IMG/VR virus record: IMGVR_UViG_3300034358_000008
Coordinates: 62,001 to 126,000 of that record
Length of the DNA stretch: 64,000 bases
Direction: 5' to 3' (one strand)
The notes below the pieces were generated by a model, which saw only the letters and a list, made by a program, of their open reading frames with translations, was not told the DNA's origin and made no database searches. The translations under genes and the position numbers were made by a program. Shown here piece after piece: positions 1 to 64,000 of this stretch. How positions within the stretch are numbered: position 1 is the stretch's first letter; each line of letters begins with the position of its first letter.

Positions 1-960
1 ACCATAGATCAAAGGTGTCTTACCTGTAGTACCTTTCTCTACGATCAGTTCTACCGATGCTTGGTTAGGTAGGTCAAAGTAAGCCTCGGACCAGATAGCC
101 CCACCTGTCATGAACGTGTGTGCATACTTACCATCACGGGTAGTAATGTCACCAGCAGTTGTAGTGAAGATGTTACCGAAGAACTGTTTAGCTTTACGGG
201 CGTTATCACGTGCAGCAGATCCAGCAGCTAGTGCTACCGGAAGCGATGTTTCAATACGACTGATGTATGCAAATTCGTCGAACTGCATAATAGGTACGGT
301 CAGACCACGACCGAGTTTATCCGCAGCGATCTTATCGTTACGTGCAACAGACGTCTTGTAACGGTTACCCAAACGTACACAGGTCATCATCTCGGAGTTG
401 TCCGCATCGTTACGGTCAACCATGTCAATGTAATCAGGTAAGAGGTCTCTCATCTCCTTGAGTCGCTCAATGTTGGCGTCCCGGAGTTTGGAGTCTTTAG
501 TGATCAAGTTGATGGTAGTCTTAAAGCCCCAGATAAACATCAGGCCAACCATCAGTACGTCCGTTGATACAGACTTACCTGTCTGACGTGGTTGCAGTAG
601 TCCGAAGTTAATGTGGTTAAAGAAACTCCAGTACAGTGCGATGTTACCACGGTTAGCCAAGAAGATAGAAGGGACCGAACCTACTTGGGGAATACGGGAA
701 ACCTCACGGAAGTAATACCATGGGTTCCATTTACATTCGAAAGCAATCTTAGCTTTCGTAGTGATGTCTAAGCGTTCATCATAAGGATCGACACCTGACA
801 ACTCAGGTTGCATCAAAGCCAAATGAAACTTCCAATTCTTAACTTTGAGTTCGTCACGATACAAGTGTGCAAGTTTTAGGAAGGTTGTATTTTTGGTATT
901 AAAGTCTGCCCGAGCGGTATGGAACCGATCCCAGTCAGAAGCAAAAAGCAGCATATCCAT
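1..960 (-). CDS. Terminase large subunit, N-terminal ATPase part (runs off the window)
   Basis: Manual minus-strand translation from ATG 960: MDMLLFASDWDRF...NPWYYFRE...LLQPRQTGKSVS (Walker A)...LGRGLTVPIMQFDEF (Walker B). Position matches phiKZ gp25. Confidence 0.9.
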   Translation of the reverse strand, partial: MDMLLFASDWDRFHTARADFNTKNTTFLKLAHLYRDELKVKNWKFHLALMQPELSGVDPYDERLDITTKAKIAFECKWNPWYYFREVSRIPQVGSVPSIFLANRGNIALYWSFFNHINFGLLQPRQTGKSVSTDVLMVGLMFIWGFKTTINLITKDSKLRDANIERLKEMRDLLPDYIDMVDRNDADNSEMMTCVRLGNRYKTSVARNDKIAADKLGRGLTVPIMQFDEFAYISRIETSLPVALAAGSAARDNARKAKQFFGNIFTTTAGDITTRDGKYAHTFMTGGAIWSEAYFDLPNQASVELIVEKGTTGKTPLIYG

Positions 961-1005
961 TGAAAATTACCTATGGTTATTGAAGTATAGTCTCATAGTG
1001 TTAGC

Positions 1006-1040
1006 AATAGAAGCCATTATAAGCCTATATTACTTACGTG
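1006..1040 (+). promoter_or_regulatory. Early (virion RNAP) promoter
   Basis: AATAGAA-N13-TATATTAC; TATATTAC is the phiKZ early promoter core; heads an accessory operon. Confidence 0.75.
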
Positions 1041-1070
1041 AATCAATACCTAAAATCGATAGGAAATCGC

Positions 1071-1478
1071 ATGAAAGTTTATCGTTTTGTTAATCCGCAA
1101 GGTAATGGGATTTATCAAGATGACTTCTTTACCCAAATAGGTTTGACCTATATCGGTGAAGACATCCCGTTCTATCAACCTCCTTTATACGAGGACGTTC
1201 GTGGCTTCAAATGGCACGACCTCAACAAATACTGTTGTGCCTTTGAATCACCGTATCAGATTGTGTCCTGGTTCCGGGATATCAATCCACTTGATATTTT
1301 TATCGAGGGTGGTCAGCTATATGAATTTGATGTAGATATCGATACCGTTTTGCGTGGTCGGTGTCAATGCATTTTCATGAAGGCTAACTTCAATGAAAAA
1401 CGATTAGTTTCGGTAGATGAGTTTATTGACTTAATCGACCAAGTCAGTCAGAAAATGGATTCACTCATTAGTTGGTAA
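1071..1478 (+). CDS. Hypothetical protein
   Basis: ORF with AGGA RBS directly after the early promoter. Confidence 0.7.
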   Translation: MKVYRFVNPQGNGIYQDDFFTQIGLTYIGEDIPFYQPPLYEDVRGFKWHDLNKYCCAFESPYQIVSWFRDINPLDIFIEGGQLYEFDVDIDTVLRGRCQCIFMKANFNEKRLVSVDEFIDLIDQVSQKMDSLISW

Positions 1479-1502
1479 CTCAAATTTAGTAGGAGGCCTG
1501 TT

Positions 1503-2108
1503 GTGGCTTTGAGTAATATTGCACCAGCGTTGGAAACAAAAGCTAAATGGGACGAACGTCTTAGCTGTTTGCATTTGGTTGGGCCTGGAGGTCAGCGTCG
1601 GAAACACATCGACGATCATGCGTGGTGTATCTTGACGGAAGAAACCGCTAAACGAATTGGTCGCTACCTGCAACAGTTCAATAGCGTTATTGAAGTATTC
1701 GCAGGAACAGGTTATATTGCTTCTCATCTCCGTGAGCATTCCGGGTTGGGGCGTAAGTATCGGGCGTATGATCCATGTCGCTCTCATTGGAGGCGTACCG
1801 AACGACCTAACTACGGGTTTACACGTAAAGGTTGCTTTAACGTCAACCTGAAGAAAGCTGATTGCATCGTAATGACTTGGCCTAACTACAACGATAATCT
1901 CGGTTACCGAGTAGCTCGTAAAATGGTGTCAGGCCAACGGATGATTTATCAGGGTGAGGGTACTGGCGGGTGCACTGGATGTGACAAGTTCCATGAATAC
2001 CTCGACGCCAACTTCAGTCGAGTCCAGTATTGTGAAGAGTTGTTCGACCGTGACCATGTTAAGTGGCCAGGTATGTGGGACAGTTGGTGGGTCTACATCA
2101 AAAACTAA
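1503..2108 (+). CDS. Class I SAM-dependent methyltransferase-like protein
   Basis: Motif I VIEVFAGTGY, later acidic AYD motif; AGGAGG RBS. Confidence 0.65.
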   Translation: MALSNIAPALETKAKWDERLSCLHLVGPGGQRRKHIDDHAWCILTEETAKRIGRYLQQFNSVIEVFAGTGYIASHLREHSGLGRKYRAYDPCRSHWRRTERPNYGFTRKGCFNVNLKKADCIVMTWPNYNDNLGYRVARKMVSGQRMIYQGEGTGGCTGCDKFHEYLDANFSRVQYCEELFDRDHVKWPGMWDSWWVYIKN

Positions 2109-2237
2109 AAGGTGATTACATGCGCCGTAAACAGAAACTTCCAGCTGGTGATTGTAAGTGGGTAGCCATTATTTTGGCACTCGACTTTATCGTTGCCGCT
2201 ACTGGCGGCGCATTCTTTCTTTTCTAAGGAGTTAAAC

Positions 2238-2957
2238 ATGCAACAGCAACCGCATTACTACAACCGTCAGCACATCCGTAAGATGATCGAGTCGTTGGCT
2301 ACGGTCTACAACATCCCTGCCGAACGTTGGTACCTCACCTTCGGTACTGCAATGGTAGTACATGGTCTGAACACGAGTACTAGTGATGTTGATATCACAC
2401 TCAGTGAAGATGACTGGAAGATCATGGCTAAGTATCACGAAGTGAACACTGACACTTTGGGTCCAATCATCGAGTTGCCGGGTAAAGTTGAAATCCGTCC
2501 GATGGAAACTCTCATGTCTGACCACGTTTGGACTCGTTTGAATCACACCATGGTTCCTACCAAACAAAGCCTACACTCAGCGTATACCTGGCTCATCGAA
2601 AACCCTATCCCTGGCCGGGATAAACTCGATGCTGACCTCAAGAACCTGAACAAGCTTGATGTAGTGCTTGAGTCAGACAAAAATGAAATTGAAAAACAGA
2701 TCACTCAGGTACTCAGTACCGTTATGTCTGATGCTGTTTCAATGGTCATCCAACTTGAGTCATCGAAGTTGTTCGAGTTGATCGGCGATGATGTCCATCG
2801 GACTACTATCAAAGATGACAGTAATGACAAGTGGGGTGTGAAGGTACATCCTAAAGCTAAGTCGGTAGAGTTCTGGGAAATCAATGAAATCGACATGCAT
2901 GGTAATGTCGAAATCCACTCCATCCGTTTTGATAAACAGGTAGGTAAAGTCTCATGA
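2238..2957 (+). CDS. Pol-beta-type nucleotidyltransferase-like protein
   Basis: hG[ST]...DxD motif (LTFGTAMVVHGLNTSTSDVDI); AAGGAG RBS before ATG 2238. Confidence 0.6.
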   Translation: MQQQPHYYNRQHIRKMIESLATVYNIPAERWYLTFGTAMVVHGLNTSTSDVDITLSEDDWKIMAKYHEVNTDTLGPIIELPGKVEIRPMETLMSDHVWTRLNHTMVPTKQSLHSAYTWLIENPIPGRDKLDADLKNLNKLDVVLESDKNEIEKQITQVLSTVMSDAVSMVIQLESSKLFELIGDDVHRTTIKDDSNDKWGVKVHPKAKSVEFWEINEIDMHGNVEIHSIRFDKQVGKVS

Positions 2958-3205
2958 AAGCGTTACTCATCTCTACCCTTATTGCTGGCGCTCCTGTAAA
3001 CGGCGGTTCTACCGTTGATACTGATCAGATGCATATCTGGTTTGAAGGCCCAGCGGCACATGTTGAGTGTGATCGTACCAAAGCTGCACTCACCCTCAAA
3101 GGTGATGGTGGTGGTACCGACTACGGTGACCTGACCGCAAGCAGCGTAAAGGTAGATCGTAATGGTAGCGTAGAGCGCCGCGTTATCTGCATCAAGTTTA
3201 ATTGA
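2954..3205 (+). CDS. Hypothetical protein, possible signal peptide
   Basis: Hydrophobic N-terminus; ATGA overlap with the upstream gene. Confidence 0.6.
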   Translation: MKALLISTLIAGAPVNGGSTVDTDQMHIWFEGPAAHVECDRTKAALTLKGDGGGTDYGDLTASSVKVDRNGSVERRVICIKFN

Positions 3206-3212
3206 GGTAGCA

Positions 3213-3605
3213 ATGAACGAACTACGTTTACGTTTTATCGAAGACACCGCTATACTTAGCCGTAGTCACCCACTCGATTTCAGGGTGAGTACTCAGGTTG
3301 GTCAAGAAGGGCGTTTCCTCGATAAGAAAACTCATCAAATGTGGTTGGGCTATGAGTTGTTTCACAAGGCAGCGATGCATCGGGTGGAAGCTGACGAGAA
3401 AGCCCTACTACATGGTACATACGTCATCGGTGCACATATTGGTCCGGGACCTAAGCTCGGTATGAGTCATAGGCCGTTCGTACATAAGACGAAGCATTCA
3501 GCTTTTGAAGAAGCCGAGCGGTTGACTAATGAACATGGTGGACCATACGCCATTTTCCGCTGTATCAAAGTAACTGAGTCAAGTGGCGTAACTGAAAACG
3601 CTTAA
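3213..3605 (+). CDS. Hypothetical protein
   Basis: GAGGT RBS; operon context. Confidence 0.7.
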   Translation: MNELRLRFIEDTAILSRSHPLDFRVSTQVGQEGRFLDKKTHQMWLGYELFHKAAMHRVEADEKALLHGTYVIGAHIGPGPKLGMSHRPFVHKTKHSAFEEAERLTNEHGGPYAIFRCIKVTESSGVTENA

Positions 3606-3631
3606 TCAACCTTACCTAAAGGAATTTAATC

Positions 3632-4237
3632 ATGGAACTGCAACCGAGTAACGATGTACATGCTGAAGTAGATTTTCTGGAATTCCATAACACCAAGGGT
3701 ACCCTCCCAAAGGGTACGTACAAAGTGGTCGAGGCAGATGGCGATACCAGCTACGCTGTACTCGGTGACTTCCGTGGCGACATCAAGTGGTTTACTGAAG
3801 CTGAATACGAGTCTGCGATTCAAGAGCAGATGTTTAATCAGCGTCAAGATGATGCTCTTGATGACATCATGCGTAGCGGTGATGACTTTGACGATGATGA
3901 TCGGGAAGAGTTGATGGATAGCTGGGATGATGCAATGCATCGTGATCATGATGAACAACGTCGCTTTGATTCAAGAGCGGAAGACAGTAATATTACCGAT
4001 ACTGAATTCAACCAGTATGTTGATGATACGTACAAGTGCAACGAAGCTGCATCCGTAGCTTTCGATGAACGTATGGCTAAGCCTGTAAAGACTCTGGGTG
4101 AACTGTTGCGTGAATCGATGTTGGCCTCTCCATTGGCTACCGAGTCTGGCGGTTATGAGATTGCTACTCATGAAGACCAAGCTGCCTTCGCAGCAAAGCG
4201 TAACGCGTCGCTAAGACTGCGGGGGTTCAATGTTTAA
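3632..4237 (+). CDS. Highly acidic hypothetical protein
   Basis: AAGGA RBS; D/E-rich central region. Confidence 0.7.
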   Translation: MELQPSNDVHAEVDFLEFHNTKGTLPKGTYKVVEADGDTSYAVLGDFRGDIKWFTEAEYESAIQEQMFNQRQDDALDDIMRSGDDFDDDDREELMDSWDDAMHRDHDEQRRFDSRAEDSNITDTEFNQYVDDTYKCNEAASVAFDERMAKPVKTLGELLRESMLASPLATESGGYEIATHEDQAAFAAKRNASLRLRGFNV

Positions 4238-7200
4238 GCTTATCCGTTGGTTTCTCGGTCTGTGTCAACACGATGATGCAATCGTTAAGAAGGAAGATGT
4301 CAATTGGCATTCTAAAACGGACAGCAGCTTCGTAGCGATTGACATGGGTAAGCGAAATATCGTTCACCACACTAACTACCTCATGCAATGTAAGCACTGC
4401 GGTCGACTAAAACAAAAAAGGATCAAGCGTGGTTAGTCAAATTATCCCTTACGTGTTCGCTGGTTGTATGCTGGTGCTGTTTGTGGGTTTCGTAATTACC
4501 TGTTATAAGGCTTGTGAATAATGTCTAAGAATGACAACTTCCGCGTACTGGCTTCTGGCTGGCCATCTGATCCGGTTCGTGAATCGGGTATCTGTATTGG
4601 CTTTTGTCAAACTCCTATCCAGAAAGGATATTGGTTGATTGGCAAAAAAGCACAGCTTCGTCAGGTTCTGGATAAACATAACGTGTTTACTCATGGTGAT
4701 ATTCATCCAGTTCCAACTACGCCGTACGTGGGTGAAGTATGAAGAAAGTAAAAGATCACAAATGGGACATCCGCTGGTATCGAATAGGTATCTTTGTAGC
4801 GGTGTTGTCTGTCGTCCTTAACGTCAATACGTTAGTCTTCAAATCGGCTTATCTCATCCGAGGTGAGTTGGTTGGGGATCAACTCGAACTGGCGTTACTT
4901 TTTGCCACGTTCTTCCACTCCTTGATTGCTGTTGGTCAAGGGTACCTGCTGGTCTACTTCCACAAATGGATTAAAGAATTAAAGGATGGTTAAAATGAAA
5001 TGGCTTAGCCTTCACTGGAAACAGATTCGCTTTGCATGGTTGGCGTACAGGCTTCGTCGTCAGTACCAAGCCAAACTCACTGAGGTGCATCATGCTCGGT
5101 GGGAAAGAAACCGTCGAGGCCTTATGACTCAAGATCGCCGAAAGGTTCATGAGTGGTATGGCCAAGAGTTCGACAAGCTGTATAAAAAATTCTTCAATCA
5201 GGAGTAACAACATGAACTTCAGTTATCGCGTTAAACTGTTGGGTTGCACTATCACTCAACTGATGCAACAGGGTTTCAACGTTAACCTCGATGATTGCAA
5301 GGACGGTGAGTTCTGGGTGGTGGGTTGCTCGAGTCATGAACTGGAACGCAAGGTTAAACGTTTTGGTCACAAGGCTATTACGTCGTACGAGGCTATCCGT
5401 TAATGAGTGGTAATTGGAACGACATTGATTTCACCTTACCTGCTGGTGAAGCTTTCGTCAAAGCTATCCGCGAAAAGATTATGACCTGTCACGAAAATAA
5501 GTTTCAGGTCAATAACATTCACCTCGGTTATAAGGCTAACTACTCAGGTTATTCCCGTGCATCACTGGAAGATGTGGTAGCAGGTAACGGGATTGTAACT
5601 TGGTGTGGTGGCTTTAGTGTCATCTGGCCAAACGTGTTCTGGGATGACCGTACCCTACCCATAAAGAAAATTCCTATCTGGGAACTCGACGCTGAACAAC
5701 GTGCTATGTACGATAGTAAGTTGGCTCAAGCACAACGCTGGATCATTTATCCAACCCATTGGAAGAAGGTTAAGAACTAATGCTTATTCAACGTAATACA
5801 AAGCTGGAACAAATGTTGACTGCCGATTGCAAGAAGGCACTCGAAGAGATCAATCGGGCTATTCGTCTTACGACTCTCTCCGACCTCGAGTTCGATCAAG
5901 ACGATCAGGTAATTGTTAATCTTGAGACTTTACTCGATACAGATGAGGAGCACCTGGTTAAAGAGATGCTCGATCAGGCCGGATGGAAGAACATCCGTGT
6001 CAAAGATCAACGTGTAAGTTTCTACTTCTAAGGAGCGGTAAGTGGCAATGTCTATTCCGGCCTCAACGTACTATCGATTCGTCTATGATAAGACGCTCGG
6101 TACTCGTTGGGGTCAACAGTTCTATGACTTCATGGGACTGCACAAAATTACTAACCCATTTGACAAGGCCTGGTGTGACGGCATGTATCAAGCTGGTGCA
6201 CACGTAGGTCGTCAGATGGTTCTGGCAGCTCTCGATCAAAATAACTAATGGACTCAGGTATGAAGTTATTTCTTGTTAAGCGTGACAACCCAAATTCGGG
6301 TATGGTGACAATGATTCTCATGTGCTCGCCAACCCAACGTAAGTGTGAACAACTCATGCATCAGTTCAATGTCGATCAAGTTATCCGTGATGCCGGCGGG
6401 TGTCCGATTGAGATGGACCCACGTGACAATGACTGGTCATGGCATTACGTGGGTTACGCACTCGAAGCTGATACCGAACCACGTATCATGCACTATCAAT
6501 ATCAACACTAAAGGAATTTGCAATGTCTATTAAAGTAGACTCTTTCAAAGTAAGACGTGATTTTGCCTTGGTTACATTCGATCGTCATGGAAGTTGCTAT
6601 GGTGGGTTAGTTCATATCAAGGCCGCAGAAGAATACAATTTAGAAGCGGCCATGACAATGATAACTCAGTTGTATGGCGACCTCCCATGGTTACCTTTTA
6701 TTAAGGGTGAACGTGTTGAAGAGATCGTTCCTCGGTTGGATGCAATTCTCTCTGGGATTCTGGCTGGTGACGATAACTATCACAAATGGGAAGGTGACAT
6801 GCATGGCATTACACTTTCCTTCTGTTCGGGATATGCGGCTAACAGCCGTAACATGATCGAGCACTATAGTTACATGAACCAACATGAAGACTCTAAACCG
6901 TATTACACGGATGCTATCTAATGGCCGAGCATAATTACATTGTTTTGATCCGACCTAAGTTGGAATGTAACCTGTTACCGCACGTTGCAGTATTCGACGG
7001 GTCGAATGGTGTTAAGTCTATTTCGGTCAAGGTGCATGAATTTGAAGTGGCAATGCGTAACTTCAAGTTGTCGGTGCGCCTCGATACAGCTGTAGCTAAA
7101 AAGGTCTACCCCTACAACAATGCTATCGCTTTGCAGTGGGAAGGAGGTGAGTCGTCTATCTTAGATCAGGTTGACTCATTCACCTTCGAAGAACCTCGTC

Positions 7201-8129
7201 CTCATTCTGTTGAACCGATCGACGAAATCAACGTACGTATCTACATGGTTGATCATACCGTCGATGTTATCTCGGTACATGGTAAGCAGGTTAAGGAATG
7301 GGCTGATATCAATCAACTCAATCAAATCTTCTCGCTTTCCCGACCAACGATGGAACGTGATATTCTAGAACGTACCTTCGCAATTCTTCCACGTATTTCG
7401 AACAAGGTTGATTGATATGTCCATGCAAGACGAAAGCATTATCTCCCACAAACAGGTCCTGGAAACTTTCAAACGTCGCAAGCAAGGCGAATGTCGACGC
7501 TTGTTAGAAACTGCCTTTGAAGAAGGCACTCGCCAGATGATGAAATACGTGAGTGCCTTGGCCTTCAACATCACGGTGAAATTCCCTTATGTACTCCCTG
7601 AGTATGTGAAGGAAGAACTCGTGAAAGATCTGAAGACTGGCGGCTGGGAGAACTACACTTTCGAAGAGTGCGGTAAGATCCTAACTGTTCGTCTGAATTC
7701 GGAGGAGGCAAGTAGTGTCGATCACGGCTGATATGGCAGAACTGATCCCGAAGCTGAGGATCTCTATCGCTAACCTTTCATGGAGTCCAGTGGTAACTGG
7801 CGGTGAACGTAAAGAGTGGCGGATTGGAATGCCTCGTCTTATGGACTGTTCGGAGATGTTCATGATTGTCGCACACCTAGGTCTTGCACCCGGCAGGTTT
7901 GCTTTTAAACCTACTGAAAAAGGTGAGTCTCATAACCTACACATTTACTCGGAACCAGCTAATGGCAAAGAAACTATCCAAGGGGAAGCGTAAGCACCTT
8001 ATTTCCTTGGTAAAGGAAAATATTCGTGCTGAGCGGGTTTTAAGGAATGCCATGATTGATGCTCGCCGCATCGTGCATGAGAACTTCCAGTTACGTCAGA
8101 ATCGCGCTTACATGTCTATCTACTGTTAA
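4230..8129 (+). other. Cluster of tightly packed small early hypothetical ORFs (4230-4436, 4521-4742, 4739-4993, 4986-5207, 5212-5403, 5403-5780, 5780-6031, 6048-6248, 6248-6511, 6523-6921, 6921-7415, 7408-7731, ~7715-7993, 7962-8129)
   Basis: Abutting or overlapping start/stop codons on one strand, ending at a terminator. Confidence 0.65.
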
Positions 8130-8131
8130 AC

Positions 8132-8180
8132 GACATAAAGCCCTCTCCGATCGGAGAGGGCCTATGCCTTATTTTTTTTT
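8132..8180. terminator. Bidirectional intrinsic terminator
   Basis: GCCCTCTCC-GATC-GGAGAGGGC hairpin plus T-run between convergent genes. Confidence 0.85.
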
Positions 8181-8186
8181 GCGTTC

Positions 8187-9848
8187 TTACGGATTAGAAC
8201 GACGGAAGATTGGTACTCCCGTGTAAGCCAGTTGCAGATCGGTATCGAACATTTCACGGACCCACTGGATACCCAGCAGTTCACCGTTGCCCAGATCGTT
8301 GTTCACACGTAGGATGTCACTCCACTGATTCACACTGAACTTGTATTGGTTATGCAAGAACTGGAGAATGAAGTGAGTAGGTTCTGGTGGGAACTCTTCC
8401 ACAGCTGTGTTTACCAAAGGCTCTGCATTGAAGTACATGCGTTGCAGCCACTGAGTCTTAGACTGTGCACCGTTAGCCAAACGAAGATCCCACATGTTGG
8501 TAGCTACGTAATCGACATCTGCTTTGAGATCTCGACCATAGGCAGCATCAACGTTAGGGCGTGGGTAGACTTCCCAGTTAGCAGTACCTTCACCGGAGTT
8601 AAGCAATGCAATCTGGAACTCACTCACATACCGGAATGGTGCAAAGCGACCATCTACCTTATTCAGGTTGACAGCGTAGGTCAGAGTTTGCATCTCACCG
8701 TAAGCACGTGGACGATATGGAGCCGAGTTAACACCCAGTTCAACGTAAGGTGTAACGTTGTAGAATCGTTGACGATCCAAGTTGTACAGCCAGAACTCCA
8801 GACGATAGCCAATGGCAGCGTTGACCCAAGTAGGGTATACAAACAGACGGCAACTATAAGCATTGTCTGCTGGTACGGTTCGAGCAATGTAGTTCTCAGT
8901 GATAGCACGATCAACAGTAGGTACGTTCTGGTAACTGATCTCGTCAGCCGCCAGTTGGTAGCGAAGAGTAATAGGGAACTCTTGCCCTTCTGCTGTAGCC
9001 ACGTAGTTTTCCAGACCCAAGATACTCATTGGTGGAATACCTACATCCAGACGAAGTTGCTTACCACCACGATACTTCACAAGACCCTGCATAGGCAGCG
9101 ATTTCACCATCACGTTCAATGGGAATTCAATTACCTTAGGATCAGAAGTCGAGAGGAATGGCGTATCAATCTGGATACCTTCAACGTAACGTTTCGATTG
9201 GTCAGTCTGACGCAGTACCTGAGTATTCATGACCAGCAATTGAGCGTAGCTAATCACACCTTCTTTGCTATCGTAAGCTACCAACGTTACCCGCTCGCCG
9301 TCTTCCAGTTCTGCAACCGAGAAGCCAACCATTGGGATTTTGATAGTCGATACGGTCTGCCCAGTAATAACAGCAGACTCAACTGGAATGTATGGTCCAG
9401 CAAACGCCCCAGAAGGGTCGTAGAAGGCCGAGATCATCTCACCAGTCTCACGGTCAATGTCACTACCACGAAACACTGCATACGACGCTACCATAGATCC
9501 GTAGAAATGCAGTCGGGCATCAGGAGCCAGTACGTGTGGAGTAACCGAGTTGTCGATAAAGCAACGATACGACTCGGAGCTATAGCCGGGGCCAACTCCA
9601 ACCAGTACGTTCTCTTCGCCATCTGGATCGGTATGTTTCTTAGGTTCCCAATCCTCAAAGGTCGGAACCCATGTACCGAACTCTACATCACTTACACGTT
9701 GGAAACCTTTCTCATAGTCGATAACCAAGTCATTGACGTTGGCGATCCACTTATCAGTTTGTCCTGCGTTTACCAGGATGTCCGCCTTGTTCCAAACCCG
9801 GAAACCTCGATCCGGGTTATAGAAGTTGGAGTTATTAAAATCAGCCAT
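8187..9848 (-). CDS. Virion structural protein (phiKZ gp26-like)
   Basis: 553 aa; synteny between terminase and sheath. Confidence 0.7.
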   Translation of the reverse strand: MADFNNSNFYNPDRGFRVWNKADILVNAGQTDKWIANVNDLVIDYEKGFQRVSDVEFGTWVPTFEDWEPKKHTDPDGEENVLVGVGPGYSSESYRCFIDNSVTPHVLAPDARLHFYGSMVASYAVFRGSDIDRETGEMISAFYDPSGAFAGPYIPVESAVITGQTVSTIKIPMVGFSVAELEDGERVTLVAYDSKEGVISYAQLLVMNTQVLRQTDQSKRYVEGIQIDTPFLSTSDPKVIEFPLNVMVKSLPMQGLVKYRGGKQLRLDVGIPPMSILGLENYVATAEGQEFPITLRYQLAADEISYQNVPTVDRAITENYIARTVPADNAYSCRLFVYPTWVNAAIGYRLEFWLYNLDRQRFYNVTPYVELGVNSAPYRPRAYGEMQTLTYAVNLNKVDGRFAPFRYVSEFQIALLNSGEGTANWEVYPRPNVDAAYGRDLKADVDYVATNMWDLRLANGAQSKTQWLQRMYFNAEPLVNTAVEEFPPEPTHFILQFLHNQYKFSVNQWSDILRVNNDLGNGELLGIQWVREMFDTDLQLAYTGVPIFRRSNP

Positions 9849-9852
9849 TGAG

Positions 9853-12495
9853 TTAAGCCCCCGTAATAAAGAAGAATGGAGACAGTTCCATCTCTTGGCG
9901 TAGATACAGTTTCAGAACACGACGATAGAAGTCGTATTGATCCTGAGTCAGGCCGATGGGACTAGAGTTCCAATGTGGATATACTTTCACATGGTTGGTG
10001 TTGTAATCGTGGTTAAGAATGTCAAGTGGTTTTAGCCACTCATACGACTTCATCAAGTTCACGATATCCATGTCGGTGTAACGACCATTTACAAAAGGAG
10101 GTTTCAGTCGTCCCTTCAGCATATCTTGCACGACTTTATTCGAGAACGCCGAGTAGACGTGATAGTGGTTAGTGAACACATCAGGGTTTGGACGATCCCG
10201 TTTAGGGAAGTAGTAACCCATTACCTCACTCGTTATCCGATCACGTTCATCATCTTCCACACGGGCTTTGGTATCGTCTTTAAAGACGGTCTTCAAGGTA
10301 ACCTGTGGAGTTTGAATCTGGTAAGGAGAACCATTACGTTCACCCTCAACTACTCGACCATTACGGTCTTCTTCGAATACCACATCGCGATAGTCTTTGT
10401 AGTGGCCATCAACGATAATCCGCTGCATTTTGTGTGAGTGTATATGGTACTGTGAATCGTTAGACAACACGCCGTACTCAACAAACCCAAACTCAGCTGG
10501 ATCGTAACGCTTCATGTCTGGAGAACAGAACCCAGTGCCGCGCAACAGAACCTTCTGCAAACCGTCTTCACGGTACTCGAGGTTATGGATGCCAATCAAC
10601 TCTTCGCTAATCAGATAGTCCAACCCTTGGATCACAGGACGATAGTTAAAGAACGCATCGAGTTGCCCGAAAGGGATCTCCATGGTTTTATTAACCAACT
10701 GACCGTTCTGTTGTTCCCAAGCTGAGATAGCCAACCGAATAACACCTGGGTCATCGTTAAAAACGAATTCCTTAAGGTAGAAATACTCGTCAGTTCTCAG
10801 GTAGCCAAGCCATTCAGTTGCAGGAGCTGTCCACACCCAACGAGGTGCATACAGATCGTCTACGAAATAACCCCAGTCACCACGGTTAGGCAGATCGGTA
10901 ATGTCCTGCCATTCATTGGTAGGTACACCACCCCAAACTTTGGTTACATACACACGGAAGTTATAGCCGTACTTCAAAGCTACTTCACTGTTACCGTAAT
11001 AACCATTCAGGTTGTCTGAACCTTTACCGGTGACACATTCAACCAGCACACAACGGATGTTCTTAGGGACATAAACCTGACCACCCACGTGATAATGGTA
11101 TTCGAGTAGAACGCCCTTATCGTCGTATTCAAAGCACGTTGCGTTCCGCCAGTAGTAGTACGCCAATCTTGCCATGCGAACGCCCGTATGGGGGTCTACG
11201 ACAACCTTAGCGGGGTTATCGTTCATGAGTTTAGCACACTCGTGATAACCGAAGACTTCACCAGCAAAGTTCTGTGCATCTACCTTACCTTGATGGTTTA
11301 GTTCAGGGATGTTAAAGGTGATCGGATAGATGAAGCTAGGTTTGGCCGACATGAACTGAGCATAGTAGGATCGCTCCAAGTTCTCAGCACGCCATAGTGG
11401 GTTAAGAGCATCAACACCTGTCATGTTCCGAAGGATCTGATCAGAGGTCAGTCGATACAGTTCCCAGATACGGTGAGCATCTGCAACCAAAGGACGTTGA
11501 TAACCACCATCACGAATGTACAACTTAACGTACATGTCTTCGATACCAGTCCACTCAGGAGTCAATGTAATAAACTCTTGAATGCGACTAACGGAGATAC
11601 TGTAATCCTTGTGGGTCAGTTGTCTCAGCCAAGTCCCTTGGTTATGGTGATAAGCCAAACCTTTGAACTGTTGTGCAGTTGGACCCTGCTTAACCAGCAA
11701 CGCCGTGATGTCATCATAGAAATCGATCTGATCAGTTTGTCCCGGATAATGCAGGATGTACTTACGTTGAGTATCCAGAGTACTGTTAAATACTTGGAGG
11801 TCAGAGATCTTGAAGTCAACCACTTTCTTAATGGTTGGATCTAGGATGAAATCACAAAGATCACCGGGTACAGCAGTTACAACACTGATCTCATTAACAG
11901 CTTTACCGTTAACGAAGTACATACCCACACCGCCATCAGCGATGATTCGATCAGAGTTACGGATTTGGAATTGGCGAATCGCTTCGGTATTAGCCGCTAC
12001 GATTGACTCTGCGTGCAACCAACGTTTGTTCTGATCACCACTACGTTCCGATTCATAGAAAGCGTTGTGGTATAGATGCAGATAGATCTGGTTGTCATCC
12101 AATGCAGGGAAGCGGTCGTTAACCTTAACAGCAACCAAAAGGTTCTGTCTTGAGGTAACCATCACGTATGTTTCAGACATGCTGTAACGTACGCCATTGG
12201 TTTGGTATACGCTGGCTAATGTCAGGTTGTCCTTCGCAAGACTCGTCAGGTTGATCCAAGTGTCCTTAGTCTTCGGCATGCCGATATTCGCAGGAATCAC
12301 TTGGCCAATCTGGAAGATATGATAGTAGTCACGATTGGTATTCGTCGGCATGAAGTACCGAGTGTGCTCAACCACGTAATTACCCCGGATGCCGTAGCGC
12401 GGGGTAAGTTGTTGGAGGGCGTACGTGAACTGCTTATCTTGCGTTGGGTTACACCAGACATTATCAATTGCGTAACGCAAGAGATAGTTATCCAT
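9853..12495 (-). CDS. Large virion structural protein (phiKZ gp27-like)
   Basis: 880 aa; N-terminus YAIDNVWCNP; synteny. Confidence 0.7.
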   Translation of the reverse strand: MDNYLLRYAIDNVWCNPTQDKQFTYALQQLTPRYGIRGNYVVEHTRYFMPTNTNRDYYHIFQIGQVIPANIGMPKTKDTWINLTSLAKDNLTLASVYQTNGVRYSMSETYVMVTSRQNLLVAVKVNDRFPALDDNQIYLHLYHNAFYESERSGDQNKRWLHAESIVAANTEAIRQFQIRNSDRIIADGGVGMYFVNGKAVNEISVVTAVPGDLCDFILDPTIKKVVDFKISDLQVFNSTLDTQRKYILHYPGQTDQIDFYDDITALLVKQGPTAQQFKGLAYHHNQGTWLRQLTHKDYSISVSRIQEFITLTPEWTGIEDMYVKLYIRDGGYQRPLVADAHRIWELYRLTSDQILRNMTGVDALNPLWRAENLERSYYAQFMSAKPSFIYPITFNIPELNHQGKVDAQNFAGEVFGYHECAKLMNDNPAKVVVDPHTGVRMARLAYYYWRNATCFEYDDKGVLLEYHYHVGGQVYVPKNIRCVLVECVTGKGSDNLNGYYGNSEVALKYGYNFRVYVTKVWGGVPTNEWQDITDLPNRGDWGYFVDDLYAPRWVWTAPATEWLGYLRTDEYFYLKEFVFNDDPGVIRLAISAWEQQNGQLVNKTMEIPFGQLDAFFNYRPVIQGLDYLISEELIGIHNLEYREDGLQKVLLRGTGFCSPDMKRYDPAEFGFVEYGVLSNDSQYHIHSHKMQRIIVDGHYKDYRDVVFEEDRNGRVVEGERNGSPYQIQTPQVTLKTVFKDDTKARVEDDERDRITSEVMGYYFPKRDRPNPDVFTNHYHVYSAFSNKVVQDMLKGRLKPPFVNGRYTDMDIVNLMKSYEWLKPLDILNHDYNTNHVKVYPHWNSSPIGLTQDQYDFYRRVLKLYLRQEMELSPFFFITGA

Positions 12496-12507
12496 TTGGT
12501 CACACCC

Positions 12508-13449
12508 TTAGTCAAAGTTTTCGTATTGCTCGCTCACTTGACGGAACACAAGATCCGTAAAGGTTTTCAATTCGTGCGGACGAGCGACTGTATCTGCACG
12601 TTGGGTAATAACGGTCTTGCGATAACTACGGTCAGCAATAGCCATGTAAAGCATTGCAATGAAAGTAGGGAGGTGTTCCAGTGCTACGCCAACGTTCTCA
12701 CGTGAGTTAACACCAAACCAGCTGTTAGCCAGCAATACGTATAAGTCCTGAAACTTCAGTACACCAGTACGTTCCTGATAGGAACAGGTGGACATTGCCG
12801 TAGCAAGATCGTCAGCATTACGCAGTGGACCTACTTCCAGAATCACATTGATTACGAAATCAGGTGGTACGCCAGTGATCCGAGAAATAACCGGAGCGAA
12901 CTCTTGACGGGATTCTGGATTAGCTTCTTGCAATTCTGGCATGCACATTGCGTAATAGTAGTAGGCGGTAATAACGTAAAGTGCCATCTGCGATTCAATA
13001 GGCAGACCGAACTTCGAGATTACTGGACCACTCACCCAACGGTTAAACACCTTAGCCGGGATATCGCCAAGACGGCTAAACATAGTCTCATCACCTTTCA
13101 GTAGACGAGTATTCAAAGCCATTCGGATGCATTGATAAGTCCAGTCATTGTTTGCTACCAGACGATATGTACCAGAGCGTGGTTCGTACTTCATGTACTG
13201 CCGCCCGTCGATGAGCATCTTAGGTTCCCCCGGTTGCCCAATATCAATGAACTGGGTGAACATAGGGATATCTTCATGCTCTGGTAACGGAGTAACGAAA
13301 TGACAATTCTTAAGCAGGTATTGCGCGGTAGTCTTTACCTGAGGGAATGGAAGACTCAGAACAGCCTTATTAACTTCACGACGAAGTTTGTCTTGCTGGC
13401 TCTGTGGATAAATGCTACAGATTTTAGTCTGATACGGTAGCGTGTGCAT
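12508..13449 (-). CDS. Virion protein (phiKZ gp28-like)
   Basis: 313 aa; AAGGAG RBS; divergent from the sheath gene. Confidence 0.65.
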   Translation of the reverse strand: MHTLPYQTKICSIYPQSQQDKLRREVNKAVLSLPFPQVKTTAQYLLKNCHFVTPLPEHEDIPMFTQFIDIGQPGEPKMLIDGRQYMKYEPRSGTYRLVANNDWTYQCIRMALNTRLLKGDETMFSRLGDIPAKVFNRWVSGPVISKFGLPIESQMALYVITAYYYYAMCMPELQEANPESRQEFAPVISRITGVPPDFVINVILEVGPLRNADDLATAMSTCSYQERTGVLKFQDLYVLLANSWFGVNSRENVGVALEHLPTFIAMLYMAIADRSYRKTVITQRADTVARPHELKTFTDLVFRQVSEQYENFD

Positions 13450-13579
13450 TACCGAATCTCCTTTATTGAAGGTCGTAAAATTTAACTAGTGGGATCAATC
13501 GTGTTTAATAAATATGATTGACTGTTAGTTAACACTCATAACATCGAGTTCAAAGCTCCATACTTGGGAGAACCAAAAG

Positions 13580-15688
13580 ATGGCAACTTTCACTAATGCG
13601 GTCCCGCGGGTTGTATTTAACGGGATTCGCGATCGTAGTCGTCGGGCGTTGATTCGTCCAGATGAAACCTACGCTCAACACACCCCCTTGCTGCGTCTCT
13701 TCACTGAGACTGGTCCGACCGCCACAACTTACGTTGGCGATACCGATGATGGCTTTGCTGGCATCTATGGTCAGATGTCGCTCGATCCACGTAGCAAGTA
13801 CTTTAACCAACAATCGCTTCTTGCTCTGAACCTCCTGGGTCAGGGTAATGGTTTCTATGTAAAACGTCTGCGTCCAGAAGATGCTGGTAACTCGGCACGT
13901 TTGATTCTGGCCATCGACATGGTTCGTGATATGGTACCTAAGGCAGTAACTCGCCTGAGCGGTTTCCTGTATCCCGACACAACTACCACAGGTGTTAGCG
14001 GCGGTGTAACCACCCTGGCTGACCAACTGGTAGAAGGCTTGAAGGCTCGCATCGTTTTGATTGTAGACAACGATTCTGAAGTCGGTACTCAGCGCGTTCT
14101 GCCTGGTACTATGGTTTCGAGCATCGATGGTACTCAGTCGACTATGTATCCTCTGATGGAACTGCCAACCAGTTTCTTCGGTGCCTTGGGTAATAACCTC
14201 GGTATGCGTATCTGGTCTCCAACTGCTATGGATACCGAAGGGTACGATGAGCAGGCAACTGATCAGTTCGACACCCGTATGTATCGTGTTCAGTTCGTAG
14301 AGCTGATGAACGGTCTCAACACTCCGCAGATCATCAAGACTGCACTGGGTGAAGACTACGTGAACGTTTCCTTTGATGAAGGCGTTTATTCGGAGTCTAC
14401 TGACCGCGACCTGACTATCGACCAAGTGTTGATTGCTCAGTACGAAGATGACGGTATCGAGAACGGTTTGACTCCTATGTTCTCGCCTTTCAGCCAGGTG
14501 TTCGTATATCGCGAAAACATCAGTATGGTTCAACAACTTATCTGGGATTCGGAATTGCTGGCTAACCCAGCCTTCTCTGATCAGGTAAAAGGTCCGGGTC
14601 AAATCGACTTCCTGACCATGTTGGATTTCAGCGGTGATCCGTACATGACAGTTCAACTGTTGGGTGCTTTGGATGGCGGCGTGCTGCTTGGTAAGAATGC
14701 TACAGTATTCGCTGTTGGCGGTTCTGACGGTTCTACCACCTTCGACAACTACGTTGCCCTGACTGACTTGGAGAACACCAACTTCGGTCAACTGGAAGAT
14801 CAGTACGAAGACATCGCGCGTTACCAATTCGGCTTCATCTACGATACTGGTCTGCCTCTGGCTTCCAAGTACAAGATGATGCAAGTTCTGGGTGCTCGTC
14901 GTGACCTGTATTGCATGTTCTCTACCTTCGTTGAAACCGATGCTCGTGGCCTGTCCACTAGTGATGAAGTTTCTCGTTGCATCGCGATCATGACTCGTCT
15001 GAAAGCTTTCCCTGAGTCGACCCTTTACGGTACTCCTGTTTGCCGGGCATCTATTGTTCTGCAATCCGGTAAGCTGATGGGTAGCAACTACACCAAGCGT
15101 GTTCCACAAGTGCTTGACGTTGCAATGGCTTGGGCTAAGTATGCTGGTGCTGGTAACGGTATCCTGCGTCCGGGTCTGGAAATGGATCAATCTCCGAACA
15201 ACGAGGTTAATTTCGTTAAGTCGTTGAACGTTCCGTTCTTCAATGCTCGTGTAGCTTCCAACCTGTGGGTTAACGGTGCAACCACATCGACTACCTACAA
15301 TAAGCGTCGTCAGTACTACGCTTGCCATCGCTCGGTTATGCTCGACGATACTTCGGTATTGCTGTCGCCGGTGACTGTGAACATCTGCTGCGTGATCATG
15401 CGTTTGATCCACAAGATCCACGCCAAGTTCTCGGGTAACGCTTCCCTGACTAAAGAACAACTTGTAGAGCGCTGTGACCAGGAAATTCTGGATATCACTC
15501 GTGACCTGTTCGGTGGTCGTGTGGATATCACTCCTCGGACTGAGATCACCCCAATCGACGACAACAATGGCTTCAGTTGGACTTGCACCGTTACCGTTGC
15601 GGCTAATAACCCACGTACGGTCATGAACTTCAAGCTGGAAACTGTTCGTCGCGAAGCTGCTACCGAAGGTACTGTTGGCACTGTATAA
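13580..15688 (+). CDS. Tail sheath protein (phiKZ gp29-like)
   Basis: 702 aa; N-terminus [15 protein letters not shown]; YDTG motif; followed by a tube-sized gene. Confidence 0.85.
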
Positions 15689-15728
15689 GTGCCAACTCCC
15701 TCAGAGCACTCTACTAGAGGAATAAAGA

Positions 15729-16604
15729 ATGAAACGCTATAATGATCCAATGGCTCCCGTAACTGGTTACGGTGCGGGTGGTCCTAAGAACACCATTAAC
15801 GTGAGTCAGGCAGGTACGGACGTCATGCGTCCAGACTTGGCTAACCTTGCGAGTAACACTCCGTATGTAAGCCGTAACGCTATTCCTTTCCTGCTTGAAG
15901 CTCCTCGGTTCTTCCAGTATGCCAAGGACCCTAAGCAATTGGTTCGTTCTCTGAAAGCCCTGATTGAAAACCATGTTCGGACTATCGACGGTCTGCAACA
16001 GACGATTCAGGTTGATACTGCGGATGCCCCTTGGGGTGGTTCGGGTGAAGCCATTCAGGTAGCCACCAACGTTACCCGTGCACGTTCTAACCCGTCGTTG
16101 GGTTGCTGGGAACTGCAAGGTCGAGCCATTCAGCGTTTCTTGCGCTGGTGGATCACTTACGGTATCGCTGATGAGAACACCAAAGTTCCACGTATCGTTG
16201 CTGAAGGTAACGTTCCAGTAGAGAAGTACGATGCCACCTTCTACGGTGCTACAGTACTGTTCATCGAACCGGACCCAACCTTCCAAGACGTAACCAGTGC
16301 ATATCTGTGTACTAACATGTTCCCTCTTTCCACTGGTCCATGGGAGTCCCGTAAGGATGCTTCCCAGATTGGTCAGAACCTCGATCTCTCGATTGAGTTT
16401 GCTGCCATGACTGACGTATCGGAAGGCGTGATCATGTACGCACGTGAACTGTTCCAGCGTATGAACATCCGTGGTATGAACCCTAACGATCAACGCACTT
16501 GGACCGAAGGCATCAGTGCCAACGTTAATGCTGCGAACATCGGTCTCAAGCAACAACTTGAGCGTTCTGCTACTAACCGTGTGACTTACAACGGGGTTGA
16601 CTAA
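15729..16604 (+). CDS. Tail tube protein (phiKZ gp30-like)
   Basis: 291 aa immediately after the sheath gene. Confidence 0.8.
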
Positions 16605-16876
16605 TGGCCGATACGTTCCCGCTGCAAAAGATACAAACCCAATACACTGGTAAGTCTCCATCGGCGGTAACGGATCAAGCTGAAGCATATAAAAACATGC
16701 TAGGCTTCCAAGCCGCTGGTGAAGACGTTGGGTTGTTCTACCAATTGAATCAGATTGCTGCTGTTCCACCAGTTGAAGTTGAGACTTATACGAACAGTAA
16801 TAGTCGTCAACTTCAAAACATCAAACGGTACGGTAACTATGCCGAACCAATTGAAGCTGGTGGCGTGTACGCCTAA
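16604..16876 (+). CDS. Small hypothetical protein, probably virion
   Basis: TAATG coupling to the tube gene. Confidence 0.65.
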   Translation: MADTFPLQKIQTQYTGKSPSAVTDQAEAYKNMLGFQAAGEDVGLFYQLNQIAAVPPVEVETYTNSNSRQLQNIKRYGNYAEPIEAGGVYA

Positions 16877-16880
16877 GACA

Positions 16881-16924
16881 ACATAAGACCCCGACCGAAA
16901 GGCCGGGGCTTTATGCCGTGTTTT
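16881..16924. terminator. Bidirectional intrinsic terminator
   Basis: CCCCGACC-GAAA-GGCCGGGG hairpin with CATAA/TTATG outer stem. Confidence 0.75.
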
Positions 16925-17396
16925 AAATAAGCCAGCGAGCTTCTTTAGTCATCGCTTCTTCGTGGGTGGCACCATCAGTCATACGTTGAGCTACTCGAGA
17001 ACGATAGATCTTGCAGCGTTGGTCAGGAGTGAAAAGCGTTACATCAGTATGGTCATTAATAGCACTGTCCCGGACGACTGATTGAATTAGTTCTGCGGTG
17101 AACAATGGATCTGGATCGTTTTCGTCCATCACCACGTGTACGGTTTGTTTCTTACGTGCCCAGAATGAAGCCACTGTTTTACCAGTCTCGCTCATTACGT
17201 AAGCATTGCCTGTAACAGGATATACGACACCATTACGGTTATCACCTTTGCCAGCATTAACTGTAACAATGGGTTCGCCTTGAGCATTGTGACCAAATTC
17301 GAAATGGTCGCCTTCATCAACAAGAACCATCTTAAACCCTTTACCCACATCGGAGTCGGCTAGGTTTTCACCGGACATGATTTTAATAGAATACAT
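16923..17396 (-). CDS. Hypothetical protein
   Basis: ORF; probable start MYSIK after an AAGGT RBS. Confidence 0.6.
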   Translation of the reverse strand: MYSIKIMSGENLADSDVGKGFKMVLVDEGDHFEFGHNAQGEPIVTVNAGKGDNRNGVVYPVTGNAYVMSETGKTVASFWARKKQTVHVVMDENDPDPLFTAELIQSVVRDSAINDHTDVTLFTPDQRCKIYRSRVAQRMTDGATHEEAMTKEARWLI

Positions 17397-17465
17397 CTTA
17401 TTACCTTCTAGTAGTAGTGTAGCGATAGTGCTACACATCATGTCCAGCTGAGTATTACTTCGTGT

Positions 17466-17500
17466 AACAAAAGATATTTTAAGAGTATATCACTTAGGTG
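17466..17500 (+). promoter_or_regulatory. Early promoter for the HNH gene
   Basis: AACAAAA-N13-TATATCAC-N5-TG. Confidence 0.6.
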
Positions 17501-17523
17501 TTATAGATACATGAAGGTGATTT

Positions 17524-18336
17524 ATGGGTTTATCTAAAGATTTAACTGGTAACCGATTTGGTTATCTGATAGCTAAGGTTATCGTACCTACGGTGAATAC
17601 ACGTTTTAGGTCGTGGCTGTGCGTTTGCGATTGTGGTAAAGATCGTATTGTTGCAACATCTGATTTAACCAGACATAAGGTTAATTCATGTGGCTGTAAA
17701 AATGCAACGTGTATAACCAATGAACGCTTTGGTCGACTTGTAGCTAAGGGTAGAGTAAAGCGCGCTAATACCCGAAACTCTTATTGGAAATGTTTATGTG
17801 ATTGCGGTACAGTTGTTGAAGTGGCCTTACATTCACTGAAAGCTGGTCTAACTAAATCGTGTGGTTGTTTAGCACGAGAATTAGCCGGCACACATACGCT
17901 CAAACATGGGTTGAGTGGTACGTATGAGTACAAGTCATGGAATGCCATGATGGATAGATGTAAGAACGATGACCGTTATATTGATCGAGGTATTACTATC
18001 TGTGATCGATGGAAAGAATCATTTGAGGCATTCCTTGAGGATATGGGGCCACGTCCAGAAAATACTTCACTCGATCGGCGAGATAATACACTTGGTTATT
18101 ATCCAGATAACTGTAGGTGGGCAGATCAGACAATACAGTTATTAAATCAGGGTATGCGGTCTGATAACAAAACTGGTATTACTGGTGTAAGCTTATTAGA
18201 ATCTGGTAAATATAGAACCCAGTTAGCTGCATACGGTAAAATGTTATTCAAAGAAGAGTTCGATACTATCGAAGAGGCTATTCAGGCACGCGTAGCTGCT
18301 GAAACAAAATATAAAGAACCGCTATTAAGGACATAA
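17524..18336 (+). mobile_element. Free-standing HNH homing endonuclease with C-terminal AP2 domain
   Basis: Two N-terminal RFG..L...WxCxCDCG...SCGC repeats; HNH-like [19 protein letters not shown]; AP2-like NKTGITGVS...[11 protein letters not shown]; visibly more AT-rich than flanks. Confidence 0.85.
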
Positions 18337-18376
18337 AGGAGAGGGCACATGCCCTCTCCAATACCTTTTCTTTTTT
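18331..18376. terminator. Intrinsic terminator
   Basis: GGAGAGGGC-ACAT-GCCCTCTCC plus T-run. Confidence 0.8.
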
Positions 18377-19619
18377 ATTTCGTGTAATAGGATTTACACA
18401 TTGCTCTCAAAACAATGTACAAAATTAATCCTGTTCTCGTCGCCGCGATTTGACCAGCATGTCTTGAATTAGTAGCATTCTTAACAATTTGATCACCCAT
18501 GTCACGTAAGGTTAATACACGTGGGTCAGAAGACTTTGGCGCCATTAACAACAATCTTAGTCGAACGATTAGCTCTTTGAGATCGTTTTGTCGAGCTACC
18601 GACTGACGCATTGACTGCATATACTCGAAACAATAGAGTAACGATTCGTCAACAAATTTCGTCAAGTCTTTTGATTTAGGTTGATTGAAATTACGTGCGA
18701 CAAATTCTAATGACTTAATGAGTTGCTCTTCCGGCATTGTGTGCATTGCTGAGTTAATGATCGGAAGTAATTCAGGTCGGATTAGGTTGTCACGGTTAGT
18801 ACACACGCCATGCATGTAAGTCAGGTAAGTACGATAACCATTCACCTTATCCCGCAGTGCCATCTCACCATCGGTGTTAACCATAATGTCCGAAGTAGTA
18901 CGGATAGTGTGGCCAGCGTTGAGAGTAGCGATATAAACGGAGTAGTACTTGTTGATCAGTTCACGGATACGAGTTTGGGTATCGGTTACAATCCGGCGAG
19001 TCCAGTAATCGTAATCAGTACCAGGCTTCTCAGTCAGTACGTCATGATAGATCGATTCCTTAGACATGATGCCATCAGCACGATCCTTGACCAATAGTCC
19101 CCAACTACCAATTGTCTTGATATCGAACTTGTAGTTCAGTGCAGCGAATGAAGCTTCAGCTACTTCACGTCTTGCAGGGTACTTGAAACGTCGTACAAGC
19201 AACGATGTGATGTACTTGTAGTGAAGGACCTGGAATGCGTGGCGGCACGCCTCCTCGCGCGTTCTGAGAGGGATGTCAGATTGCTGCATCAATCGCATAG
19301 CCACATAACCCGGAGTGTAGTTCATCACGTCTGATGCCACTTTCTGGTTCTTAGGGTCTACGCCTTCAGCTCTCTGGAAATCATGTTGCAATAGATCTTC
19401 ATCTACCTTCAGTACGTCATCAAACCAAAGCTCTCGGTCTGTGTCGTAGAAGTAGACAGGGTTCACACCCATAAGCACACCACCAAAGAAGGCAGAGTGA
19501 TCTTCGTTACGGTTCATGAAACGAATCGAGTACTCGATAATCCGTTTGCATAGGGCGGTATCGAACTTGACGTCACGGAAGTGATCATCCATTACCTCCC
19601 GCATTGTTTGCTTAGCCAT
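18375..19619 (-). CDS. Conserved virion protein (phiKZ gp32-like)
   Basis: 414 aa; GAGG RBS; synteny. Confidence 0.65.
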   Translation of the reverse strand: MAKQTMREVMDDHFRDVKFDTALCKRIIEYSIRFMNRNEDHSAFFGGVLMGVNPVYFYDTDRELWFDDVLKVDEDLLQHDFQRAEGVDPKNQKVASDVMNYTPGYVAMRLMQQSDIPLRTREEACRHAFQVLHYKYITSLLVRRFKYPARREVAEASFAALNYKFDIKTIGSWGLLVKDRADGIMSKESIYHDVLTEKPGTDYDYWTRRIVTDTQTRIRELINKYYSVYIATLNAGHTIRTTSDIMVNTDGEMALRDKVNGYRTYLTYMHGVCTNRDNLIRPELLPIINSAMHTMPEEQLIKSLEFVARNFNQPKSKDLTKFVDESLLYCFEYMQSMRQSVARQNDLKELIVRLRLLLMAPKSSDPRVLTLRDMGDQIVKNATNSRHAGQIAATRTGLILYIVLRAMCKSYYTK

Positions 19620-19664
19620 GGTTAAAACCTCTTGATTAATCAGATGATTGGGTACAGATGTAAT

Positions 19665-19699
19665 ATTAGAAGGTCTTTAAAGAGTATATTACAACTGTG
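19665..19699 (+). promoter_or_regulatory. Early promoter
   Basis: ATTAGAA-N13-TATATTAC-N5-TG. Confidence 0.75.
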
Positions 19700-19726
19700 T
19701 ATTAACCCAACTTAAAGGATTTTAAA

Positions 19727-21797
19727 ATGGCACATAACACAGTACACTTGTTCATTCAACGTCTCAAGACCGTGTTGCGTGAACGGGATAAAAAGGACAT
19801 GGCTATGCTAGAGTCCCTTCGTGGTATCCGATTTGCTTACCAGGGTTTGTTAGACTACGATAGTGGACTGACGGATGAAAAAGTTCAAGAAGCTATCATG
19901 CAAGCTTTGTTCAAGAACCCTAACATTCTTAAGCTGGATCTCACTGGAGAACTTACACGTCTTTCCAACGAGATCACCATCGATGGCGTAGCTCTGGCTG
20001 GCTCGCCGCTACTCCCTGAAGATCGGATGATCCTAACCGAAGTTGTGCATCAGTGTGATCTGGCAATTAATACGCTTATTCGTTCTATTAACTAAAGGAA
20101 TTTGTAATGCTCGTCAAGTCCAAGAACTCCGTACTCGACATGTTCGTTGCGGTCCATCATCTGTACACCAACGTACAAAGCAACAGCACGAAAGAACTCG
20201 GTATCGAAGTAGTGGGTCATTCGTTGGTAATTGAAGATACGCCGTTGCGTACGTCTTTGCATTATCAGGTTGGTCGTGAATCGGATATCATCGTCATACA
20301 GAAGTATGCTCACGCTGATGACGATCACCAGCTGTTGGAAAAGAAGCAATTCAGTTTGCGAGATATGCCTGGTGTAGAAGACTACATCATCGAAGCTTTT
20401 GAACTCTAGCTAAAGGACTTTAAAATGGACATGCAAGACGATCTCGATAGAGAACCTACCGATGCCGAGGTTGTTCTTGGTGTCGTACTGGTTGTTGTTA
20501 TGGCTGTAGCGGTATGGAAGTTCCTCGATTGGGCTGCTGAATAATTACAGGATTTGTTATGAAAGCTAATACTGGTGACAAAGCGTTCTTCTTGTTCATG
20601 GCTGAGATGTTTCATCTCGACCCAGATGACAAATTGGAGCTGGAAGAACACAACTTCTTGCAACGAGCAATGTGCGTAACTCATCTGGAAACCCGGCGTT
20701 CTTTTACAGTGCATCGTCGGGTGTATGGCTGTGAGTTCGACTACATCAATGGTAACGGTAACGTTACAGAACAAATCATCGACGATCCCATTGTAGCTGC
20801 TGAACGTGCAATGGCTTTCCTCAATCGTACAACCGATCAAATCTAAAGGACGTTCCAATGAACCCGAATGCAATTCCAAAAGAAGCCCATCACGATATCA
20901 TCGAAGACGATAACTACATTCCGCCTGGGATGATCCTCTCCAATACCGATCGGAAGAAGATGCTGGCGCGTGAACACAACCGGGCTTACAACGCCGGTGA
21001 ACTCACCCGGAAAACTGATCTGGTGGACATCGTGCGTGGTGCAGTTAGCCATGCACAGCACTCGCTCGGTCTGCCTGTTACCCAATCTGTACTCAGTAAA
21101 AACCGTTAATCTCATTGGCTATTAAAGGAATTTAATCATGGAAGCTACAGTATCCAAATCTGCTCTGGCTGGCTTTGCTGGTATCAACCTCGACATCTTC
21201 TCCCGTGCGTTCAGGGAGTGCGGTATCGGTGGTCGTTTCTCCAAGTTCCACCTGCTACAGTTCGGGCAATGGTTTCGGCTGATGGAACATGACGTCGAAG
21301 CTAACCTGCGTCTGGGGTTTGTGGTCCATAGCGAAATCAACCGGGACCTGATGGAAGAAATCGATTCCATTAAAGCACTGGCGTTCGGGAAGCAATTCCC
21401 TGAATGGACTACCTATCTGCATACGGCTCAAAAGGTCATTGCCAAGATCGTTCGTCCCGGTGGTCCAGGTAACAAATATTCCACGACTACAGAATCCCCT
21501 GACAGCCGTTACTTCATTCATCCGATCACCCGGAACCTGTTCGTCGCCAACCGGATGTACATTCTGGAGATCAGTCCAGTTGTGGGTCCTGCTCCATACG
21601 TCAGTACTTCAGCAGCATTCGCTTATCTGAAAACACGTAATTCGACTGTTGGTGAAAACGATGTGGTTGAAGTATTCACTGAGTACGATGACGTGATTGT
21701 TGTAATCACCGATAAGGTATCAGGTGGTGTGACTACACACGAGTCTGGTGTAAATGCAGCAACCTTCGAACTGATGTACGGGGAAGCAGTTGAATGA
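19727..21797 (+). other. Early hypothetical ORFs (19727-20095, 20107-20409, 20559-20846, 20858-21109, 21138-21797)
   Basis: Most are preceded by a TAAAGGA RBS. Confidence 0.7.
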
Positions 21798-22171
21798 AGT
21801 TGGAAGTACAGGACGTTCCTTACATTGTGATAAAGCAATATCTGGAACAGCATGTCAAAGACGGCCTTCCTGAATGGGAGGCCGCTACTCTGGACATGGA
21901 CACCGTTACGATGTTGTTGACTAGGGGTGCATTCGCTCGAGAGCGTTCAGCTTGGGTAGTAGCATTGGAAGGACATGTGGTAGGTTATGCAGTCGTCGAT
22001 AACAAGATGAAATGTCTGGATCTATTACACCTTTCTCCTGAAGTCAGGGGTAAGGGTCTGAGTAAGTGGTTCCTCCAACACCTCGACATCAAGAATGTCG
22101 TTGTAGACATCCGTAACAAAGTTGCCCTAGCTCTTTACAAGGGTTTGGGTTATGAAATTGAATACGCTTAA
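21794..22171 (+). CDS. GNAT-family acetyltransferase
   Basis: Acetyl-CoA motif A LHLSPEVRGKGLS and motif B NKVALALYKGLGY. Confidence 0.8.
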   Translation: MKLEVQDVPYIVIKQYLEQHVKDGLPEWEAATLDMDTVTMLLTRGAFARERSAWVVALEGHVVGYAVVDNKMKCLDLLHLSPEVRGKGLSKWFLQHLDIKNVVVDIRNKVALALYKGLGYEIEYA

Positions 22172-22182
22172 AGGAATTTGAA

Positions 22183-23732
22183 ATGTTAAGATTCATGCCG
22201 TCGCCTGTGTTTCGCTTCAACGAGCAGTTATTGGTGTTGATGACCTATGAAGGCGGTCGTAACGTGGACCCACGCAAACGGGTGTTCGTGAACTCGATTG
22301 AGGACGGGCTAGCCTTTCACACCATGGCGCGTTTTCATGAGGTCACTATCCGACTTATTGAGAGTGGTATTGCTCGGGTTATTTACACCGACAACGCCGC
22401 CCGCGATGCAGTCATTGTTCATAAAGACTACGACCGGAAAGACATTCAGGAAATCGCCGAGGATATCGTCGGTTATCTGGAAGATCGTTTTGATCCAGCT
22501 GCTACTGAAGAGGTGGTGTAATGGGCAAGATCATTCTGCGTGGTATGACGAGTGCAATCAATGATGTTCTGGAAGAAGTGAATATTCTACTGGAACCCCG
22601 TGACTACAATCTGACCAGTTACTTCATCGGTAACAGCATCAGCTTTATCCGCGTCGGTATGATCCGTACCGTTCAACTCCGTTCTCATTCCGGGCACCGG
22701 GTAATGGTTACTCTCAACCTGCCTTCTATGGAACTGAAAATCCCATTCGATAAACCTACCGGTCTTAAGGAAGCTGCGATTTATATCGCGGATAGTTTCC
22801 TGCCACGCATACTGACTCTACCTGAGCGTGACGCCATTTACGAGGAGCGTTGTGAACGGATGGAGCAGGAAGCGATCAAGAACGAAGTGATGTATCCACA
22901 CGTAATGCGTCTTCTGCGGATGCCGGGTGAAACGAACGACGATCGTCACAAGGCTCTGGACTTCCGTGGCGTTCCTCGCTTCGGCCAAGAAATCAATACT
23001 CAAGAGGTTTAAATAATCATGGCACTGAATATTAGTGGTTCCGTTGTAATGGCTGAAGTAATGGCATTCAATGACCGCCTTACTAAAGCAGCTAAATCCG
23101 TAGACATCAGTGGTATGGATGTTTACCACACCATCAACACGAACATCGGTAACCAGTGTCTGGCTTATTCTTTGGATAAGCGCCGGGTTGAAGTAAGTGT
23201 GCAACATACTGACATGATGTTGACTTACTATCTCGATCGCGTTCAGGTGTTGGATTCTACATTCCCGCAACGTGAGATGGATGCCCAGGTAAATGGTGCA
23301 TTGCGCTGGTTGTTGGGTATGCCGATTTGCCTTGATCCATTGCCGCAAGAAACCATCCGCATCGAAAGTCCAGAAGACGGTAAAGACTACAGCACTGTAG
23401 ATCTGGTTGTTCAGATCAACTCCAGTTTCGAAGTCAGTAAGCTGTACGCTGAAGTGAAAGAGAAAGGCTGGGTCTATCAGCAGGATATGGGTGGCCCATT
23501 GAAAATGGTTGGTACTATTGCCAAACATCAGCTTTGGGTAATGCCTCAAATTCACACCATCAACGGTGTGAAGGTTTTGTACATTCAACCGACCAGTGCT
23601 TTCGTTCACTGGGATATGGTTGAGGAATGGGTTAAGCAACGTGTGCCTGAAGACACTCCAATGTTGAGTGAGCCAGGGCGCATGATCTGTGAAATCCGTG
23701 ACATCGCTGACAGCCGTAAAGAAGCCGCGTAA
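22183..23732 (+). other. Hypothetical ORFs 22183-22521, 22521-23012, 23019-23732
   Basis: RBSs and coupled stops/starts. Confidence 0.7.
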
Positions 23733-23735
23733 TAT

Positions 23736-23780
23736 AGCCCCCTCCGTAATGGAGGGGGTTACTCTTTCTTTTTTTCTTTT
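23736..23780 (+). terminator. Intrinsic terminator
   Basis: CCCCCTCC-GTAAT-GGAGGGGG plus T-run. Confidence 0.8.
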
Positions 23781-23818
23781 ATCTTGTGTATCCAATAACT
23801 TTATCGAGGTCTGTAGCT

Positions 23819-24634
23819 ATGAGTTGTTGCAACCCTAGAGGAGTCCCAGATTCAGACATTCCGTTTGAACATCTAGGATGTCCTTGTGACACTTGGTCTC
23901 ACCTGAAAGATATGTTCGTCTATTTAAAAGATGAACGTGCTGGTGGAGTACCATGCAAACCTGAACAATTCAAAGTTCAGTGGACCGGTATCGATGCAAT
24001 GACTTATATGTTCGTTGTGACCGATAACATTACTGGCGAGATAATCGAATACAGCGTGACTAAGGAATTCACCAAGGAATCTCCTGAGCAAGCGTTTGAG
24101 CGCGATTGGCGCTTCAGAGAACTCGTGTATAACCGTGGCGTTAATCGTGCCATGGAGGACCTCCTAGAGGCCATGGAAGAAACGAATACGACTACATTGT
24201 ACAAGCTGTCCCGTGTACCAATGAAGTCACATGTAATTCACAAACCAATACAAGAAGATCTGGGGGTTATCGTATTCCAAACCGATTACCTACCAACATT
24301 CCGTCATGCTGAACCGATGACGAAAGATCAATGGAATGATTTCTATAGCGACATGCCTATCCAACTCCCCGATATCGTTTCGAAAGTGGCCTATGGTACG
24401 GATGTACTGTTGAAGCGCTTCCGTAAGATCGGGGTTAAGTTCCTTCGCATCGAACACGAAGAACTAGAAGATCTGAAACGGTTCACGATTGTAGGGGTAG
24501 CCTACCGTGACCACTCCACTGATACTGAGGTACGCATCCGCTATCAGGAGATGGATTTGGATAACCCAATCCTTCGCGCATACCACACGTACTTTACTAC
24601 GAAAGGACCACAGAATGGCTTTTTCAATTGCTGA
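23819..24634 (+). CDS. Hypothetical protein with Cys-rich N-terminus
   Basis: GAGGT RBS before MSCCNP. Confidence 0.65.
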   Translation: MSCCNPRGVPDSDIPFEHLGCPCDTWSHLKDMFVYLKDERAGGVPCKPEQFKVQWTGIDAMTYMFVVTDNITGEIIEYSVTKEFTKESPEQAFERDWRFRELVYNRGVNRAMEDLLEAMEETNTTTLYKLSRVPMKSHVIHKPIQEDLGVIVFQTDYLPTFRHAEPMTKDQWNDFYSDMPIQLPDIVSKVAYGTDVLLKRFRKIGVKFLRIEHEELEDLKRFTIVGVAYRDHSTDTEVRIRYQEMDLDNPILRAYHTYFTTKGPQNGFFNC

Positions 24635-24974
24635 CAAATTCGAGTATGACCTAGCTGCTGTAGCTACTGCTAAAATGCTTCCCTTGACTGTAATGAAGCG
24701 TTTGGTTATGAAGCTATTTAACATGGCTCCGTTTGCTACGATCCCAGACAAGATCTTCTTTGTTGAAGAATCTAAAGCATTTACTCCAGTCGTCAACGAC
24801 AAAGGTGAAACCCTTGATACAGTACGTACACAACGTTTGCTGTTGAATGGGGAAGACTCCGTTATTATCGGTTTGCGTCCAGGTGAAGGTACAGATGCCG
24901 CTTCGGTGACGACCTATATCTTCAAAGCTCAACCCGGTGTGTATGACTTGAGTGTGTGGCTCCCCGCAGCGTAA
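24615..24974 (+). CDS. Hypothetical protein
   Basis: AAGGA RBS before MAFSIA. Confidence 0.6.
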   Translation: MAFSIADKFEYDLAAVATAKMLPLTVMKRLVMKLFNMAPFATIPDKIFFVEESKAFTPVVNDKGETLDTVRTQRLLLNGEDSVIIGLRPGEGTDAASVTTYIFKAQPGVYDLSVWLPAA

Positions 24975-24977
24975 TAA

Positions 24978-25010
24978 TAGCCCCTACCTTCGGGTAGGGG
25001 TTTATGCCGT
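24978..25010 (+). terminator. Intrinsic terminator
   Basis: CCCTACC-TTCG-GGTAGGG. Confidence 0.8.
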
Positions 25011-25012
25011 TC

Positions 25013-25047
25013 AATACAATTTATTTCAAATTTATATCATGGTTGGG
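25013..25047 (+). promoter_or_regulatory. Early promoter
   Basis: AATACAA-N13-TATATCAT. Confidence 0.7.
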
Positions 25048-25070
25048 TAATCTTGATCAACGAGGCTAAC

Positions 25071-25385
25071 ATGAAGGTAGGTCAGAATGTAAAAGATAAA
25101 TCTTACCTAGGGTATCGAGAAGGCCTTCTGTATGGACACGATATGGTTATCCACCATTTGATTTCTAGTCGTAAGTGCGCCTTACATTACCGTGATAAAC
25201 GTGCAGTTGAGTGCGGTCCTTATATCGGTGAGTCATTCCGGGAAGCCGATCGTGCAAACGGGTTGTCTAAATTCGTCCGTGAGAGTAATACGTGTAGCGA
25301 TGTCGAACTCAGATATGTATCCGATGCTAAAGCTAATGCTCATACACGTGGCAGACATGAACTAATAGACCTAGGTAGGAATTAA
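25071..25385 (+). CDS. Hypothetical protein, RxRxE paralog family
   Basis: YLGYR near the N-terminus; AKANAHTRGRHE near the C-terminus. Confidence 0.6.
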   Translation: MKVGQNVKDKSYLGYREGLLYGHDMVIHHLISSRKCALHYRDKRAVECGPYIGESFREADRANGLSKFVRESNTCSDVELRYVSDAKANAHTRGRHELIDLGRN

Positions 25386-25386
25386 C

Positions 25387-25650
25387 ATGGTCGAAAAGAT
25401 CAGACTCTACATGGGTGTGCGTAGTGGCGTTATCTGGTACAGCGATAGTGAGCAACGTAAAAACGGTGGGTCACGGGGACTAGATAAAGTCTACGGATGG
25501 CGTGGACTTGAACACGCAAATCGTGAAACTGCATCAGACGACTACTACGTTAACGCTAGTAGACGAGAACGATTTTACGAGGGAGTTGATCAAAATCAAG
25601 CTCGACGAAATGGCCCCCATCGCGATAGACAGGAATGTGAATTCTCATGA
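25387..25650 (+). CDS. Hypothetical protein, RxRxE paralog family
   Basis: YMGVR...ARRNGPHRDRQE. Confidence 0.6.
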   Translation: MVEKIRLYMGVRSGVIWYSDSEQRKNGGSRGLDKVYGWRGLEHANRETASDDYYVNASRRERFYEGVDQNQARRNGPHRDRQECEFS

Positions 25651-25850
25651 TTAGTAAAGGTAAATTCCGACATCTGCGTGAGTTGTATGGTTACAATGAT
25701 TTCGTGATGTATAAAGATCTTAAGACTGGTTTCTCCACAGGTTATCATCGTGGGAAGGTCTATCACAACATGTATCCGATTAGCGGTGGTGGTCCAGCAT
25801 TCGACTGCACCGGTGTAAACGTAACTCTTAATTATCGAGTAGAGGTGTAA
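25647..25850 (+). CDS. Hypothetical protein, SKGK-leader family
   Basis: MISKGKFRHL. Confidence 0.6.
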   Translation: MISKGKFRHLRELYGYNDFVMYKDLKTGFSTGYHRGKVYHNMYPISGGGPAFDCTGVNVTLNYRVEV

Positions 25851-25851
25851 C

Positions 25852-26067
25852 ATGGCTAAGCGTAATAACTTCAAACGTATCCGTAAGATTGCTGACATCA
25901 CTGAACACAACCGCAAGTATGCTTTGCTTCAGGCTGAACAGAATAGTCCTGAAGCTCTGGAACATAAGGTCAGTGAGTTACATGGTGCAATGCGTATCCT
26001 TCCAGCTGAGTCTCCACCAAAACAACCTGCACCTTCGCTGGGTGAACTCTTCAGCTTCTGCAAGTAA
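25852..26067 (+). CDS. Hypothetical protein
   Basis: GAGGT RBS. Confidence 0.6.
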   Translation: MAKRNNFKRIRKIADITEHNRKYALLQAEQNSPEALEHKVSELHGAMRILPAESPPKQPAPSLGELFSFCK

Positions 26068-26077
26068 GGATTGAACC

Positions 26078-26266
26078 ATGTTCTGGATAATCTTGGGTAT
26101 CATTTGTCTGACATGCGGTATCCTTCTCGCAACGAGTACGTTTGTATTAAGTAGTTCGAATAACAACTTCAGTACGAAAGATCGGATCGAACTGTATACC
26201 CTTTCGCTGCTGCTTTATGTCGGGGGCATCTATGGCATCATCAGTAACGTCTGTCCGGGGACTTAA
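26078..26266 (+). CDS. Small membrane protein with 2 TM segments
   Basis: Two hydrophobic stretches; AAGGA RBS. Confidence 0.65.
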   Translation: MFWIILGIICLTCGILLATSTFVLSSSNNNFSTKDRIELYTLSLLLYVGGIYGIISNVCPGT

Positions 26267-26615
26267 CAAAGGGAATAGACGGTATAAGAACCGTTGCTAT
26301 GAGCAACCGCGTGTTGCCTCTAACGGCATGGGTTGTGAGTGGACACATAACTACTTCCGTGATGAATGGACCTCGCGATTAGATCCACCCGATTCCTCTC
26401 GACGTACTGAAGCTGATGGCCATGAGGAAACTCCTGAGGCTCACCGGACCGGAGTGGATTTCTGGGGTAGGGCAGGTCTACGTGATGGTCAGGGTGCCTG
26501 TCTATTCATAGGTGCGTTTGAGGTTAGCGCTATACGCGATAACGATTGGCACCGTAAACGTTCTGAAGATTGCATTAACCCACCTGACGATGATGAGGAT
26601 TGGATAGATGATTAG
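26217..26615 (+). CDS. Hypothetical protein, RxRxE paralog family (start uncertain)
   Basis: AIRDNDWHRKRSE motif. Confidence 0.5.
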   Translation: MSGASMASSVTSVRGLNKGNRRYKNRCYEQPRVASNGMGCEWTHNYFRDEWTSRLDPPDSSRRTEADGHEETPEAHRTGVDFWGRAGLRDGQGACLFIGAFEVSAIRDNDWHRKRSEDCINPPDDDEDWIDD

Positions 26616-26877
26616 CAAAGGTAAGCGTAGGTTTCTGGTTCGACTTAACCTCCTGACGGTGTTGTGCGCTCAGCACCGGAAAGATGGTCAGATCGATTTA
26701 TTTGGTTGGGCTAAGTTGGCAGCTTTGAAACCTCGGTTGCGCTATCGGACTACTACCCCTAGAAAACCTTGGGTAATGCCAACGCTGGCTACACCAGAAA
26801 CGCATGCAAAACTCAGAGAGATCCAGAACAACATAATGGCGAGGTACCGATCTAATGTCGAAAATATCCAAGGGTAA
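26608..26877 (+). CDS. Hypothetical protein, SKGK-leader family
   Basis: MISKGKRRFL. Confidence 0.6.
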   Translation: MISKGKRRFLVRLNLLTVLCAQHRKDGQIDLFGWAKLAALKPRLRYRTTTPRKPWVMPTLATPETHAKLREIQNNIMARYRSNVENIQG

Positions 26878-27187
26878 GCGACGCTATCTATTACGGATGT
26901 ATCGTAGTTGGGTAGAGCTTCGAAGGCTCCGTGAGATATTCGGTCACCCTATTCTCAATCATGAATTTTTGAGTATCATGAATAAACGCTGGGTCGATTT
27001 AATGAGTCAGTGGCGCATGAATAGTCAAAAGCTCCTTGATGGTCTGGGTGCACCGGAGTCGTATATGGTGGCTACTCTACCAATGCGTCGTCAACGTGTT
27101 ATCGAAATAAACAAGAGCACTGGGTTACCACGCGGTGGATTACCCATGGTTACGTTGTTCACCGAGAAAGGACCAGTCAATGACTAA
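26855..27187 (+). CDS. Hypothetical protein, SKGK-leader family
   Basis: MSKISKGKRRYL; GAGGT RBS. Confidence 0.6.
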   Translation: MSKISKGKRRYLLRMYRSWVELRRLREIFGHPILNHEFLSIMNKRWVDLMSQWRMNSQKLLDGLGAPESYMVATLPMRRQRVIEINKSTGLPRGGLPMVTLFTEKGPVND

Positions 27188-27392
27188 TCTTCCAGCAGTT
27201 ATCCCACCATCATTTCACATACCCCTGGTATCGCCATATGGATCGACTGCACAAATGGTCCGTAATACCATGGCTAGGGTGTATGCTGGTATTATGTTAA
27301 TGGGTGTGACTCCAGGGGTAGCTCCAGAAGACCTTCCAAAGCATCGTAAGCTCATTGAGGACGTTCTGCATGTCACGAGTAAGCAAGGGTAA
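27180..27392 (+). CDS. Hypothetical protein
   Basis: AAGGA RBS. Confidence 0.55.
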   Translation: MTNLPAVIPPSFHIPLVSPYGSTAQMVRNTMARVYAGIMLMGVTPGVAPEDLPKHRKLIEDVLHVTSKQG

Positions 27393-27960
27393 GATCAAGC
27401 ACCTATGGGCATTGTACGGCGTTTGGGATATTGTTAGTCACCATCGGTTGATGGATGAATATACTCAATTCATTGCCACGGCAAAGCGATGGGAAGCGCG
27501 GTTGCATGACCCTAAGGTGGTTTCTCGGATATCGCGGTTCAGGGATGCAGTGGATCAACGTCTGGTTGAACCAATGGTTCAACAGATCGCTACCAAAGGT
27601 TACTACGATGGTTGCCGTAAGTTGGATAGTGAGTTTGATTTAGAAGTGTTCATTGATATCAAACGGATGGAAAACCTAACGCACCTGACCTATTCCCGTG
27701 GGAAGCATCACCATCATTCCCTGAAAGATAAAGTTATTACTTACGACATAAAGCCCGATATCCTAGAGGCGATGTCAAAACCAGTCATACGTAAGTCAAC
27801 TATGTCTGGTGCGATTTATGCAGAAGGTAGCCTTGACCGTATAGCGCATCTCGACATTGCCGACACCTACCCTAAGACAATTACCGTGACCGATGAAGAA
27901 TGGCTTGAACGGGAGTTGTGGGTTATTCACGGGAGATGTGATGAGACGTCCTCAACGTAA
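27370..27960 (+). CDS. SKGK-leader mosaic protein with DnaB-like and PolB motif A-like fragments
   Basis: MSRVSKGKIKHL; KGYYDGCRKLDSEFDLEVFI...RGKH; LDIADTYP. Confidence 0.6.
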   Translation: MSRVSKGKIKHLWALYGVWDIVSHHRLMDEYTQFIATAKRWEARLHDPKVVSRISRFRDAVDQRLVEPMVQQIATKGYYDGCRKLDSEFDLEVFIDIKRMENLTHLTYSRGKHHHHSLKDKVITYDIKPDILEAMSKPVIRKSTMSGAIYAEGSLDRIAHLDIADTYPKTITVTDEEWLERELWVIHGRCDETSST

Positions 27961-28186
27961 AGACCTCTACTATGGTTTCAGGAGTCAGGACTATGCGATG
28001 AGACCTGAATATTTTTACGGTCGTCAGTTAAGGACCAGTAAACCTGAACGTGATTGTCAATACGATCTTGAACGCAATGACGTGTGTTACGATGAGGGAG
28101 ATGGACCTAGGCATTGGATGTCTTTAACCGTTGCTCGTGACAACCAGTGTCAGCGTGGTAGGCATGAAAACTTCTATGCTCCATAA
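27941..28186 (+). CDS. Hypothetical protein, RxRxE paralog family
   Basis: YYGFR...ARDNQCQRGRHE; GGGAG RBS. Confidence 0.6.
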   Translation: MRRPQRKDLYYGFRSQDYAMRPEYFYGRQLRTSKPERDCQYDLERNDVCYDEGDGPRHWMSLTVARDNQCQRGRHENFYAP

Positions 28187-28390
28187 AATGCGCGCCCGGC
28201 GCATAAGTAATTCTAGGTAAAGCAATTTACATCGATAAATTAGTTTATCTAAAGAGCTTTTGTAATTTGCTTTTTAGATAAATTACTTAGATATAAATAG
28301 TATATTATGAGAGGGGGCCTTGGGGGCCCTCGAATAATATTCCTTATTCTTAGTATAGCAAGAGCTATACGCATTATGCCCTATGGGAGT
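28187..28390. repeat. AT-rich intergenic region with nested inverted repeats
   Basis: TAAGTAATT/AATTACTTA, AGCAATTTACA/TGTAATTTGCT (imperfect), GATAAA/TTTATC, GTATAGC/GCTATAC and others. Confidence 0.7.
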
Positions 28391-28394
28391 TAAC

Positions 28395-30338
28395 ATGCAA
28401 CATTACTATCGCGTTAAGCGTGCCAATGGACTTGTGTCTACCTTACACACTTACTGTGACTGGGACAAAGTCATAGCGGAGTACGGAGATGATCTAATCG
28501 GGGAAATGAATGGTCGTGGAGTATTCCAACGCATCAATGTTCCATCTGCTATCCGTGGTCAAATCAATGAGCTATTACTTTCCATGAATGAAAATAACAT
28601 TCTTGAGGTTAATCAAAAGATCACTGAACTACATGACAGTGTGTTGAAGCGTGAAGAACCATTACCGGATTATCGATTCCATCAGTACTCCTTAATGCAG
28701 CTACAACAGGATTACTATAACGAGGTAATCATTCCATCCCTATATCCAGAGGTAAAATGCAAAGTGTGTGAATCCCCTATGTTGGAAAGTGTATTCCCTG
28801 ATCTGTTCTTCAAGTTAGACGCTATGAAAAATAAAGTACAAGCTGATCCTAAGGGTAATCCAGTACGTACCGATATACAACTGATCCTACCTGACTTCTT
28901 CAAGAATGTAGGTGGTCAAACAGTCGTTGATACCGATGCAGTCGATGAACGTAATCGTCGTATAGCAATGAGACGTACTGCTGATGCTGTATTCAGTGGT
29001 CATAAACCGGGAACTACTCCTGATCCAGTGATTGATAAACGAGTGGATGAATTCAGTGCTATGTTTGAAGCACAGTCTGTAACTACCCCTGAAGAAGGTG
29101 GTATTACTGTCGTCCTACCGTATAGCGGGATCGAACTAAATTTGAAAGCACCGACTCAAGAAGATATGTACGCTTCAACAACTACAACTTTTGAATTCCT
29201 TGATCGGATTGGCATTAACCTTTTCGGAGAAGAATGGAAGAACATGAGAACCCCTAGACCCGTGGAACTGTCTAAGACAATCGAACCAGTGGTTCAGAAG
29301 ACCGCTTACGAACTGTGGCTGGAAGATGGTAACGTGGGTGAGATCGAAGATTACATTAGCGAATGTGGTCGGTATCGACGGTCTCCTTCGCTTTACCCTG
29401 AAGACTTCAAAGAAACCGTTAAGTATTTCCATAAGCAAGGTGGCCACAGTGTGGTCATCCGTAAAGATAACTACGGTGGTTACGCGCTGAGTGTTTACCC
29501 AGCTAAGACTAAAGACACATGCAAACGGCCAGAAATTAAAGGGGTAATCCTTAAAGGTTCTAAACCCCCAATCCAAATTGATGATGGTGAAGTACGTTCC
29601 CATATCAAGAATTTCGTAGAAGCTCAATACGAACCACATCTTGCCGCACAGGTACTCGAGAAATTGGATACGATTGCTGAAGTAGAGAAGAAACCACTCG
29701 TGGCCATCCTGCCACCCCATCTGAGCCGTATCATCGATTCATTGAAGTTCGGTAAAGGTCACATCGAAGCTGCTGTTGCTATGCTCAAAGACATTCAGAG
29801 TAATAATCCTACAGTAGCAGAGTCCGGTGAATATGACCAAGTTAAGGTTGATACCGAATTCACTACTGGTTATGAAGCCGTCTTTGAAGAAATAGCTCGC
29901 GAAGAGCAGGTAAAAGTAGATGCCGCTTCAACTGTACCTTCCTTGGCCCAATACGACGCTGTCCTTGAGCAGCTTACATGGGAAGCCGAACGTCGCATTC
30001 TGATCGGTACTAGCTCCTACGGTATTCAAGAACAGTTCCTTCGTTTCCTGAAACGTTGTGATGAAGAACAATTGAATACAGCTACACCATCGGCTTACGA
30101 TCGTGAACACTTCGACAAGATCTATAAAACTAACCGTGACAGTATCGGTTACATGTTGGCTACGGTGTTGACACCACATCTGGAGAACGCTGCTCATCGT
30201 CGAGAGTACATGGTCGATGGTACCGAGAACAATGTGCTCCGCGTATCACGTATTTGCCATGGTCGTAAAGGTGCTTCGTATCGTCCATTGGTAACCATTC
30301 GGTTTGTCAAAGGTTTCTTCAATATCGAAATGCATTAA
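28395..30338 (+). CDS. Large mosaic protein with chimallin-like, tail-fibre-like and DNA-polymerase-like segments
   Basis: About 650 aa; GGGAG RBS; motifs detailed in findings. Confidence 0.65.
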   Translation: MQHYYRVKRANGLVSTLHTYCDWDKVIAEYGDDLIGEMNGRGVFQRINVPSAIRGQINELLLSMNENNILEVNQKITELHDSVLKREEPLPDYRFHQYSLMQLQQDYYNEVIIPSLYPEVKCKVCESPMLESVFPDLFFKLDAMKNKVQADPKGNPVRTDIQLILPDFFKNVGGQTVVDTDAVDERNRRIAMRRTADAVFSGHKPGTTPDPVIDKRVDEFSAMFEAQSVTTPEEGGITVVLPYSGIELNLKAPTQEDMYASTTTTFEFLDRIGINLFGEEWKNMRTPRPVELSKTIEPVVQKTAYELWLEDGNVGEIEDYISECGRYRRSPSLYPEDFKETVKYFHKQGGHSVVIRKDNYGGYALSVYPAKTKDTCKRPEIKGVILKGSKPPIQIDDGEVRSHIKNFVEAQYEPHLAAQVLEKLDTIAEVEKKPLVAILPPHLSRIIDSLKFGKGHIEAAVAMLKDIQSNNPTVAESGEYDQVKVDTEFTTGYEAVFEEIAREEQVKVDAASTVPSLAQYDAVLEQLTWEAERRILIGTSSYGIQEQFLRFLKRCDEEQLNTATPSAYDREHFDKIYKTNRDSIGYMLATVLTPHLENAAHRREYMVDGTENNVLRVSRICHGRKGASYRPLVTIRFVKGFFNIEMH

Positions 30339-30349
30339 GGGGTAAAGCC

Positions 30350-31568
30350 ATGAGCTGCTTGTCTTTGGGTAATTGCGGAAGTTGCTGGGATAATCCATGC
30401 ACTTGCGGTATGAAAGGTTTTAGCGATACAACACTTGAATGCTTACGCACTGACGAGCTGCTGGTACTCCAAGCTAAGATCACTTCAATCATTAACAAAC
30501 GTAGCCAGTCGGTTAGCTATGCCGCCCATACAACGGGTAAGGTAATCGACCGGTCTCACCATTCAGTTATTCAACACATCAATGGTAGTCCATTCGATGT
30601 ACTCACCACCAAACATAAAGGTTAATTCAATGCCAACTTTCGAAACCACTGAAAAGAACATCAACTTGAACGCCACTATGCAAGATGCCATCGATGAAGG
30701 TCGTGGTTTGGTATTGACGGTTGGTGTGAATAACTATGCTAAGCTGTCGATTGAAGCAGCAGTAGAAGAGGAGACTACCAATGCCCGTTGAGCGTGATGT
30801 AATCGTAGAAGCCTTGGGTGCAATGACTACACCTATCGAAATGGGTATCTTGTTGCAAGCGAGTTATGAAGACGGCATCCCACTGACTAACCATCAGGCT
30901 CGTGAGATCGCCCGTATCTCGGAAAAGTGTATTCAGATTGATGGCTTTTACACCATGAACAATATGACTGATGGTAAAGGGACTGTCTTCACTTTCTTCA
31001 ATCGCGAAGGATTGATTCTTAGTACCATCATCCTTAATTTTCCTAACGTAGCCGTTGAGCGTAAGATTCCATCGTTGCGTGATGTGAAGACGTGGTTTAA
31101 TTACATCGGTTACCATAACGAACGTATTGAAATTAAGATGCTTCAGACTCTGATCGAATCACACATCCGCGATGGCGGTAGCTTCAACCACTTCATTACA
31201 TCAAATGCATTGACCTTCACTCTCCGTATGAATGGTCATGTTAAATCCCGTTATGAATTTATGCGTGAGGATCTATCAGCGTGAGTAATCCAGGTATCGG
31301 TTTTGCAGAACACCAACGCACTGTGATCTTTATGTGCCGTGAGACTATCACGTCGATCATGAAAGAGACTGGCGTTAATACACTTAAAGGCTTCAACAAT
31401 CTTGCCCAACAAATGGTTAAGGTTATTGGTGCTGAGCGTGGCATTAAGATCAAAGAAGGCGAAGAACATCTGTGGGCACTGGGCACGTTGGCTAAAGACG
31501 ATGCCCCGTATCTGGCTAGTTACCTGACTGGTAATGAGCGTTCTGAGATCGTAGACCTGCGTGCTTAA
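30350..31568 (+). other. Hypothetical ORFs 30350-30625 (Cys-rich), ~30630-30791, 30781-31284, 31281-31568
   Basis: Same-strand packed ORFs. Confidence 0.6.
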
Positions 31569-31610
31569 GTCTACTCAGCTGTAGAACAATATGTTTCACT
31601 AATCAATTGC

Positions 31611-32600
31611 TTGGAGCTTTACTTGATGACCCCTTACGATTTTGAAAAACCAACTGGCCCAGTAAAAACATGTTTGATCTTTGCCGGTGGTGCTGGTCTT
31701 AACGTAGCAACCCATTTGGTGGACCTGCCTAACGTCCACTGTATTGATACCTGTGACAAGAACCTGGTTGATGCACACAAGAAGACCAATGTGTTCCTGA
31801 CCAAGGGTACGCGTGGTGCCGGTAAGAACCGTAAATACATCTTGCCTCTGATCCGTCCTCAATTGCCAGACATCATGGCGACTATCCCAGATGCAGACTT
31901 CTACATTCTCTGCTATTCGTTGGGTGGTGGTTCGGGTTCGACTCTTGCTCCATTGATTACCAACCAGCTGGCTCAACGTGGTGCTTCGTTTGTAAGCTTC
32001 GTAATCGGTGCAACTGAATCTCCTGAGGTTCTGCAAAACGACACTGATACCATGAAGTCGCTTGAAGCGATTGCTATGCGTATGAAGCTGCCAGTCGTTG
32101 TGAACTACACCCCTAACGTAAATGGTCTCACTTTCGATGCCATTAACCGCGGTGTTGCAGAGAACATCCGTCGTGTGGTTTGCCTGACTAATGGTAACCA
32201 TGGTCGCTTGGACGTACATGACGTATCCAACTGGGTACGCTTCACTGATAAACATACGCAACTGATGCCGCAGGTATGTGAACTGCATATCGAGACCAGC
32301 CGTAAAGATGCTGAAGGTATCCCTGAACCCATCGCTACAGCTAGTCTGTATCTGGATGAGTCCAAGGAATTCGCTTTCGGTAACCCTGTAGCGCGCACTG
32401 TAGGTATTATGAAAGCAGATGATACCGATGTGACGGATGATCAGATGCACTTCGTGATCAACTCCGTAGGCGTCGTAGAGATCATGAAAGGTATTGCTGA
32501 TACCCGCACCGAACAAGTCCGTAAGCAAGCAATGTTCGTACAACGTAACCCGCTGCTCGATCCAGACGACAACATCGATGACGATGGCATGGTAGTCTAA
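31611..32600 (+). CDS. phuZ: Phage tubulin PhuZ
   Basis: FAGGAG loop, GAGKNR, tubulin signature SLGGGSGS, LDVHD, acidic C-terminal tail. Confidence 0.92.
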   Translation: MELYLMTPYDFEKPTGPVKTCLIFAGGAGLNVATHLVDLPNVHCIDTCDKNLVDAHKKTNVFLTKGTRGAGKNRKYILPLIRPQLPDIMATIPDADFYILCYSLGGGSGSTLAPLITNQLAQRGASFVSFVIGATESPEVLQNDTDTMKSLEAIAMRMKLPVVVNYTPNVNGLTFDAINRGVAENIRRVVCLTNGNHGRLDVHDVSNWVRFTDKHTQLMPQVCELHIETSRKDAEGIPEPIATASLYLDESKEFAFGNPVARTVGIMKADDTDVTDDQMHFVINSVGVVEIMKGIADTRTEQVRKQAMFVQRNPLLDPDDNIDDDGMVV

Positions 32601-32637
32601 ACATAAACGCCCTACCTTCGGGTAGGGCTTTATTCCG
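32601..32637 (+). terminator. Intrinsic terminator
   Basis: GCCCTACC-TTCG-GGTAGGGC. Confidence 0.8.
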
Positions 32638-32649
32638 TTAGGAGTTAGT

Positions 32650-33202
32650 ATGAACGAAATACTAGTTGAAGACCAAGACCTTAGTCCGGGTTACCCAGGG
32701 GATTTCCTCCTCATTGTTAAACATGTAACAGATCAATTCGTTACTGTAGCAACCACTTATCCTAGTGCACTGTCGCACGAAGAAATGTGGATACGTAGTT
32801 ACAAATACGTTGGTCCAACAGTCTTCAATGAAGAAACCGATATGTTCCATGTAACTTATCAACGTCACCACTGAGGTTACTATGCCGAACTGTAAAGAAG
32901 GTGAAGGCCTCTGTTATATCTCACCTGATGTATTCGAAACAACCGCTCTTGTAAAAGGAACTCGTTACACAGTCATCCTCTTGGGAGATGGCGATGTAGT
33001 AGTCCGTGGTTATGCCACCGTCGGTAAGAGTGAGTTTGATGAAGACTTCCGTATTCATTTAGCTGATGATAACCAACGTGCATTTGTGTCTATGAAGTTA
33101 CCGGTGTTCAGTACACGATACATACACAACTTCGATATCATCATCCGTGATGAAGAGCGAACTCTAATCATGCTTCCTAACGTGGGTGCTCCGCGTGGCT
33201 AA
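32650..33202 (+). other. Hypothetical ORFs 32650-32874 and 32882-33202
   Basis: AGGAG and GAGGT RBSs. Confidence 0.6.
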
Positions 33203-33656
33203 AGTTACTTTCCTTAACTGTTGGAATGCTGAGAAGTACCCTCTCCCAGTTCCGGTAGTGAGCTTTAACGAGTGGAACGGTCTAGAGCCGGGTCAACGCC
33301 ACACCTACCCACTCGGAACACACCACAAAGACGTACAGCGGATCTACTGTGATGACGTACCCGATGCACCGGATAACACTTACCGGGTATTCGACTACAT
33401 TGATGCCATCAAGATCCTCACGTTCTTGGATAAGTATCCAGGTGAAGACATTCTGGTCCATTGTGCAGCAGGGGTTAGTCGCTCCCCAGCCTTGGTCAAG
33501 TTCATGATCGACTACTTCGGGTACACACAAGACCTCGAGTTGAATGGTAGTCCTGATGCATTTAAGTGTCACAATACTCAGGTCTACTATACTTTGAAAC
33601 GGGCGATCCTAGATCACCCTAACATTCAAAAACGTCTAAAGGAAGCTAACCAATGA
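33186..33656 (+). CDS. Protein tyrosine / dual-specificity phosphatase
   Basis: P-loop LVHCAAGVSRS (HCx5R). Confidence 0.85.
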   Translation: MLRVAKVTFLNCWNAEKYPLPVPVVSFNEWNGLEPGQRHTYPLGTHHKDVQRIYCDDVPDAPDNTYRVFDYIDAIKILTFLDKYPGEDILVHCAAGVSRSPALVKFMIDYFGYTQDLELNGSPDAFKCHNTQVYYTLKRAILDHPNIQKRLKEANQ

Positions 33657-35749
33657 AGAAGACCAAGTTTAAAGGGAACAATGCAAAAATCGTTGGCGAC
33701 ACCCGTCTTACCAAGCGTGAGATGAAAAAGATGCAAGCTGCTTACCACAATGTGGAACGTGACTTCACAGCTAAACTGGAACGTGAGAAGAACAATCCAG
33801 CCCATACTAACGAAGACATCGTACCTGCGGATCTTGGCCATGAGCTGGCATGATGCGCTGTCCCTATTCGGGATCTGGTTTGCAATGGCTATCGCGTACT
33901 GGGTCATCAGTCGTATTGATTCAAGGGGAATGAAATGAGCCTAGCTTACTTCCTCGTCTTCTGGGGAATCTGCGGAATGATCTTTAGCGCGCTCTGTTGG
34001 TTCGGTACATGGTGTGAAGGTCAACGTGCTATCCACTGGCGTTGGATCTTCATCGTATCACTGGTTGCAACTATGATCGGAACAATTCTTTAAAGGTGAT
34101 GTATGACTAAGTCTAAAGCACGGATTGATTATGCCGTTGCTTGCGACTTAGGTCTTGTACTTTCAACCCATGCTACAACGATTAGGGAGATTGCCGAGAA
34201 TCCAGAAAACGTGTTGGCTTTGCTCTTCGCTTACGAAGATGGAGAAATAACCCAATACGACCTGGTACCGCTCTGGCGTGAGATTAATGGGATGCGAATC
34301 AAGTTACCTAAGTTCCAGTTGCATCCCATTATCGAGGAGCGACTGAGCAAGCAATTCTATCAACGTTACTACGTGGCACACAGTCGTACGCTTACTCCAA
34401 TCAAGCTGAAATCCACAGCGGAGTTTGCTAGACGTTTGCCATTTGAGACTGGTAATCTCATCGAGTGTTTAACTTCAACAGTTGTCCCTGAATTAATCAT
34501 GGGTCTTCGGGCCAAGCCACTTTTATTCCATCGAAGGAAAATCCAATATGAACACCCACACAAACGCACTGAACCTATCTGCGTATAAACCGCTCTATGT
34601 GAAAGAGCTTCAACTGTCGATCTACAAGATCCTCAAAGAAGCCAACAAGTGGTACCGTGAAGACTACCTCAAGACGGGTAAGATCACGACTTATGGCATC
34701 AAGGGTTTGACTCCTACGTGGACGACAGTCGGTGATATCCTAACCATTCGGTTGGAGGCAGATCATTGCAACTACTGTGTGATCACCCATCAGATTAACC
34801 CTGGTGAACTGTGTCTTACTCACCTCACATTCCATGTAGCTCCAGAAGCAGTGGACGAAGCTGAAGTATACGAACTGATGTTGATCGGTATCGTACGTCT
34901 TTACGCTCAGTTCAAGGAGTTGAACGATGCATCGTAAGGATCAATTGCACAAGAACATACAGGACTGGTTGGATCTGGATCTACCAGAAACCTGTACGTC
35001 GATGGACCAGTTCAATAGCCTCAATGTTAAGCGGGTTGGTATGCGTGTAGAGTTCAATCAAAAGATTCGAGGTAATACCAACTTCCTAGGTCTTGCAATG
35101 TTGAATCCAGATGGGACTTTGAATGGTGTAATTATCCCAGGCCTATCCACTCCGATCATGAGTCTTATTTTGTTCGGACTAGAGAAAGCTGTCGAGACTA
35201 ATTGATGCATACGCAAGCCCTCATAGAGCAAGTTAAAGCTGACGCTTATGAGTTACTACTACAGTTAAGTAAGAGATCGAAGCAAGATGAGATTCACAAC
35301 AGGGTTGATGGTGGTAGCAATGATTGGCGCAACGGCGTACTTCGGGAAATTGTCATACGACGTCCGTCATCGACCAATCGAGCATAAAGCTGCACCAACC
35401 CAGATCGAACTTGACTATCAACAATGCCTACGCGGTAAACGTGGATCTGTTGGAGTAACCTCTATGGATCAAATGCAAGCATGTAAAAAGGAAACCGGTT
35501 ATGATCTGGCTTAAAACAATGACCTTGGTTATTGGCGGTATGATGGGCTATGAAAGTGCTGCCGTAAACGAAGTTATCGTACCTAGCATGCGTGAATGCG
35601 TAGCTTACCTCGATTACCATGTGAACGAACCATCCGATGGCGGCATTCAACCTGACCAGTATCGTGAATCTAAACAGTCCCTCACGACTGTATTTGAATC
35701 ACAAGGTACCCGTATCAAGATCGTTCGTGACTGCATAGAAATCAAGTAA
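33653..35749 (+). other. Small hypothetical ORFs (33653-33853, 34103-34588, 34548-34937, 34927-35205, 35287-35514, 35501-35749, plus tiny membrane peptides around 33840-34093)
   Basis: Overlapping stop/start chain. Confidence 0.6.
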
Positions 35750-35750
35750 C

Positions 35751-35800
35751 AGCATAAAGCCCAGCCGTAGTGGCTGGGCAATATGTCCTTTCTTTTTTCA
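35751..35800. terminator. Bidirectional terminator
   Basis: GCCCAGCC-GTAGT-GGCTGGGC plus T-run. Confidence 0.8.
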
Positions 35801-36628
35801 CTGACCAGCAATGATGGTTCGAATGTGAGAGCGGTTACCCTCTGGATCGTTGAAGCAACGAAGGATCTTCTGAACACGTTTAAGTTGTTCATCGTATTTC
35901 TCGTTAGCATCCGACCATTCGTAGACCTTATCACGGAACACACCGAGTTCTTGACCACCACTCAACTGAGCTTCACCCATAGAGATGAACATCTCGTTGT
36001 AGCAGTGTGCTTGAACAGCGTACTCAACCAGTTTAGCAAATGCCGGGTAACTAGGTTGACGGATATTCAATAGCTCATCATCGTTACCCAGACGACAGCT
36101 CAGATAAGCGGTAGCCGAAGGCATGAAGATAAAGCGAACCATAAAGGTGTTGTGGTTAATCAAACCTAAGTAACTGGTTTGAGCTACCGGCACACGTTTA
36201 GCGGAGTCCAACACTTGGCGGGTGACCGAAGTCATTGCCCCTTGGTTACCATGCATTGCATAACCACCACTTTGATAACCCAGTACCCCAAAGTGGATAC
36301 TGTAAAGCTGTACGATCGGACGACCTTGGGTATACTCATCAGGGATGTAGTAGATCGTGGTGTATGGATCGACGTATTGTGCTCTGACGGGATAGTCGAG
36401 GGGAATGAATGTCTTCGTACCCCCAATGATCTCCAGATCGGGTTTAATACGTGCTTCGATTACGGCTTCGCGAATTCGGTGTTCCATGGAGATGTTAGCA
36501 CCACAGCCAGATAGCTGACCGAGTTGTGCGTTCTGTTCTCCGTCATTACTGCTTACAAAAACCTGTTGCAGAATCTGACGCGGAATACGAGGTCGGATGT
36601 AGTTAATCGCATATTGGATAGCGCTCAT
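35798..36628 (-). CDS. Conserved phiKZ-like protein (gp42-like, probably virion)
   Basis: 276 aa on the minus strand downstream of phuZ; synteny. Confidence 0.6.
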
Positions 36629-36716
36629 GTCGAAAACGTCCTATATCGCATTTTAGAGGCCTTCCTGCCTGCGTAGTAATACTCACAAGGGGTATACTAT
36701 ACGTGGGGAAGCATTT

Positions 36717-36751
36717 AATACATTTTATTTGGAATCTATATCATGAAGGTG
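36717..36751 (+). promoter_or_regulatory. Early promoter
   Basis: AATACAT-N13-TATATCAT-N5-TG. Confidence 0.7.
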
Positions 36752-36771
36752 TATGTATTGAGGAATAACTG

Positions 36772-39447
36772 ATGTACGACAATCCAATTCTCCCGCACGT
36801 AATGTTAACCTTTGACATTAGACCGGTGCTACCGCTACTGGATCTCTACCATATCAACTACATTGCCCAAACGCGATACTTGAGGGAGATCGGTCACAAC
36901 CCTGATCACGCCTTCATCATGCAACTGGGTTCTGAAGGAGATCAAAAGATCCGAGTGCACCGAGAGAACGTAATAGATGACCTGATCTGTCGGGCAATCA
37001 ATTCGTTCGAGCACACATGGGTTCATCGTAACCTGAGAAACATTACACATGACGAGCAACGTGCATTCGAATCTTGTCATCTCGCTTGGTCGGCTTTGTA
37101 CCGATGCCTTATATTCCAACCTGAACATGCTGGACTATTCGCTCATTATCAACGGATTAATGATTCGATCTTCTTAGCTGTTCCCAAGTATTAATGGTAG
37201 ATGAAATGTCTGGATCTAAACGTTTTATTGTGCTTGAAGTTCAAGACCAAGCAGATGTAATTAAACAGCTCGTGGAGTACATGGCGTTATCCGCTCCACA
37301 GCTTGGCCTGAAAACAATCACTCGACGTGAAGCTACTAACATCCTTTACTTCATCGTCCGTGATGAGCTGGATGCTCTGCTGGCACACAAGCTGGGTGAT
37401 GTAGCCAATGCTGAGATGCTGATGGCTATTCTCTGGGGTATCCCAAGGAACAAGTTGACCAAAGCTCACGCTGACATGTATCGTGAACTGAAGCAACATA
37501 GCCTGTTCCAAGGTGCGATCTATGAGATCAACCTACAGATCAAACGTTACATCGAAGCCGATAGCTGGACGGATTGGAATGCTGTTAAAGTAGGTACTCT
37601 GATTGCACTGCATGAAGGTGAAGATCATCGCATCACCGAATACCACAAAGAAGCTAAAGCTCTGAGTGTCGATGATGAAGCAGTAGTAACCGTGAACTGC
37701 TGTAACCCGATCAACTATCTATACAACCAATTCAAAGTACGTTACGGCTCTAACATGCAGCAGTTGATGGCTCATGTACAGAACCCAATGGTTGAGATGG
37801 ACCCGTTCTGGCGTAAGATCATTTCAGATTTCTTCGCTGATCCTTCGGAATTCATTTCGAGTATCTTCGTAGATACGTTGATCAAGGTTAACCCACAGAT
37901 CGAGTTGGCTCCTACCGCTGCCCCGAAATTGAATCACATCATCCTCAAGATGCTGAACATCCATGATCTGGAGAAGTTCCAGAGTGATGTAGTATCGAAA
38001 CTGATCATCGCCTTCGGTTTGGGTTGGTTGGGTAGTAGCATTGCGAAAGATGAAAGCTACACGTTGGAGTACTATCGCGGCACCAACATCATGGCAATCT
38101 TCAAGAAACAATTTACTTCACTGACTGAAAAGTATGAAGAAGACTTGTTGCGTGCTTTCATTCGTAATGATTACCTCCCTGAGAAAGAACGGGTGATCGC
38201 GGAACGTCTTTACATTGATCGTCCCCAACAGGTACTTAACCTTAGCCAATGAAGACTATCCTCATCGCGTTAGATCACTGGAATGCTACCGCGTTCGGAA
38301 GTGATCATTGGTCCGTTGCTTCGTGGTTCTTTGGACCACGAGGTAAGTTCCTCAGCGCAATCGCTACGATTGCTGTTATCAACCCCATTAAAGAACTTGG
38401 TGAAGAATATGTTGAAACGATTACTGAAACGGCAGAGGAACTCATTGGTCGACGGCTTGATGATCCAGACGAAGAAAATCCACCTCCAGAAGATCTCACC
38501 GATTCTGACCGAGCGGAAATTGTCTCCTACTTGTTGGACTGTCATAAAGCGATTCGTCCGTACCTGCCAGACTGCGGGACACTCGCTCTGCACTCCTTTG
38601 TAACATCTCCCGAATACGAAGACCTGTATCTGATAATCAAACATCACGATGATAAAGAATATTCTGATCAGACTGTCCCCGGAAGTGGTATACGGGCCAT
38701 CACTATCCCTAGTTGAATTGCTGGGTGATAAAGTTGGTTTATCAGTGAGTGATATAAATGACGCCATGATAGCTTACGTTGAGTATCAATGGTTTAATGG
38801 ATGTCACTCGATGGATGATAGCGAATTCGTACAGACGTACTTCATGGGTGATACCGTGGGGTACTCTGTACTTTATGCCGTTCAAGCCCAGATGATGGAA
38901 ATTGGGTCATATGTTCCAGGCCCAGTACAGTCGTTACGTTACGCTCGAACTATCAAAGATGGCTTCTATGTCATCGGGACCATTGATGAACACGCTTCTG
39001 ACCTTCGATGCAACTAGATTCAACCGACACGTATCACCTAATGATGACCACTGTATGGTCGATTTCATTGTTGAAGAATATGGAGCTGCTTTACAATACG
39101 CAATCCGTTACTATGAAGGTAATCTAGCTTGCCTCATCAAGAGTCATTATGATGAAGCTTACCTTTACGCAGTTCTGAATAAGACCGATAACATCCATGA
39201 CCTAGACTGCCATGACGTCCGTAAGTTCATTAAACGGACTGTAACGGAGGATGGGGTAGTGTTAAGTACTAAGGCTCGATACGATGAATTAGTCGACTTG
39301 GTGATAGATGCCTTCAATGATGAAATTGGAGTTGTGCTCCGTAGAGTCCAGATGCAATCGCGGAGAATAAATACTGTGCAAGTACTAGGCTATGAAAACA
39401 GACTCCTCCGTGTGTTACTCGGTACCGACGCTCCAATAATTCCTTAA
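36772..39447 (+). other. Operon of hypothetical proteins (36772-37194, 37194-38252, 38249-38716, 38649-39017, 38986-39447)
   Basis: Coupled ORFs. Confidence 0.65.
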
Positions 39448-39455
39448 GGTGTAAC

Positions 39456-40310
39456 ATGAACCAACCACGCACAATCGGAATGATGATTAACCATCATGAG
39501 ATCGAACACACTTTGACTTCAATGGCAGATGTGATTCGTAACGCAGCCTACAAAGTTGCCACAGCCAGATATCCAATCGGTCATAGTCAACGAGATGAGT
39601 TCTTCGATGAAACAGGAACTCTATTGGCTTACGACGAGATGTCGATTAAAAGCTTACTCAAAGATGCACTGGAACATTACCTTCAATTCAATGCGGGTAT
39701 GCAGAATCCGCAGGCAATCGAATTCAACTATTACCTGAGTGATACATTCAAGCTGGTCCATGATCACATCAACTCGGAACCACACGTACTGAGTTTCCTT
39801 TCAGCTCAGTTCGCGATGGCGTGTGGTAATCTAGCTGGGATGTTATCTCCAGTTATAGAAGACCTGTCTCGTAGCGGACAAGGGATTGAGAAGGTTGAAT
39901 CGTTTACCATGAATACGGATGAATCCTATTACTTGGTGTACGGTGAGAATCATGAGAGTGTTGAAACTTACGATCCCAAAGACGATGATCTCAAGAGTAT
40001 GGTGATTAACGATACTCCAGAAGTCCTAGCTAACTGGGAAGTAAAGAAAAGACAAATCCGTGAGCAGGAAGATAACCAAGCGTATGGCGAATACACTAAA
40101 GCCCTTAAGAAAGCAGTAGATGAAGCAATCGATAACCCAACTCAACCATTGTGGAAAACGACTATCCCAAGGGTTCGTTTCAACGGTATTAGGGATACCT
40201 CGGTATTACCTATCATTGAAGCGCACCATGGTCCTACTGAACACGGCCATAGTTGGGGCGTCAACGTTACTATGCCACCTGCCATATTCCCGGAGCTAGG
40301 ATTAAAATGA
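39456..40310 (+). CDS. Hypothetical protein with a C-terminal tail-sheath-like peptide
   Basis: IPRVRFNGIRDTS matches the sheath N-terminus [13 protein letters not shown]. Confidence 0.65.
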   Translation: MNQPRTIGMMINHHEIEHTLTSMADVIRNAAYKVATARYPIGHSQRDEFFDETGTLLAYDEMSIKSLLKDALEHYLQFNAGMQNPQAIEFNYYLSDTFKLVHDHINSEPHVLSFLSAQFAMACGNLAGMLSPVIEDLSRSGQGIEKVESFTMNTDESYYLVYGENHESVETYDPKDDDLKSMVINDTPEVLANWEVKKRQIREQEDNQAYGEYTKALKKAVDEAIDNPTQPLWKTTIPRVRFNGIRDTSVLPIIEAHHGPTEHGHSWGVNVTMPPAIFPELGLK

Positions 40311-40732
40311 TAGCCGTCACTAATTTGTTCATTGTAGGTGAACCTACGAATGGACCTTTCTTAGCTCAGCGATTCGTCACTGAGTTCGAACAACGTAAAA
40401 AGGAGATACACCATGACGTCGATTATCCAGAAGACCCCATGGTACAGAAGGTAATCGATTTCACGATAGCGAATGGTTTAGACCTGAGGAGGTTCCAGCG
40501 TAATGTCATCGATACATTCGATCAATATGCAATGACGTTCTTCGATGATGATCTGGTAGAGCAACTCATTGAAGAAGGTGAGTCTCCAGACATGCATGAC
40601 GTTATTCAGATCATCGCTGAGTTCCAGACTGAGAACCCAGGCTACATCGTGCAGAGTCTAATACCTTTGGATCTCAAGGGTGCATTCGGTTACGTAGTTA
40701 AGGCGACTCCAAATGGAAATACCGAAGTATAG
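40307..40732 (+). CDS. Hypothetical protein, paralog of 40713-41168
   Basis: Shared GP..A.R and PLDxxGxFG[YF]VV motifs. Confidence 0.65.
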   Translation: MIAVTNLFIVGEPTNGPFLAQRFVTEFEQRKKEIHHDVDYPEDPMVQKVIDFTIANGLDLRRFQRNVIDTFDQYAMTFFDDDLVEQLIEEGESPDMHDVIQIIAEFQTENPGYIVQSLIPLDLKGAFGYVVKATPNGNTEV

Positions 40733-41168
40733 CTTTATCACGATGGTTCCTTGGGCTGGACCTATCATGGCTGAACGTTGGAAGATTGATCTAACTGAAG
40801 CCATGGGACGGGTAATCGAAGAATACGAGTTCTTGATGAAACGTCATGCGGCACCTAAAGGTGACTTCAGTATCTACAGTCGTATGGCCCAATGTAAGTC
40901 AAAGGCTGAACTAGCTATCGAACTGATGAACGTATCAGTCTCACTCTTCGATTCGTTTCAGTATGAGATCCGTGATACTTACCGTGAAAACTTCAGGGAT
41001 ACCCATTACCCAGATGAGTTCTTTGAATGTGCTGATACGGTATCAGTTAAGGAAATCTTGACAGAGTTCTACAAGTTACATCCTGAAGTAACGGTCGTTA
41101 CTATGATGCCATTAGACTTCGATGGAACGTTTGGATTCGTAGTTATCCCCAAAGATATGAATCCATAA
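40713..41168 (+). CDS. Hypothetical protein, paralog of 40307-40732
   Basis: Same shared motifs. Confidence 0.65.
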   Translation: MEIPKYSFITMVPWAGPIMAERWKIDLTEAMGRVIEEYEFLMKRHAAPKGDFSIYSRMAQCKSKAELAIELMNVSVSLFDSFQYEIRDTYRENFRDTHYPDEFFECADTVSVKEILTEFYKLHPEVTVVTMMPLDFDGTFGFVVIPKDMNP

Positions 41169-41183
41169 ACAATCGGTATCATC

Positions 41184-41591
41184 ATGGCAACTATTCAAGA
41201 GATCCCTATTGGGACAGTAATCTCCTTCGAGGTATACCCATCTGCCCAGTACGGTAACGACTTTAAAGCGGTAACCCTACAGGCCGTGTTCGATGCCAAC
41301 ATTGCACGTATGCTTGGTTTCGACGTAGTATCCGCTAACCAAAACGTTTACCAGTCTCTGCCATCAGGGACGCCGGTAGACCCAACCCAGTACAGCTACT
41401 TCCAGATCCGCTATGCTTCTGGGGAGACTCAGATCCTTGGCGTACCTTGGATTCGTTCTGGTACCCTATCGGTTCATAACGGTAAACGTCTGACTATGGT
41501 GTTCGACGACTTTGATGAAGTACGTAAGGATCGTATCTTGGCTGCCGTTAAGGCACAGGGTGAAAATCCTAACTCGGTTACTTTTGTTTAA
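41184..41591 (+). CDS. Conserved phiKZ-like protein (gp49-like)
   Basis: 135 aa; synteny upstream of the polymerase gene. Confidence 0.55.
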   Translation: MATIQEIPIGTVISFEVYPSAQYGNDFKAVTLQAVFDANIARMLGFDVVSANQNVYQSLPSGTPVDPTQYSYFQIRYASGETQILGVPWIRSGTLSVHNGKRLTMVFDDFDEVRKDRILAAVKAQGENPNSVTFV

Positions 41592-41593
41592 CT

Positions 41594-41634
41594 AAAGCCC
41601 TCTCTTCGGAGAGGGTTTATGCCGTTTTCTTTTT
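41594..41634 (+). terminator. Intrinsic terminator
   Basis: CCCTCTC-TTCG-GAGAGGG plus T-run. Confidence 0.8.
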
Positions 41635-41666
41635 AGAAGTTATTATAGGCCTATATTACTTTGGTG
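41632..41666 (+). promoter_or_regulatory. Early promoter
   Basis: TTTAGAA-N13-TATATTAC-N5-TG. Confidence 0.7.
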
Positions 41667-41706
41667 CAGTTGAGAGTAATATCCCTTCAGCTTCAGGAGT
41701 AATACC

Positions 41707-42024
41707 ATGGAACTTAACAAATACGTAATTGGTGGTACCGTTGCAGCAGTAGTAGCCATCGGTGTTGTCGTCTATTGGGTCGCGAGTAAAAAGGACGATA
41801 TTCCCGCCCCACCGTTTAAAGAGCCAAACGTGGAAGCGTTTAAAAAGTCGATGGAAGAACGCTACAAACATCCTGAGTCGATTCACATCAGTGATGAAGC
41901 TCGTGCTGAGATCATTAAGGGTGTTCACTACAACATCCAAAATGATATCAAATCGATGTTCAGCGTGATTCACCACATTGAGCTGAACGCCTACAACGAA
42001 AAGCTCTTCAAGAAACACAGTTAA
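41707..42024 (+). CDS. Small protein with an N-terminal membrane anchor (monocistronic early gene)
   Basis: One TM helix; own promoter and terminator. Confidence 0.7.
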   Translation: MELNKYVIGGTVAAVVAIGVVVYWVASKKDDIPAPPFKEPNVEAFKKSMEERYKHPESIHISDEARAEIIKGVHYNIQNDIKSMFSVIHHIELNAYNEKLFKKHS

Positions 42025-42030
42025 CCAGAA

Positions 42031-42072
42031 TGGGCTACCTCCGGGTAGCCCACTTCTACCCTTTCTTTTTTT
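42031..42072 (+). terminator. Intrinsic terminator
   Basis: GGGCTACC-TCCG-GGTAGCCC plus T-run. Confidence 0.8.
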
Positions 42073-42110
42073 ACTCAGCATCCCTCTAGTATGTATTTCT
42101 GGAGGTTCTC

Positions 42111-44270
42111 ATGGAACAAACTCACACCGATGTAAAACCAAATCCTTTTTACCAAGACATTTCTGAGTATCACCGCGAACTTGAAATCGTTAACCCACTG
42201 ATGCGTGACACAGCGCTGTATCTTTCGAGCATGACCGGAGATGATCTGGACAAGTGCTTGGCTTTCGTACAGTCGTCTATGGCCCCCGGTGGTCAGTTCG
42301 AGCTTAATGATCCTAAGACAATGATTCTGGATAAAGGTGAGAATGGTGATCGGGAGAAGAAGGTTATCCGGTTCAGCCAGTATCTAGGTCGAGTAAAGAA
42401 ACAGAACCTATTGCTCTCACCTAGTATGACCGTCTATTTACCAGAAGAAGTAAGAGCATCTACACATGCCAAGTACATCGAAGAAGGCGTTGCTAATCGT
42501 AAAGCAGTTAAGAAAGAGCAGATGCGGTTGGAAGGTGAGGGTACAACTGAAGCACTCGAATTAGCCCAAGTTCGTAAAGGCGAACAAGAGAACTTCAAAA
42601 TCAACAATAACTCCTACTCAGGAGCTACCGTTAGTGCTGCAACGATTCTCTACTACAAGTCTACTCACTCGAGCCTGACCTCTACTTGCCGTACTGCAAC
42701 TTCTTATGCTAACGCAAACAATGAGAAGTTCATCATGGGTAACCGTCACTACTACTCCCCAGAAGTGACTAAAGCTAACATGTTGAGTCTGGTCAATAAC
42801 ACTGACTTGAAACAACTTGAAGCTTGCATGCAGAAGTTCAAGATGCACTACCCAACAGCAGACGAGATCATCGACATGATTCTCTACTCGACTGCTCACT
42901 ACTGGTCCAACCCTGACTACACTGCACAGCTGCGTAAACTTGCAGCTGGTATGTCCCCGATTGGCCGTGCAGCTATCATGTACGTCGGTGACCTCTACCA
43001 TACTTACAAATACAACCCTACTTTGGTTAAGGGTTTCTTGAATGAGTTGTCGAGTGTTGGTACACCAGATAAAATTGTATCTAAAGAACAATACAACAAA
43101 TACGATGGCGACATGCAGTTGCTGGCAAGCTTCATTAACTTTGATATGATCAAAGGTCGTAACAACGAAAAGCTCGCTGAAGAAAACCCGGAAGTGTTTG
43201 ATCTGATCTACGCTACCGGTAACAATATCTCCCTAGTGTTGAATAAGTACGTTCTATTTATCAAGGCATTGTTCCTGACTAAGAACGTTCCTCCAAGCAT
43301 CCATGCATTCCCGACAGCTTATCGTCGTGCTGCCGTAATCTCAGACACTGACTCTACTATGTTCACCATGCAATACTGGGTGGAAGAGTTCTTTGGTCGA
43401 GTTACCTTTAGTGATGAAGCCAAGCGTCTGGTATTTGCTTTGGTGTTCTTGGTGTCCGAAGTGGTCATGCACATTCTGGCATTGCAGTCGATCAACATGG
43501 GCGTTACGTCCAAGAAGCTTCGTCTGCTCGCTATGAAGAACGAATACTACTTCGCAGTACTTAGTCTGACTACCCGCTCGAAACACTACTACGCGTCTCA
43601 GGATGCGGTAGAGGGTATCATGTTTGCTAAGGCCCGTATGGAAGTGAAGGGTGTTGGTCTACGAGACTCTAAGGTTCCGCCACGTATCAACAAAGCTGCT
43701 AAGAAGATGATGGAACACGTCATCACCACGATCAAACGTGAAGAGACGTTGGATCTTCCAGCCATGCTTAAGCAGATTGGCGACATCGAACGAAACATTA
43801 TGACTTCGATCTATACCGGTAAAGCGGAATACCTGACCACCGGTAAGGTTAAGAAGATTGATGCTTATAAATCGGAAGCTAACGCTACTTACGCTAAGTA
43901 CAAGTTCTGGAAAGAAGTGTTCGAACCTAGCTTTGGTTTCTTGGAAGCGCCGCCATACTCCTTCGTTAAGATCTCCGTGACTATCGATAACCGTACTCGT
44001 TTTGAGGCATGGATCGAAACTATCGAAGATAAGCCATTGGCCATGCGATTGAAGAAGTGGGCTTTGGAGAACAACAAGAAAGGCATCACTAACTTCCACG
44101 TACCAATGTCTGTGGTTGAGAACCATGGTATTCCTGAGGTTATCACCCGCGTAGCAAACGTACGTCAAACTATCGCTAACACGATGGGTAGCTTCTATCT
44201 GATCATGGAGTCCTTAGGGATCATGCTTCAGGATAAGAAGAACACCCGTCTCATTTCGGACTTTTACTGA
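42111..44270 (+). CDS. Family B DNA polymerase subunit (phiKZ gp50-like)
   Basis: Motif B KINNNSYSG, motif C ISDTDS, KHYY...EVKGV; GGAGG RBS. Confidence 0.88.
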   Translation: MEQTHTDVKPNPFYQDISEYHRELEIVNPLMRDTALYLSSMTGDDLDKCLAFVQSSMAPGGQFELNDPKTMILDKGENGDREKKVIRFSQYLGRVKKQNLLLSPSMTVYLPEEVRASTHAKYIEEGVANRKAVKKEQMRLEGEGTTEALELAQVRKGEQENFKINNNSYSGATVSAATILYYKSTHSSLTSTCRTATSYANANNEKFIMGNRHYYSPEVTKANMLSLVNNTDLKQLEACMQKFKMHYPTADEIIDMILYSTAHYWSNPDYTAQLRKLAAGMSPIGRAAIMYVGDLYHTYKYNPTLVKGFLNELSSVGTPDKIVSKEQYNKYDGDMQLLASFINFDMIKGRNNEKLAEENPEVFDLIYATGNNISLVLNKYVLFIKALFLTKNVPPSIHAFPTAYRRAAVISDTDSTMFTMQYWVEEFFGRVTFSDEAKRLVFALVFLVSEVVMHILALQSINMGVTSKKLRLLAMKNEYYFAVLSLTTRSKHYYASQDAVEGIMFAKARMEVKGVGLRDSKVPPRINKAAKKMMEHVITTIKREETLDLPAMLKQIGDIERNIMTSIYTGKAEYLTTGKVKKIDAYKSEANATYAKYKFWKEVFEPSFGFLEAPPYSFVKISVTIDNRTRFEAWIETIEDKPLAMRLKKWALENNKKGITNFHVPMSVVENHGIPEVITRVANVRQTIANTMGSFYLIMESLGIMLQDKKNTRLISDFY

Positions 44271-44456
44271 TGGATAAATTCAAAGACAAAATTGACGGTA
44301 TCGTCGAAGGTCTCCACATCTTTAAACCGCAGTCTTGGCAACATCGCAGTCAGGGGGATGCAAAAAGGGTACTCATGGCAATCCTTACCTTAAGAGAAAA
44401 CCTAGTCGGTCTGTCTCAAGAAGATTTTGAAAGAACTATCCTTAAGGCCCTTGAGT

Positions 44457-44491
44457 AATAGAACCCCTTTCAAGTTTATATCATGCACTCG
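44457..44491 (+). promoter_or_regulatory. Early promoter
   Basis: AATAGAA-N13-TATATCAT. Confidence 0.7.
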
Positions 44492-44536
44492 TATCCTAAA
44501 CAGATGTGAGTGCATCTATTTCGTCTTGAGGTTTAT

Positions 44537-44707
44537 ATGACCAAGAATGATCCTGAAATCCGAAAGCTTTTTGAACGTATGCGTAAGTTCACCCGTAATA
44601 ACAAGGTTGTGATGATCACAGCCAAAGCCTCTCCGATGACTCAAGCAGAAATCGATAGGGCTAACTCCATTCCTTACACCTGTGATTACATTGGGATGCT
44701 TCGATGA
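44537..44707 (+). CDS. Mini-protein resembling DnaB helicase motif fragments
   Basis: IRKLFERMRKFT...VVMITA; CDYIGML; GAGGT RBS. Confidence 0.5.
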   Translation: MTKNDPEIRKLFERMRKFTRNNKVVMITAKASPMTQAEIDRANSIPYTCDYIGMLR

Positions 44708-45848
44708 CATTTAACGTATCTATCGTAGATAAGGTCTATGGTGAATGGTATCTAATCGCACCAACCAAAAATGATCTATGTATGCTGCTCACCAGACTTG
44801 AAGCTGAAGACGCCGTTGAGCGCTACAAAGTAGTAGGTCACGATGGAAAACATTATGCGGCCATCGCCTATGAATTTGGGTGGATGCAAGATAATTACAA
44901 GAAGGGCTATTGAATGAACGATGCAGCCAAACTGAAAGAACTGATGACCCCAGCTAAGATGAATGGTGCGGTCTACGATAACCTATTTCAACTGGCACGT
45001 TGGGGTGCTCGTGAAGTAGGTGAGATCCCATCCAAGGGTCACATGCAAGAACTGGTTCAGAATAAATGGGTTCGGTTCAATGGGGATGAGGAGAAGTGCT
45101 GGACCATCACTGACGCTGGCCTACAAGCATTTCTGGAAGCTTACTCTAAGATCCCTAACCCACACTACAAGATCTTTGGTACCCTCCGTATCGGCTTTGC
45201 AGAGCGTTGTGGTAATGGTGAACTGGATGGTACGCCTATCCACTGTTTGGGTGGTTGCTTTGATTGGGCACGTGAAAACGTCTTCCTTAATAAGGTACTG
45301 AACTGGGCTGAGAGCTTCGGTTCTTATGACTACGCCACATTCGACTTCATTCATCCAGTGACTAAGGTTAAGACCCACTTGAAACCGGGTGACTGGGTTG
45401 TCCTGTCCGAAGACCATAACCACACTGTTCACAAACTGAGTGAAGATAATTGATGGACCTCATTAAAACAGCTGATTCTCGTTTCATGCGTAAAGGCGAC
45501 CAAGGTATCTTTGTTAATCATGTCCCTATGACTAAAGAATACCACATCACTGTTGAGAAAGAGTATTCGTGTGCAATCACCGAAGCTGTTGCCGGTTATC
45601 AAATTACTTGCAATCTGTGTAATGATCTCGGTTCGCATGCGGTACATAGTAAGTCGTTTGACATGTTCAGCGGTGGCTATACTACCGTTTACGCACTCGT
45701 TCCACGTGATGAGTACATCCGCCGAGCTAATACCATCCATGCACACGACGTGCTTACCTTAACCGATAAGTTCACCTTGGATATGGAAACACTTAATACT
45801 CGACAGGCTAAACGACTGGAGGTTGCTAATGTTACCGCATCCGTTTAA
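44704..45848 (+). other. Hypothetical ORFs 44704-44913, 44914-45453, 45450-45848
   Basis: Coupled ORFs. Confidence 0.65.
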
Positions 45849-47199
45849 GACAGATACATGGGTTGAAGGTGAGCGTTCGAATCACGCTAATCTTTGCAAT
45901 GAGATCGATCTACCTCAATCGGGAAGCGATATCTGCGTGTTGGGTATGAAGCCTTCGATGTTGAAGTACATAGCGCTCAATAACCAGATCCATCAACATC
46001 AGGTACATGGTCGGGTATGGAATCTGATTGGTGACCCTAACCTGAAGATGCTCTTTAGTTCATACTCGGGCTCAACTCCAGATCAACGCATGGACCCAGA
46101 AGCTGTAATGGATCTGGCTCGTGAACTCTATGATGAACATGAGGAAGATCTGACTGAGCTTTACAACAATTTAGGTTCACTGCGCACTATCCGTGCAATC
46201 GAACAACTTGAACGACTAAAACTCTTCGGCTCACTCGCAATCAATCAAAACTTCAAGGAACAAGGTATCATGCAATCCACAACTGAACAAATTGCAAAAC
46301 TGACCCAAGCTCAACCACACGGTCTTCGCCGTGGCGAACTGGCAATGATCTCCTCTACTGCCAATACCGGTAAGTCATCAGATACAGATGAGCTGATTCG
46401 TCTGCTGGAAGAAGCTGTTCCGGCTGTGGATAATATTGGTCCTGCCGGCACGCAGGGTGATCGTGGGGAACACGCACCTAAACTGCAATCGTTCGACAAG
46501 CCTTCTAAGGTTAAACGTAAGAAGTCCAAGCCTAAATCTAACCATCTCCCGAACATGCGTAACGCTCGTACCAAACGTGTACTGGGTGCAACCATCCTGA
46601 ACATGCTGGGTAAGGTTCAACAAGATACCCAAGACAGCTACAAGCGTTCTCTTTTGAAAGAGATTCCACTGGCTGACTTCGTAGAACTGGCATCGGGCGA
46701 GAAGCTGCCGGACTATCAGGCTAACCTGTTGAACGCAATGCAGGCTAAAGCTGATCCAACTGCCCCAATCGTTGAACGCGTTAACGCTGGCACCGGTATT
46801 GGGCTGGACATCATTCAGAAAGCATTCGATGGTTCTGTGGCAACTGATGAGCGCTTGATCGCCAATGACCAATTCGTAGAGGCATTGTATCCAGGTACAC
46901 TCGAGCGTGAGGCAAATGTAGGTCGTGGTCTGACTGCACATGTCTTGACTTTCGATGATGCACCAGAACAACTGTCTAACGAAGAACGTCTGGCTATCTT
47001 CGAAAAGAATGTTGACGAAGCTTTGGTTAAGTACATCTCCCCGGAACTGTTCCCAGAAGAACTGTCCGAAGAGAAACGTACTGAAATCATCGCATTGGTT
47101 AAGGCAGATGTGATGGAACGCAATTCGTCTATCGATCGTCAAAGCATCGTAACCACCGCAATGAGTATCCTGCATCCGCTGGACCCAATCGCTGGCTAA
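45829..47199 (+). CDS. Mosaic protein with RNR-, PolB-, DnaB-, collagen- and terminase-like motif fragments
   Basis: GGAGG RBS; motifs detailed in findings. Confidence 0.65.
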   Translation: MLPHPFKTDTWVEGERSNHANLCNEIDLPQSGSDICVLGMKPSMLKYIALNNQIHQHQVHGRVWNLIGDPNLKMLFSSYSGSTPDQRMDPEAVMDLARELYDEHEEDLTELYNNLGSLRTIRAIEQLERLKLFGSLAINQNFKEQGIMQSTTEQIAKLTQAQPHGLRRGELAMISSTANTGKSSDTDELIRLLEEAVPAVDNIGPAGTQGDRGEHAPKLQSFDKPSKVKRKKSKPKSNHLPNMRNARTKRVLGATILNMLGKVQQDTQDSYKRSLLKEIPLADFVELASGEKLPDYQANLLNAMQAKADPTAPIVERVNAGTGIGLDIIQKAFDGSVATDERLIANDQFVEALYPGTLEREANVGRGLTAHVLTFDDAPEQLSNEERLAIFEKNVDEALVKYISPELFPEELSEEKRTEIIALVKADVMERNSSIDRQSIVTTAMSILHPLDPIAG

Positions 47200-47232
47200 A
47201 CATAATCCCCTCCTTCGGGAGGGGCTTTATTT
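47200..47232 (+). terminator. Intrinsic terminator
   Basis: CCCCTCC-TTCG-GGAGGGG. Confidence 0.8.
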
Positions 47233-47249
47233 CGTAAAGGAGTTTAAAT

Positions 47250-47696
47250 ATGCGTCACTTCGCATTCCACAAGATCGCTATGCTTCGTCGTCACTTCGGG
47301 GTGAATGGTGAAGACCTGTTGGCTATCTACGATACTGCAATCGCAGGTTATCAACCCCTCGCTGAACTTAGCTATATTACCCTGTCGACGTCTAAGGTCG
47401 TTTGGGATCGTATTGCGGCTAACCCTAGTATCGAACGGGCAAAGCATCCAGGCACGAACGTAGACTGCCTGAAGCTATTCGGTGACGTGTATCTGCGTAA
47501 ACAGAACCGCGTTATAGATGAAGACGTTATTTGGCTCAGTAGTCTCGGTTGCTATGTTCCGACTGTACGGTATATGCACAATCAATTCCAGCATCTGATT
47601 GCAAGTAGTAGCTCTACCAAGAAGATCATTGCTTACGCAGAATCCTTGGCAGATAAACTGAAAGCACATATCGACGAAAACAAGGTGAAGTTGTAA
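47250..47696 (+). CDS. Probable degenerate paralog of the nucleotidyltransferase-like ORF at 2238
   Basis: ITLS..W and VPT...H...LI similarity; no DxD motif. Confidence 0.45.
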   Translation: MRHFAFHKIAMLRRHFGVNGEDLLAIYDTAIAGYQPLAELSYITLSTSKVVWDRIAANPSIERAKHPGTNVDCLKLFGDVYLRKQNRVIDEDVIWLSSLGCYVPTVRYMHNQFQHLIASSSSTKKIIAYAESLADKLKAHIDENKVKL

Positions 47697-49240
47697 TGGC
47701 TGATTTCCTGACCCTGCTAAATAAACGGAATGACAAGATTAATGTGTTCGTCACTCCTACCGGTATGATGCCTCTACCCAATGCTGGTGCCCCTGACAAA
47801 CGTTACCTCTGGTCGTTCCATACTAAGCATCCCATGCAGACTGGTTTGTATGAGGGGATTATCCTCAGTGCAGCCGATAAGTTAACAGCGTACGCACGCT
47901 TCCTTGAAGTACTGCGCCCCAATACTGACCACACGTATCACTACGAAGGTGTTCAGTGGTACAGCACCTGCGAAGGGGAAGATAACTACCCTGAACGCCA
48001 ACACGCAGTCCTTATCGCAGCTAAAGCAACAGACTGAGGTTAACATGCATCATATTGAAGTTGCTCTGAAACAACGTCGTGAAGCTAAGGCTAACACTCC
48101 ATTCGATCTGGATAAGATCGAAAAGCAACATGCGTACATCAACTCCCCACAATATTACTTCTCCATTAGTAGTATGGGTTCGGCTAACCAGAAAGTACTG
48201 ATGGATGAAACCGATGTTCAACACACCGCTTAACGTCACAGCTAAAATTCCTAAGGCTAAATCTGCTCCTAAGGTTAAGCCCTTGCCCACCGCGCAAGAT
48301 CTGAATATTACCTACGAGCGCATCGTTAATACCAGTATCGATATCTCTGGGTATAGAAGTTACTTCTATCAGTTCGTTCAGACAGGTGAAGTAGGGGATA
48401 AAGAAATGGAGAAGATCATCATCTCCAAACCGGATATGGATCAAGCCATTGCTGCATTCGAACAATACTTCTTCCGGGGTGATTACTACAAGAATGCGAA
48501 GATCGCCGTAGAGTGCATCGGAATTGATGTTAAACCTCCTCGGACTGATCCTATCGTGATGGCCTACTAATATGCCTACCTTTACTAATATCGATGAAGC
48601 TGAAGTGGTTATTGATGGCCAGGCTAAATACCTGTATCACTTCTTTAATCGTGGGGAAGCTTTCATGATCCACTCCATGGGGATCAAGGTTACGGATTAT
48701 GTGGATTGTCACCATGTGATGGAAGCAATCATCTCAGCGGAAAGTTTTGATGAGGCTCAAAATATCCTTATTAAAGCTGAGATCTCACATGCTCAACAAC
48801 GGTACCACTTCGACGTATATCTGACAGGTGTTGATTTGGTACCTTCCCGTGAGAACCCAATCATCATGATTAGTTATAAACAATCCGTGTTCTAAGGAGA
48901 TAGAATGTCTACCGTTCTTGATATTGTTGATAGCGACAATGTGATTCATCGCATTACTGTAACCTCCCATAGTCGTGAAGACTTGCCTGAGGGTAGGACC
49001 TGGCTGTGGAAATATGAAGCATCTGATATCACCGATCACGATATGGTCAATGGCGTTATCTTGAGTAGTGAGTCCTTCGACGAGGCAAACCGGATCTTTA
49101 TCGATCATCTCCATCGAACTACTCCACACTACAATATCCCAAACTACGTTGGTACCAAATGGATTGCACGTATCGAGGGAGAGGACTATTTCCCAGAACG
49201 TGAAGATCCTATCCTGATGACGGATTACATTAACGCTTAG
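47696..49240 (+). other. Tandem paralog family (47696-48037, 48205-48570, 48572-48895, 48905-49240) plus small ORF 48045-48233
   Basis: Shared I[IL]S...[DE]A and GxDxxPxRxxP[IV]xMxxY motifs. Confidence 0.7.
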
Positions 49241-49247
49241 TAAAGAC

Positions 49248-49296
49248 GGCATATGCCCCCTCCAATCGGAGGGGGCTTTATGTCATTTTTCTTTTA
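49248..49296. terminator. Bidirectional terminator
   Basis: GCCCCCTCC-AATC-GGAGGGGGC. Confidence 0.8.
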
Positions 49297-50368
49297 GTTC
49301 ACGAATCAACTCTTGGATCTGTTTGCGGAACTGTTTCACATAATCGGTATTGCCCATCGTATTGAAGATCTGATCGTGAGAACCCTCAATCAAGTCAATC
49401 ATGATAGCGTTCAATTGAGACGCATCGTAACCATGATTGCGCAGGACCATACGACACAGGTATCGGATAGCAGGTAACCTCGCTAGTGTAATAGCCCACT
49501 GATTCTGAAGAGTCACAGGCTCACGTGGAAGCTTGAGTACTTCGAACAAGTTAGTATCCACCAACATAGGAACGATTGCGGCTAAGCCTTCAACTTCAAT
49601 ACCCTTAAGGATAGCTTCGAAGTTAATGAACTCTTCCAGTCGAACTAACTTAGAAGTCATGTCGGTTAAATAGAAAGGATGTGACACAGGGAATGTAGGT
49701 GTAGCGATACCCTGAGACTGTCGATCGAGTCTATTAAAGAAAGCGATATCCAAGAAGCTATCAATCATGTTAGGTAATACGTAACTACCCACAAAGCGAT
49801 AAGCGTTCTCAAATTGGATCACTCCTAAGGACTCTTGCCATCTACGCCAGTAACGGTATTGAACCATTAGCATGGGGATGTTGATTTGAACCACACCGAA
49901 TGCACGACCCGGAGTAGAGTTGTTCATGATCGGTAGGGTACAGTCGGTACGCGTATGGTAAAGATACTTAACGGGTGTAAGTTCCCGCCAACGTTTACCA
50001 AGACCGACTGTGTCGAACTTATCGTAACTAGCAATCACCACTTCTTCAGATTGCGGACCCAGAGTAATACCCTTCGGATGAATCTTTCCTTTATTAAGGG
50101 GAGTGGTGATACCGAAGTCTTTAAGGAACCCTCGCGACAATCGCTCAACCCGGTTAACCCATTCGTTGTCGTCGACATTGGTATTGATCACAAACTGCTG
50201 GATGATCAAAGCGAACATGTTCCTGGAGTCTACGTACTTGGGTGCCTTACGGTAGTATTGCTTGACATCGTGTATCAGTGTCTTGAACGTACGTCGTACG
50301 TAAAGCATATTAGGATCGAGTGCTTGCCCCAGTTTCCTGTTAGGCTGATCCCGGAAAAGTGCGTACAT
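49283..50368 (-). CDS. Conserved phiKZ-like protein (gp52-like)
   Basis: 361 aa; synteny upstream of chmA. Confidence 0.6.
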   Translation of the reverse strand: MYALFRDQPNRKLGQALDPNMLYVRRTFKTLIHDVKQYYRKAPKYVDSRNMFALIIQQFVINTNVDDNEWVNRVERLSRGFLKDFGITTPLNKGKIHPKGITLGPQSEEVVIASYDKFDTVGLGKRWRELTPVKYLYHTRTDCTLPIMNNSTPGRAFGVVQINIPMLMVQYRYWRRWQESLGVIQFENAYRFVGSYVLPNMIDSFLDIAFFNRLDRQSQGIATPTFPVSHPFYLTDMTSKLVRLEEFINFEAILKGIEVEGLAAIVPMLVDTNLFEVLKLPREPVTLQNQWAITLARLPAIRYLCRMVLRNHGYDASQLNAIMIDLIEGSHDQIFNTMGNTDYVKQFRKQIQELIRELKEK

Positions 50369-50444
50369 TTGGTTATCCCTATAAATTGTTAAAACTATAG
50401 AATGGGCCTAGTCAGTATATATCATTCTCTTCCTTTATAAGGGC

Positions 50445-50479
50445 AATAGAATTTATTTCAAGTTTATATCATAGCTGTA
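50445..50479 (+). promoter_or_regulatory. Early promoter
   Basis: AATAGAA-N13-TATATCAT. Confidence 0.75.
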
Positions 50480-50500
50480 CACTAACAGGAGATAATCGCA

Positions 50501-51494
50501 ATGAACATTTCCATTGTAGAGACTGAGAACTACGTACCTAATCGTATTCCTTTTGAACTCATTCGCATTAACTGGCTTTACACTGAAGTCAACTGGCAAC
50601 CTGCTCCCGGTAAATATGACGGAGTCAGTTGGAAGCGAGCCGGGGATGCCATTCAACGTCTTGTTAATAAAGTGCATCGTGGCGACACTATCACTAGCCT
50701 TGTTGTAACTACTCGAGGTAACTCCTATGACAACCGATGCTATTAGAGCAATGAGTATTCCTGATCGTTATACCTTAAACAGTAAAGCGCTGGTTGTTAT
50801 TAACGCAGTGTTCTCCGATGTACGCATGGTTATCCCAGCAGGTGCATCACGGGGTGTCTATATTGATGCAATCAACCGTATCAGCAATCGAATCCGTAAA
50901 GGTGATACCATCACCAGTGTTGTCGTAACCAAACGTGGAGTAGTCTAATGTCAGCTGATGCGATTAGAGCACTGGTAGAGTTCCCAGTACAAGCCTTTAA
51001 AGAATCCGCTCAACGTTGCCAGATGAGCGCAGGCTTACGTAAGCAACAGGAAATCCATCGCCCTAGCCGAGCTACAGCTTATACCGGTTTAGAGCCGTCC
51101 TTTAAAATACTCACCCCTGATAACATCGATGATGAGTTGAAGAACGTTCAGATCGTTGGCCGCTTGAAGCGAGTAGATCATGAAACTGAGTGATATCCCG
51201 TTTGATCAATTGCAGACTACCGAAGATTGGCTGACTAGCGCCAATGGTTTACCCGGACGTATCTTCAGTATCAGTCATCATGAGGATGGCAAGTTCTACA
51301 AGACTTACTTAACCATTCGGTGGAAAGGTCCAGAGGGTATCAAAGTCTCCATCGCTGAATGGCCTGATGATTGCAGAAAGATTGAAGTAGATCTCTCCAA
51401 CAAAGGTCTGCTATGTCGTCCTTATGCTGAAGATCAAATCAAGCGTCGTGAACGTGAGATCGAATTCTATAAGCAGTTCAGTAAGGTCGAATAA
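50501..51494 (+). other. Small early ORFs 50501-50746, 50727-50948, 50948-51193, 51180-51494
   Basis: RBSs; internal tandem duplication. Confidence 0.65.
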
Positions 51495-51677
51495 AAGAAA
51501 TACCTTGTGGTGGTATCTAGTAAGAGCAATGCCGTTATGGATTGTCGCTACAGATTTATTCCCTGATCAGATTCAATTCTAGTTAAGGAATACTTTTTGT
51601 AGTATGTTATGTAACACTCTAATCAGTGTTACGACCACAGGCAACTATAGCCTGTCGCTCAGGTCTATAACGCCGTT

Positions 51678-51712
51678 AATAGAAAAATCTTCAGATTTAT
51701 ATCATACACGTG
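51678..51712 (+). promoter_or_regulatory. Early promoter of chmA
   Basis: AATAGAA-N13-TATATCAT-N5-TG. Confidence 0.75.
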
Positions 51713-51778
51713 AATCTGAAACCCAGATCCAACACACTAACTTGATCAAGTTAATCGTAATCGCTAAAGGAAAGAATC

Positions 51779-53677
51779 ATGATTCGTGACAAAGATACCG
51801 CTGCTACTCAAACCCCAGCCGCAGCAGTTCAACCAGCTCCAGCTTATCAAGCACCACAACAATCGCAGGCGACGCAAATGGAACAACCACAAGTGCAACA
51901 AACCCAATTCGCTGGTCGTGACCTGAACTCGAACTTCGAGCGTTCCGGTAAGACCCAAGGTGGCGACGCTCGTTCGAGTGAAGCACTGCAACTCTTCAAC
52001 CGTTTGAAAGAACAAGCTGTTGCATCCCAGGATCTGAAGGACGACTTCACCATCCTGCGTTTCGACCGTGACCAGAACCAAGTCGGTTGGTCTTCGCTGA
52101 TCATCGCTAAGCAAGCTACCATCAACGGTAAGCCACTGATCGTGGTTCGTCCACTGATCATGCCTAACGCTGCGATCGAACTGCCAGCCCGTAAGGTCAC
52201 CCTGCAAAACGGCATGCATCAAGAAATCATCGAGACCGAAGTTTCGGTTGGTGACGTATTCAGCAAGAAGTATCACGGTAAGCTGGTAGCTTTCGTTCAG
52301 GCATCCCTGAGCAAGCCAAACGCTGAAGTGGTTCTGGCTGGTGCATTCCCAATCCCTGCTGATCTGGTCCTGAAGGATTCCGAACTGCAACTGCGTTCGC
52401 TGTTGATCAAATCGGTTAACGCCTGTGAAGATCACCTGCAACGTCGTAGCGGTGAGAAGCCGTTCACCATCGGCATGCTGAAAGGCAACGATGAAACTCT
52501 GGCAGCCAAGATCGATACTCGTGATCTGACTGTAACCGATACTCTGGGTAACCCGATCCGTTCGGACGTGGTTGTAGGCATGCAGCGTGTTCGCCGTCAA
52601 GGTCAACAACAAGAGAACGAGTTCTACGAGACTGACGTCAAGTTGAACCAAGTATCCATGTTCACCAACCTGGAATATCAGCAACAAGCTCAGCAGAACA
52701 CCATGTTCGGTGCTGGTCAACAAGTTGCTCAACCAACCCCACCATGCACCGCAGCAGTGGTAATCACTGACGTACGTAACGCTGATGGCATTCAGGCTAA
52801 CACTCCTGAAATGTACTGGCTGTCGCTGTCCAACGCATACCGTGCAACTCACGGTCACGCTTGGGCTCGTCCATTCCTGCCACAAACTGGTAAGGTAAAA
52901 GACCTGCGTGACATCGGTGCTCTGGGCTGGTTGTCTCAGCTGCAAAACAAGATCGACACCAAGGCTGCTTCGTTCGACGACGCACAGTTCGGCATGCTGA
53001 CTCTGAGCATGATCAAACAACAGCCAGTGTTCCAGATCGACCTCAACCGTCTGGGTGAGAACGGTCCGATCGATGGCATGCTGTTGGACGCTGCTGGTGG
53101 TGAGAACCAACAGAAAGCAGTAGCAACTGTAGTTCGTCAGGTAACCAACCTGCTGGGTGTTGACTTCGGTAAGTTCTTCGACTACACCACTCAACCGATT
53201 CTGGTTAAGACTGGTCAGACTATCGACCTGGGTCACTACCTCGATGAAGATGGTGAGAAGCGCGACCGTCGTGAACTGGATAACCTGGGTGCCCTCAACG
53301 CATCGGAAGGTAACCTGAACGAATGGTGGGCTTACTACGGTTCGCAACAGAACACCAACATCCACCCGGATCAGCGTACCAAGCAGTCGCGTAACTTCGA
53401 CCGTCAGTACCTGGGTAGCACTGTTACGTACACCGGTAAAGCCGAACGCTGCACCTTCAACCCTAAGTTCATCGAAGCACTGGACGCAGCAATCGTTGCT
53501 GTTGGTCTGAGCGTAACCATGGACAATACTTCGGTATTGAACTCCGGTCAACGCTTCACCGGTAACTCGGTGATCAACCAGTTCCAAGTTGGTGGCACTG
53601 CACAAGTACAACAGTACGGTGGTCAGCAACAAGGCTACGGTCCTCAGTACAACGCTGGTGTTGGTAGCTTCTACTAA
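51779..53677 (+). CDS. chmA: Chimallin, phage nuclear shell protein
   Basis: 632 aa; Q/P/A-rich flexible N-terminus and G/Q/Y-rich C-tail; strong codon bias; immediately upstream of the nvRNAP beta' gene as in phiKZ gp54/gp55. Confidence 0.85.
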   Translation: MIRDKDTAATQTPAAAVQPAPAYQAPQQSQATQMEQPQVQQTQFAGRDLNSNFERSGKTQGGDARSSEALQLFNRLKEQAVASQDLKDDFTILRFDRDQNQVGWSSLIIAKQATINGKPLIVVRPLIMPNAAIELPARKVTLQNGMHQEIIETEVSVGDVFSKKYHGKLVAFVQASLSKPNAEVVLAGAFPIPADLVLKDSELQLRSLLIKSVNACEDHLQRRSGEKPFTIGMLKGNDETLAAKIDTRDLTVTDTLGNPIRSDVVVGMQRVRRQGQQQENEFYETDVKLNQVSMFTNLEYQQQAQQNTMFGAGQQVAQPTPPCTAAVVITDVRNADGIQANTPEMYWLSLSNAYRATHGHAWARPFLPQTGKVKDLRDIGALGWLSQLQNKIDTKAASFDDAQFGMLTLSMIKQQPVFQIDLNRLGENGPIDGMLLDAAGGENQQKAVATVVRQVTNLLGVDFGKFFDYTTQPILVKTGQTIDLGHYLDEDGEKRDRRELDNLGALNASEGNLNEWWAYYGSQQNTNIHPDQRTKQSRNFDRQYLGSTVTYTGKAERCTFNPKFIEALDAAIVAVGLSVTMDNTSVLNSGQRFTGNSVINQFQVGGTAQVQQYGGQQQGYGPQYNAGVGSFY

Positions 53678-53801
53678 TAGCAGTAGTAACACCGGTCATT
53701 ACAAAGACCCAACCACATCTACCTAAATACTGGATAAACAGATGTGGTTGTAAAACTCCAAGTAACCGGTATCGGCTAGATGGAGCGTAATGATCAACTA
53801 A

Positions 53802-53848
53802 GAATACTGGGCTGCTCCTTCGGGAGCAGCTTAGTTATTCCTTTTTTG
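53802..53848 (+). terminator. Intrinsic terminator
   Basis: GCTGCTCC-TTCG-GGAGCAGC plus T-run. Confidence 0.85.
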
Positions 53849-53871
53849 TCTTTTGGTGATGAGGTAACTTA

Positions 53872-55335
53872 ATGGGTCTTCATTTGTCCATTGTCGATTT
53901 AGACGTGGTGCACGACAACTTCAAAGGCAAGATGGTTTATGCCAATGACTTTAACACCAGTACAGCAGAAGGTAAAGAAGCATTCCAACGTCACTTCTAT
54001 TCGCACTATCAAGATGCGGATGCAGTAGAGAACTCTGCTGCTTGTGACTGCGATCACATTACAGACGCACACAAACTGGGTGTGATCTGTGAAGTATGTG
54101 GTAACCCTGTAGTATCCACTAGTAACCGTCCTATCGTACCATCCATGTGGATCAGAGCACCAGAGGGAGTAGATCGTTTGATCTGTCCACAACTCTGGAT
54201 CATGCTATCGAACTACATGACGATGAAGGAATTCGATTTCCTTGAGTATCTAACGAACACCAGTTATAGTTACGATTATAATTCGATCAGTTCTAAAGAG
54301 ACTAAACGTAAGCTCGATAAAATGCTCCAACGGAACTTCCCTCGTGGTCTGAACAACTTCGTTCGGAACTTCGATGAGATCTTCCAGTTCTTGCTTGATG
54401 CTAACATCATCAACAATAACAAAACTGAGATGAACGAATTCATCCAGCAGAATAAAGGGAAGATGTTTCCACGACATATTCCTATCCCATCCAAACTCTG
54501 CTTCGTAGTGGAATCTACCACTAGCGGCAACTACATGGATGAACCTATTGGACCGGCTATCGAAGCGGTACTGACGTTCTGTTCCATTAGTAGTAGTCCG
54601 ATCCCAATTAAGCCGATCGTTGTCCAGAATCGGGTTGCAGAGTCCCTGAAGAACTATTCGTTGTATCACAAGACTCTAGCCAAATCGCGTATCGCGCAGA
54701 AGCCTGGATTGTGTCGACGACATGTACTCGGTGGTCGTTTGAACTTGACTGCTCGTGGTGTAATTACTTCGATCAGTGATCCGCATGATTATGATGAACT
54801 GCATATCCCGTGGGGCATTGCATGTCAACTGTTTAAGTATCACCTGATCAATAAGCTCAAGCGTAAGTATCGGATGCCTACGCGTAAGGCCCAAAGCTTC
54901 ATCTATGAACACGTTCTGCAATACAACCCCATCTTGGATGAGTTGTTTCAAGAGCTGATCGCAGAAGCGAAGTATAAAGGTCCATCGTGTACGTTCCACC
55001 GTAACCCGACCTTGCAACGTGGTTCGACTCAGATGTTCTTCATCACCAAGGTTAAGACTGACCTTCGTGATAACTCGATCAGTATGTCGGTTCTCTGCCT
55101 GAAGTCTCCTAACGCTGACTTTGACGGTGACCAACTGAACTTGACCTTGCTCCCAGATAACTATCTCGGCGACGCATGTGATCGTATTGCTCCACACACA
55201 TGGGTACTCAGTACAGATGATCCTCATCAGATCTCGGGTAACCTAGAGCTACAAGGCCCAGTTGTTGAAACTGTGGTGAACTATGTCCACGAAGATTATC
55301 TACCTTCACTTGAAGATTGGTTAAAAGGGGAATAA
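53872..55335 (+). CDS. Non-virion RNA polymerase beta' N-terminal subunit (phiKZ gp55-56.1-like)
   Basis: Zn-binding CDC...CEVC, RNPTL, catalytic NADFDGD. Confidence 0.9.
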   Translation: MGLHLSIVDLDVVHDNFKGKMVYANDFNTSTAEGKEAFQRHFYSHYQDADAVENSAACDCDHITDAHKLGVICEVCGNPVVSTSNRPIVPSMWIRAPEGVDRLICPQLWIMLSNYMTMKEFDFLEYLTNTSYSYDYNSISSKETKRKLDKMLQRNFPRGLNNFVRNFDEIFQFLLDANIINNNKTEMNEFIQQNKGKMFPRHIPIPSKLCFVVESTTSGNYMDEPIGPAIEAVLTFCSISSSPIPIKPIVVQNRVAESLKNYSLYHKTLAKSRIAQKPGLCRRHVLGGRLNLTARGVITSISDPHDYDELHIPWGIACQLFKYHLINKLKRKYRMPTRKAQSFIYEHVLQYNPILDELFQELIAEAKYKGPSCTFHRNPTLQRGSTQMFFITKVKTDLRDNSISMSVLCLKSPNADFDGDQLNLTLLPDNYLGDACDRIAPHTWVLSTDDPHQISGNLELQGPVVETVVNYVHEDYLPSLEDWLKGE

Positions 55336-55336
55336 G

Positions 55337-56275
55337 ATGCATACGCCAGCCTGTCGGACCATCTGCCTGTGTAACAACCCCGACAGGTTGTGCATAGCTG
55401 AACGGGAAGTATTAGACGACCCATCGATCATGACGAATAATCTTGGTGCTGACTACAGTCACTTCAAGACACCTCGTCTGCGACGACTGTATTGTGAGAC
55501 GGTAAAACGTGTCACCGGTACAATCATCGTTGACGATAATGACGTTAAAGTTGCTCGTGGTACATACCTCAAATTCGAGTCAGCTGTCCAACAGGCAGCT
55601 AATAATTTCTATGACGTTATCACCGATACGTTGTGGACCGATCCATGGGTTATCGTTCTGTCTAAAGGTTTGGGGTTGGGTTACATCGAACATGGTGACG
55701 AATGTAAATACCGTTACGCGATCCATTCCCTACAACACCCATTCTTCGACTGGTGTGGCAGTCAAGTATTGGATCTGATTAATAATGAAGCTGATCGAGC
55801 ATCCCTTTACACTCGAATGGGCAAACCAACTGAAGACCAGTACGCTGAAGCGGTTATCAAAGTCATTCGTATGATCGGTGAACCGTTCATCCCAACATTA
55901 CCAGAACTCACTAAATCAGAAGAAGCTCCTATGTCTGAAGAACCTGTTGTATCTAAAGAAGTAATTCTCTATCATAAAAACGGGGGTTGGCATCTCCAGT
56001 GGAAAGGTAAAAACCATCCTACTAAGATGGGTGGGTTACCAAAAAGTGATGTAGTGTACTCCAACGAGTTTTATAGCTTCGTTAATGGTGTCGCTAAGAC
56101 CGGTTTTAGTTTGCATGGCATTAACTACACGATTGAAGTTAACAAAGAGTTCATCATTGATACGATTATTGATGAGAAAGGAGATCCCCATTACGAAGTA
56201 GCCTTCCCAGTGGGTCATCCAGTGTTGGACTTACTCATGATTGATTACTCGGTCGTGGAGTTGACTAGTGGCTGA
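55337..56275 (+). CDS. Hypothetical protein
   Basis: 312-aa ORF. Confidence 0.65.
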   Translation: MHTPACRTICLCNNPDRLCIAEREVLDDPSIMTNNLGADYSHFKTPRLRRLYCETVKRVTGTIIVDDNDVKVARGTYLKFESAVQQAANNFYDVITDTLWTDPWVIVLSKGLGLGYIEHGDECKYRYAIHSLQHPFFDWCGSQVLDLINNEADRASLYTRMGKPTEDQYAEAVIKVIRMIGEPFIPTLPELTKSEEAPMSEEPVVSKEVILYHKNGGWHLQWKGKNHPTKMGGLPKSDVVYSNEFYSFVNGVAKTGFSLHGINYTIEVNKEFIIDTIIDEKGDPHYEVAFPVGHPVLDLLMIDYSVVELTSG

Positions 56276-56450
56276 AACTAGAATACGTCGTGGTAAGGTT
56301 GTCACCATCCCAGATGAGTGGCTGCACAACATCACTACTCGTGGAACTTTAAAGGACCGTAGAGATGCACGGATTGTAGTACGCGCTTCAAGGAAGCGTA
56401 GACTGCGAGCCGAACGGAACTTTGACTTCGATAGCCAATTGACTGAGTAG
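56268..56450 (+). CDS. Small basic protein
   Basis: GGAG RBS; Arg-rich. Confidence 0.6.
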   Translation: MAETRIRRGKVVTIPDEWLHNITTRGTLKDRRDARIVVRASRKRRLRAERNFDFDSQLTE

Positions 56451-56480
56451 ACTTTATTTGAGATCTATATCACAGGTATG
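56446..56480 (+). promoter_or_regulatory. Early promoter
   Basis: AGTAGAC-N13-TATATCAC-N5-TG. Confidence 0.65.
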
Positions 56481-56654
56481 CAAATGAAGAAACGCATTGA
56501 TCTAGATTACTTGGCTGATCGTATCAAGGCCTGGGGTAAACCAACGCCACAACAGGTAATTGATTTGATTGCTCAGATGTATAAAGAGTTGGAACCGGAT
56601 TACACAGGTAATTCGATGGACCATGTCAACTGTTGATAACGGGAGAAATGACAT

Positions 56655-57266
56655 ATGCTACAACAAGCCTACGGCGTTGACCTGATGGATATCGCCGCTG
56701 GTGGACATCTCGATTCGCACACCTCGAACTGGCTCCAAGATCGAACGTATAACCTGATGCAGAATGTATCGTCCACTACAGCTGGATGGTTCAACAAAGC
56801 TCGTACGTTCTATCAGACGATCTCTGAGTCGGATGCACTGCAAGCACTTCGGAACTTGACTGCGAAAGCTGACACTAGTTGGATGGGTAACAACATTCAC
56901 TATTGCAACAGCATTGAACAGATCCAAACTGCTAACCCAATCATGCAACGTTACATCATGGCTGAACCACGTCTGCGAGATATGTATCTCAATGAATCGG
57001 TTGAAGGTTATGCTGGTAGCTATACCAACTATCATGGTACGGCTGTCGGTGTGAACCATTATGACTATCGTCGAGTAATGGACGGTATGGCGATGGTGTC
57101 TGACACTCATCTTGAATGGAACGATTTCTATGAGAACGTACCAGAAGAAGACAAAGAGTTGTCGTTGTTTGAGAAGGTAGATGTCATCCGTACTTGGAAC
57201 CTAGTGAACGGAGAACTTGATGCACACGAGATGGACCCAACTAGTCCAATCGGTAACCTGCTGTAA
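56655..57266 (+). CDS. Conserved chimallivirus protein (phiKZ gp59-like, possibly Imp3 import factor)
   Basis: Q.ANPIMQRYIMAEP, HYDYRRVMDG and DPTS motifs; synteny. Confidence 0.55.
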   Translation: MLQQAYGVDLMDIAAGGHLDSHTSNWLQDRTYNLMQNVSSTTAGWFNKARTFYQTISESDALQALRNLTAKADTSWMGNNIHYCNSIEQIQTANPIMQRYIMAEPRLRDMYLNESVEGYAGSYTNYHGTAVGVNHYDYRRVMDGMAMVSDTHLEWNDFYENVPEEDKELSLFEKVDVIRTWNLVNGELDAHEMDPTSPIGNLL

Positions 57267-57271
57267 GATCC

Positions 57272-57303
57272 CATAAGAGAGCCCTACGGGGCTCTCATTT
57301 ATT
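57272..57303 (+). terminator. Intrinsic terminator
   Basis: GAGAGCCC-TACG-GGGCTCTC. Confidence 0.75.
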
Positions 57304-57308
57304 CCGAG

Positions 57309-58702
57309 GTGCACATGCAAACTGAATACACTAGTCTTAATGAAATTCCTGGTCTAGGTCCATTCAACGAGGCTGCTGTTTACGATGCTAGTCAGTATCA
57401 CGACTTCTATCGTAACCGTGCAGGTAACTTTACCTATCGTGGTGAAGACGAAACTGATGAACGTACGCCACGTTTCTACCCAAACACTTTCTTCGGACGT
57501 GGTGAAGTAGCTGGTGTTTACCCAACACCATTTCAGACCGTAGAAGTTAAAGCTGAAGGTAAAACATACCACTTGATTTTCCGTAGTGAGTTCAGTCACT
57601 TCTTCTGTGATGAAGTATGGCGTGAAGATGGACCAGGTATCTTCAGTGAAGTGCATGTCCTGCGTCTACCACAGGATCATCCAGCCACCGCTTTGTTCGT
57701 TACTGAACAAGTAGGAACATCACGTGTGGTTCAAACCGTATACGACCCTGTCGCTTAATCCATTTAAGAGGAATGATCATGTCACAACCTAAAGAACCTA
57801 TACTCCTCAACTATCACTTCCATAAAGAAGAAGACGGTAAATGGATTCTCTTCTCGGAATGGGGTGGTGACATCGCTTATACCCCTGAGATCTTCGAGCA
57901 ATACATCCGTCCACATATCAGCGTTGTAGCGGGTGTGGGTGATCACCTGTTCCACGGTCATGACTTCTCGATGGACTCCGTAGGCTTCGGTAAGTTGCCT
58001 GCTCGTCTGGCTATCCATTTCTTTGGTGGCCAACTGCATAACGTGAAAGTAGCCTTAGGTGGACTCGATCCTCTGACCTATGGTGTCCCTGTTAATCAAT
58101 TCATATTGCGTCTTCCTCTCATGGAAGGTGTACCGTTGATTGTGTTCGAAGCTGAAGAACTAGATCCAGCGGCATAACTCTGCAATATCTTGTGTAGTGG
58201 AACCTTCGGGTTCCACGCACTTGTTATTTTTTTTTACAGAGGGCTTCACATGACTGAGATTACTTTCGGCACCTATGCTAGCATTAACGATTTGCCGCGC
58301 TTTGCTGCACTGGTTGCAGAGAAAGGTCCATTTAACCCGCAAGTCTACGTTGTCATTAAACGTAACCTACAGGGGCAATACACTATCGACGAAGAAGTGT
58401 CTTATACCGAAGACGAGTCTGGTGTACGCACTCAGTTGATTGAGTGGGACTTCGAGATGTATGAAGAAGATGGTGGTGTACTGGGTCTGTCTACCGCTTT
58501 GCCGGGTATTGCACAAACTGAATTTGGTGGTGCACGTTACAACATTTGGGCAAACGATACCGTAGTTAGTGATCATGAACTGGTCTATTCGGTTACGTTC
58601 GATATCCCTAATGCTGGTGGCCAAATGCACATGTTGGCTTTGGCGATCCCTTCGGATCACCCGGTTCTGCAATGCTATCGCCGCATTAACCAACCAGTGT
58701 AA
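57309..58702 (+). other. Acidic hypothetical ORFs 57309-57758, 57773-58177, 58250-58702
   Basis: RBSs; terminators at 58197-58235 and 58708-58747. Confidence 0.65.
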
Positions 58703-58754
58703 AACCTGCGGGGCCTTAGGGCTCCGCATCTATCCCTTTCTTTTTTGGTGACTT

Positions 58755-59162
58755 ATGCCTAAGTATCTACCAACATTGGGTGTTACAGGTTGGATCAATG
58801 ACTTTGCTGGCACAGCCGATTACCTGTTGTCCTGCTACATTGCGACTGAAGCATCTGACTCAGTATTACATGATGAACAAAATACCTCAATGCAATATAC
58901 ATTGAAGACTAAAGCTGGCGACATGCTTGGTATCGAACAACAGATGGTTAACGACCTAGCCACCAAGTTTCAAGCTGTTTATGGGAATACTGCTGAAGCC
59001 TTTGTAGAGGTTACAGCTGATGACCCTAATAAGCCTGATCAATTCTCTATCAGTTTTACTGGCGTTGTTTACGACGAACTCGGTAGACCTTATACAGTCG
59101 GTAAGCTTGTGTTCATCGATGAAGGACGTGTCGTCAGAATCGCTAAACTCAACAATGGATAA
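58755..59162 (+). CDS. Conserved phiKZ-like protein (gp62-like)
   Basis: PTLGVTGW N-terminus; synteny. Confidence 0.55.
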   Translation: MPKYLPTLGVTGWINDFAGTADYLLSCYIATEASDSVLHDEQNTSMQYTLKTKAGDMLGIEQQMVNDLATKFQAVYGNTAEAFVEVTADDPNKPDQFSISFTGVVYDELGRPYTVGKLVFIDEGRVVRIAKLNNG

Positions 59163-59166
59163 ACAC

Positions 59167-59688
59167 ATGGACACTACACCTAACAGCCCATTCGATCAAC
59201 TGGCTATCGACGTAGCCGGTATCAAACAAACTCAAGCCGCTATCCAAAAACGTCTTGATGAACTCGACGTTACTATCCTGAAGATCATCAAGCTCTTCAA
59301 GTCTGGTGAAGAAGCTTTCGAACTGCGTGTTGCACGCGTTCTGAGCAATACCTTCAAAGGTCTGACCGATAACCTCGATCATTCGATTCAAGATGCTGCC
59401 GAAGGCGTAGCACAACTGGAACGTGGTTTCGATATCTACCCAGTTGATGGAGAGACCGTTCAAGAGAACGAGCAGACTGTTCTGGTAGTTAAGACCGAAG
59501 AGGGTGGTTACAACTATTCTCTGGCCCGTGATCCAGAAACTATCATCAACGATGGTTGTGAACCATTCAGCCGGTTCTTTGATGAGAACCCACAACTGTT
59601 CGGTGAACGTAAAGAGCTACTGGTAAACATCATTGCTTATACCACTAAGCAAACGACTAAGCCGGAGAGTACTGATGGGGAACGTTAA
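59167..59688 (+). CDS. Hypothetical coiled-coil protein
   Basis: ORF in a core operon. Confidence 0.6.
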   Translation: MDTTPNSPFDQLAIDVAGIKQTQAAIQKRLDELDVTILKIIKLFKSGEEAFELRVARVLSNTFKGLTDNLDHSIQDAAEGVAQLERGFDIYPVDGETVQENEQTVLVVKTEEGGYNYSLARDPETIINDGCEPFSRFFDENPQLFGERKELLVNIIAYTTKQTTKPESTDGER

Positions 59689-60286
59689 CTATCTCTCGGG
59701 GCTGCACGTAAGTGAAATGGAGGTTCAGCGCGCATGCGCTGACATCCTAGCCAATGACGAGCGACAGACTCCCGTTGTTACAGAAGATATCTTCGAACAC
59801 CAGATTGTTCCTTTGCTGCAACGACCATGGGATGAAAAGAACCTTGCTATTTATAAGCGGTATGTAGTCGAACTGACTATGCCTCTACGAGTAGCGGGTG
59901 TACGTAACGGTCAGACGGTTACGTTGTTCACTGTTCCACCTCTACACGCTCGTGTGGATACCTCTATGAGTGGTATTCATGACATCACGGTTAACCATCT
60001 AATCGAACATGCTTCGATGTTACGTCACCGTGGTACGAACGAACCTGTAGAACGGTACGTTGCCGAATACCTACATCAGATCTCTCAACTAGTTCCTATT
60101 GAAGAGAAACTCCTTGTCCCACTTGGGGCTATCCTAGCGTTGTACGGAAAGACTTTCGTCGACGACGGAGGGTTTCCTTTATACGAGTTGGATGGCCAAC
60201 CAAAGACTACGATCAGTAGTACAGGTGAAGTAATTAACCTGTCGGGTGACCCATTCCAAAGCGACGGATTATTGGATGAAGACTGA
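59675..60286 (+). CDS. Conserved hypothetical protein (gp64-like)
   Basis: GGAG RBS; LFTVPPL motif. Confidence 0.6.
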   Translation: MGNVNYLSGLHVSEMEVQRACADILANDERQTPVVTEDIFEHQIVPLLQRPWDEKNLAIYKRYVVELTMPLRVAGVRNGQTVTLFTVPPLHARVDTSMSGIHDITVNHLIEHASMLRHRGTNEPVERYVAEYLHQISQLVPIEEKLLVPLGAILALYGKTFVDDGGFPLYELDGQPKTTISSTGEVINLSGDPFQSDGLLDED

Positions 60287-61424
60287 CCGGACTAAAATGC
60301 CTGGAGTGTTCAAGTACATTAGTTTAGGCGATGTCCATTTAGGGCATCGCTTGACTCCAGCATCTCACATCATCAAAAACCTACAACGTTTGATTACTGA
60401 TGATCTGTTGAAGACACTTGACATGATCATTATCACTGGGGATCTATTCGACCGTCAGTTGAACAATGGTGACGATGACGTAAACGCTATCAACCGTTGG
60501 ATCACCATTCTGTTGTACAAGTGCGCTGCGTATGACGTGCATCTGTATATTGTAGAAGGGACTCCAAGTCATGACCGTAAACAATCTCAATTCTTCATTG
60601 AGCAGAAAGTAAACGCCAATATTCCGGTGGAATTACACTATGCGAAAGAGCTAGAGATTCTTTACAACGACCGCTTTGACGCTCATTTCCTTTTTGTCCC
60701 TGATAAATGGCATCCTAGTACTTCCGTGACCTTGGGTCAAGTGAAAGCTAAGATGAAGGAATTGGGAATTGAGCAAGTTGACTTTGCTGTAATGCACGGG
60801 GCATTCACTTATCAACTACCTAGCATCGTAGAAGAACCTACTCATGATCAGTTCGAATACCTCTGCTTGGTTAAACACCAGATCTTGATTGGTCACGTAC
60901 ACAACATGACCGTCTACGAAGACAAGATCTATGCTGCGGGTTCATTTGATCGAATCTGTCACGCTGATGAAATCCCTAAAGGAATGTTTCACTTTGAAGT
61001 CCGTAAAGATGATACGTTCACAGCTACGTTCATTGAGAACAAAGGGGCTAAGTCTTACGTTACTTGGGAAGTCCACGGGTTAGATACCAAAGAGCTGAAC
61101 TTCCAAGTCAAAGAACGTATACAAAACCTACCAAAAGGTTCCTCTATCCGCCTAAGGTGTGATCCGGGAGACGTAGCTAACGGTGACATTGATTCATACC
61201 GTCGAGAGTATCAATCTTTCGATTGGCAGATCACTGTGGAAAAAGCTACCGCCAAGAAGAATACTGTGATGGAGTCCATGCGTAACTTCGATATGTCAGA
61301 GTTTGTCCCTATCACTAAGGATAACATTCTAGAACTGTTGTTGTACGAGTTGGAAAACCAAGGGCACTCAGAGACGACCGTGGAACGTTGCGCTATGAGA
61401 TTTAAAGAGTTAGTAAAGGGATAA
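60276..61424 (+). CDS. SbcD/Mre11-like metallophosphoesterase nuclease
   Basis: GDVH, GDLFD, GTPSHD, MHG and GHVH motifs. Confidence 0.88.
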   Translation: MKTDRTKMPGVFKYISLGDVHLGHRLTPASHIIKNLQRLITDDLLKTLDMIIITGDLFDRQLNNGDDDVNAINRWITILLYKCAAYDVHLYIVEGTPSHDRKQSQFFIEQKVNANIPVELHYAKELEILYNDRFDAHFLFVPDKWHPSTSVTLGQVKAKMKELGIEQVDFAVMHGAFTYQLPSIVEEPTHDQFEYLCLVKHQILIGHVHNMTVYEDKIYAAGSFDRICHADEIPKGMFHFEVRKDDTFTATFIENKGAKSYVTWEVHGLDTKELNFQVKERIQNLPKGSSIRLRCDPGDVANGDIDSYRREYQSFDWQITVEKATAKKNTVMESMRNFDMSEFVPITKDNILELLLYELENQGHSETTVERCAMRFKELVKG

Positions 61425-61427
61425 ACC

Positions 61428-62255
61428 ATGGATCTCATTGAAAGAGAAGTTGGGCAGATACCAGTTAGTATCGGAACCTCTCTTGCCTTTGAGGGTTACT
61501 TAGGTACTCATCCGAATCCACCTAGGCAACCAATTGACGTTAAATCGGTAAAAGAAATCTGGGTCAACCTTAGAACGTTGGCTCGGAATCTTTGGTCTGC
61601 TGTACCTACATCTGAAGTGGCGAACTTAAACCCAGCGGCTGCTGTAGATGTTCTGATGCAAGAGGTCCAAACGATACCGGTTGCATTGGCGCAAGCTGGC
61701 GCTCGGGCGAAGATTCGTTATTACATTGCAGGTAAAGACGCAATGAAATGGATGTTCCCCAAAGCTATCTTTAAAGAAGCCAAGACGCCTAAACAAATGG
61801 CATACGAAGTTTACGAGCGGTACGCCGCTATCGAGTTGTATCAGCGAATGAAAGCTGAGGGCATAGAGGTTATGGAGATCAATAAGAAGCCTCCACCTAG
61901 TGAAGGCACTATTGCACTCATGACTCACTACCCACATGAATTACTATGGAAGGAACACTTCCAACGTCTGCTGTTGCTTGAGTCCCATACCGGTAAGTTC
62001 AAGCCATGGCAAATGTGGTACACCAAGCTAAACAACATAAAAGAGGATACACCCATGCCCTTCCTCAAATACACCATACAGGTGTTTGGAGATGGCGTGG
62101 ATCTAGTGCCTCAACCGCGTGCGATCGTAGGACAGTTACGTCAACTAGCCCTTAACAAGAAGTGGTCACCCGTTACCACTGAAGGCAAGTTGTACCATGA
62201 CATTCAAGCCTACGGCTCAAAAGAACTTAAAGAATCATATGCTACGCTGAGATAA
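61428..62255 (+). CDS. Conserved chimallivirus protein (gp66-like)
   Basis: 275 aa; LLESHTG motif; synteny. Confidence 0.6.
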   Translation: MDLIEREVGQIPVSIGTSLAFEGYLGTHPNPPRQPIDVKSVKEIWVNLRTLARNLWSAVPTSEVANLNPAAAVDVLMQEVQTIPVALAQAGARAKIRYYIAGKDAMKWMFPKAIFKEAKTPKQMAYEVYERYAAIELYQRMKAEGIEVMEINKKPPPSEGTIALMTHYPHELLWKEHFQRLLLLESHTGKFKPWQMWYTKLNNIKEDTPMPFLKYTIQVFGDGVDLVPQPRAIVGQLRQLALNKKWSPVTTEGKLYHDIQAYGSKELKESYATLR

Positions 62256-62326
62256 TACTCCAGCAGCATATCTTACGTACCACACACTCTCGAGAAGTGT
62301 AATTTAATCCAATTGGAGTTATACCC

Positions 62327-63100
62327 ATGTCGCAACAGCAAAACTTCCCAGCACCAATCCTGAACATCTTCTCTGTAATGTCCAACTGGATGTTCGCAGA
62401 TCCTGTAGAAGGTTCTCAGAAGCGCCCTAACCTGCGCTTTGGTGTTTACGGTAACGTTCCACGGGTTACTGTTAAAACCAACGTTCAAGGTGATATGAAC
62501 AATGGCAAGATCGATTTCAACATGGACCTTGGTACTTTCGCAGTAGCTATGGCTTACCTGCGCAAGCTGACTGAAGGTGTGCCAGATACTCCAAACGAAC
62601 TCAAACTGATCTATCAAGATGACTTCGTTGCTGGTAAGAAGTTGGATCGAGTAATGACTCTGTCCACTCTGGTAATCGGTAAAGCTACTGATGGTCGTAT
62701 CTACATCGCTGTGCTGAGTTCCCAACAGTCGCGTCCACGCATTCGCTTCTTCTTCGGTCCTACCAAATACCATGCTATTCAAAATGGTGATGGTTCCATG
62801 CTGGGTGCTGATGCAATGTCCGTAGCTTACGCTAACGGTTTCGCTCGTACTGTTGAACCACTGATCTACAACCTGCTGACCGGTGCAAACTTCGACCCTA
62901 ATGCTAAGAACGTTGCTAACCCAGCCAACATGAATGGTGGTGCTGGCCCTGGTGGTAAGCCGGGTGGTGGCGGCTTCAACGGCGGTGGTCAAGGTGGCGG
63001 TCAACAACAGCAACGCCCTCGTCCACAAGGCGGCGGTAATACCGGTACAACTGCTAACTTCGACTCCTTTGATGCCGAGCTTCCAAGCTTCGACTTCTAA
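62327..63100 (+). CDS. ChmC-like nucleus-associated nucleic-acid-binding protein (phiKZ gp67-like)
   Basis: Folded N-domain plus G/N/Q-rich disordered tail ending acidic-Phe; immediately before the gp68-like gene. Confidence 0.6.
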   Translation: MSQQQNFPAPILNIFSVMSNWMFADPVEGSQKRPNLRFGVYGNVPRVTVKTNVQGDMNNGKIDFNMDLGTFAVAMAYLRKLTEGVPDTPNELKLIYQDDFVAGKKLDRVMTLSTLVIGKATDGRIYIAVLSSQQSRPRIRFFFGPTKYHAIQNGDGSMLGADAMSVAYANGFARTVEPLIYNLLTGANFDPNAKNVANPANMNGGAGPGGKPGGGGFNGGGQGGGQQQQRPRPQGGGNTGTTANFDSFDAELPSFDF

Positions 63101-63174
63101 GTCCCTTCTTTAACATACGGCGATCTTGAGTTTAACTCAGGGTTGCCATATGCCCTCCCGCTCGGTTCAGAGCC

Positions 63175-63209
63175 AATAGAAATTATTTCAGATTTATATC
63201 ATACAGGCG
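63175..63209 (+). promoter_or_regulatory. Early promoter
   Basis: AATAGAA-N13-TATATCAT. Confidence 0.75.
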
Positions 63210-63231
63210 TAGTACATATTAGAGGTTCTCT

Positions 63232-64000
63232 ATGAAATTCGCTGTAACCAATGTGCAGGGCAATGGGTTTACTCAGGTAAGTGTTACACATGGCGATATT
63301 GAATTGCTATGGAGTGCACGTGCGTACAGTAAGGTTAAACTTCAAGATCCTAATCGGGTCTTCCGGGAGTTGAATGGCTATCTAGAAAACGTTGATGCAC
63401 CTACGCAAGATCGGTTGTTCCACAGCTATGAAGAAATCCACAAGCTGTTCAAGATGGGCTTCGATCCTTCGATGCTCGTTAGCAGTTTGATTCACCACAT
63501 CGGTGAGATCTATAAACAGATCCCAATGAACCGTCTGCGACGTTGGTTGTTGACTATCGGTAACTTGCACATCCCTGCTGATATCCAGGATACCATCACG
63601 GAAGACTCCCGCTATAACAAGCGTGAGCAAACTTATCTGAAGTCCGACTACATCAACATCGCAACTGTAGCCCTAGCTCTCCAAGCTATGATTCCAGTAT
63701 GGGGTGAGTACATTGATCAGTGTACCGATCAAGAGTTGTATAAAGAGAACAACGTAATCGGGTTGGTCTCTGAAACAGAACTGGCCAACTGGCCAATGGG
63801 TGAAGTGGATATGTTGGGGGAAGAGATCCCAACTGTATTCGATAAGCTCGGTGGTTATGTGAAGTATTGCGTTGACGATGAACCATTGTCGTTGGCTCGT
63901 GCTTGGGCAGGTCTGAGTTCCACAGACATTCGTGTGCTACTGCAATCTAAAGTGTTGGTACGTCGTCTGACTATCATTCCACTGAACGATCCAACCAGCC
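63232..64000 (+). CDS. Non-virion RNAP specificity subunit (phiKZ gp68-like), partial
   Basis: Open to the window end (MKFAVTNVQGNG...TYLKSDY...PVWGEYI); GAGG RBS; synteny. Confidence 0.65.
   Translation, partial: MKFAVTNVQGNGFTQVSVTHGDIELLWSARAYSKVKLQDPNRVFRELNGYLENVDAPTQDRLFHSYEEIHKLFKMGFDPSMLVSSLIHHIGEIYKQIPMNRLRRWLLTIGNLHIPADIQDTITEDSRYNKREQTYLKSDYINIATVALALQAMIPVWGEYIDQCTDQELYKENNVIGLVSETELANWPMGEVDMLGEEIPTVFDKLGGYVKYCVDDEPLSLARAWAGLSSTDIRVLLQSKVLVRRLTIIPLNDPTS

What the first reader, a model, noticed from the sequence alone, without database searches (positions are those of the whole stretch)
25647..27420. Shared N-terminal 'SKGK' leader on otherwise unrelated proteins
Five ORFs start with [ILV]SKGKx[RK][HFY]L and then diverge: MISKGKFRHL (25647), MISKGKRRFL (26608), MSKISKGKRRYL (26855), MSRVSKGKIKHL (27370) and distant MAKKLSKGKRKHL (7962). 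Codons differ between copies. A portable basic leader on diverse cargos suggests a targeting or docking tag (phage-nucleus import, or ribosome/RNA binding) or a reusable translation-start module used to express captured fragments.
Basis: partly seen in the sequence, partly recalled or inferred. Interest (0 to 1): 0.65.

Follow-up and report, generated by a model that had tools for sequence, protein, structure and literature searches.

The report
Shared SKGK start on swappable phage genes
A nucleus-forming jumbo phage from peat has five small genes that all begin with the same short S-K-G-K…L peptide and are otherwise unrelated. Related phages swap, delete and duplicate the gene bodies exactly at this shared start, so it is a real, protein-level portable module whose partner is still unknown.

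Summary
The motif [ST]KG[KR]xx[HFYW]L occurs exactly five times in the six-frame translation of the whole 325-kb genome. Each copy lies 2-5 residues after an ATG, at the coordinates given (0.23 expected by chance). The genome is a chimallivirus: it encodes a nuclear shell protein and PhuZ.

Four carriers (families A-D) sit in one tandem array; the fifth (E) is a looser relative. Across 31 distinct relatives, S, K, G, K and L are invariant, although Ser uses four codons from both codon boxes and Leu uses all six. Selection therefore acts on the peptide. Beyond the first 13-26 residues (44 for B versus C), family profiles show no similarity.

The genes are real (dN/dS 0.15-0.39) but highly mosaic. 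Recombination breakpoints between related phages fall in or beside the leaders. One body is swapped as a cassette, and one gene is missing at a leader-leader joint.

Family D carries a 64-residue fragment of the phage's own DnaB-like helicase. Upstream genes end inside the leader.

Best reading: a lineage-specific gene family defined by a basic cap plus the start of an amphipathic helix. This module probably docks onto a common partner, and its DNA serves as the joint for cassette exchange. The closest analogue is the T4 internal-protein capsid-targeting sequence. The function is untested.

The parts
25647..25850 (+). Family A gene (67 aa); leader is the first 10 codons (25647-25676). The start overlaps the stop of the upstream ORF (ATGA).
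   Evidence: orthologues in L004-L006 and a distant one in L033; dN/dS 0.19-0.35
26608..26877 (+). Family B gene (89 aa); leader 26608-26637. The body behaves as an exchangeable cassette.
   Evidence: L006 switches from L004-type to G000-type sequence inside this leader and switches back at the next leader. The gene is absent in L007.
26855..27187 (+). Family C gene (110 aa); leader 26855-26890. It overlaps the end of B by 23 nt. The C-terminus is conserved.
   Evidence: The AF2 model has helix 6-28 and helix 36-64 at mean pLDDT 60.
27370..27960 (+). Family D gene (196 aa); leader 27370-27405.
   Evidence: Nine other members in the database begin with the same leader.
27568..27756 (+). Captured fragment of a DnaB-like helicase inside D (residues 67-129).
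   Evidence: PF20307 positions 265-328 of 356, E 1.6e-14; phrog_3213; 51% identity over 49 residues to the genome's full-length helicase at G000 191235-192296
7962..8129 (+). Family E gene (55 aa), the looser, distant carrier. The Gly of the motif is not kept in orthologues. The C-terminal residues are conserved in three genomes.
26328..26615 (+). Upstream ORF whose TAG stop (26613-26615) lies inside the B leader (ATGATTAG).
   Evidence: the same arrangement is seen in L004-L006
27180..27392 (+). Upstream ORF whose TAA stop (27390-27392) lies inside the Gly-Lys codons (GGTAA) of the D leader; 23-nt overlap.
   Evidence: called as a gene in L006 and L007
24981..25000 (.). GC-rich hairpin followed by T-rich sequence. 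It is the likely 5' boundary of the transcription unit that holds the array.
   Evidence: consensus scan only
28191..28203 (.). GC-rich hairpin at the 3' end of the array.
   Evidence: consensus scan only

Best explanation
The SKGK leader is the only conserved part of a lineage-specific family of small, fast-evolving accessory proteins in Viktualia-like nucleus-forming jumbo phages. It is a module of about 12-25 residues: a basic cap (S-K-G-K-x-[KRQ]) followed by the first turns of an amphipathic helix ([YHF]-L-x-x-[LVM]-[YF]-x-x-[W/L]). Shown: it is translated and held constant by selection on the peptide. The bodies behind it are unrelated at the detection limit. Its coding DNA is the place where alleles and paralogues recombine, so gene bodies are swapped, lost or gained behind a constant start. 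One body is a captured fragment of the phage's replicative helicase. Upstream genes terminate inside the leader, which fits coupled translation. Inferred: the module works as a common docking helix. It would bring different cargo bodies to one partner or one place in the infected cell, much as the T4 capsid-targeting sequence does for unrelated internal proteins. The partner is unknown.
For: There are exactly five copies in the genome, all N-terminal, far above chance. In 31 distinct N-termini from at least seven phage genomes or contigs, S, K, G, K and L(+8) are 100% invariant. Ser uses AGC, AGT, TCC and TCT, and Leu uses all six codons. Positions 7, 11, 12 and 15 are hydrophobic or aromatic with helical spacing. 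Each start has its own Shine-Dalgarno-like purine run read directly from the sequences. Profile comparison gives probabilities below 2% without the leader and 36-95% over 13-26 columns (44 for B versus C) with it. The genes are real: dN/dS is 0.15-0.39. Their dS between G000 and L004 is 1.4-2.0, against 0.18 for the gene next door, which indicates allele replacement. In L006 the B body is G000-type while both flanks are L004-type; one switch lies inside the B leader and the other at the C start. L004 and L005 are 95-100% identical up to the B leader, about 50% identical between the B and D leaders, and similar again after the D leader. In L007 gene B is missing; the joint is the upstream gene plus a B-type leader fused to the C body, with the crossover in AARGGTAAGCG. 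Copy number varies by genome: 1 in G002, 2 in Viktualia and in L033, and 4-5 in G000 and G001. Helicase fragment in D. Upstream stops inside the leader. The AF2 model of C starts a helix at residue 6. For T4, the literature describes diverse internal proteins that share only a capsid-targeting sequence (PMC3012670; PMC7411985).
Against: No partner, localisation or expression data exist. The source is a peat metagenome with no RNA runs. The structure models are weak (mean pLDDT 60 for C and 35 for D), so 'amphipathic helix' rests on sequence periodicity and a low-confidence model. Recombination breakpoints are expected in any conserved stretch flanked by diverged sequence, so their position does not show that the leader exists for recombination. 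Family profiles contain only 4-8 sequences, so very remote homology of the bodies cannot be excluded. A second Viktualia carrier (V2) is colinear with D at two short segments, so at least some 'different cargos' are degraded paralogues. The fifth family does not keep the Gly.
Confidence: 0.5

Rival explanations
1. Ordinary tandem paralogues. One ancestral gene (D-like) duplicated, and the bodies diverged beyond recognition. The N-terminal helix is simply the most constrained part of a common fold or function, not a portable tag.
For: All four strict carriers lie in one tandem array. The most distant genome has only D, so D may be ancestral. V2 in Viktualia is colinear with D at the leader and at a second short motif. 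A versus D aligns over 26 columns and B versus C over 44, more than the bare motif.
Against: No similarity is detected once the leader is removed (probabilities below 2%). Lengths range from 52 to 285 aa. D contains a helicase fragment that the other families lack. Leader types move between orthologues, and bodies are exchanged at leaders.
Confidence: 0.25
2. A translation-level module. The Lys-rich start (S-K-x after Met) raises initiation or early elongation, and the embedded stops (TGA and TAG in ATGATTAG, TAA in GGTAA) couple each gene to the one upstream. Any body placed behind it would then be expressed.
For: SKX tags, including X = G encoded by GGT, placed directly after Met raised protein yield in E. 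coli independently of codons (PMC10192921). Upstream genes end at +1, +5 or +20 of the leader in nearly all cases. Gly is GGT in 23 of 24 copies.
Against: SKGK lies 2-5 residues from Met, not directly after it, in every copy. Conservation continues to an invariant Leu at +8 and aromatic or hydrophobic positions up to +15, which a start-codon context effect does not need. GGT is already 64% of Gly codons in this genome, so the GGT bias is weak evidence. The family D gene of G002 (L028) and V2 keep the leader without any long overlap with an upstream gene. Each gene has its own SD-like run.
Confidence: 0.12
3. A linear targeting signal in the strict sense: packaging into the capsid for injection (T4 CTS-like), or import into or attachment to the phage nucleus.
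For: The pattern is the same as for T4 internal proteins: small, diverse, fast-evolving proteins sharing only an N-terminal stretch (PMC3012670; PMC7411985). The phage makes a nucleus (chimallin and PhuZ), and a helicase-fragment protein would be expected to act where replication occurs.
Against: No conserved prohead-protease site ([LI]xE or AxE) follows the leader (read from the alignments). Propeptides known in giant phages are 111-130 residues long (PMC7411985). Known chimallivirus cargo is reported to be recognised through surface residues, not a terminal signal (PMC12908238).
Confidence: 0.13

Closest known systems
T4-type capsid targeting sequence (CTS) of internal proteins IPI-III and Alt
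   Same: A short N-terminal stretch (about 10-20 aa) is the only thing shared by small, diverse, fast-evolving phage proteins (PMC3012670, PMC7411985). From my own knowledge (Repoila et al. 1994, not retrieved here), the T-even internal-protein loci are also polymorphic, with exchange at conserved 5' sequences.
   Different: No protease cleavage motif follows the SKGK leader. The leader runs straight into a helix of the body. There is no evidence that the carriers are in virions. The sequences are unrelated. Giant-phage propeptides are much longer.
SKIK / SKX translation-enhancing N-terminal tags (engineered, E. coli)
   Same: A Ser-Lys-x start with Lys-rich early codons, and an effect that does not depend on the codons used (PMC10192921).
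   Different: Those tags act directly after Met and are 3-4 residues long. Here SKGK is 2-5 residues from Met, and the conserved module extends 12-25 residues with an invariant Leu and aromatic positions.
Polymorphic toxin or cassette-type gene families (constant N-terminal part, variable C-terminal part exchanged by recombination)
   Same: A constant N-terminal module, unrelated C-terminal bodies, and recombination at the boundary that produces new combinations (concept as in PMC3482391, seen).
   Different: The proteins are tiny (52-285 aa) and the constant part is only about 20 residues. No toxin or immunity domains were detected. They are encoded by a lytic jumbo phage.
Divergent DnaB-like helicase, PF20307 / phrog_3213 (family D only)
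   Same: Residues 67-129 of D match positions 265-328 of the family model and are 51% identical over 49 residues to the phage's own helicase.
   Different: Only about 64 of 356 model positions are present. The N-terminal and Walker parts are absent, so D cannot be a helicase. A complete helicase gene exists elsewhere in the genome.

Membership tests
T4-type capsid targeting sequence | Short N-terminal consensus shared by otherwise unrelated proteins | tested here: met
T4-type capsid targeting sequence | Prohead-protease cleavage motif directly after the leader ([LI]xE in T4; AxE in SPN3US-type giant phages) | tested here: not met
   No conserved Glu-containing motif follows the leader in any family (alignments). 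Scattered [AGS]xE triplets in D are not conserved in the window's own copy.
T4-type capsid targeting sequence | Carriers present in the virion and injected | not testable with these tools
   The source is a metagenomic phage and no proteome is available.
Tat or Sec signal peptide | RRxFL-type n-region followed by an uncharged hydrophobic h-region and a cleavage site | tested here: not met
   Only B of G000 and L006 has RR plus a hydrophobic run. A, C, D and E, and the other B alleles, have charged residues throughout the first 30 positions.
SKIK/SKX translation-enhancing tag | S/K/A-K-x placed immediately after the initiator Met | tested here: not met
   SKGK starts at residue 3-6. Only the C copy at 26855 also begins M-S-K.
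SKIK/SKX translation-enhancing tag | Raises protein yield independently of codon choice | not testable with these tools
   Codon variation in the leader is compatible with this, but no expression data exist.
Chimallivirus nuclear-import cargo | Recognition by the PicA/Imp machinery through surface residues of the folded protein | not testable with these tools
   Literature only (PMC12908238). No localisation data exist.
Divergent DnaB-like helicase (PF20307), for the 27370 gene | Full RecA-type ATPase core (model positions 1-356) | tested here: not met
   Only positions 265-328 match. The full-length gene lies elsewhere in the genome.
Ordinary paralogue family | Homology along the whole length | tested here: not met
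   hhalign without the leader gives probabilities below 2% for all pairs. The profiles are shallow, so remote homology is not excluded. D and V2 share one extra short motif.

The most novel reading that the evidence does not exclude
The SKGK module is a genuine linear address tag in a nucleus-forming phage. In this reading, about 20 N-terminal residues are enough to deliver any body to one place (nuclear shell or interior, capsid, or early vesicle) or to one host or phage machine. The phage population uses the tag-coding DNA as a built-in joint to try out new cargo, including fragments of its own replication proteins.
Probability: 0.2. Interest if true: 0.8.

Novelty: new variant of a known kind. 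Interest (0 to 1): 0.52.

Why it matters
Targeting in nucleus-forming phages is currently described as depending on folded surfaces, not on terminal signals. A short transferable leader shared by unrelated small proteins would be the first candidate linear tag in this group, and it could be tested with a handful of fusions in a cultured relative (Viktualia on Pseudomonas syringae). Apart from function, the locus shows clearly how a phage population shuffles gene bodies at a 20-30-nt conserved joint. It also shows a phage re-using a piece of its own helicase as a small protein. There is a practical point too: one gene caller cut the leader off two of the five genes, so such families are easy to miss in automatic annotation.

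Tried and rejected
Pfam and PHROGs gave nothing for A, B, C or E, and nothing in Pfam for the neighbouring small ORFs.

ESM Atlas look-alikes of C gave no family and only scores typical of chance. PDB profile searches with the C and D alignments gave nothing usable. I did not run fold searches because both models were of low confidence.

Complex prediction of D with the full-length helicase returned 'no answer'. It counts neither for nor against binding.

The DNA upstream of the five starts shares no motif, so there is no common promoter or RBS cassette.

I scanned IMG/VR for M-I-S-K-G-K-type starts. This found only this phage group plus two chance hits in short ORFs.

tblastn of the five proteins against the phage's own genome found a second-copy source only for D.

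The always-GGT Gly codon is not significant by itself, because GGT is 64% of Gly codons in this genome.

Split-intein C-fragment, Tat signal and arginine-rich RNA-binding-peptide readings were considered from memory. I dropped the first two because the defining residues are absent or not conserved across families, and the third because nothing here can test it.

Rfam found nothing above chance in 24000-29500.

No RNA runs hold this DNA.

I redid the step by extracting the same segments from the stored files. The large representative-protein search was not used, because a profile of about 20 residues cannot reach significance there.
Full report
What the window is. The window is bases 62001-126000 of a 324,912-bp virus record assembled from a peat metagenome. 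It encodes a nuclear shell protein (phrog_4795, E 1e-196, window 51779-53674). It also encodes a PhuZ-type tubulin (window 31611-32597), tail sheath, DNA polymerase and a split RNA polymerase subunit. It is therefore a nucleus-forming jumbo phage (chimallivirus). The nearest named relative is Pseudomonas phage Viktualia.

Checking the observation. All five ORFs are present at the stated starts. SKGK occurs five times in the six-frame translation of the window, each time 2-5 residues after an ATG. Genome-wide, the extended motif [ST]KG[KR]xx[HFYW]L occurs exactly five times. Simulated genomes gave a mean of 0.23 matches anywhere and none next to a Met. A profile of the first 20 residues scores the five at 24-39 bits, and the next best six-frame hit scores 9.5 bits. 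The DNA upstream of the starts is not conserved. Each start has its own purine-rich Shine-Dalgarno-like run (read).

Relatives. The same genes occur in a 321-kb IMG/VR phage (G001/L004). They also occur in three metagenome contigs (L005-L007), an 85-kb contig (L033), Viktualia and a 309-kb IMG/VR phage (G002). I call the families A (25647), B (26608), C (26855), D (27370) and E (7962). Copy number rises from one in G002 (D only), to two in Viktualia and L033, to four or five in G000 and G001. About 370 kb of helicase neighbourhoods from other chimalliviruses held no further copy. An IMG/VR-wide scan for the commonest DNA form found only this group plus two chance hits. In the 5.8-billion-protein collection the families are small: 7 hits for C, 11 for D and 3 for A.

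Selection is on the peptide. In 31 distinct N-termini, S, K, G, K and the Leu at +8 are invariant. Position 6 is K, R or Q and position 7 is Y, H or F. Positions 11, 12 and 15 are mostly L/V/M, Y/F and W/L. Across 24 DNA copies, Ser is encoded by AGC, AGT, TCC and TCT, and Leu by all six codons. This can only be maintained by selection on the amino acid. Gly is GGT in 23 of 24 copies, but GGT is already 64% of Gly codons in this genome, so I give that little weight. The hydrophobic spacing (7, 8, 11, 12, 15) fits an amphipathic helix. The AF2 model of C places a helix from residue 6 to 28 at pLDDT about 70, with mean pLDDT 60. The model of D is unusable.

Are the bodies related? Profile-profile comparison of the family alignments gives probabilities of 36-95% when the leader is included, over 13-26 columns (44 for B versus C). 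With the leader cut off, probabilities fall below 2%. The profiles are shallow, so very remote homology is not excluded. One extra carrier in Viktualia (V2, L029 5092-5463) is colinear with D at the leader and at one further short motif, so it is probably a D derivative. Family E keeps the basic pattern, but its orthologues have N or A instead of Gly. It is a looser member.

The bodies are real genes but mosaic. Pairwise dN/dS is 0.15-0.39 in all four array families. Between G000 and L004, the neighbouring conserved gene is 97% identical in protein with dS 0.18. The array genes are 43-60% identical with dS 1.4-2.0. That difference is too large for rate variation alone and points to replacement by diverged alleles.

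Sliding identity and breakpoint maps show where the replacements happened. L006 is 92-98% identical to L004 from about 25890 to the B start. It switches to G000-type sequence (82-93%) after codon 8 of the B leader. It switches back to L004-type (88-100%) at the C start. The B body has therefore been exchanged as a cassette between two leaders. L004 and L005 are 95-100% identical up to the B leader, about 50% identical from there to the D leader, and similar again afterwards. Another switch lies at the A leader.

In L007, gene B is absent. The joint consists of the gene that normally precedes B, a B-type leader and the C body, with the crossover in the shared AARGGTAAGCG. Leader subtypes (M-I- versus M-A-R-[IV]-) also move between orthologues. 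The leader-coding DNA is therefore where these phages recombine. Breakpoints are expected in any conserved island, so this shows what happens there, not why the leader is conserved.

Gene junctions. In nearly all copies the upstream gene terminates at or inside the leader: at TGA in ATGA or at TAATG (A), at TAG in ATGATTAG (B), and at TAA in GGTAA 20 nt past the ATG (C and D; 23-nt overlap). This fits termination-reinitiation coupling, but that is an inference. The family D gene of G002 (L028) and V2 keep the leader without such long overlaps. The array lies between two GC-rich hairpins (24981-25000 and 28191-28203).

Family D. Residues 67-129 match positions 265-328 of the divergent DnaB-like ATPase model (E 1.6e-14). 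They are 51% identical over 49 residues to the phage's complete helicase, which is encoded 100 kb away. D lacks the rest of the ATPase core, so it is a captured fragment and not a helicase. None of the other bodies has a detectable source elsewhere in the genome. In Viktualia the fragment ORF lacks the leader, and a 52-residue leader ORF with a C-type tail precedes it.

Interpretation. The descriptive part is well supported: this is a lineage-specific gene family defined only by a module of about 20 N-terminal residues, under peptide-level selection, with bodies exchanged at the module. The function is inferred. I favour a shared docking helix. The conserved part is a basic cap plus an amphipathic helix start. 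It is kept on bodies that share nothing else. The closest natural precedent is the T4 capsid-targeting sequence on diverse internal proteins (PMC3012670; PMC7411985).

It is not a member of that class as tested, because no protease site follows the leader, and giant-phage propeptides are 111-130 residues long. A nucleus-import tag is possible, but it runs against the current statement that cargo is recognised through surface residues rather than a terminal signal (PMC12908238). A translation-enhancing role has a precedent in SKX tags (PMC10192921). It does not explain the distance of SKGK from the Met or the conservation out to +15. Ordinary divergent paralogy remains a serious rival.

Limits. 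There are no expression, proteomic or localisation data. The structure models are weak. One complex prediction gave no answer (see Tried and rejected).

Noticed in passing
window 27568-27756 (inside the 27370 gene); full-length gene at G000 191235-192296 (L001 1480-3009, - strand): A small protein carries a 64-residue piece of the phage's own DnaB-like helicase, from the C-terminal part of the ATPase model. The family is conserved in related phages. It might act on the helicase ring, but this is untested.
   Followed up: partly
window 28263-28382 (intergenic, upstream of the 651-aa gene at 28383): This non-coding element is strongly conserved in all four complete genomes, including distant ones (84.8% identity to Viktualia where the flanking genes do not match at DNA level). 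It has an AT-rich box, then a GC-rich hairpin, then a conserved AT-rich run. It is probably a phage promoter with a 5' leader structure. Rfam gave no hit.
   Followed up: partly
window 26855 and 27370: The gene caller behind the public record started these two genes at internal Met codons (M15 and M28), which cuts off the leader (database proteins P0006 and P0013). Other assemblies call them with the leader.
   Followed up: yes
window 26863-26877, 27378-27392, 7979-7993: Because of the overlaps, three upstream proteins end in similar tails (-I-Q-G, -K-Q-G, -I-Q-G-E-A) that are dictated by the leader read in another frame.
   Followed up: partly
L028 5691-7586 (G002) and L003 1414-2784 (Viktualia), upstream of the conserved Cys-rich anchor gene; the equivalent window region is about 19700-23000: Several consecutive ORFs of about 100-110 aa look like another tandem paralogue family of unknown function.
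   Followed up: no
window 24973-25010 and about 32600-32640: A hairpin-containing sequence of about 38 nt recurs after two different genes (seen as a second blastn match). It is likely a repeated terminator.
   Followed up: no
L003 5822-6303 (Viktualia): In Viktualia the leader sits on a 52-aa ORF that keeps only the C-family tail. The helicase-fragment ORF that follows has no leader. This looks like a rearranged or decaying version of the array.
   Followed up: partly

What the first reader, a model, noticed from the sequence alone, without database searches (positions are those of the whole stretch)
27370..27960. SKGK-leader protein fused to DnaB C-terminal and PolB motif A fragments
VQQIATKGYYDGCRKLDSEFDLEVFIDIKR...LTYSRGKH (27574-27710) resembles, from recall, the motif-H4/arginine-finger end of phiKZ-type DnaB (KGYxDxCxxxDxExDLE...RGKHR). 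IAHLDIADTYPKTI (27841-27882) resembles PolB motif A (DxxxxYP). In phiKZ-like phages motif A is thought to lie in the other split polymerase subunit, and it is not evident in the subunit in this window.
Basis: inference. Interest (0 to 1): 0.72.

Follow-up and report, generated by a model that had tools for sequence, protein, structure and literature searches.

The report
Small protein built from enzyme fragments
A nucleus-forming jumbo phage carries a conserved 196-residue gene with a helical head and a floppy tail stitched from short copies of the most conserved parts of the phage's own DnaB helicase and SbcD-like nuclease; it probably acts by mimicking those enzymes, but its function is untested.

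Summary
The ORF at 27370-27960 is real, conserved and under purifying selection. It lies in a 324.9-kb chimallivirus assembled from a peat metagenome. Residues 67-118 are a true copy of the H4-to-arginine-finger segment of the phage's divergent DnaB (Pfam E 1.6e-14; profile-profile E 1.4e-19). An intact 509-aa DnaB sits elsewhere in the genome, so this is neither a split gene nor a pseudogene. The 'PolB motif A' string is present, and its best match in the genome is motif A of the other polymerase subunit (E about 0.01). A better explanation is that it continues a second captured piece: residues 146-170 match the strand after motif V of the phage's SbcD/Mre11-like nuclease (E 1.6e-7). The SKGK leader is part of a confidently modelled 66-residue helical domain. 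Four tandem paralogs share its first 40-45 residues. One of them, SKGK2, carries a piece of a conserved tail protein (phiKZ gp182 family). More than 40 representative homologs exist, including 201phi2-1 gp53. The most likely role is a mimicry-based modulator of replication and recombination enzymes; this is inferred, not shown. The PolB claim is probably wrong.

The parts
27357..27361 (+). Shine-Dalgarno-like GAGGA, 8 nt before the ATG
   Evidence: Read directly from the sequence.
27370..27960 (+). SKGK4 gene: 196-aa mosaic small protein, the finding itself
   Evidence: ORF. Full-length homologs at 36-51% identity. Conserved synteny. dN/dS 0.2-0.36.
27370..27567 (+). N-terminal helical domain (residues 1-66) including the SKGK leader; its first 40-45 residues are shared with the tandem paralogs
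   Evidence: AlphaFold2 with a 37-sequence alignment gives helices 6-15, 18-45 and 48-66 at pLDDT 82-95. Leader residues and W41 are invariant in the family. SKGK3 aligns over residues 1-46.
27568..27723 (+). DnaB-derived module (residues 67-118), corresponding to DnaB residues 412-462: H4 motif through the RGKH(R) loop
   Evidence: Nucleotide identity to dnaB is only 56%, so the copy is old and kept at the protein level.
27739..27759 (+). TYDIKPD block (family consensus AYD[IFL]EAD); origin unknown
   Evidence: Conserved in 14 relatives. No parent found in the genome, and the polymerase Exo I motif is not hit.
27805..27879 (+). SbcD/Mre11-derived piece (residues 146-170).
   Evidence: Block HMM against the genome's ORFs gives E 1.6e-7 and 27.5 bits, with 0 of 100 shuffles reaching it. 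hhalign of A4 against the nuclease gives E 3.4e-4 over residues 146-180. The nuclease segment is conserved in 201phi2-1, Viktualia and FLC9. For the motif-A rival.
27880..27915 (+). Conserved tail block (family consensus V.DE.N.DRL)
   Evidence: Aligned in 10 relatives.
25647..25850 (+). SKGK1 paralog (67 aa)
   Evidence: Leader match. Orthologs in L004, L005 and L006.
26608..26877 (+). SKGK2 paralog (89 aa). Residues 17-85 (26656-26862) copy residues 240-301 of a 672-aa core protein (201phi2-1 gp277 / phiKZ gp182 tail-protein family; genome 273306-275324).
   Evidence: hmmsearch E 9.6e-5. hhalign 88.8% probability, E 2.5e-6, with 0 of 100 shuffles reaching the score. Parent identified.
26855..27187 (+). 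SKGK3 paralog (110 aa), ortholog of 201phi2-1 gp52
60246..61424 (+). SbcD/Mre11-like nuclease, the parent of the second captured piece; donor segment at about 60918-61013
   Evidence: PHROG 100, E 5e-61. Weak NCBIfam Mre11/SbcD hits..
42111..44270 (+). DNA polymerase C-terminal subunit (divDNApol). It carries motif C (DTDS) and no motif A.
   Evidence: Subunit architecture as described in PMC13648687.

Best explanation
The ORF is a functional accessory gene of a clade of chimalliviruses (201phi2-1, Viktualia and many uncultured relatives).

What it encodes: a modular small protein. The head is a 66-residue helical domain that starts with the SKGK leader; its first 40-45 residues are shared with three tandem paralogs. 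The tail is largely unstructured. It carries short, anciently captured copies of the most conserved, active-site-adjacent segments of the phage's own DNA enzymes. One is 52 residues of the DnaB helicase (H4 motif through the Lys/Arg-finger loop). The other is about 25 residues of the SbcD/Mre11-like nuclease (the strand after motif V).

Most likely mechanism (inferred): molecular mimicry, in the manner of a microProtein. The copied DnaB segment would dock on the surface that normally receives it, the nucleotide-site face of a neighbouring DnaB protomer. The nuclease piece would dock on the corresponding partner surface. The protein could thereby cap, hold apart, load or poison these oligomeric enzymes. 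The shared helical head would supply a common function such as oligomerisation, localisation or hand-over.

Shown: gene reality, modular architecture, the parentage of the two pieces, conservation and purifying selection.
Inferred: binding to DnaB or SbcD, and the direction of the effect.
For: - DnaB piece: (E 1.4e-19).
- Intact DnaB elsewhere in the genome.
- SbcD piece: E 1.6e-7; 0 of 100 shuffles; E 3.4e-4.
- Same theme in paralog SKGK2, with a different parent.
- Family breadth: 182 profile hits, of which about 45 are short proteins. 19 of these carry a leader and a well-aligned module.
- Conserved synteny, directly upstream of the gp54-like gene and about 3 kb upstream of PhuZ.
- Purifying selection: dN/dS 0.27 overall and 0.12 in the DnaB module for the closest pair; 0.11-0.27 for SKGK2-4.
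- The small proteins keep the same positions that DnaB keeps. D28 is present in 19 of 19, E30 in 17 of 19, R48 in 18 of 19, and Lys and Arg of the K-x-R loop each in 15 of 19. This is what is expected if the piece still makes the parent's contacts.
- Structure model: confident helical head, and a tail with no confident fold of its own. This fits a segment that folds on a partner.
- Module tree: 18 of 19 leader-bearing modules plus the gp53-like ones sit apart from 92 DnaBs. This fits one old capture, though support is weak at 77/90.
Against: - There is no direct evidence of binding. The complex prediction with the DnaB C-terminal domain gave no verdict.
- In this particular copy the residue aligned with the presumed arginine finger is His.
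- SKGK2 carries a piece of a tail protein, so the family is not specific to the replisome. A more general role (decoy, chaperone) may fit better.
- The gene evolves faster than its neighbours: 48% identity against 93-96% for PhuZ and the gp48-like protein in L005. Much of this reflects saturated dS and mosaic recombination.
- Expression has not been observed; only a DNA run holds the sequence.
- The custom block HMMs are small, and 11 block or family HMMs were run against the genome's ORFs.
Confidence: 0.45

Rival explanations
1. Epitope decoy. The copied segments are the parts of conserved phage proteins that a host defence sensor, protease or modifying enzyme (or a competitor phage's weapon) recognises in the cytoplasm. 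The small protein would soak up that factor.
For: The pieces come from unrelated parents: helicase, nuclease and, in SKGK2, a tail protein. In each case the piece is the most conserved stretch of the parent. The genes are among the faster-evolving ones in the neighbourhood. Chimallivirus proteins are made in the cytoplasm outside the protective shell (established knowledge; PMC13648687 introduction and PMC11077065 abstract).
Against: No sensor is known for these segments. There are no PADLOC-related hits. dN/dS is well below 1, with no sign of an arms race. The conserved residues include buried or structural ones (G, Y), not only surface ones.
Confidence: 0.17
2. Evolutionary patchwork without parent-related function. 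Illegitimate recombination stitched gene scraps onto a leader domain. The protein is kept for some unrelated role, or is only weakly constrained, and the pieces are raw material only.
For: The C-terminal blocks are shuffled, lost and reordered among relatives. Most of the tail has a low-confidence structure. Several blocks have no detectable parent. Selection is somewhat relaxed, with omega 0.27 against 0.10-0.15 for several neighbours.
Against: The DnaB module is the best-conserved part of the tail (omega 0.12) and keeps the parent's key residues in 15-19 of 19 relatives. The same parent-piece design recurs in two paralogs. The gene persists at one syntenic site from this phage to 201phi2-1.
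Confidence: 0.2
3. One reading: the string IAHLDIADTYPKT is a captured copy of PolB motif A from the N-terminal polymerase subunit, so the protein also mimics the split palm of the polymerase.
For: It is the best non-self hit in the genome (E 0.0093; 1 of 200 shuffles). It is also the reciprocal best hit, and relative P0002 scores E 1.1e-4. It is the top hhalign alignment. The polymerase is split just after motif A, so a strand mimic could in principle pair with the C-terminal subunit.
Against: hhalign gives P 0.038 and 1.4% probability. The reciprocal E is 0.47. With the wider family alignment the polymerase is not hit at motif A. The residues AD..PK align collinearly with the nuclease's ADEIPKG right after the significant GS.DR..H match. 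Relatives without the 3-residue insertion keep the nuclease pattern H.(D/E)E.P.
Confidence: 0.2
4. Broken or split dnaB: a pseudogene remnant, or an exon of a helicase gene interrupted by an intron or homing endonuclease.
For: Only profile positions 265-328 of 356 are present. Related phages annotate such ORFs as 'DnaB-like replicative helicase'.
Against: A complete DnaB covering profile positions 1-355 is encoded 100 kb away. The small ORF is intact, conserved and under purifying selection in many phages. No endonuclease gene or intron-like RNA is nearby. Nucleotide identity to dnaB is 56%.
Confidence: 0.03

Closest known systems
Pseudomonas phage 201phi2-1 gp53 (with gp52) and Viktualia CDS0242 (with CDS0241)
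   Same: They sit at the same syntenic position: directly upstream of the gp54-like gene, about 3 kb upstream of PhuZ. They carry the same DnaB H4-to-finger module. gp52 and CDS0241 are SKGK-leader paralogs.
   Different: gp53 and CDS0242 lack the SKGK head and start directly with the DnaB piece. They also have different C-terminal blocks (GGRxxRRMGK, HGVDG, PPVS). No function has been published for them in the papers searched.
Chimallivirus divergent DnaB helicase (Pfam PF20307)
   Same: Residues 67-118 are homologous to DnaB residues 412-462 and keep the same conserved acidic and basic positions.
   Different: The Walker A/B, H1a and H3 motifs, the N-terminal domain and the C-terminal tail are all absent. 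The protein cannot be an ATPase or a ring helicase.
MicroProteins / small interfering proteins of eukaryotes (e.g. LITTLE ZIPPER, Id proteins; my own knowledge, not checked here)
   Same: A small protein derived from a fragment of a larger oligomeric protein. It would be expected to act by forming non-productive complexes with the parent or the parent's partners.
   Different: Here the pieces come from at least two different parents in one chain. They are mounted on a shared helical head used by several paralogs, and the host is a phage. Binding is not demonstrated.
Phage helicase loaders and inhibitors (T4 gp59, lambda P, SPP1 G39P; my own knowledge)
   Same: Small phage proteins that act on DnaB-family rings. 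Chimalliviruses have no identified loader; the lack of an identified primase or clamp is stated in PMC13648687. A language-model search gave a weak gp59-family lead (score 0.86).
   Different: There is no sequence or fold match to any of them. None of the known ones is built from a piece of the helicase itself.
Genes split by introns or homing endonucleases in jumbo phages
   Same: The fragments correspond to highly conserved motifs, which are the usual insertion sites. Some homologs of the N-terminal polymerase subunit end inside motif A.
   Different: The parent genes here are intact, and no endonuclease or intron is adjacent. The fragment is fused in frame to unrelated sequence and is conserved as such.

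Membership tests
DnaB-family replicative helicase (Pfam PF20307 divDNAB) | Complete RecA-like ATPase core with Walker A (H1), H1a, Walker B (H2) and H3 | tested here: not met
   The Pfam match covers only profile positions 265-328 of 356. hhalign aligns only residues 67-118 to DnaB 412-462.
DnaB-family replicative helicase (Pfam PF20307 divDNAB) | H4 motif and the following Lys/Arg-finger loop | tested here: met
   KGYYDGCRKL..E.DLE and RGKH are present. The Arg after K-H is His in this copy. Naming that Arg as the finger rests on my recalled alignment with Bacillus DnaB; the PDB profile alignment stopped at H3.
Family B DNA polymerase | Motif A (D..S/T-L/Y-YP) in the context of exonuclease motifs and motifs B and C | tested here: inconclusive
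   A 13-residue resemblance to the N-terminal subunit's motif A gives E 0.0093, but hhalign gives P 0.038. No other polymerase motif is present, and the Exo I idea found no hit.
SbcD/Mre11 metallophosphoesterase | Phosphoesterase motifs I-V | tested here: not met
   Only the roughly 25-residue stretch after motif V is present. There is no Pfam Metallophos hit.
SKGK-leader small-protein family (defined here) | N-terminal M-x(1-3)-S-K/R-G-K/R-x3-L-x2-L-Y leader, the helices that follow it, and location in the tandem array upstream of PhuZ | tested here: met
MicroProtein-type dominant-negative regulator | Derived from a fragment of a larger oligomeric protein | tested here: met
MicroProtein-type dominant-negative regulator | Physically binds the parent or its partner and alters its activity | not testable with these tools
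   Complex prediction returned no verdict. This needs biochemistry.
Intron- or endonuclease-split gene, or pseudogene | Parent gene interrupted or absent; mobile element adjacent | tested here: not met
   Intact DnaB. No endonuclease domain or intron RNA in 24-31 kb.
T4 gp59-type helicase loader | gp59 N- and C-terminal domain fold or sequence | tested here: not met
   No Pfam or PHROG hit. Only a weak Atlas feature score of 0.86. Fold searches gave only generic long-helix matches.

The most novel reading that the evidence does not exclude
The SKGK array would be a general 'fragment display' system. A common helical handle presents copies of the most conserved interface or active-site segments of several core phage proteins: helicase, nuclease and tail protein.

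This would allow one of two roles. In the first, the phage chaperones or licenses its own oligomeric proteins, for example holding DnaB protomers apart in the cytoplasm for import into the phage nucleus. In the second, it blinds host sensors, or poisons the equivalent machines of co-infecting relatives.

Either role would be a previously undescribed class of phage regulator, built by capturing pieces of the phage's own genes.
Probability: 0.2. Interest if true: 0.85.

Novelty: new variant of a known kind. Interest (0 to 1): 0.6.

Why it matters
- Chimalliviruses replicate inside a protein shell with an unusual replisome. No primase or sliding clamp has been identified (PMC13648687), and to my knowledge no helicase loader either.
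- A conserved small protein carrying the inter-subunit finger segment of the helicase and a piece of the SbcD-like nuclease is a concrete candidate regulator of that machinery. It can be tested in a cultivable relative (201phi2-1 gp52/gp53).
- The finding points to a way phages may make new regulators: copy a short conserved segment of one of their own enzymes onto a reusable handle.
- It flags an annotation error. ORFs of this kind are being labelled 'DnaB-like replicative helicase', as Viktualia CDS0242 is.

Tried and rejected
- Complex prediction of the protein with the DnaB C-terminal domain gave no verdict: score 0.00, partner pLDDT under 50. It counts neither for nor against binding.
- The first AlphaFold2 run, with 11 sequences, gave pLDDT 43. 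It was superseded by the 37-sequence run.
- Fold searches (pdb_via_wide, BFVD) returned only generic long-helix or coiled-coil matches at Z about 5, or E above 0.3.
- Atlas searches gave only weak leads: gp59 family at 0.86, HBB at 0.77.
- PDB sequence searches for the family and for the 651-aa neighbour found nothing. The DnaB profile aligned to solved DnaBs only up to H3.
- The idea that AYDIEAD copies the polymerase Exo I motif found no hit.
- The idea that the SKGK leader is a degenerate copy of the DnaB RGKHR loop found no hit.
- The other C-terminal blocks of relatives (GIWQRKR, GGRxxRRMGK, TPGYVEV.CG, HAIDAAL..GIDQL) and the SKGK1 and SKGK3 families have no parent in this genome at E below 0.1.
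- The downstream overlapping ORF 27941-28186 shows only non-significant resemblance to the DnaB finger loop (E 1.7-4).
- The Rfam, promoter and terminator scans of the region showed nothing above background.
- PADLOC and NCBIfam gave no hits for the SKGK proteins.
- Leaderless short DnaB-like proteins were checked as possible split-helicase exons. Their contigs are under 600 bp and uninformative.
- No RNA run holds the sequence, only a peat metagenome DNA run.
- The 201phi2-1 transcriptome paper has no held supplement and does not mention gp52-54.
- One search was a mistyped query.

Full report
**Context**

The window is bases 62001-126000 of a 324,912-bp virus record. The record holds the hallmark genes of nucleus-forming jumbo phages:
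- chimallin at 51779-53677;
- a PhuZ tubulin at 31611-32600;
- a non-virion RNA polymerase subunit at 53872-55335;
- a divergent family B polymerase subunit at 42111-44270.

The only public run that holds the sequence is a peat metagenome. The nearest cultured relatives at this locus are Pseudomonas phages Viktualia and 201phi2-1.

**The observation**

The ORF runs from an ATG at 27370, preceded by GAGGA, to the stop at 27958-27960. It encodes 196 residues starting MSRVSKGK.

**The DnaB piece is real**
- Pfam PF20307 (divergent DnaB-like ATPase) matches residues 69-129 to profile positions 265-328 of 356, E 1.6e-14.
- PHROG 3213 agrees.
- The genome also encodes a complete 509-aa DnaB about 100 kb away that covers the whole profile.
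- The two share 51% identity over 49 residues, E 4e-13.
- A profile of 11 homologs of the small protein against a profile of 60 chimallivirus DnaBs gives 99.2% probability and E 1.4e-19. The match is confined to residues 67-118, which correspond to DnaB 412-462.
- Nucleotide identity over this stretch is 56%, with no long exact run. The copy is therefore old and maintained at the protein level.

This is not a split or decayed helicase gene.

**It is a gene, and a family**
- Word-based and exhaustive profile searches found full-length homologs of 150-290 aa at 36-51% identity.
- At 50% clustering there are about 45 short representatives among 182 profile hits; the remainder are full-length DnaBs.
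- In three metagenomic contigs, in Viktualia and in 201phi2-1, the gene occupies the same place. It lies directly upstream of a large gp54-like ORF and about 3 kb upstream of PhuZ.
- dN/dS is 0.20-0.36 between orthologs. It is 0.12 in the DnaB module for the closest pair.
- Against L005 the gene is 48% identical, while PhuZ and a gp48-like virion protein are 93-96% identical. However, dS is saturated for most neighbours, and the gp48-like segment looks recently exchanged (dS 0.16). The gene is therefore only moderately less constrained than its neighbours: omega 0.27 against 0.10-0.15.

**Architecture**

With a 37-sequence alignment, AlphaFold2 models residues 1-66 as three helices at pLDDT 82-95. 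The rest has no confident fold. A shallower alignment had failed. Fold searches return only generic long-helix matches.

The strict SKGK leader pattern occurs in exactly four ORFs of the genome, all in tandem with starts at 25647, 26608, 26855 and 27370. Each has its own orthologs in related contigs. SKGK3 aligns with SKGK4 over the first 40-45 residues. The head is thus a shared domain, and the tails differ.

**The DnaB module keeps the parent's key positions**

Counts below are for the 19 leader-bearing relatives with a well-aligned module:
- the acidic H4 positions are kept in 17-19 of 19;
- the Arg before the loop is kept in 18 of 19;
- the Lys and the Arg of the K-x-R loop are each kept in 15 of 19.

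The window's copy is the only one with His at the last Arg. Calling that Arg the arginine finger rests on my recalled alignment with Bacillus DnaB, because the PDB profile alignment ended at motif H3.

A tree of the 59-column module places 18 of 19 leader-bearing copies, plus the leaderless gp53-like ones, apart from 92 DnaBs. Support is weak (77/90). The window's copy is not sister to its own DnaB. This fits one old capture, with later loss of the head in the 201phi2-1 lineage.

**The 'PolB motif A' string**

The window's polymerase subunit has motif C and no motif A. Motif A (ADLDIVSTYPNV) lies in the N-terminal subunit at genome 146879-149017 on the minus strand. This is as in phiKZ, where the split falls just after motif A (PMC13648687).

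Evidence for a link to motif A:
- A 10-sequence HMM of the block finds this motif as the best non-self hit among 1598 six-frame ORFs (E 0.0093). One of 200 shuffled sets reaches that score.
- The reverse search ranks the small ORF first.

Evidence against:
- That reverse hit has E 0.47.
- hhalign gives P 0.038.
- With the wider family alignment the polymerase is not hit at motif A.

**A second parent**

A 12-sequence HMM of the preceding block (G.IY..GS.DR[IL]) hits the phage's SbcD/Mre11-like nuclease (window 60246-61424; PHROG 100). The hit falls immediately after that enzyme's motif V (GHVH). It scores E 1.6e-7 and 27.5 bits, and no shuffle out of 100 reaches it.

The tool's hhalign gives E 3.4e-4 over residues 146-180. 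The nuclease segment is conserved in 201phi2-1, Viktualia and FLC9.

Relatives that lack the TYP string keep the nuclease pattern GS.D[RK]L.H.(D/E)E.P. In the window's subfamily the same pattern reads GS.DRI.H, then a 3-residue insertion (LDI), then AD.YPK. This aligns with the nuclease's ADEIPKG.

The motif-A-like string is therefore most simply the continuation of the nuclease piece. I put PolB parentage at about 0.2.

**The theme recurs in a paralog**

Residues 17-85 of the SKGK2 family match residues 240-301 of a 672-aa core protein:
- hmmsearch E 9.6e-5;
- hhalign 88.8% probability, E 2.5e-6;
- 0 of 100 shuffles reach the score.

That protein is present in 289 phage records. It is the ortholog of 201phi2-1 gp277 and phiKZ gp182, which PMC11512511 describes as a conserved tail protein family. 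The matched stretch is one of its most conserved motifs.

No parent was found for SKGK1, SKGK3 or several other tail blocks.

**Interpretation**

What is shown:
- a conserved, selected gene family;
- a shared helical head;
- tails that carry old copies of short, highly conserved segments of the phage's own core proteins.

What is inferred is how the protein works. The conserved finger-loop and acidic residues, and the lack of an independent fold, fit a segment that docks where the parent's segment docks. For DnaB that is the neighbouring protomer's nucleotide site. The protein could therefore cap, load, hold apart or poison the ring, as microProteins do with their parents.

Two other readings remain open:
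- The tail-protein piece in SKGK2 leaves room for a more general role, either as a decoy for a factor that recognises conserved phage segments or as a chaperone or licensing adaptor.
- The shuffled, partly parentless blocks leave room for a patchwork with an unrelated function.

The complex prediction gave no verdict. No expression data exist for this phage.

**Comparison and novelty**

The closest relatives are 201phi2-1 gp53 and gp52, and Viktualia CDS0242 and CDS0241. I found no functional study of them. Automatic annotation calls CDS0242 a DnaB-like helicase, which it cannot be.

Functionally, the nearest known kind is the microProtein or dominant-negative fragment. The new elements are the multi-parent mosaic on a reusable head, and its occurrence in a phage. 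I rate it a new variant of a known kind, with an interest score of 0.6 that depends on experimental follow-up.

Noticed in passing
window 28296-28371 (and 28188-28204): The spacer between SKGK4 and the gp54-like ORF holds a sequence conserved in all six related phages, including 201phi2-1. It has an AT-rich TATATTAT box inside a long hairpin with a GC-rich tip (28296-28348). A second hairpin (28353-28371) has two compensatory pairs. This was the only DNA-level match to Viktualia in 6 kb (84.8%). It is probably a terminator, promoter or 5'UTR element. A further GC hairpin at 28188-28204 directly follows the gene in L004.
   Followed up: partly
window 26608-26877: The SKGK2 paralog carries a roughly 60-residue copy of a conserved motif of the phiKZ gp182 / 201phi2-1 gp277 tail-protein family (parent at genome 273306-275324).
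   Followed up: yes
window 7965-8129: A possible fifth SKGK-like ORF (MAKKLSKGKRKHLISL..., about 54 aa) lies far from the array. The leader HMM scores it at E 0.0015.
   Followed up: partly
proteins P0083 (PhiPA3), P0090, P0105, P0117: Several homologs of the N-terminal polymerase subunit end at HVADLD, inside motif A. This suggests that in those phages the gene is interrupted there, perhaps by an intron or endonuclease.
   Followed up: no
window 27941-28186: This phage has an extra 230 nt between the SKGK4 stop and the conserved hairpin, compared with L004. An 81-aa ORF overlapping the stop spans the extra stretch. Its end (CQRGRHENFYAP) weakly recalls the DnaB finger loop, but the match is not significant (E 1.7-4).
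   Followed up: partly
window 28383-30338: The large neighbour (201phi2-1 gp54 homolog) varies from 395 to 651 aa among relatives. It has no Pfam, PHROG, PDB, NCBIfam or PADLOC match. Comparison with homologs suggests its true start is the ATG at 28395 (MQHYYRV) after GGGAG.
   Followed up: partly
window 23786-24971 versus L005: The gp48-like virion gene and its neighbour have dS 0.16-0.23 against L005, while flanking genes have dS above 1. This suggests a recently exchanged segment, that is, mosaic recombination between related phages.
   Followed up: partly
L014 (Viktualia 155894-157060): The match to the SbcD-like nuclease in Viktualia is reported with one in-frame TAG inside the open frame.
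   Followed up: no

What the first reader, a model, noticed from the sequence alone, without database searches (positions are those of the whole stretch)
27370..51193. Candidate system: accessory 'mosaic' proteins built from short motif copies of essential phage proteins
Seen: at least four accessory ORFs (27370, 28395, 39456, 45829), and probably 44537 and 50948, carry in-frame 10-50 aa pieces resembling highly conserved motifs of core phage proteins. In-window pairs are directly checkable. Sheath [13 protein letters not shown] vs IPRVRFNGIRDTS. Polymerase NFKINNNSYSGAT vs NLKMLFSSYSGST. Polymerase EVKGVGLRDSKVP vs EIKGVILKGSKPP. Terminase GRGLTVPIMQFDE vs GRGLTAHVLTFDD. Chimallin DTLGNPIRSDV vs DPKGNPVRTDI. 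Shared residues often use different codons (TCC TAC TCA GGA vs TCA TAC TCG GGC), consistent with selection on the peptide or a donor in another phage. Established: some bacterial sensors, e.g. Avs STAND NTPases, recognise conserved phage proteins such as terminase. Inference: these ORFs may be decoys that titrate immune sensors, or dominant-negative peptides against co-infecting chimalliviruses. Recombination debris is the null hypothesis.
Basis: partly seen in the sequence, partly recalled or inferred. Interest (0 to 1): 0.92.

Follow-up and report, generated by a model that had tools for sequence, protein, structure and literature searches.

The report
Core-protein snippets inside chimallivirus accessory genes
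A few small genes of this nucleus-forming jumbo phage really do carry short, conserved copies of segments from its helicase, portal and tail sheath.

Summary
The window is part of a 325-kb Pseudomonas-type chimallivirus from a peat metagenome, related to 201phi2-1 and Viktualia. All ten quoted peptides are present. Four of the five in-window pairs (6-8 identities in 11-13 residues, against polymerase, terminase and chimallin) are at chance level, and family profiles never recover them.

Three pieces hold up against shuffled and reversed controls:
- ORF 27370 carries about 50-100 aa of the C-terminal ATPase core of the DnaB-like helicase (profile E 2e-16).
- ORF 45829 carries about 55 aa of the portal's C-terminal region (E 2e-6).
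- ORF 39456 has the sheath N-terminal motif PRVxFNGIxD in a disordered tail. The motif is conserved in 8 close orthologs and in the gp236 family (E about 1e-3).

ORF 39456 is the homolog of phiKZ gp47 (Imp2), a nuclear-import adaptor, not an anonymous accessory gene. ORF 28383 has only a faded capsid-protein remnant, which is clear in its Viktualia ortholog (E 6e-9). ORFs 44537 and 50948 carry nothing supported.

The genes are unrelated families with syntenic orthologs, not a system. The most likely role of the pieces is partner docking by interface mimicry, as in microProteins. The decoy and dominant-negative readings remain untested.

The parts
27370..27960 (+). 196-aa protein of a conserved small-protein family. 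It has an N-terminal 'MSRVSKGK...' module, a helicase-derived segment and a conserved tail. In 201phi2-1 (gp52 + gp53) and Viktualia (CDS0241 + CDS0242) the same parts are split over two ORFs.
   Evidence: Eleven homologs of 152-285 aa all carry a PF20307 hit. The AlphaFold2 model is poor (pLDDT 42) and the helicase-like part is unstructured on its own.
27568..27756 (+). Segment homologous to the C-terminal part of the divergent DnaB-like helicase ATPase core (201phi2-1 gp197 residues about 411-470; Pfam profile positions 265-328 of 356). The motifs KGYYDGCRKL..E.DLE and R.K are nearly invariant in the small-protein family.
   Evidence: Pfam PF20307 E 1.6e-14, 53.8 bits against a cut-off of 26. 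PHROG 3213. tblastn to the helicases of many chimalliviruses. blastp 49-51% identity over 49 aa. Family profile to gp197 E 2e-16. phmmer gp197 to the window E 1e-10. Best shuffled score 11.7 bits against 56.7 observed.
28383..30338 (+). 651-aa fast-evolving protein of the 201phi2-1 gp54 / Viktualia CDS0243 family. Function unknown.
   Evidence: 43% identical to the 592-aa ortholog in L007 and 18-25% to gp54 and CDS0243. No Pfam or PHROG family.
28860..29132 (+). Weak remnant of a major-capsid-protein segment (MCP gp200 residues about 128-214). The block 'EEGGITVVLPY' matches MCP 'IEGGVVQVLPY'.
   Evidence: blastp E 0.002 in a small database and 0.099 in the ORFeome. phmmer with the MCP does not detect it. 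The Viktualia ortholog has a clear copy: 29/75 identities, E 6e-9, with 'VLPYIAVMK[ED]VH'.
29235..29366 (+). Motif 'KTAYELWLEDGNVGEIEDYISE', which resembles a repeat found at least four times in the 201phi2-1 tail fibre gp230. Suggestive only.
   Evidence: blastp E 0.006-0.18 in a six-protein database. phmmer with gp230 hits the orthologs at E 0.01-0.06. The motif is conserved in the L007 ortholog.
39456..40310 (+). Imp2 homolog (phiKZ gp47 / PhiPA3 gp44 / 201phi2-1 gp79 family). Residues 1-165 form a folded domain, residues 188-226 a helix, and residues 233-284 a clade-specific disordered tail that phiKZ Imp2 lacks.
   Evidence: blastp to phiKZ gp47 28% over 163 aa, E 1e-14. tblastn to PhiPA3 orf44 E 2e-16. 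Synteny. Literature. AlphaFold2 with 28 homologs.
40164..40202 (+). Short linear motif IPRVRFNGIRDTS, shared with the sheath N-terminus and with the gp236 family.
   Evidence: 10/13 identities to the window sheath and 11/13 for ortholog P0013. Conserved in 8 close orthologs, with mean pairwise identity 0.77 against 0.33 and 0.15 in the flanks. Absent from distant orthologs. Profile hits gp236 at E 9.6e-4 and the sheath at 2.7e-3; the best shuffled score was 11.2 bits against 16.0 and 14.6 observed. Pattern scan of IMG/VR.
13601..13639 (+). Sheath N-terminal motif [13 protein letters not shown] (residues 8-20 of the 702-aa sheath), the parent of the motif above. It is conserved from phiKZ-like to 201phi2-1-like sheaths.
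   Evidence: [quoted passage not shown] Placing residues 8-20 inside the N-terminal extension is my inference.
45829..47199 (+). 456-aa protein of the 201phi2-1 gp88 / Viktualia CDS0277 family. Function unknown. A TTG start at 45823 is also possible.
   Evidence: Ortholog alignments. No Pfam or PHROG family.
46960..47154 (+). Segment homologous to the portal protein C-terminal region (201phi2-1 gp214 residues about 697-766). The pattern 'FE..VDEAL..YISPELFPEEL' is conserved in all four orthologs.
   Evidence: blastp 21/68 identities, E 5e-5 in a small database and 0.002 in the ORFeome. Family profile E 2e-6. phmmer with the portal hits the window at 0.0024, Viktualia at 1.1e-4 and L008 at 7.9e-4. 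Best shuffled score 8.6 bits against 23.3 observed.
44537..44707 (+). 56-aa conserved small ORF, with orthologs 201phi2-1 gp92 and a 56-aa ORF in L008. No supported core-protein piece.
   Evidence: Orthologs. The resemblance to helicase residues 375-412 gives only E 0.27 by profile, no better than the reversed database.
50948..51193 (+). 81-aa ORF with no detected relatives and no supported core-protein piece.
   Evidence: Its best hit is below the shuffled maximum.
17061..17153 (-). Lies outside the finding's range. Motif 'KKQTVHVVMDENDPDPLFTAELIQSVV' in ORF 16923-17441 (gp34 family), shared with portal gp214 residues 503-534, gp160 and gp84 of 201phi2-1.
   Evidence: Family profile hits the portal at E 4e-6 and gp160 at 1.2e-4. 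Best shuffled score 9.2 bits.

Best explanation
The interval 27-51 kb does not encode a coordinated 'mosaic decoy' system. It is a run of unrelated, lineage-specific chimallivirus genes, each with syntenic orthologs.

Shown:
1. Three of the six flagged ORFs contain a short segment that is truly homologous to part of a homo-oligomeric core protein.
   - ORF 27370 has the last third of the DnaB-like helicase ATPase core.
   - ORF 45829 has about 55 aa of the portal C-terminal region.
   - ORF 39456 has the N-terminal sheath motif PRVxFNGIxD in a predicted disordered tail.
2. ORF 28383 keeps only a faded capsid-protein remnant.
3. ORF 39456 is the Imp2 homolog, the UvsX-specific nuclear-import adaptor family. 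Its clade has added a roughly 110-aa tail to the Imp2 domain.
4. These segments are conserved islands of their families, kept at the peptide level while codons drift.
5. The other quoted matches (polymerase, terminase, chimallin) are chance.

Inferred: the pieces arose by partial duplication or illegitimate recombination from the core genes. They were retained because they let the small protein dock onto the parent oligomer, or onto the parent's partner, by interface mimicry. This is how eukaryotic microProteins work, and how BRC repeats mimic the RAD51 interface.
- The helicase piece would bind helicase subunits, acting as loader, regulator or inhibitor.
- The sheath-like motif would bind whatever the sheath N-terminal extension binds, most simply the sheath C-terminal domain.
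- The portal piece would bind the portal or a portal partner.
For: Identity and synteny.

Helicase piece.

Portal piece.

Sheath motif:
- 10/13 identities occur in 0.02 of shuffled proteomes.
- It is conserved in 8 orthologs with variable flanks and synonymous codon changes.
- It is also conserved in the gp236 family of 201phi2-1, Phabio and a close relative of the window phage.
- The profile hits gp236 and the sheath as its top two non-self hits, both above all 25 shuffled ORFeomes.
- The tail is predicted disordered.

Imp2 identity.

Unbiased test: 5 non-syntenic partial hits at E<=0.003 against 0 with reversed queries.

Chance level of the quoted pairs.

Precomputed Pfam hits on the syntenic genes of two relatives show no other partial core domain in this interval.

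Donors are oligomers, and the sheath extensions mediate inter-subunit contacts (PMC13250141).
Against: - No binding, expression or phenotype data exist. The phage is known only from one peat metagenome DNA run.
- The helicase-like protein does not fold confidently alone. That fits partner-dependent folding but equally fits a shallow alignment.
- By BLOSUM local score the window sheath/39456 pair is not proteome-wide significant. Its support comes from the identity count, ortholog conservation and the third family, gp236.
- The sheath is cytoplasmic whereas phiKZ Imp2 is imported into the phage nucleus, so a sheath-Imp2 contact has no obvious rationale. The shared partner may be something else.
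- Assigning the helicase piece to the H4 / arginine-finger region rests on my reading of DnaB motifs. No solved homolog was found.
- 201phi2-1 gp54 and the window ORF 28383 have largely lost the capsid piece. This shows that at least some pieces decay neutrally.
Confidence: 0.6

Rival explanations
1. The pieces are decoys that titrate bacterial sensors of conserved phage proteins (Avs-type and others), or dominant-negative subunits that poison the helicase, portal or sheath assemblies of co-infecting related chimalliviruses.
For: - Real pieces of portal, helicase, sheath and (in Viktualia) capsid protein exist and are conserved.
- All donors are oligomers, and a truncated interface copy could cap or poison such assemblies.
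- From my own knowledge: portal and capsid proteins are established triggers of some defence systems, and competition between co-infecting chimalliviruses is documented.
Against: - The terminase match that motivated the Avs link is chance (7/13).
- From my own knowledge, Avs-type sensors recognise large fold-level surfaces. A 13-55 aa piece is unlikely to compete with that.
- The pieces are about equally similar to helicases of distant clades (51% to a phiKZ-like phage, 49% to 201phi2-1). Nothing shows discrimination between self and competitor.
- ORF 39456 already belongs to a family with a known housekeeping role in import.
- There are no defence or anti-defence neighbours and no hits to known families.
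Confidence: 0.12
2. Recombination debris. Illegitimate recombination occasionally drops fragments of core genes into the hypervariable gene runs, and the fragments are neutral passengers in the process of decay.
For: - The capsid piece is clear in Viktualia CDS0243, faint in the window ORF 28383 and undetectable in 201phi2-1 gp54. That is a decay series.
- The modules around 26-28 kb are shuffled between relatives: the SKGK module and the helicase piece are fused in the window but split in 201phi2-1 and Viktualia, and Viktualia CDS0240 ends with a second partial copy.
- The terminase-like stretch of ORF 25647 and the SbcD-like stretch of ORF 27370 are marginal.
Against: - In the 27370 family the helicase motifs are nearly invariant across 11 or more divergent members.
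- The sheath-like motif is a conservation island with synonymous turnover and recurs in a second family across three phage lineages.
- The portal-like block is conserved in all four gp88-family orthologs, although the proteins differ greatly elsewhere.
Confidence: 0.18
3. Everything is chance similarity, picked out by reading many ORFs against many conserved motifs.
For: - Four of the five quoted pairs are at chance level.
- The window sheath pair alone is only borderline by alignment score.
Against: - Helicase E 2e-16, portal 2e-6 and capsid (ortholog) 6e-9.
- All these hits exceed every one of 25 shuffled ORFeomes and the reversed controls.
Confidence: 0.03

Closest known systems
Imp2 (phiKZ gp47 / PhiPA3 gp44), cargo-specific adaptor for import of the UvsX/RecA-like protein Nlp1 into the phage nucleus (bioRxiv 10.1101/2024.03.27.586873)
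   Same: ORF 39456 residues 3-165 align with phiKZ gp47 residues 26-168 (E 1e-14) and with PhiPA3 orf44 (E 2e-16). The genomic position is the same: after the gp43-46 homologs, before the gp48/gp49 homologs and the DNA polymerase.
   Different: phiKZ Imp2 is 178 aa and ends with the folded domain. The window protein has an extra helix and a disordered tail of about 50 aa carrying the PRVxFNGIxD motif and a conserved C-terminal 'PPAIFPELGL'. Import function was not tested here.
Divergent DnaB-like replicative helicase of chimalliviruses (Pfam PF20307; phiKZ gp118, 201phi2-1 gp197)
   Same: ORF 27370 matches profile positions 265-328 with the family's most conserved residues.
   Different: Only about 60 of 356 profile positions are present. 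There is no N-terminal domain and no Walker A or B region, so it cannot be a helicase. It is fused to an unrelated N-terminal module shared with other small ORFs.
MicroProteins / interface mimics. These are small proteins derived from part of an oligomeric protein that regulate it by forming non-productive complexes (for example Id proteins and LITTLE ZIPPER). BRC repeats mimicking the RAD51 polymerisation motif are a related case. This comparison comes from my own knowledge.
   Same: Small proteins that retain only a short, conserved segment of a larger self-associating protein. The donor proteins are all homo-oligomers.
   Different: No interaction has been shown. The segments are embedded in otherwise unrelated proteins rather than being stand-alone truncated paralogs. 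The setting is a phage.
Short linear motif mimicry by viruses (my own knowledge)
   Same: A motif of about 10 aa in a predicted disordered tail, conserved amid variable flanks, and shared between unrelated proteins.
   Different: Here the mimicked motif belongs to the phage's own sheath, not to a host protein.

Membership tests
Imp2 (phiKZ gp47 family) | Sequence homology to phiKZ gp47 / PhiPA3 gp44 | tested here: met
   blastp E 1e-14 over 163 aa. tblastn to PhiPA3 orf44 E 2e-16.
Imp2 (phiKZ gp47 family) | Conserved genomic position upstream of the gp48/gp49 homologs and the DNA polymerase | tested here: met
   Gene order in the window compared with 201phi2-1 and phiKZ.
Imp2 (phiKZ gp47 family) | Required for import of UvsX (Nlp1), and itself imported via Imp1 | not testable with these tools
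   Known only from genetics in phiKZ and PhiPA3.
Divergent DnaB-like ATPase (PF20307) | Score above Pfam's gathering cut-off | tested here: met
   53.8 bits against a cut-off of 26.
Divergent DnaB-like ATPase (PF20307) | Complete RecA-type ATPase core with nucleotide-binding motifs | tested here: not met
   Only profile positions 265-328 of 356 are matched. The full-length helicases align only over their last 50-110 residues.
MicroProtein-like interface mimic | Small protein retaining a segment of a larger oligomeric protein encoded by the same genome lineage | tested here: met
   Helicase, portal and sheath segments.
MicroProtein-like interface mimic | Physically binds the parent protein or its partner and modulates it | not testable with these tools
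   No multimer prediction and no experiment were available. The single-chain model of ORF 27370 was uninformative.
Decoy for terminase-sensing Avs-type sensors | Above-chance resemblance to terminase | tested here: not met
   GRGLT... pair has 7/13 identities, which is chance level. The 45829-family profile does not hit terminase. ORF 25647 against terminase is marginal (E 0.002-0.014) and is not confirmed by profile.
One co-functioning 'system' | Shared architecture, shared family, operon-like linkage or co-occurrence of the components | tested here: not met
   The six ORFs belong to six unrelated families spread over 24 kb between PhuZ, structural genes and the polymerase. Pieces are present or absent independently in relatives.

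The most novel reading that the evidence does not exclude
Chimalliviruses keep a small repertoire of microProtein-like genes built from interface segments of their own homo-oligomeric machines (replicative helicase, portal, sheath, capsid). They use them either to time their own assembly and replication or as dominant-negative weapons against co-infecting relatives. Within this repertoire, the PRVxFNGIxD motif, shared by the sheath N-terminal extension, the UvsX-adjacent gp236 family and the tail of the import adaptor Imp2, would link tail assembly to the nuclear-import machinery through one common binding site.
Probability: 0.15. Interest if true: 0.8.

Novelty: new variant of a known kind. 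Interest (0 to 1): 0.5.

Why it matters
Chimalliviruses still lack an identified helicase loader and primase (PMC13648687). How cargo is recognised for import into the phage nucleus is also unresolved.

A conserved small protein carrying only the last third of the helicase ATPase core is an obvious candidate helicase partner. A motif shared between Imp2 tails, the UvsX-adjacent gp236 family and the sheath gives a concrete peptide to test in binding assays.

More generally, the finding is a caution. Motif pairs with 6-8 of 13 identities are expected by the dozen in a 20,000-residue proteome. The true partial copies were found only with family profiles and controls.

Tried and rejected
- A second sheath match in the Imp2 tail ('HSWGVNVT' against sheath 662-673) has shuffle p = 0.14 and was dropped.
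- A BRC-like mimic of a UvsX polymerisation motif was considered. No PRVxFNGIxD-like sequence occurs in five UvsX homologs.
- The tail of ORF 39456 does not hit sheath genes of other phages by tblastn at E<=10. The search found only gp236.
- ORF 44537 as a helicase H3-region piece: profile E 0.27, no better than the reversed database.
- The SKGK N-terminal module as a terminase piece: a single-sequence hit at E 0.002-0.014 that the family profile does not confirm.
- ORF 27370 residues 153-165 against the SbcD-like nuclease (9/13; profile E 0.069): unresolved.
- The ORF 28383 family profile found neither MCP nor fibre. The MCP link rests on the Viktualia ortholog.
- The AlphaFold2 model of ORF 27370 was too poor for a fold search.
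- The PDB sequence search with the helicase found no homolog.
- Pfam found nothing for gp236, gp54, gp88, gp92, the Imp4-like pair or the SKGK ORFs.
- The ESM Atlas gave no usable lead for ORF 39456.
- Expression could not be checked. Only one DNA run (peat metagenome) holds the sequence.
- The search for related loci with gp236 returned only very close relatives.

Full report
**What the window is.** Megablast places the region in a Pseudomonas-type chimallivirus related to 201phi2-1 and Viktualia, at about 76% nucleotide identity in conserved genes. The only public run holding it is a peat metagenome. The same sequence is a 324,912-bp IMG/VR contig. Gene order is syntenic with 201phi2-1 and Viktualia and with two closer metagenomic relatives, L007 and L008.

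**Checking the quoted pairs.** All ten peptides exist where stated. Identities are 10/13 for sheath/39456, 7/13 for polymerase/45829, 8/13 for polymerase/28383, 7/13 for terminase/45829 and 6/11 for chimallin/28383. Nucleotide identity is low and codons are mostly different.

I counted 13-residue windows in a curated 111-protein set and in 150 residue-shuffled copies.

| Identities in 13 | Expected | Observed | Comment |
|---|---|---|---|
| at least 8 | 11.5 | 24 | about nine come from true paralog families or double counts |
| at least 9 | 0.45 | 8 | six are paralogs |
| at least 10 | 0.02 | 2 | one paralog pair and sheath/39456 |

In gapped BLAST the five pairs fall within the range of shuffled proteomes. 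So four of the five quoted pairs are ordinary chance matches. Only the sheath pair is unusual, and only by identity count.

**Ortholog conservation of the quoted motifs.**
- Against 201phi2-1 and Viktualia, the sheath-like and terminase-like motifs lie in clade-specific insertions or tails, and the two ORF 28383 motifs are not conserved.
- Closer relatives do keep 'IKGVILKGS', 'GRGLT' and a 'K..NS.YSGAT' block.
- Profiles built from these families never retrieve polymerase, terminase or chimallin at E<=1.
- Conservation within a family therefore says nothing about a link to those core proteins.

**The real pieces.** Family searches first showed that ORF 27370 carries a true fragment of the divergent DnaB-like helicase (PF20307, E 1.6e-14). 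I then compared the accessory ORFs with core proteins that lie outside the window, using 201phi2-1 (1-225 kb fetched).

The unbiased test was blastp of all 111 window ORFs against the 201phi2-1 ORFeome, with composition-based statistics.
- It gave five non-syntenic partial hits at E<=0.003: ORF 16926 to gp160, 25647 to terminase, 27370 to helicase, 39456 to gp236 and 45829 to portal. It also gave two relocated full-length paralogs.
- Reversed queries gave none at that level.

Family profiles sharpened this.

| Family profile | Hit in 201phi2-1 | E-value |
|---|---|---|
| ORF 27370 family | helicase gp197 | 2e-16 |
| ORF 45829 family | portal gp214, residues 709-764 | 2e-6 |
| ORF 16926 family | portal, residues 503-550 | 4e-6 |
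| ORF 16926 family | gp160 | 1.2e-4 |
| Imp2 tail | gp236 | 9.6e-4 |
| Imp2 tail | sheath N-terminus | 2.7e-3 |

The best scores in 25 shuffled ORFeomes were 8.6-11.7 bits, against 14.6-56.7 bits observed. The reciprocal search with 201phi2-1 core proteins agreed.

For ORF 28383 the capsid link is clear only in the Viktualia ortholog: 29/75 identities, E 6e-9, with a run 'VLPYIAVMK[ED]VH' that is identical at 11 of its 12 positions. In the window copy it is marginal. ORFs 44537 and 50948 have nothing supported. ORF 44537 is simply a conserved 56-aa gene, the gp92 family.

**ORF 27370.**
- Eleven metagenomic homologs of 152-285 aa share the architecture. It has an N-terminal 'MSRVSKGKxKHLWxLY' module, then the helicase-like block with nearly invariant KGYYDGCR, E, D, E and R.K, then a conserved tail.
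- In 201phi2-1 and Viktualia the same parts are split into two ORFs, and Viktualia CDS0240 ends with another partial copy.
- The block corresponds to the last 50-110 residues of full-length helicases.
- I read this region as H4 plus the arginine finger of DnaB-type ATPases. That is an inference, because no solved homolog exists.
- The protein cannot be a helicase. Alone it is predicted to be largely unstructured.

**ORF 39456.**
- It is the Imp2 homolog: phiKZ gp47 E 1e-14, PhiPA3 orf44 E 2e-16, same gene neighbourhood.
- In phiKZ and PhiPA3, Imp2 is required specifically for import of the UvsX-like protein Nlp1. It is itself imported via Imp1, and the gene lacks disruptive transposon insertions.
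- phiKZ Imp2 ends after the folded domain. The window protein adds a helix and a tail that AlphaFold2 predicts as disordered (residues 233-284).
- Within that tail, PRVxFNGIxDTS is a conservation island in eight orthologs. Mean pairwise identity is 0.77 against 0.33 and 0.15 in the flanks. Six of nine conserved codons differ synonymously between the window and L008.
- The same motif is conserved in the gp236 family, the gene next to UvsX. It reads [13 protein letters not shown] in 201phi2-1, APRIVFDGIKDGG in a close relative of the window phage and LPKVEFNGMRDGG in Phabio.
- It is also conserved in sheath N-termini from phiKZ-like to 201phi2-1-like phages.
- A degenerate pattern scan of IMG/VR found ten loci. 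Nine fall in these three contexts and the tenth is a stand-alone 80-aa ORF.
- In phiKZ gp29 the two extensions of each sheath subunit bind the C-terminal domain of a subunit in the next layer. The simplest shared partner would therefore be the sheath C-domain, but this is unproven.
- gp236 also contains a piece of the baseplate wedge protein gp149 (E 7.8e-7).

**ORF 45829.** The portal-like block (window residues 378-442) is conserved in all four orthologs, although the proteins differ by large insertions and deletions elsewhere. The terminase-like 'GRGLT...' motif sits just upstream of it and is unrelated to terminase by every test.

**Interpretation.**
- The set is heterogeneous. It comprises six unrelated families, interspersed with PhuZ, virion genes and the polymerase, and the pieces are gained and lost independently in relatives. 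Nothing supports one system.
- The donors of the real pieces are all homo-oligomeric machines (helicase, portal, sheath, capsid). The pieces are conserved islands, which argues against pure debris. The capsid remnant, by contrast, shows that some copies do decay.
- I therefore favour retained partial copies that act as docking modules by interface mimicry, comparable to microProteins.
- The decoy and dominant-negative ideas are not excluded, but they lose their main quoted support, the terminase match. They also have no positive evidence.

**Limits.**
- No expression, binding or phenotype data exist.
- Only 225 of 317 kb of 201phi2-1 were used as the core proteome.
- The window phage's own helicase, portal, capsid and gp236 genes were not retrieved.

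Noticed in passing
window 7962-8129, 25647-25850, 26608-26877, 26855-27187, 27370-27519 (all + strand): Five small ORFs begin with the same N-terminal motif M(x0-4)SKGK(R/x)(R/K)(Y/F/H)L. The family profile also hits 201phi2-1 gp24, gp25, gp52 and gp101, and a regex scan finds two Viktualia ORFs with the same start. Function is unknown. It may be a shared N-terminal module spread by recombination among small early genes.
   Followed up: partly
window 16923-17441 (-), motif at 17061-17153: The gp34-family protein shares a motif of about 30 aa, 'V.V.(I/M)D..DPDP..T...IQS', with portal gp214 (residues 503-534), gp160 and gp84 of 201phi2-1. gp34 itself has two copies. This is a second portal-derived or portal-shared element, and it lies outside the finding's range.
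   Followed up: partly
window 40253-40732 and 40713-41168 (+): Tandem paralogs (E 1e-7 to each other) sit directly after the Imp2 homolog. Both resemble phiKZ gp48 (Imp4, TopA import adaptor) weakly (E 0.001-0.006 in a 15-protein database). This is possibly a duplicated Imp4.
   Followed up: partly
L005 42608-43489 (201phi2-1 gp236, outside the window): gp236, the gene next to UvsX, is itself a mosaic. Residues 127-185 match the baseplate wedge protein gp149 (phiKZ gp87 homolog), E 7.8e-7, and residues 215-224 are the exact sheath 10-mer [10 protein letters not shown].
   Followed up: partly
window 27811-27882 (ORF 27370 residues 148-171 of 196) vs 60246-61424: 'AIYAEGSLDRIAH' in ORF 27370 resembles 'KIYAAGSFDRICH' of the SbcD/Mre11-like nuclease (9/13 identities, or 13/21 with a gap). 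The family profile hits 201phi2-1 SbcD gp121 at E 0.069. This is unresolved and may be chance.
   Followed up: partly
window 25647-25850 (+): Residues 5-53 resemble terminase large subunit residues about 319-365, a part of terminase lying just outside the window (blastp E 0.002, phmmer 0.014). The SKGK family profile does not confirm this.
   Followed up: partly
window 51764-53692 (-), 13550-15460 (-), 15714-16769 (-), 22818-23795 (-), 8346-9851 (+): Very long antisense ORFs (up to 642 aa) lie opposite chimallin, sheath and other real genes. A longest-ORF gene caller picks the wrong strand several times in this genome.
   Followed up: yes
window 50501-50746 / 50727-50948 and 48572-48895 / 48905-49240: Two pairs of adjacent small paralogs. 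The first pair shares 11/13 identities in 'GDTITS.VVT.RG', the second 9/13.
   Followed up: no
window 17524-18336 (+): A 270-aa ORF is 45% identical to 201phi2-1 gp35, which is annotated as an HNH endonuclease. It is a likely mobile endonuclease gene between the tail genes and the gp36 homolog.
   Followed up: no
window 40275-40307 (C-terminus of ORF 39456): A second conservation island, 'PPAIFPE(L/H)GL', sits at the extreme C-terminus of the Imp2 tail in the eight close orthologs. No match was found elsewhere.
   Followed up: no

What the first reader, a model, noticed from the sequence alone, without database searches (positions are those of the whole stretch)
40164..40271. Tail-sheath N- and C-terminal mimic at the end of an early protein
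The ORF 39456-40310 ends with IPRVRFNGIRDTS, 10/13 identical to the sheath N-terminus [13 protein letters not shown] (13601-13639) with largely different codons. It is followed by TEHGHSWGVNVT, echoing the sheath C-terminal [12 protein letters not shown] (~15560-15595). Sheath termini typically mediate inter-subunit strand exchange. An early-expressed copy of both ends could cap or poison sheath polymers or act as a sensor decoy. Weaker echoes of the gp27-like protein also occur (AIDNPTQ vs AIDNVWCNPTQ; FDETGTLLAY vs YDDKGVLLEY).
Basis: partly seen in the sequence, partly recalled or inferred. Interest (0 to 1): 0.8.

Follow-up and report, generated by a model that had tools for sequence, protein, structure and literature searches.

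The report
Tail-sheath arm copy on Imp2
A jumbo phage's nuclear-import factor (an Imp2 homologue) ends in a floppy tail carrying a conserved, selected copy of the short peptide arm that tail-sheath subunits use to grip each other, and the same peptide sits on two other non-virion phage proteins, hinting at an undescribed link between tail assembly and the phage nucleus.

Summary
The C-terminal and "gp27" echoes are not supported.

- **The gene.** ORF 39456-40310 is the homologue of phiKZ gp47 / PhiPA3 gp44, known as Imp2. Imp2 is the cargo-specific factor for importing the UvsX recombinase into the phage nucleus. Here it carries an extra ~100-residue C-terminal extension.
- **The tail.** AlphaFold2 gives residues 233-284 very low confidence, so they are probably disordered. 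Within them, PRVxFNGIxDT copies the sheath N-terminal extension (sheath residues 1-20), the arm that docks on a subunit in the ring below.
- **Significance.** One sequence against one sequence is near chance. Family profiles are not: tail profile to sheath E=2.8e-7, reciprocal E=9e-4.
- **Conservation.** All eight closest orthologues, a single clade, keep the motif. Its pN/pS is 0.19, against 0.52-0.66 in the flanks.
- **Other carriers.** The motif also occurs in a protein family encoded next to uvsX (201phi2-1 gp236) and on the C-terminal tail of Psa21 ChmB.

Most likely mechanism, inferred and not shown: the tail docks by beta-strand addition into the sheath's arm-acceptor site. This would cap or tether unpolymerised sheath.

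The parts
39456..40310 (+). Imp2 homologue (284 aa): orthologue of 201phi2-1 gp79, homologue of phiKZ gp47 (Imp2) and PhiPA3 gp44
   Evidence: phrog_17816 covers residues 4-175 only. tblastn and six-frame searches hit PhiPA3 gp044 (E=1.3e-19) and PHIKZ047 (E=1.3e-12). 201phi2-1 gp79 is annotated 'similar to phiKZ gp47'. Imp2 function is from bioRxiv 10.1101/2024.03.27.586873.
39456..39980 (+). Folded N-terminal domain (residues 1-175), the part shared with phiKZ Imp2 (178 aa in all)
   Evidence: AF2 pLDDT is mostly 78-91 up to about residue 160, with a dip to 61 at 81-90, falling to 72 by residue 170. pN/pS is 0.14. Foldseek against the PDB finds no match at E<=0.001.
40017..40133 (+). Long predicted helix (residues 188-226) joining the domain to the tail
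   Evidence: AF2 secondary structure, pLDDT about 59-74. pN/pS is 0.34 for residues 176-232.
40152..40307 (+). C-terminal tail predicted with very low confidence, probably disordered (residues 233-284); lineage-specific and hypervariable apart from two conserved islands
   Evidence: AF2 pLDDT below 50 for 233-284. Alignments A2 and A4. Linker pN/pS is 0.66.
40167..40199 (+). Motif 1, PRVRFNGIRDT (P238-T248): copy of the sheath N-terminal extension arm
   Evidence: P, R, F, N, G, I, D and T are invariant in the 8 orthologues. pN/pS is 0.19 with pS 0.67. Profile matches to the sheath.
40245..40271 (+). Conserved in part of the family; its link to the sheath is not supported.
40275..40304 (+). 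Motif 2, PPAIFPELGL (P274-L283): conserved extreme C-terminus. Its DNA also carries the ribosome-binding region of the next gene (ATGA stop/start overlap at 40307).
   Evidence: pN/pS is 0.17. TTC CCG GAG is invariant at the base level in all 8 orthologues. No other copy exists in the genome. Sequence.
13580..15688 (+). Tail sheath protein (702 aa), phiKZ gp29 homologue
   Evidence: PF20961 E=1.4e-97. phrog_3242. PDB 9xpf (PHIKZ029) E=7.8e-301.
13580..13639 (+). Sheath N-terminal extension arm (residues 1-20), the template of the motif
   Evidence: Aligns to the phiKp24 N-terminal extension M1-S21. The first 80 residues are 80-94% identical in the Pseudomonas phages phiKZ, PhiPA3, Phabio, 201phi2-1 and Viktualia. 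The extensions bind the C-terminal domain of a subunit in the ring below.
15569..15595 (+). Sheath GFSWTCTVT (residues 664-672): last conserved segment of the C-terminal domain, just before the C-terminal extension
   Evidence: The phiKp24 C-extension is A667-G689.
40307..41168 (+). Two paralogous genes (141 and 151 aa, phrog_32675) in the position of phiKZ orf48 (Imp4)
   Evidence: Homology to phiKZ gp48 itself was not found.
41184..41591 (+). SH3DP protein, in the syntenic position of phiKZ gp49 (a baseplate HR1 ring protein in phiKZ); its 201phi2-1 counterpart gp81 is annotated similar to phiKZ gp49
   Evidence: PF20287 E=3e-41. phiKZ atlas PMC13250141. Annotation and synteny.
42111..44270 (+). 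Divergent family B DNA polymerase; anchors the synteny with phiKZ 047-050
   Evidence: PF20286, 1011 bits..

Best explanation
ORF 39456-40310 encodes a homologue of Imp2. In phiKZ and PhiPA3, Imp2 is specifically needed to import the UvsX/RecA-like recombinase (Nlp1) into the phage nucleus, and it is itself imported.

In this lineage the Imp2 domain is followed by a long helix and a C-terminal tail that AlphaFold2 predicts with very low confidence, so it is probably disordered. The tail displays a short linear motif, PRVxFNGIxDT[S]. The motif copies the N-terminal extension arm of the phage's own tail sheath protein. In the assembled sheath, that arm docks on the C-terminal domain of a subunit in the ring below.

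Shown here:
- The gene's identity.
- The motif is real and is kept by protein-level purifying selection.
- It was gained once within the Imp2 family.
- It also sits on two unrelated non-virion protein families.

Inferred:
- The tail docks by beta-strand addition into the arm-acceptor site on the sheath C-terminal domain, or into the equivalent site on the gp25-like sheath initiator. It would compete there with the real arm.
- This would cap or hold unpolymerised sheath subunits or a growing sheath end. The tail terminator gp98 also contacts the top sheath ring, the ring whose acceptor sites are otherwise free, through its C-terminal extension.
- It could also tether sheath to the carrier protein, coupling sheath availability to the nucleus and import machinery.
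For: Identity as Imp2:
- Homology to PHIKZ047 and PhiPA3 gp044.
- Conserved order Imp2, small genes, SH3DP, DNA polymerase.
- Experimental function of Imp2. phiKZ imp2 tolerates no transposon insertions.

The motif is the sheath arm:
- 10/13 identity.
- hhalign 96% probability, E=1.9e-9.
- Reciprocal HMM hits that exclude the window's own sequences: E=2.8e-7 and E=9e-4.
- The arm is assigned from phiKp24 M1-S21 aligned to window M1-S20.

Selection:
- All 8 orthologues at 67-83% BLASTP identity keep the motif while the flanks vary or are deleted.
- pN/pS is 0.19 in the motif, 0.52 and 0.66 in the flanks, and 0.14 in the folded domain. pS is about 0.67, so the constraint is on the protein and not on the DNA.
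- The carriers form one clade with 100/99 support.

Flexible display:
- pLDDT is below 50 for residues 233-284.
- The same holds for the motif region of the uvsX-adjacent protein.

Recurrence:
- A third copy in the same genome, in the 201phi2-1 gp236 family, where most members and both named phages (201phi2-1, Phabio) keep it.
- A copy on the C-terminal tail of Psa21 ChmB.
- Genome-wide degenerate-pattern scans of 9 phage genomes (8 relatives plus the window's own) find only sheath and these carriers, apart from one stop-containing chance hit in Noxifer. Reversed-pattern controls give 0.
- The motif HMM splits the own genome 3 against the rest.

Precedent for capping by a terminal extension: phiKZ terminator gp98.
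Against: - No binding was tested.
- phiKZ Imp2 is imported into the nucleus, whereas sheath is expected to assemble in the cytoplasm. That makes a stable Imp2-sheath complex awkward.
- Two of the three carrier types have a documented tie to the phage nucleus (Imp2 and ChmB). The third is linked only by lying next to uvsX. This hints that the relevant partner might be a nucleus component and not the sheath.
- phiKZ, PhiPA3 and Viktualia have no such mimic. Erwinia, Xanthomonas and Noxifer relatives have none either (with the positive control). So it is not a general need of sheath assembly.
- In Psa21's closest ChmB relatives the motif is absent or degenerate.
Confidence: 0.42

Rival explanations
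1. The motif is a docking peptide for a third partner that also handles the sheath N-terminus. Candidates are a phage or host chaperone, or a component of the nuclear shell or import system. Imp2, ChmB and the uvsX-adjacent protein would carry it for a nucleus-related reason. The sheath would not be their target.
For: - Two carrier types are tied to the phage nucleus. Imp2 is an import factor for UvsX and ChmB is a shell protein that binds the portal. The third is linked only by its position next to uvsX.
- Sheath N-termini are recognised by accessory proteins in type VI secretion (TagJ, ClpV; PMC4239648, listed; my knowledge for the details).
Against: - No candidate partner is known.
- The only endogenous template for the motif in the genome is the sheath arm. 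UvsX, chimallin and every other open frame score below 7 bits.
- The gp236 family's adjacency to uvsX is shared synteny and does not count as independent evidence.
Confidence: 0.25
2. Two-strand mimic. The tail copies both a sheath N-terminal and a sheath C-terminal element, so it either fills the whole handshake site or forms a mini-handshake hairpin.
For: - G[FYH]SW...[VI]T occurs only in the sheath (residues 664-672) and in this tail across the whole genome.
- Distant orthologues P0013 and P0015 have GYSWTADVT, which is 6/9 identical to the sheath segment plus a conservative Y/F.
- The sheath segment is conserved among relatives.
Against: - Not significant: BLAST E=65 and HMM domain score -2.4 bits.
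- My estimate is that a 5/9 match between the tail and some sheath 9-mer is expected about 3 times by chance.
- The element is deleted in P0007 and P0008, which keep motif 1.
- The segment lies before the sheath C-terminal extension, not in it.
- AF2 predicts no hairpin.
Confidence: 0.1
3. Immune decoy. A host defence sensor recognises the conserved sheath arm, and copies of the arm on proteins made before the sheath would titrate or pre-empt that sensor.
For: - The sheath arm is highly conserved: 80-94% identity over the first 80 residues in the Pseudomonas phages phiKZ, PhiPA3, Phabio, 201phi2-1 and Viktualia.
- The motif has been grafted onto different carriers in different lineages. That pattern is typical of arms races (inference).
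Against: - No defence system known to me senses a sheath N-terminus.
- A decoy that binds a sensor would be expected to trigger it.
- Expression timing was not tested.
- No defence-related genes were seen nearby.
Confidence: 0.06
4. Chance resemblance, or a neutral relic of an old illegitimate recombination with the 5' end of the sheath gene, with no present function.
For: - Single-sequence statistics are weak.
- Imp2 tails are hypervariable.
- In 201phi2-1 the sheath and gp236 motifs share 25/30 bases, which would fit DNA-level copying as the origin.
Against: - pN/pS is 0.19 inside a tail whose flanks are at 0.5-0.66, with synonymous sites near saturation.
- The motif is retained in all members of a clade.
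- It recurs independently in three protein families.
- Reversed-pattern controls are zero.
Confidence: 0.05

Closest known systems
Imp2 (phiKZ gp47 / PhiPA3 gp44), cargo-specific phage-nucleus import factor
   Same: Homologous N-terminal domain and the same genomic position upstream of the gp48-like and gp49-like genes and the DNA polymerase.
   Different: phiKZ Imp2 is 178 aa with no C-terminal extension. The window protein adds a helix and a 52-residue low-confidence tail carrying the sheath-arm motif. Its import function was not tested here.
Sheath N-terminal extension arm of contractile tails (phiKZ gp29, phiKp24 gp118 M1-S21)
   Same: Same sequence pattern, N-x-x-P-R/K-V-x-F-N-G-I-R/K-D-x-S, carried on a flexible terminal segment.
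   Different: It sits at the C-terminus of a protein with no detectable sheath domain, not at the N-terminus of a sheath subunit.
Tail terminator contacting the last sheath ring through a C-terminal extension (phiKZ gp98; T4 gp15-type terminators)
   Same: A C-terminal extension from a non-sheath protein reaches the sheath ring whose arm-acceptor sites are otherwise free. This is the closest analogue for how the tail may work.
   Different: No similarity to terminators was found or tested. The terminator does not carry this motif: pattern scans hit only sheath and the carriers. The terminator is a virion protein. 201phi2-1 gp79 carries no virion mass-spectrometry note, whereas gp81 in the same locus was detected by mass spectrometry and the sheath gp30 is listed as a virion protein.
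ChmB (PhiPA3 gp2), nuclear-shell protein that binds chimallin and the portal
   Same: In phage Psa21 the ChmB homologue ends in an almost identical C-terminal tail motif, APKVEFNGIKDTS, preceded by a helix as in the window protein.
   Different: The fold and family are unrelated (phrog_16439). The window phage's own genome has no such ChmB tail.
Oligomerisation-motif mimicry such as BRCA2 BRC repeats copying the RAD51 FxxA polymerisation motif (my knowledge; analogy only)
   Same: A short peptide copies the strand that a self-assembling protein donates to its neighbour. This lets another protein bind the monomer and control polymerisation.
   Different: Different proteins and sequences. No evidence here that the motif touches UvsX, and UvsX has no similar motif.

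Membership tests
Imp2 (phiKZ gp47 family, phrog_17816) | Sequence homology of the core domain to phiKZ gp47 / PhiPA3 gp44 | tested here: met
   phrog_17816 E=2.7e-46. PhiPA3 gp044 E=1.3e-19 and PHIKZ047 E=1.3e-12.
Imp2 (phiKZ gp47 family, phrog_17816) | Conserved position: gp47-like, gp48-like, gp49-like (SH3DP), DNA polymerase | tested here: met
Imp2 (phiKZ gp47 family, phrog_17816) | Required for nuclear import of the UvsX-like recombinase, and itself imported | not testable with these tools
   Known only from genetics and microscopy in phiKZ and PhiPA3.
Sheath-arm (N-terminal extension) handshake strand | Matches the conserved arm sequence of the cognate sheath | tested here: met
Sheath-arm (N-terminal extension) handshake strand | Located on a flexible terminal extension outside the folded domain | tested here: met
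   AF2 pLDDT below 50 for residues 233-284.
Sheath-arm (N-terminal extension) handshake strand | Docks on the C-terminal domain of a sheath subunit by strand addition | not testable with these tools
   Only monomer prediction is available. No complex modelling or binding assay.
Tail sheath protein (PF20961 / phrog_3242) | Sheath domains present | tested here: not met
   No Pfam hit for the ORF. The only PHROG hits (phrog_17816 plus two marginal ones) are all of unknown function. Similarity to the sheath is limited to about 25 residues.
Tail terminator-type sheath cap (phiKZ gp98) | Virion component that ends sheath growth | tested here: inconclusive
   The 201phi2-1 orthologue gp79 has no virion mass-spectrometry note, whereas gp81 in the same locus was detected by mass spectrometry and the sheath gp30 is listed as a virion protein. 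Homology to gp98 was not tested. The function was not tested.

The most novel reading that the evidence does not exclude
Some nucleus-forming jumbo phages own a portable 'sheath-arm' peptide. They graft it onto flexible regions of proteins tied to the phage nucleus: the import factor Imp2, the shell protein ChmB, and a protein encoded next to uvsX. The peptide binds the handshake site of tail-sheath subunits. This would create a previously unknown cross-talk in which virion tail assembly and the nucleus, import or recombination machinery regulate or localise each other. For example, it could hold sheath monomers in check early, or let abundant late sheath switch off import factors.
Probability: 0.3. 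Interest if true: 0.85.

Novelty: new variant of a known kind. Interest (0 to 1): 0.66.

Why it matters
- How chimalliviruses coordinate events inside the phage nucleus with virion assembly in the cytoplasm is unknown.
- The partners and working of the accessory import factors (Imp2, Imp4, Imp5) are also unknown.
- A selected, portable copy of the sheath's inter-subunit arm on Imp2, ChmB and a uvsX-adjacent protein gives a concrete peptide-level hypothesis. It can be tested in culturable phages: 201phi2-1 gp236 and Psa21 ChmB.
- If the peptide binds the sheath handshake site, it would be the first non-structural regulator of sheath polymerisation that I know of. It would also be a ready-made tool for blocking or labelling contractile sheaths of this family.

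Tried and rejected
- **'gp27-like' echoes** (880-aa ORF 9853-12495, phrog_3184). BLASTP gives E=0.4 for one and no alignment for the other. Rejected as chance.
- **Sheath C-terminal mimic.** Examined with sheath C-termini of five relatives, and found not significant.
- **MAFFT's alignment of motif 2 (PPAIFPELGL) to sheath residues 35-46.** hhalign does not extend there, only 4/13 residues are identical, and the genome holds no other copy of motif 2. Its conservation is partly explained by the overlapping start region of the next gene.
- **More carriers of the ...FNGIxDT class.** IMG/VR gave only the sister genome G001 and Psa21. JGI metagenomes gave 7 hits, all chance-like.
- **Lineage-specific self-mimics in distant chimalliviruses** (Erwinia Special G, Xanthomonas RTH11, Noxifer). 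None found, and the positive control on the window's own genome worked. A fourth weak hit in the own genome is an out-of-frame 42-aa ORF, taken as chance.
- **Mimicry of UvsX's or chimallin's own assembly segments.** No open frame other than the three carriers scores above 7 bits.
- **Foldseek of the Imp2 model against the PDB.** Nothing at E<=0.001.
- **Literature.** No paper in the library mentions 201phi2-1 gp236, and the one search made for a sheath-arm mimic or sheath chaperone returned nothing relevant.

Full report
**Setting.** The window lies in a 324,912-bp virus record rated 100% complete. The phage is phiKZ-like and nucleus-forming. Its sheath (13580-15688, 702 aa) carries PF20961 and matches PHIKZ029 in PDB 9xpf at E=7.8e-301. 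The nearest named relatives are the Pseudomonas phages Viktualia and 201phi2-1, about 45-49% identical (tblastn) for the protein studied here.

**Checking the observation.** The strings and coordinates are exact. IPRVRFNGIRDTS (40164-40202) matches sheath [13 protein letters not shown] (13601-13639) at 10/13 residues but only 23/39 bases. Six of the ten shared residues use different codons, so this is not a recent DNA copy.

Taken alone the match is weak. BLASTP for the pair gives 28 bits, E=5e-4. The 60-residue tail against all 478 ORFs of at least 100 aa in the genome has the sheath as top hit, but only at E=0.015. A reader comparing every protein in a window would meet such a hit by chance. 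The orthologues change this picture.

**What the gene is.**
- PHROG 17816, a 170-position profile, covers only residues 4-175.
- The N-domain matches PhiPA3 gp044 (E=1.3e-19) and PHIKZ047 (E=1.3e-12).
- The 201phi2-1 orthologue gp79 is annotated as similar to phiKZ gp47.
- Gene order is conserved. The ORF is followed by two small paralogous genes, an SH3DP protein in the position of phiKZ gp49, and a divergent family B DNA polymerase.
- phiKZ orf47 is imp2. Mutations in it, or in PhiPA3 orf44, abolish import of the UvsX/RecA-like protein Nlp1 (gp152) into the phage nucleus. Imp2 is itself imported in an Imp1-dependent way (bioRxiv 10.1101/2024.03.27.586873).
- phiKZ imp2 tolerates no transposon insertions.
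- phiKZ Imp2 is 178 aa, so the roughly 100 C-terminal residues of the window protein are a lineage-specific extension.

**Anatomy of the extension.** AlphaFold2 with 28 homologues gives three parts:
- A folded domain up to about residue 170. pLDDT is mostly 78-91 up to about residue 160, with a dip to 61 at 81-90.
- A long helix at residues 188-226.
- Residues 233-284 with pLDDT below 50, probably disordered.

Foldseek finds no PDB relative for the domain.

**Conservation and selection.**
- A protein search found 28 homologues. The eight closest (67-83% BLASTP identity to the query, full coverage, the window's own included) all keep P-R-x-x-F-N-G-I-x-D-T, while the residues before and after vary or are deleted.
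- All six orthologues whose contigs were fetched are syntenic.
- On the codon alignment, synonymous sites are close to saturation (pS about 0.6-0.7). pN/pS is 0.14 in the folded domain, 0.52 just before the motif, 0.19 in the motif, 0.66 in the linker and 0.17 in the last ten residues.
- The motif is therefore kept by selection on the protein.
- The last ten residues are also constrained at the base level. TTC CCG GAG is invariant because they overlap the ribosome-binding region and ATGA start of the next gene.
- In a tree of the N-domain the eight carriers form one clade with 100/99 support, so one gain suffices.
- More distant orthologues, including Viktualia and 201phi2-1, lack the motif. 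Seven of 23 carry a faint hydrophobic-x-D-x-S/T element at a similar place.

**The motif equals the sheath arm.**
- The first 80 sheath residues are 80-94% identical in the Pseudomonas phages phiKZ, PhiPA3, Phabio, 201phi2-1 and Viktualia.
- The published phiKp24 tail model defines the N-terminal extension as M1-S21. It connects to the C-terminal domain of a subunit in the ring below (PMC9700779). Those residues align to window sheath M1-S20.
- Profile comparisons give hhalign 96% probability, E=1.9e-9.
- An HMM of the seven other tails hits the sheath N-terminus at E=2.8e-7. An HMM of sheath N-termini from other phages hits this ORF at E=9e-4. Each is the top non-self hit among 478 ORFs.

**A recurrent, portable motif.** Both HMMs also pick up a third protein, outside the window at G000 230431-230953 on the minus strand (174 aa). 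It contains FMNALPKVNFSGIRDGG.
- It lies directly downstream of the UvsX-like recombinase. It is the syntenic counterpart of 201phi2-1 gp236 and Phabio gp224.
- Those two keep P-R/K-V-x-F-N-G-I/M-R-D-G despite 32-33% identity to it in the 15-sequence alignment A7. Across the 15 family members most keep a recognisable version, about ten with every defining position.
- AF2 also gives the motif region of this protein low confidence.

Degenerate DNA-pattern scans of whole genomes found the following, with reversed-pattern controls all zero:

| Genome | Sites with the motif |
|---|---|
| phiKZ, PhiPA3, Viktualia | sheath only |
| 201phi2-1, Phabio | sheath + gp236 family |
| Window genome, sister genome G001 | sheath + Imp2 tail + gp236 family |
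| Psa21 | sheath + PSA21_2 |
| Noxifer | sheath (plus one stop-containing chance hit) |

PSA21_2 ends in APKVEFNGIKDTS after a helix. It is a homologue of PhiPA3 gp2 (E=1e-16), which is ChmB, the nuclear-shell protein that binds chimallin and the portal. The closest ChmB relatives lack the motif or have a degenerate form.

A motif HMM built from all instances scores the three open frames of the window's genome at 30-35 bits and everything else below 7 bits.

**Parts of the finding that fail.**
- GHSWGVNVT against sheath GFSWTCTVT is not significant. It is absent in two motif-bearing orthologues. It corresponds to the segment before the sheath C-terminal extension, not to the extension.
- The gp27-like echoes are chance.
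- 'Early' expression was not tested.

**Mechanism.**
- Shown: a selected short linear motif, on a tail predicted to be flexible, copies the sheath's donor arm.
- Inferred: it binds what the arm binds, namely the acceptor site on the sheath C-terminal domain or the equivalent site on the sheath initiator. That site is free only on unassembled subunits and on the top ring of a growing sheath. In phiKZ the terminator gp98 contacts that top ring through its own C-terminal extension.
- Consequence: the tail could cap or chaperone sheath, or tether it to its carrier.

The main rival is a shared third partner. Two of the three carrier types are tied to the phage nucleus, the third lies next to uvsX, and Imp2 is imported. 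An immune-decoy role and a neutral relic are less likely; the selection and recurrence data argue against a neutral relic. None of these can be separated without a binding experiment or complex modelling.

**Novelty.** The Imp2 family, the sheath handshake and terminator capping are all known. I found no description of a sheath-arm copy on non-virion, nucleus-linked proteins. The literature checks were limited: no paper in the library mentions 201phi2-1 gp236, one search for a sheath-arm mimic or sheath chaperone returned nothing relevant, and an Imp2/Nlp1 search found only the two papers already cited. I rate it a new variant of a known kind, of fairly high interest.

Noticed in passing
outside the window: G000:C1:230431-230953 (-), = L013:1327-1848:-: A third protein in the same genome (174 aa) carries the sheath-arm motif, ...FMNALPKVNFSGIRDGG, in a low-confidence region. 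It is encoded directly downstream of the UvsX-like recombinase and belongs to the 201phi2-1 gp236 / Phabio gp224 family, where most members keep the motif.
   Followed up: yes
L030:883-1572 (Pseudomonas phage Psa21, PSA21_2): The ChmB (nuclear-shell protein) homologue of Psa21 ends in a helix followed by APKVEFNGIKDTS. This is almost the same tail motif as in the window's Imp2 homologue, on an unrelated fold. It is absent or degenerate in the closest ChmB relatives (RVTF4, D6).
   Followed up: yes
window 40307-40732 and 40713-41168 (+): Two overlapping paralogous genes (141 and 151 aa, BLASTP E=1e-9, phrog_32675) sit where phiKZ has orf48 (Imp4, needed for TopA import). They match the PhiPA3 and 201phi2-1 genes in that position weakly. 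phiKZ gp48 itself was not hit.
   Followed up: partly
window 41184-41591 (+): The SH3DP protein (PF20287, 'associated with phage DNA polymerases') sits in the position of phiKZ gp49, and its 201phi2-1 counterpart gp81 is annotated similar to gp49. The 2026 phiKZ structural atlas places gp49 in the baseplate HR1 ring. So a structural baseplate gene lies among import and replication genes.
   Followed up: partly
window 40275-40310 (+): The extreme C-terminus PPAIFPELGLK is conserved more widely than motif 1. Its codons TTC CCG GAG are invariant at the base level in 8 orthologues, and the stop overlaps the next start (ATGA). Part of the conservation therefore reflects the next gene's ribosome-binding region.
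   Followed up: yes
alignment A2 (proteins P0009, P0010, P0016, P0020, P0025; L001 Viktualia): Other clades of Imp2 homologues carry a different conserved peptide in their tails, (L)P-R/L-HPHI. The Imp2 extension may therefore be a general display platform for short motifs. No copy of that peptide exists in the window's genome.
   Followed up: partly
L016 / L021 (201phi2-1 15877-15906 and 167812-167841): In 201phi2-1 the sheath and gp236 motifs share 25 of 30 bases, more than in the window phage (23/39 for sheath against Imp2 tail). This could mean DNA-level copying from the sheath gene as the origin of the motif.
   Followed up: no
alignment A7 (gp236 family): The uvsX-adjacent family has a nearly invariant N-terminus, MILEVGAGG, and internal repeats of a similar glycine-rich strand-like unit. 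No Pfam family matches, and the only PHROG matches are of unknown function.
   Followed up: no
alignment A2 and (P0012, P0014, P0016, P0025, P0026, Viktualia, 201phi2-1): Seven of 23 distant Imp2 tails have a degenerate hydrophobic-x-D-x-S/T strand-like element (for example LTIADAS, VKVTDQS) at about the place of motif 1. It shares the D-x-S that is invariant in sheath arms. It may be an older, weaker version of the mimic.
   Followed up: partly
window 15569-15595 and 40245-40271: The pattern G[FYH]SW...[VI]T is unique in the 325-kb genome to the sheath (residues 664-672) and the Imp2 tail, yet is statistically unsupported. Whether that sheath segment pairs with incoming arms could be read from PDB 9xpf.
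   Followed up: partly
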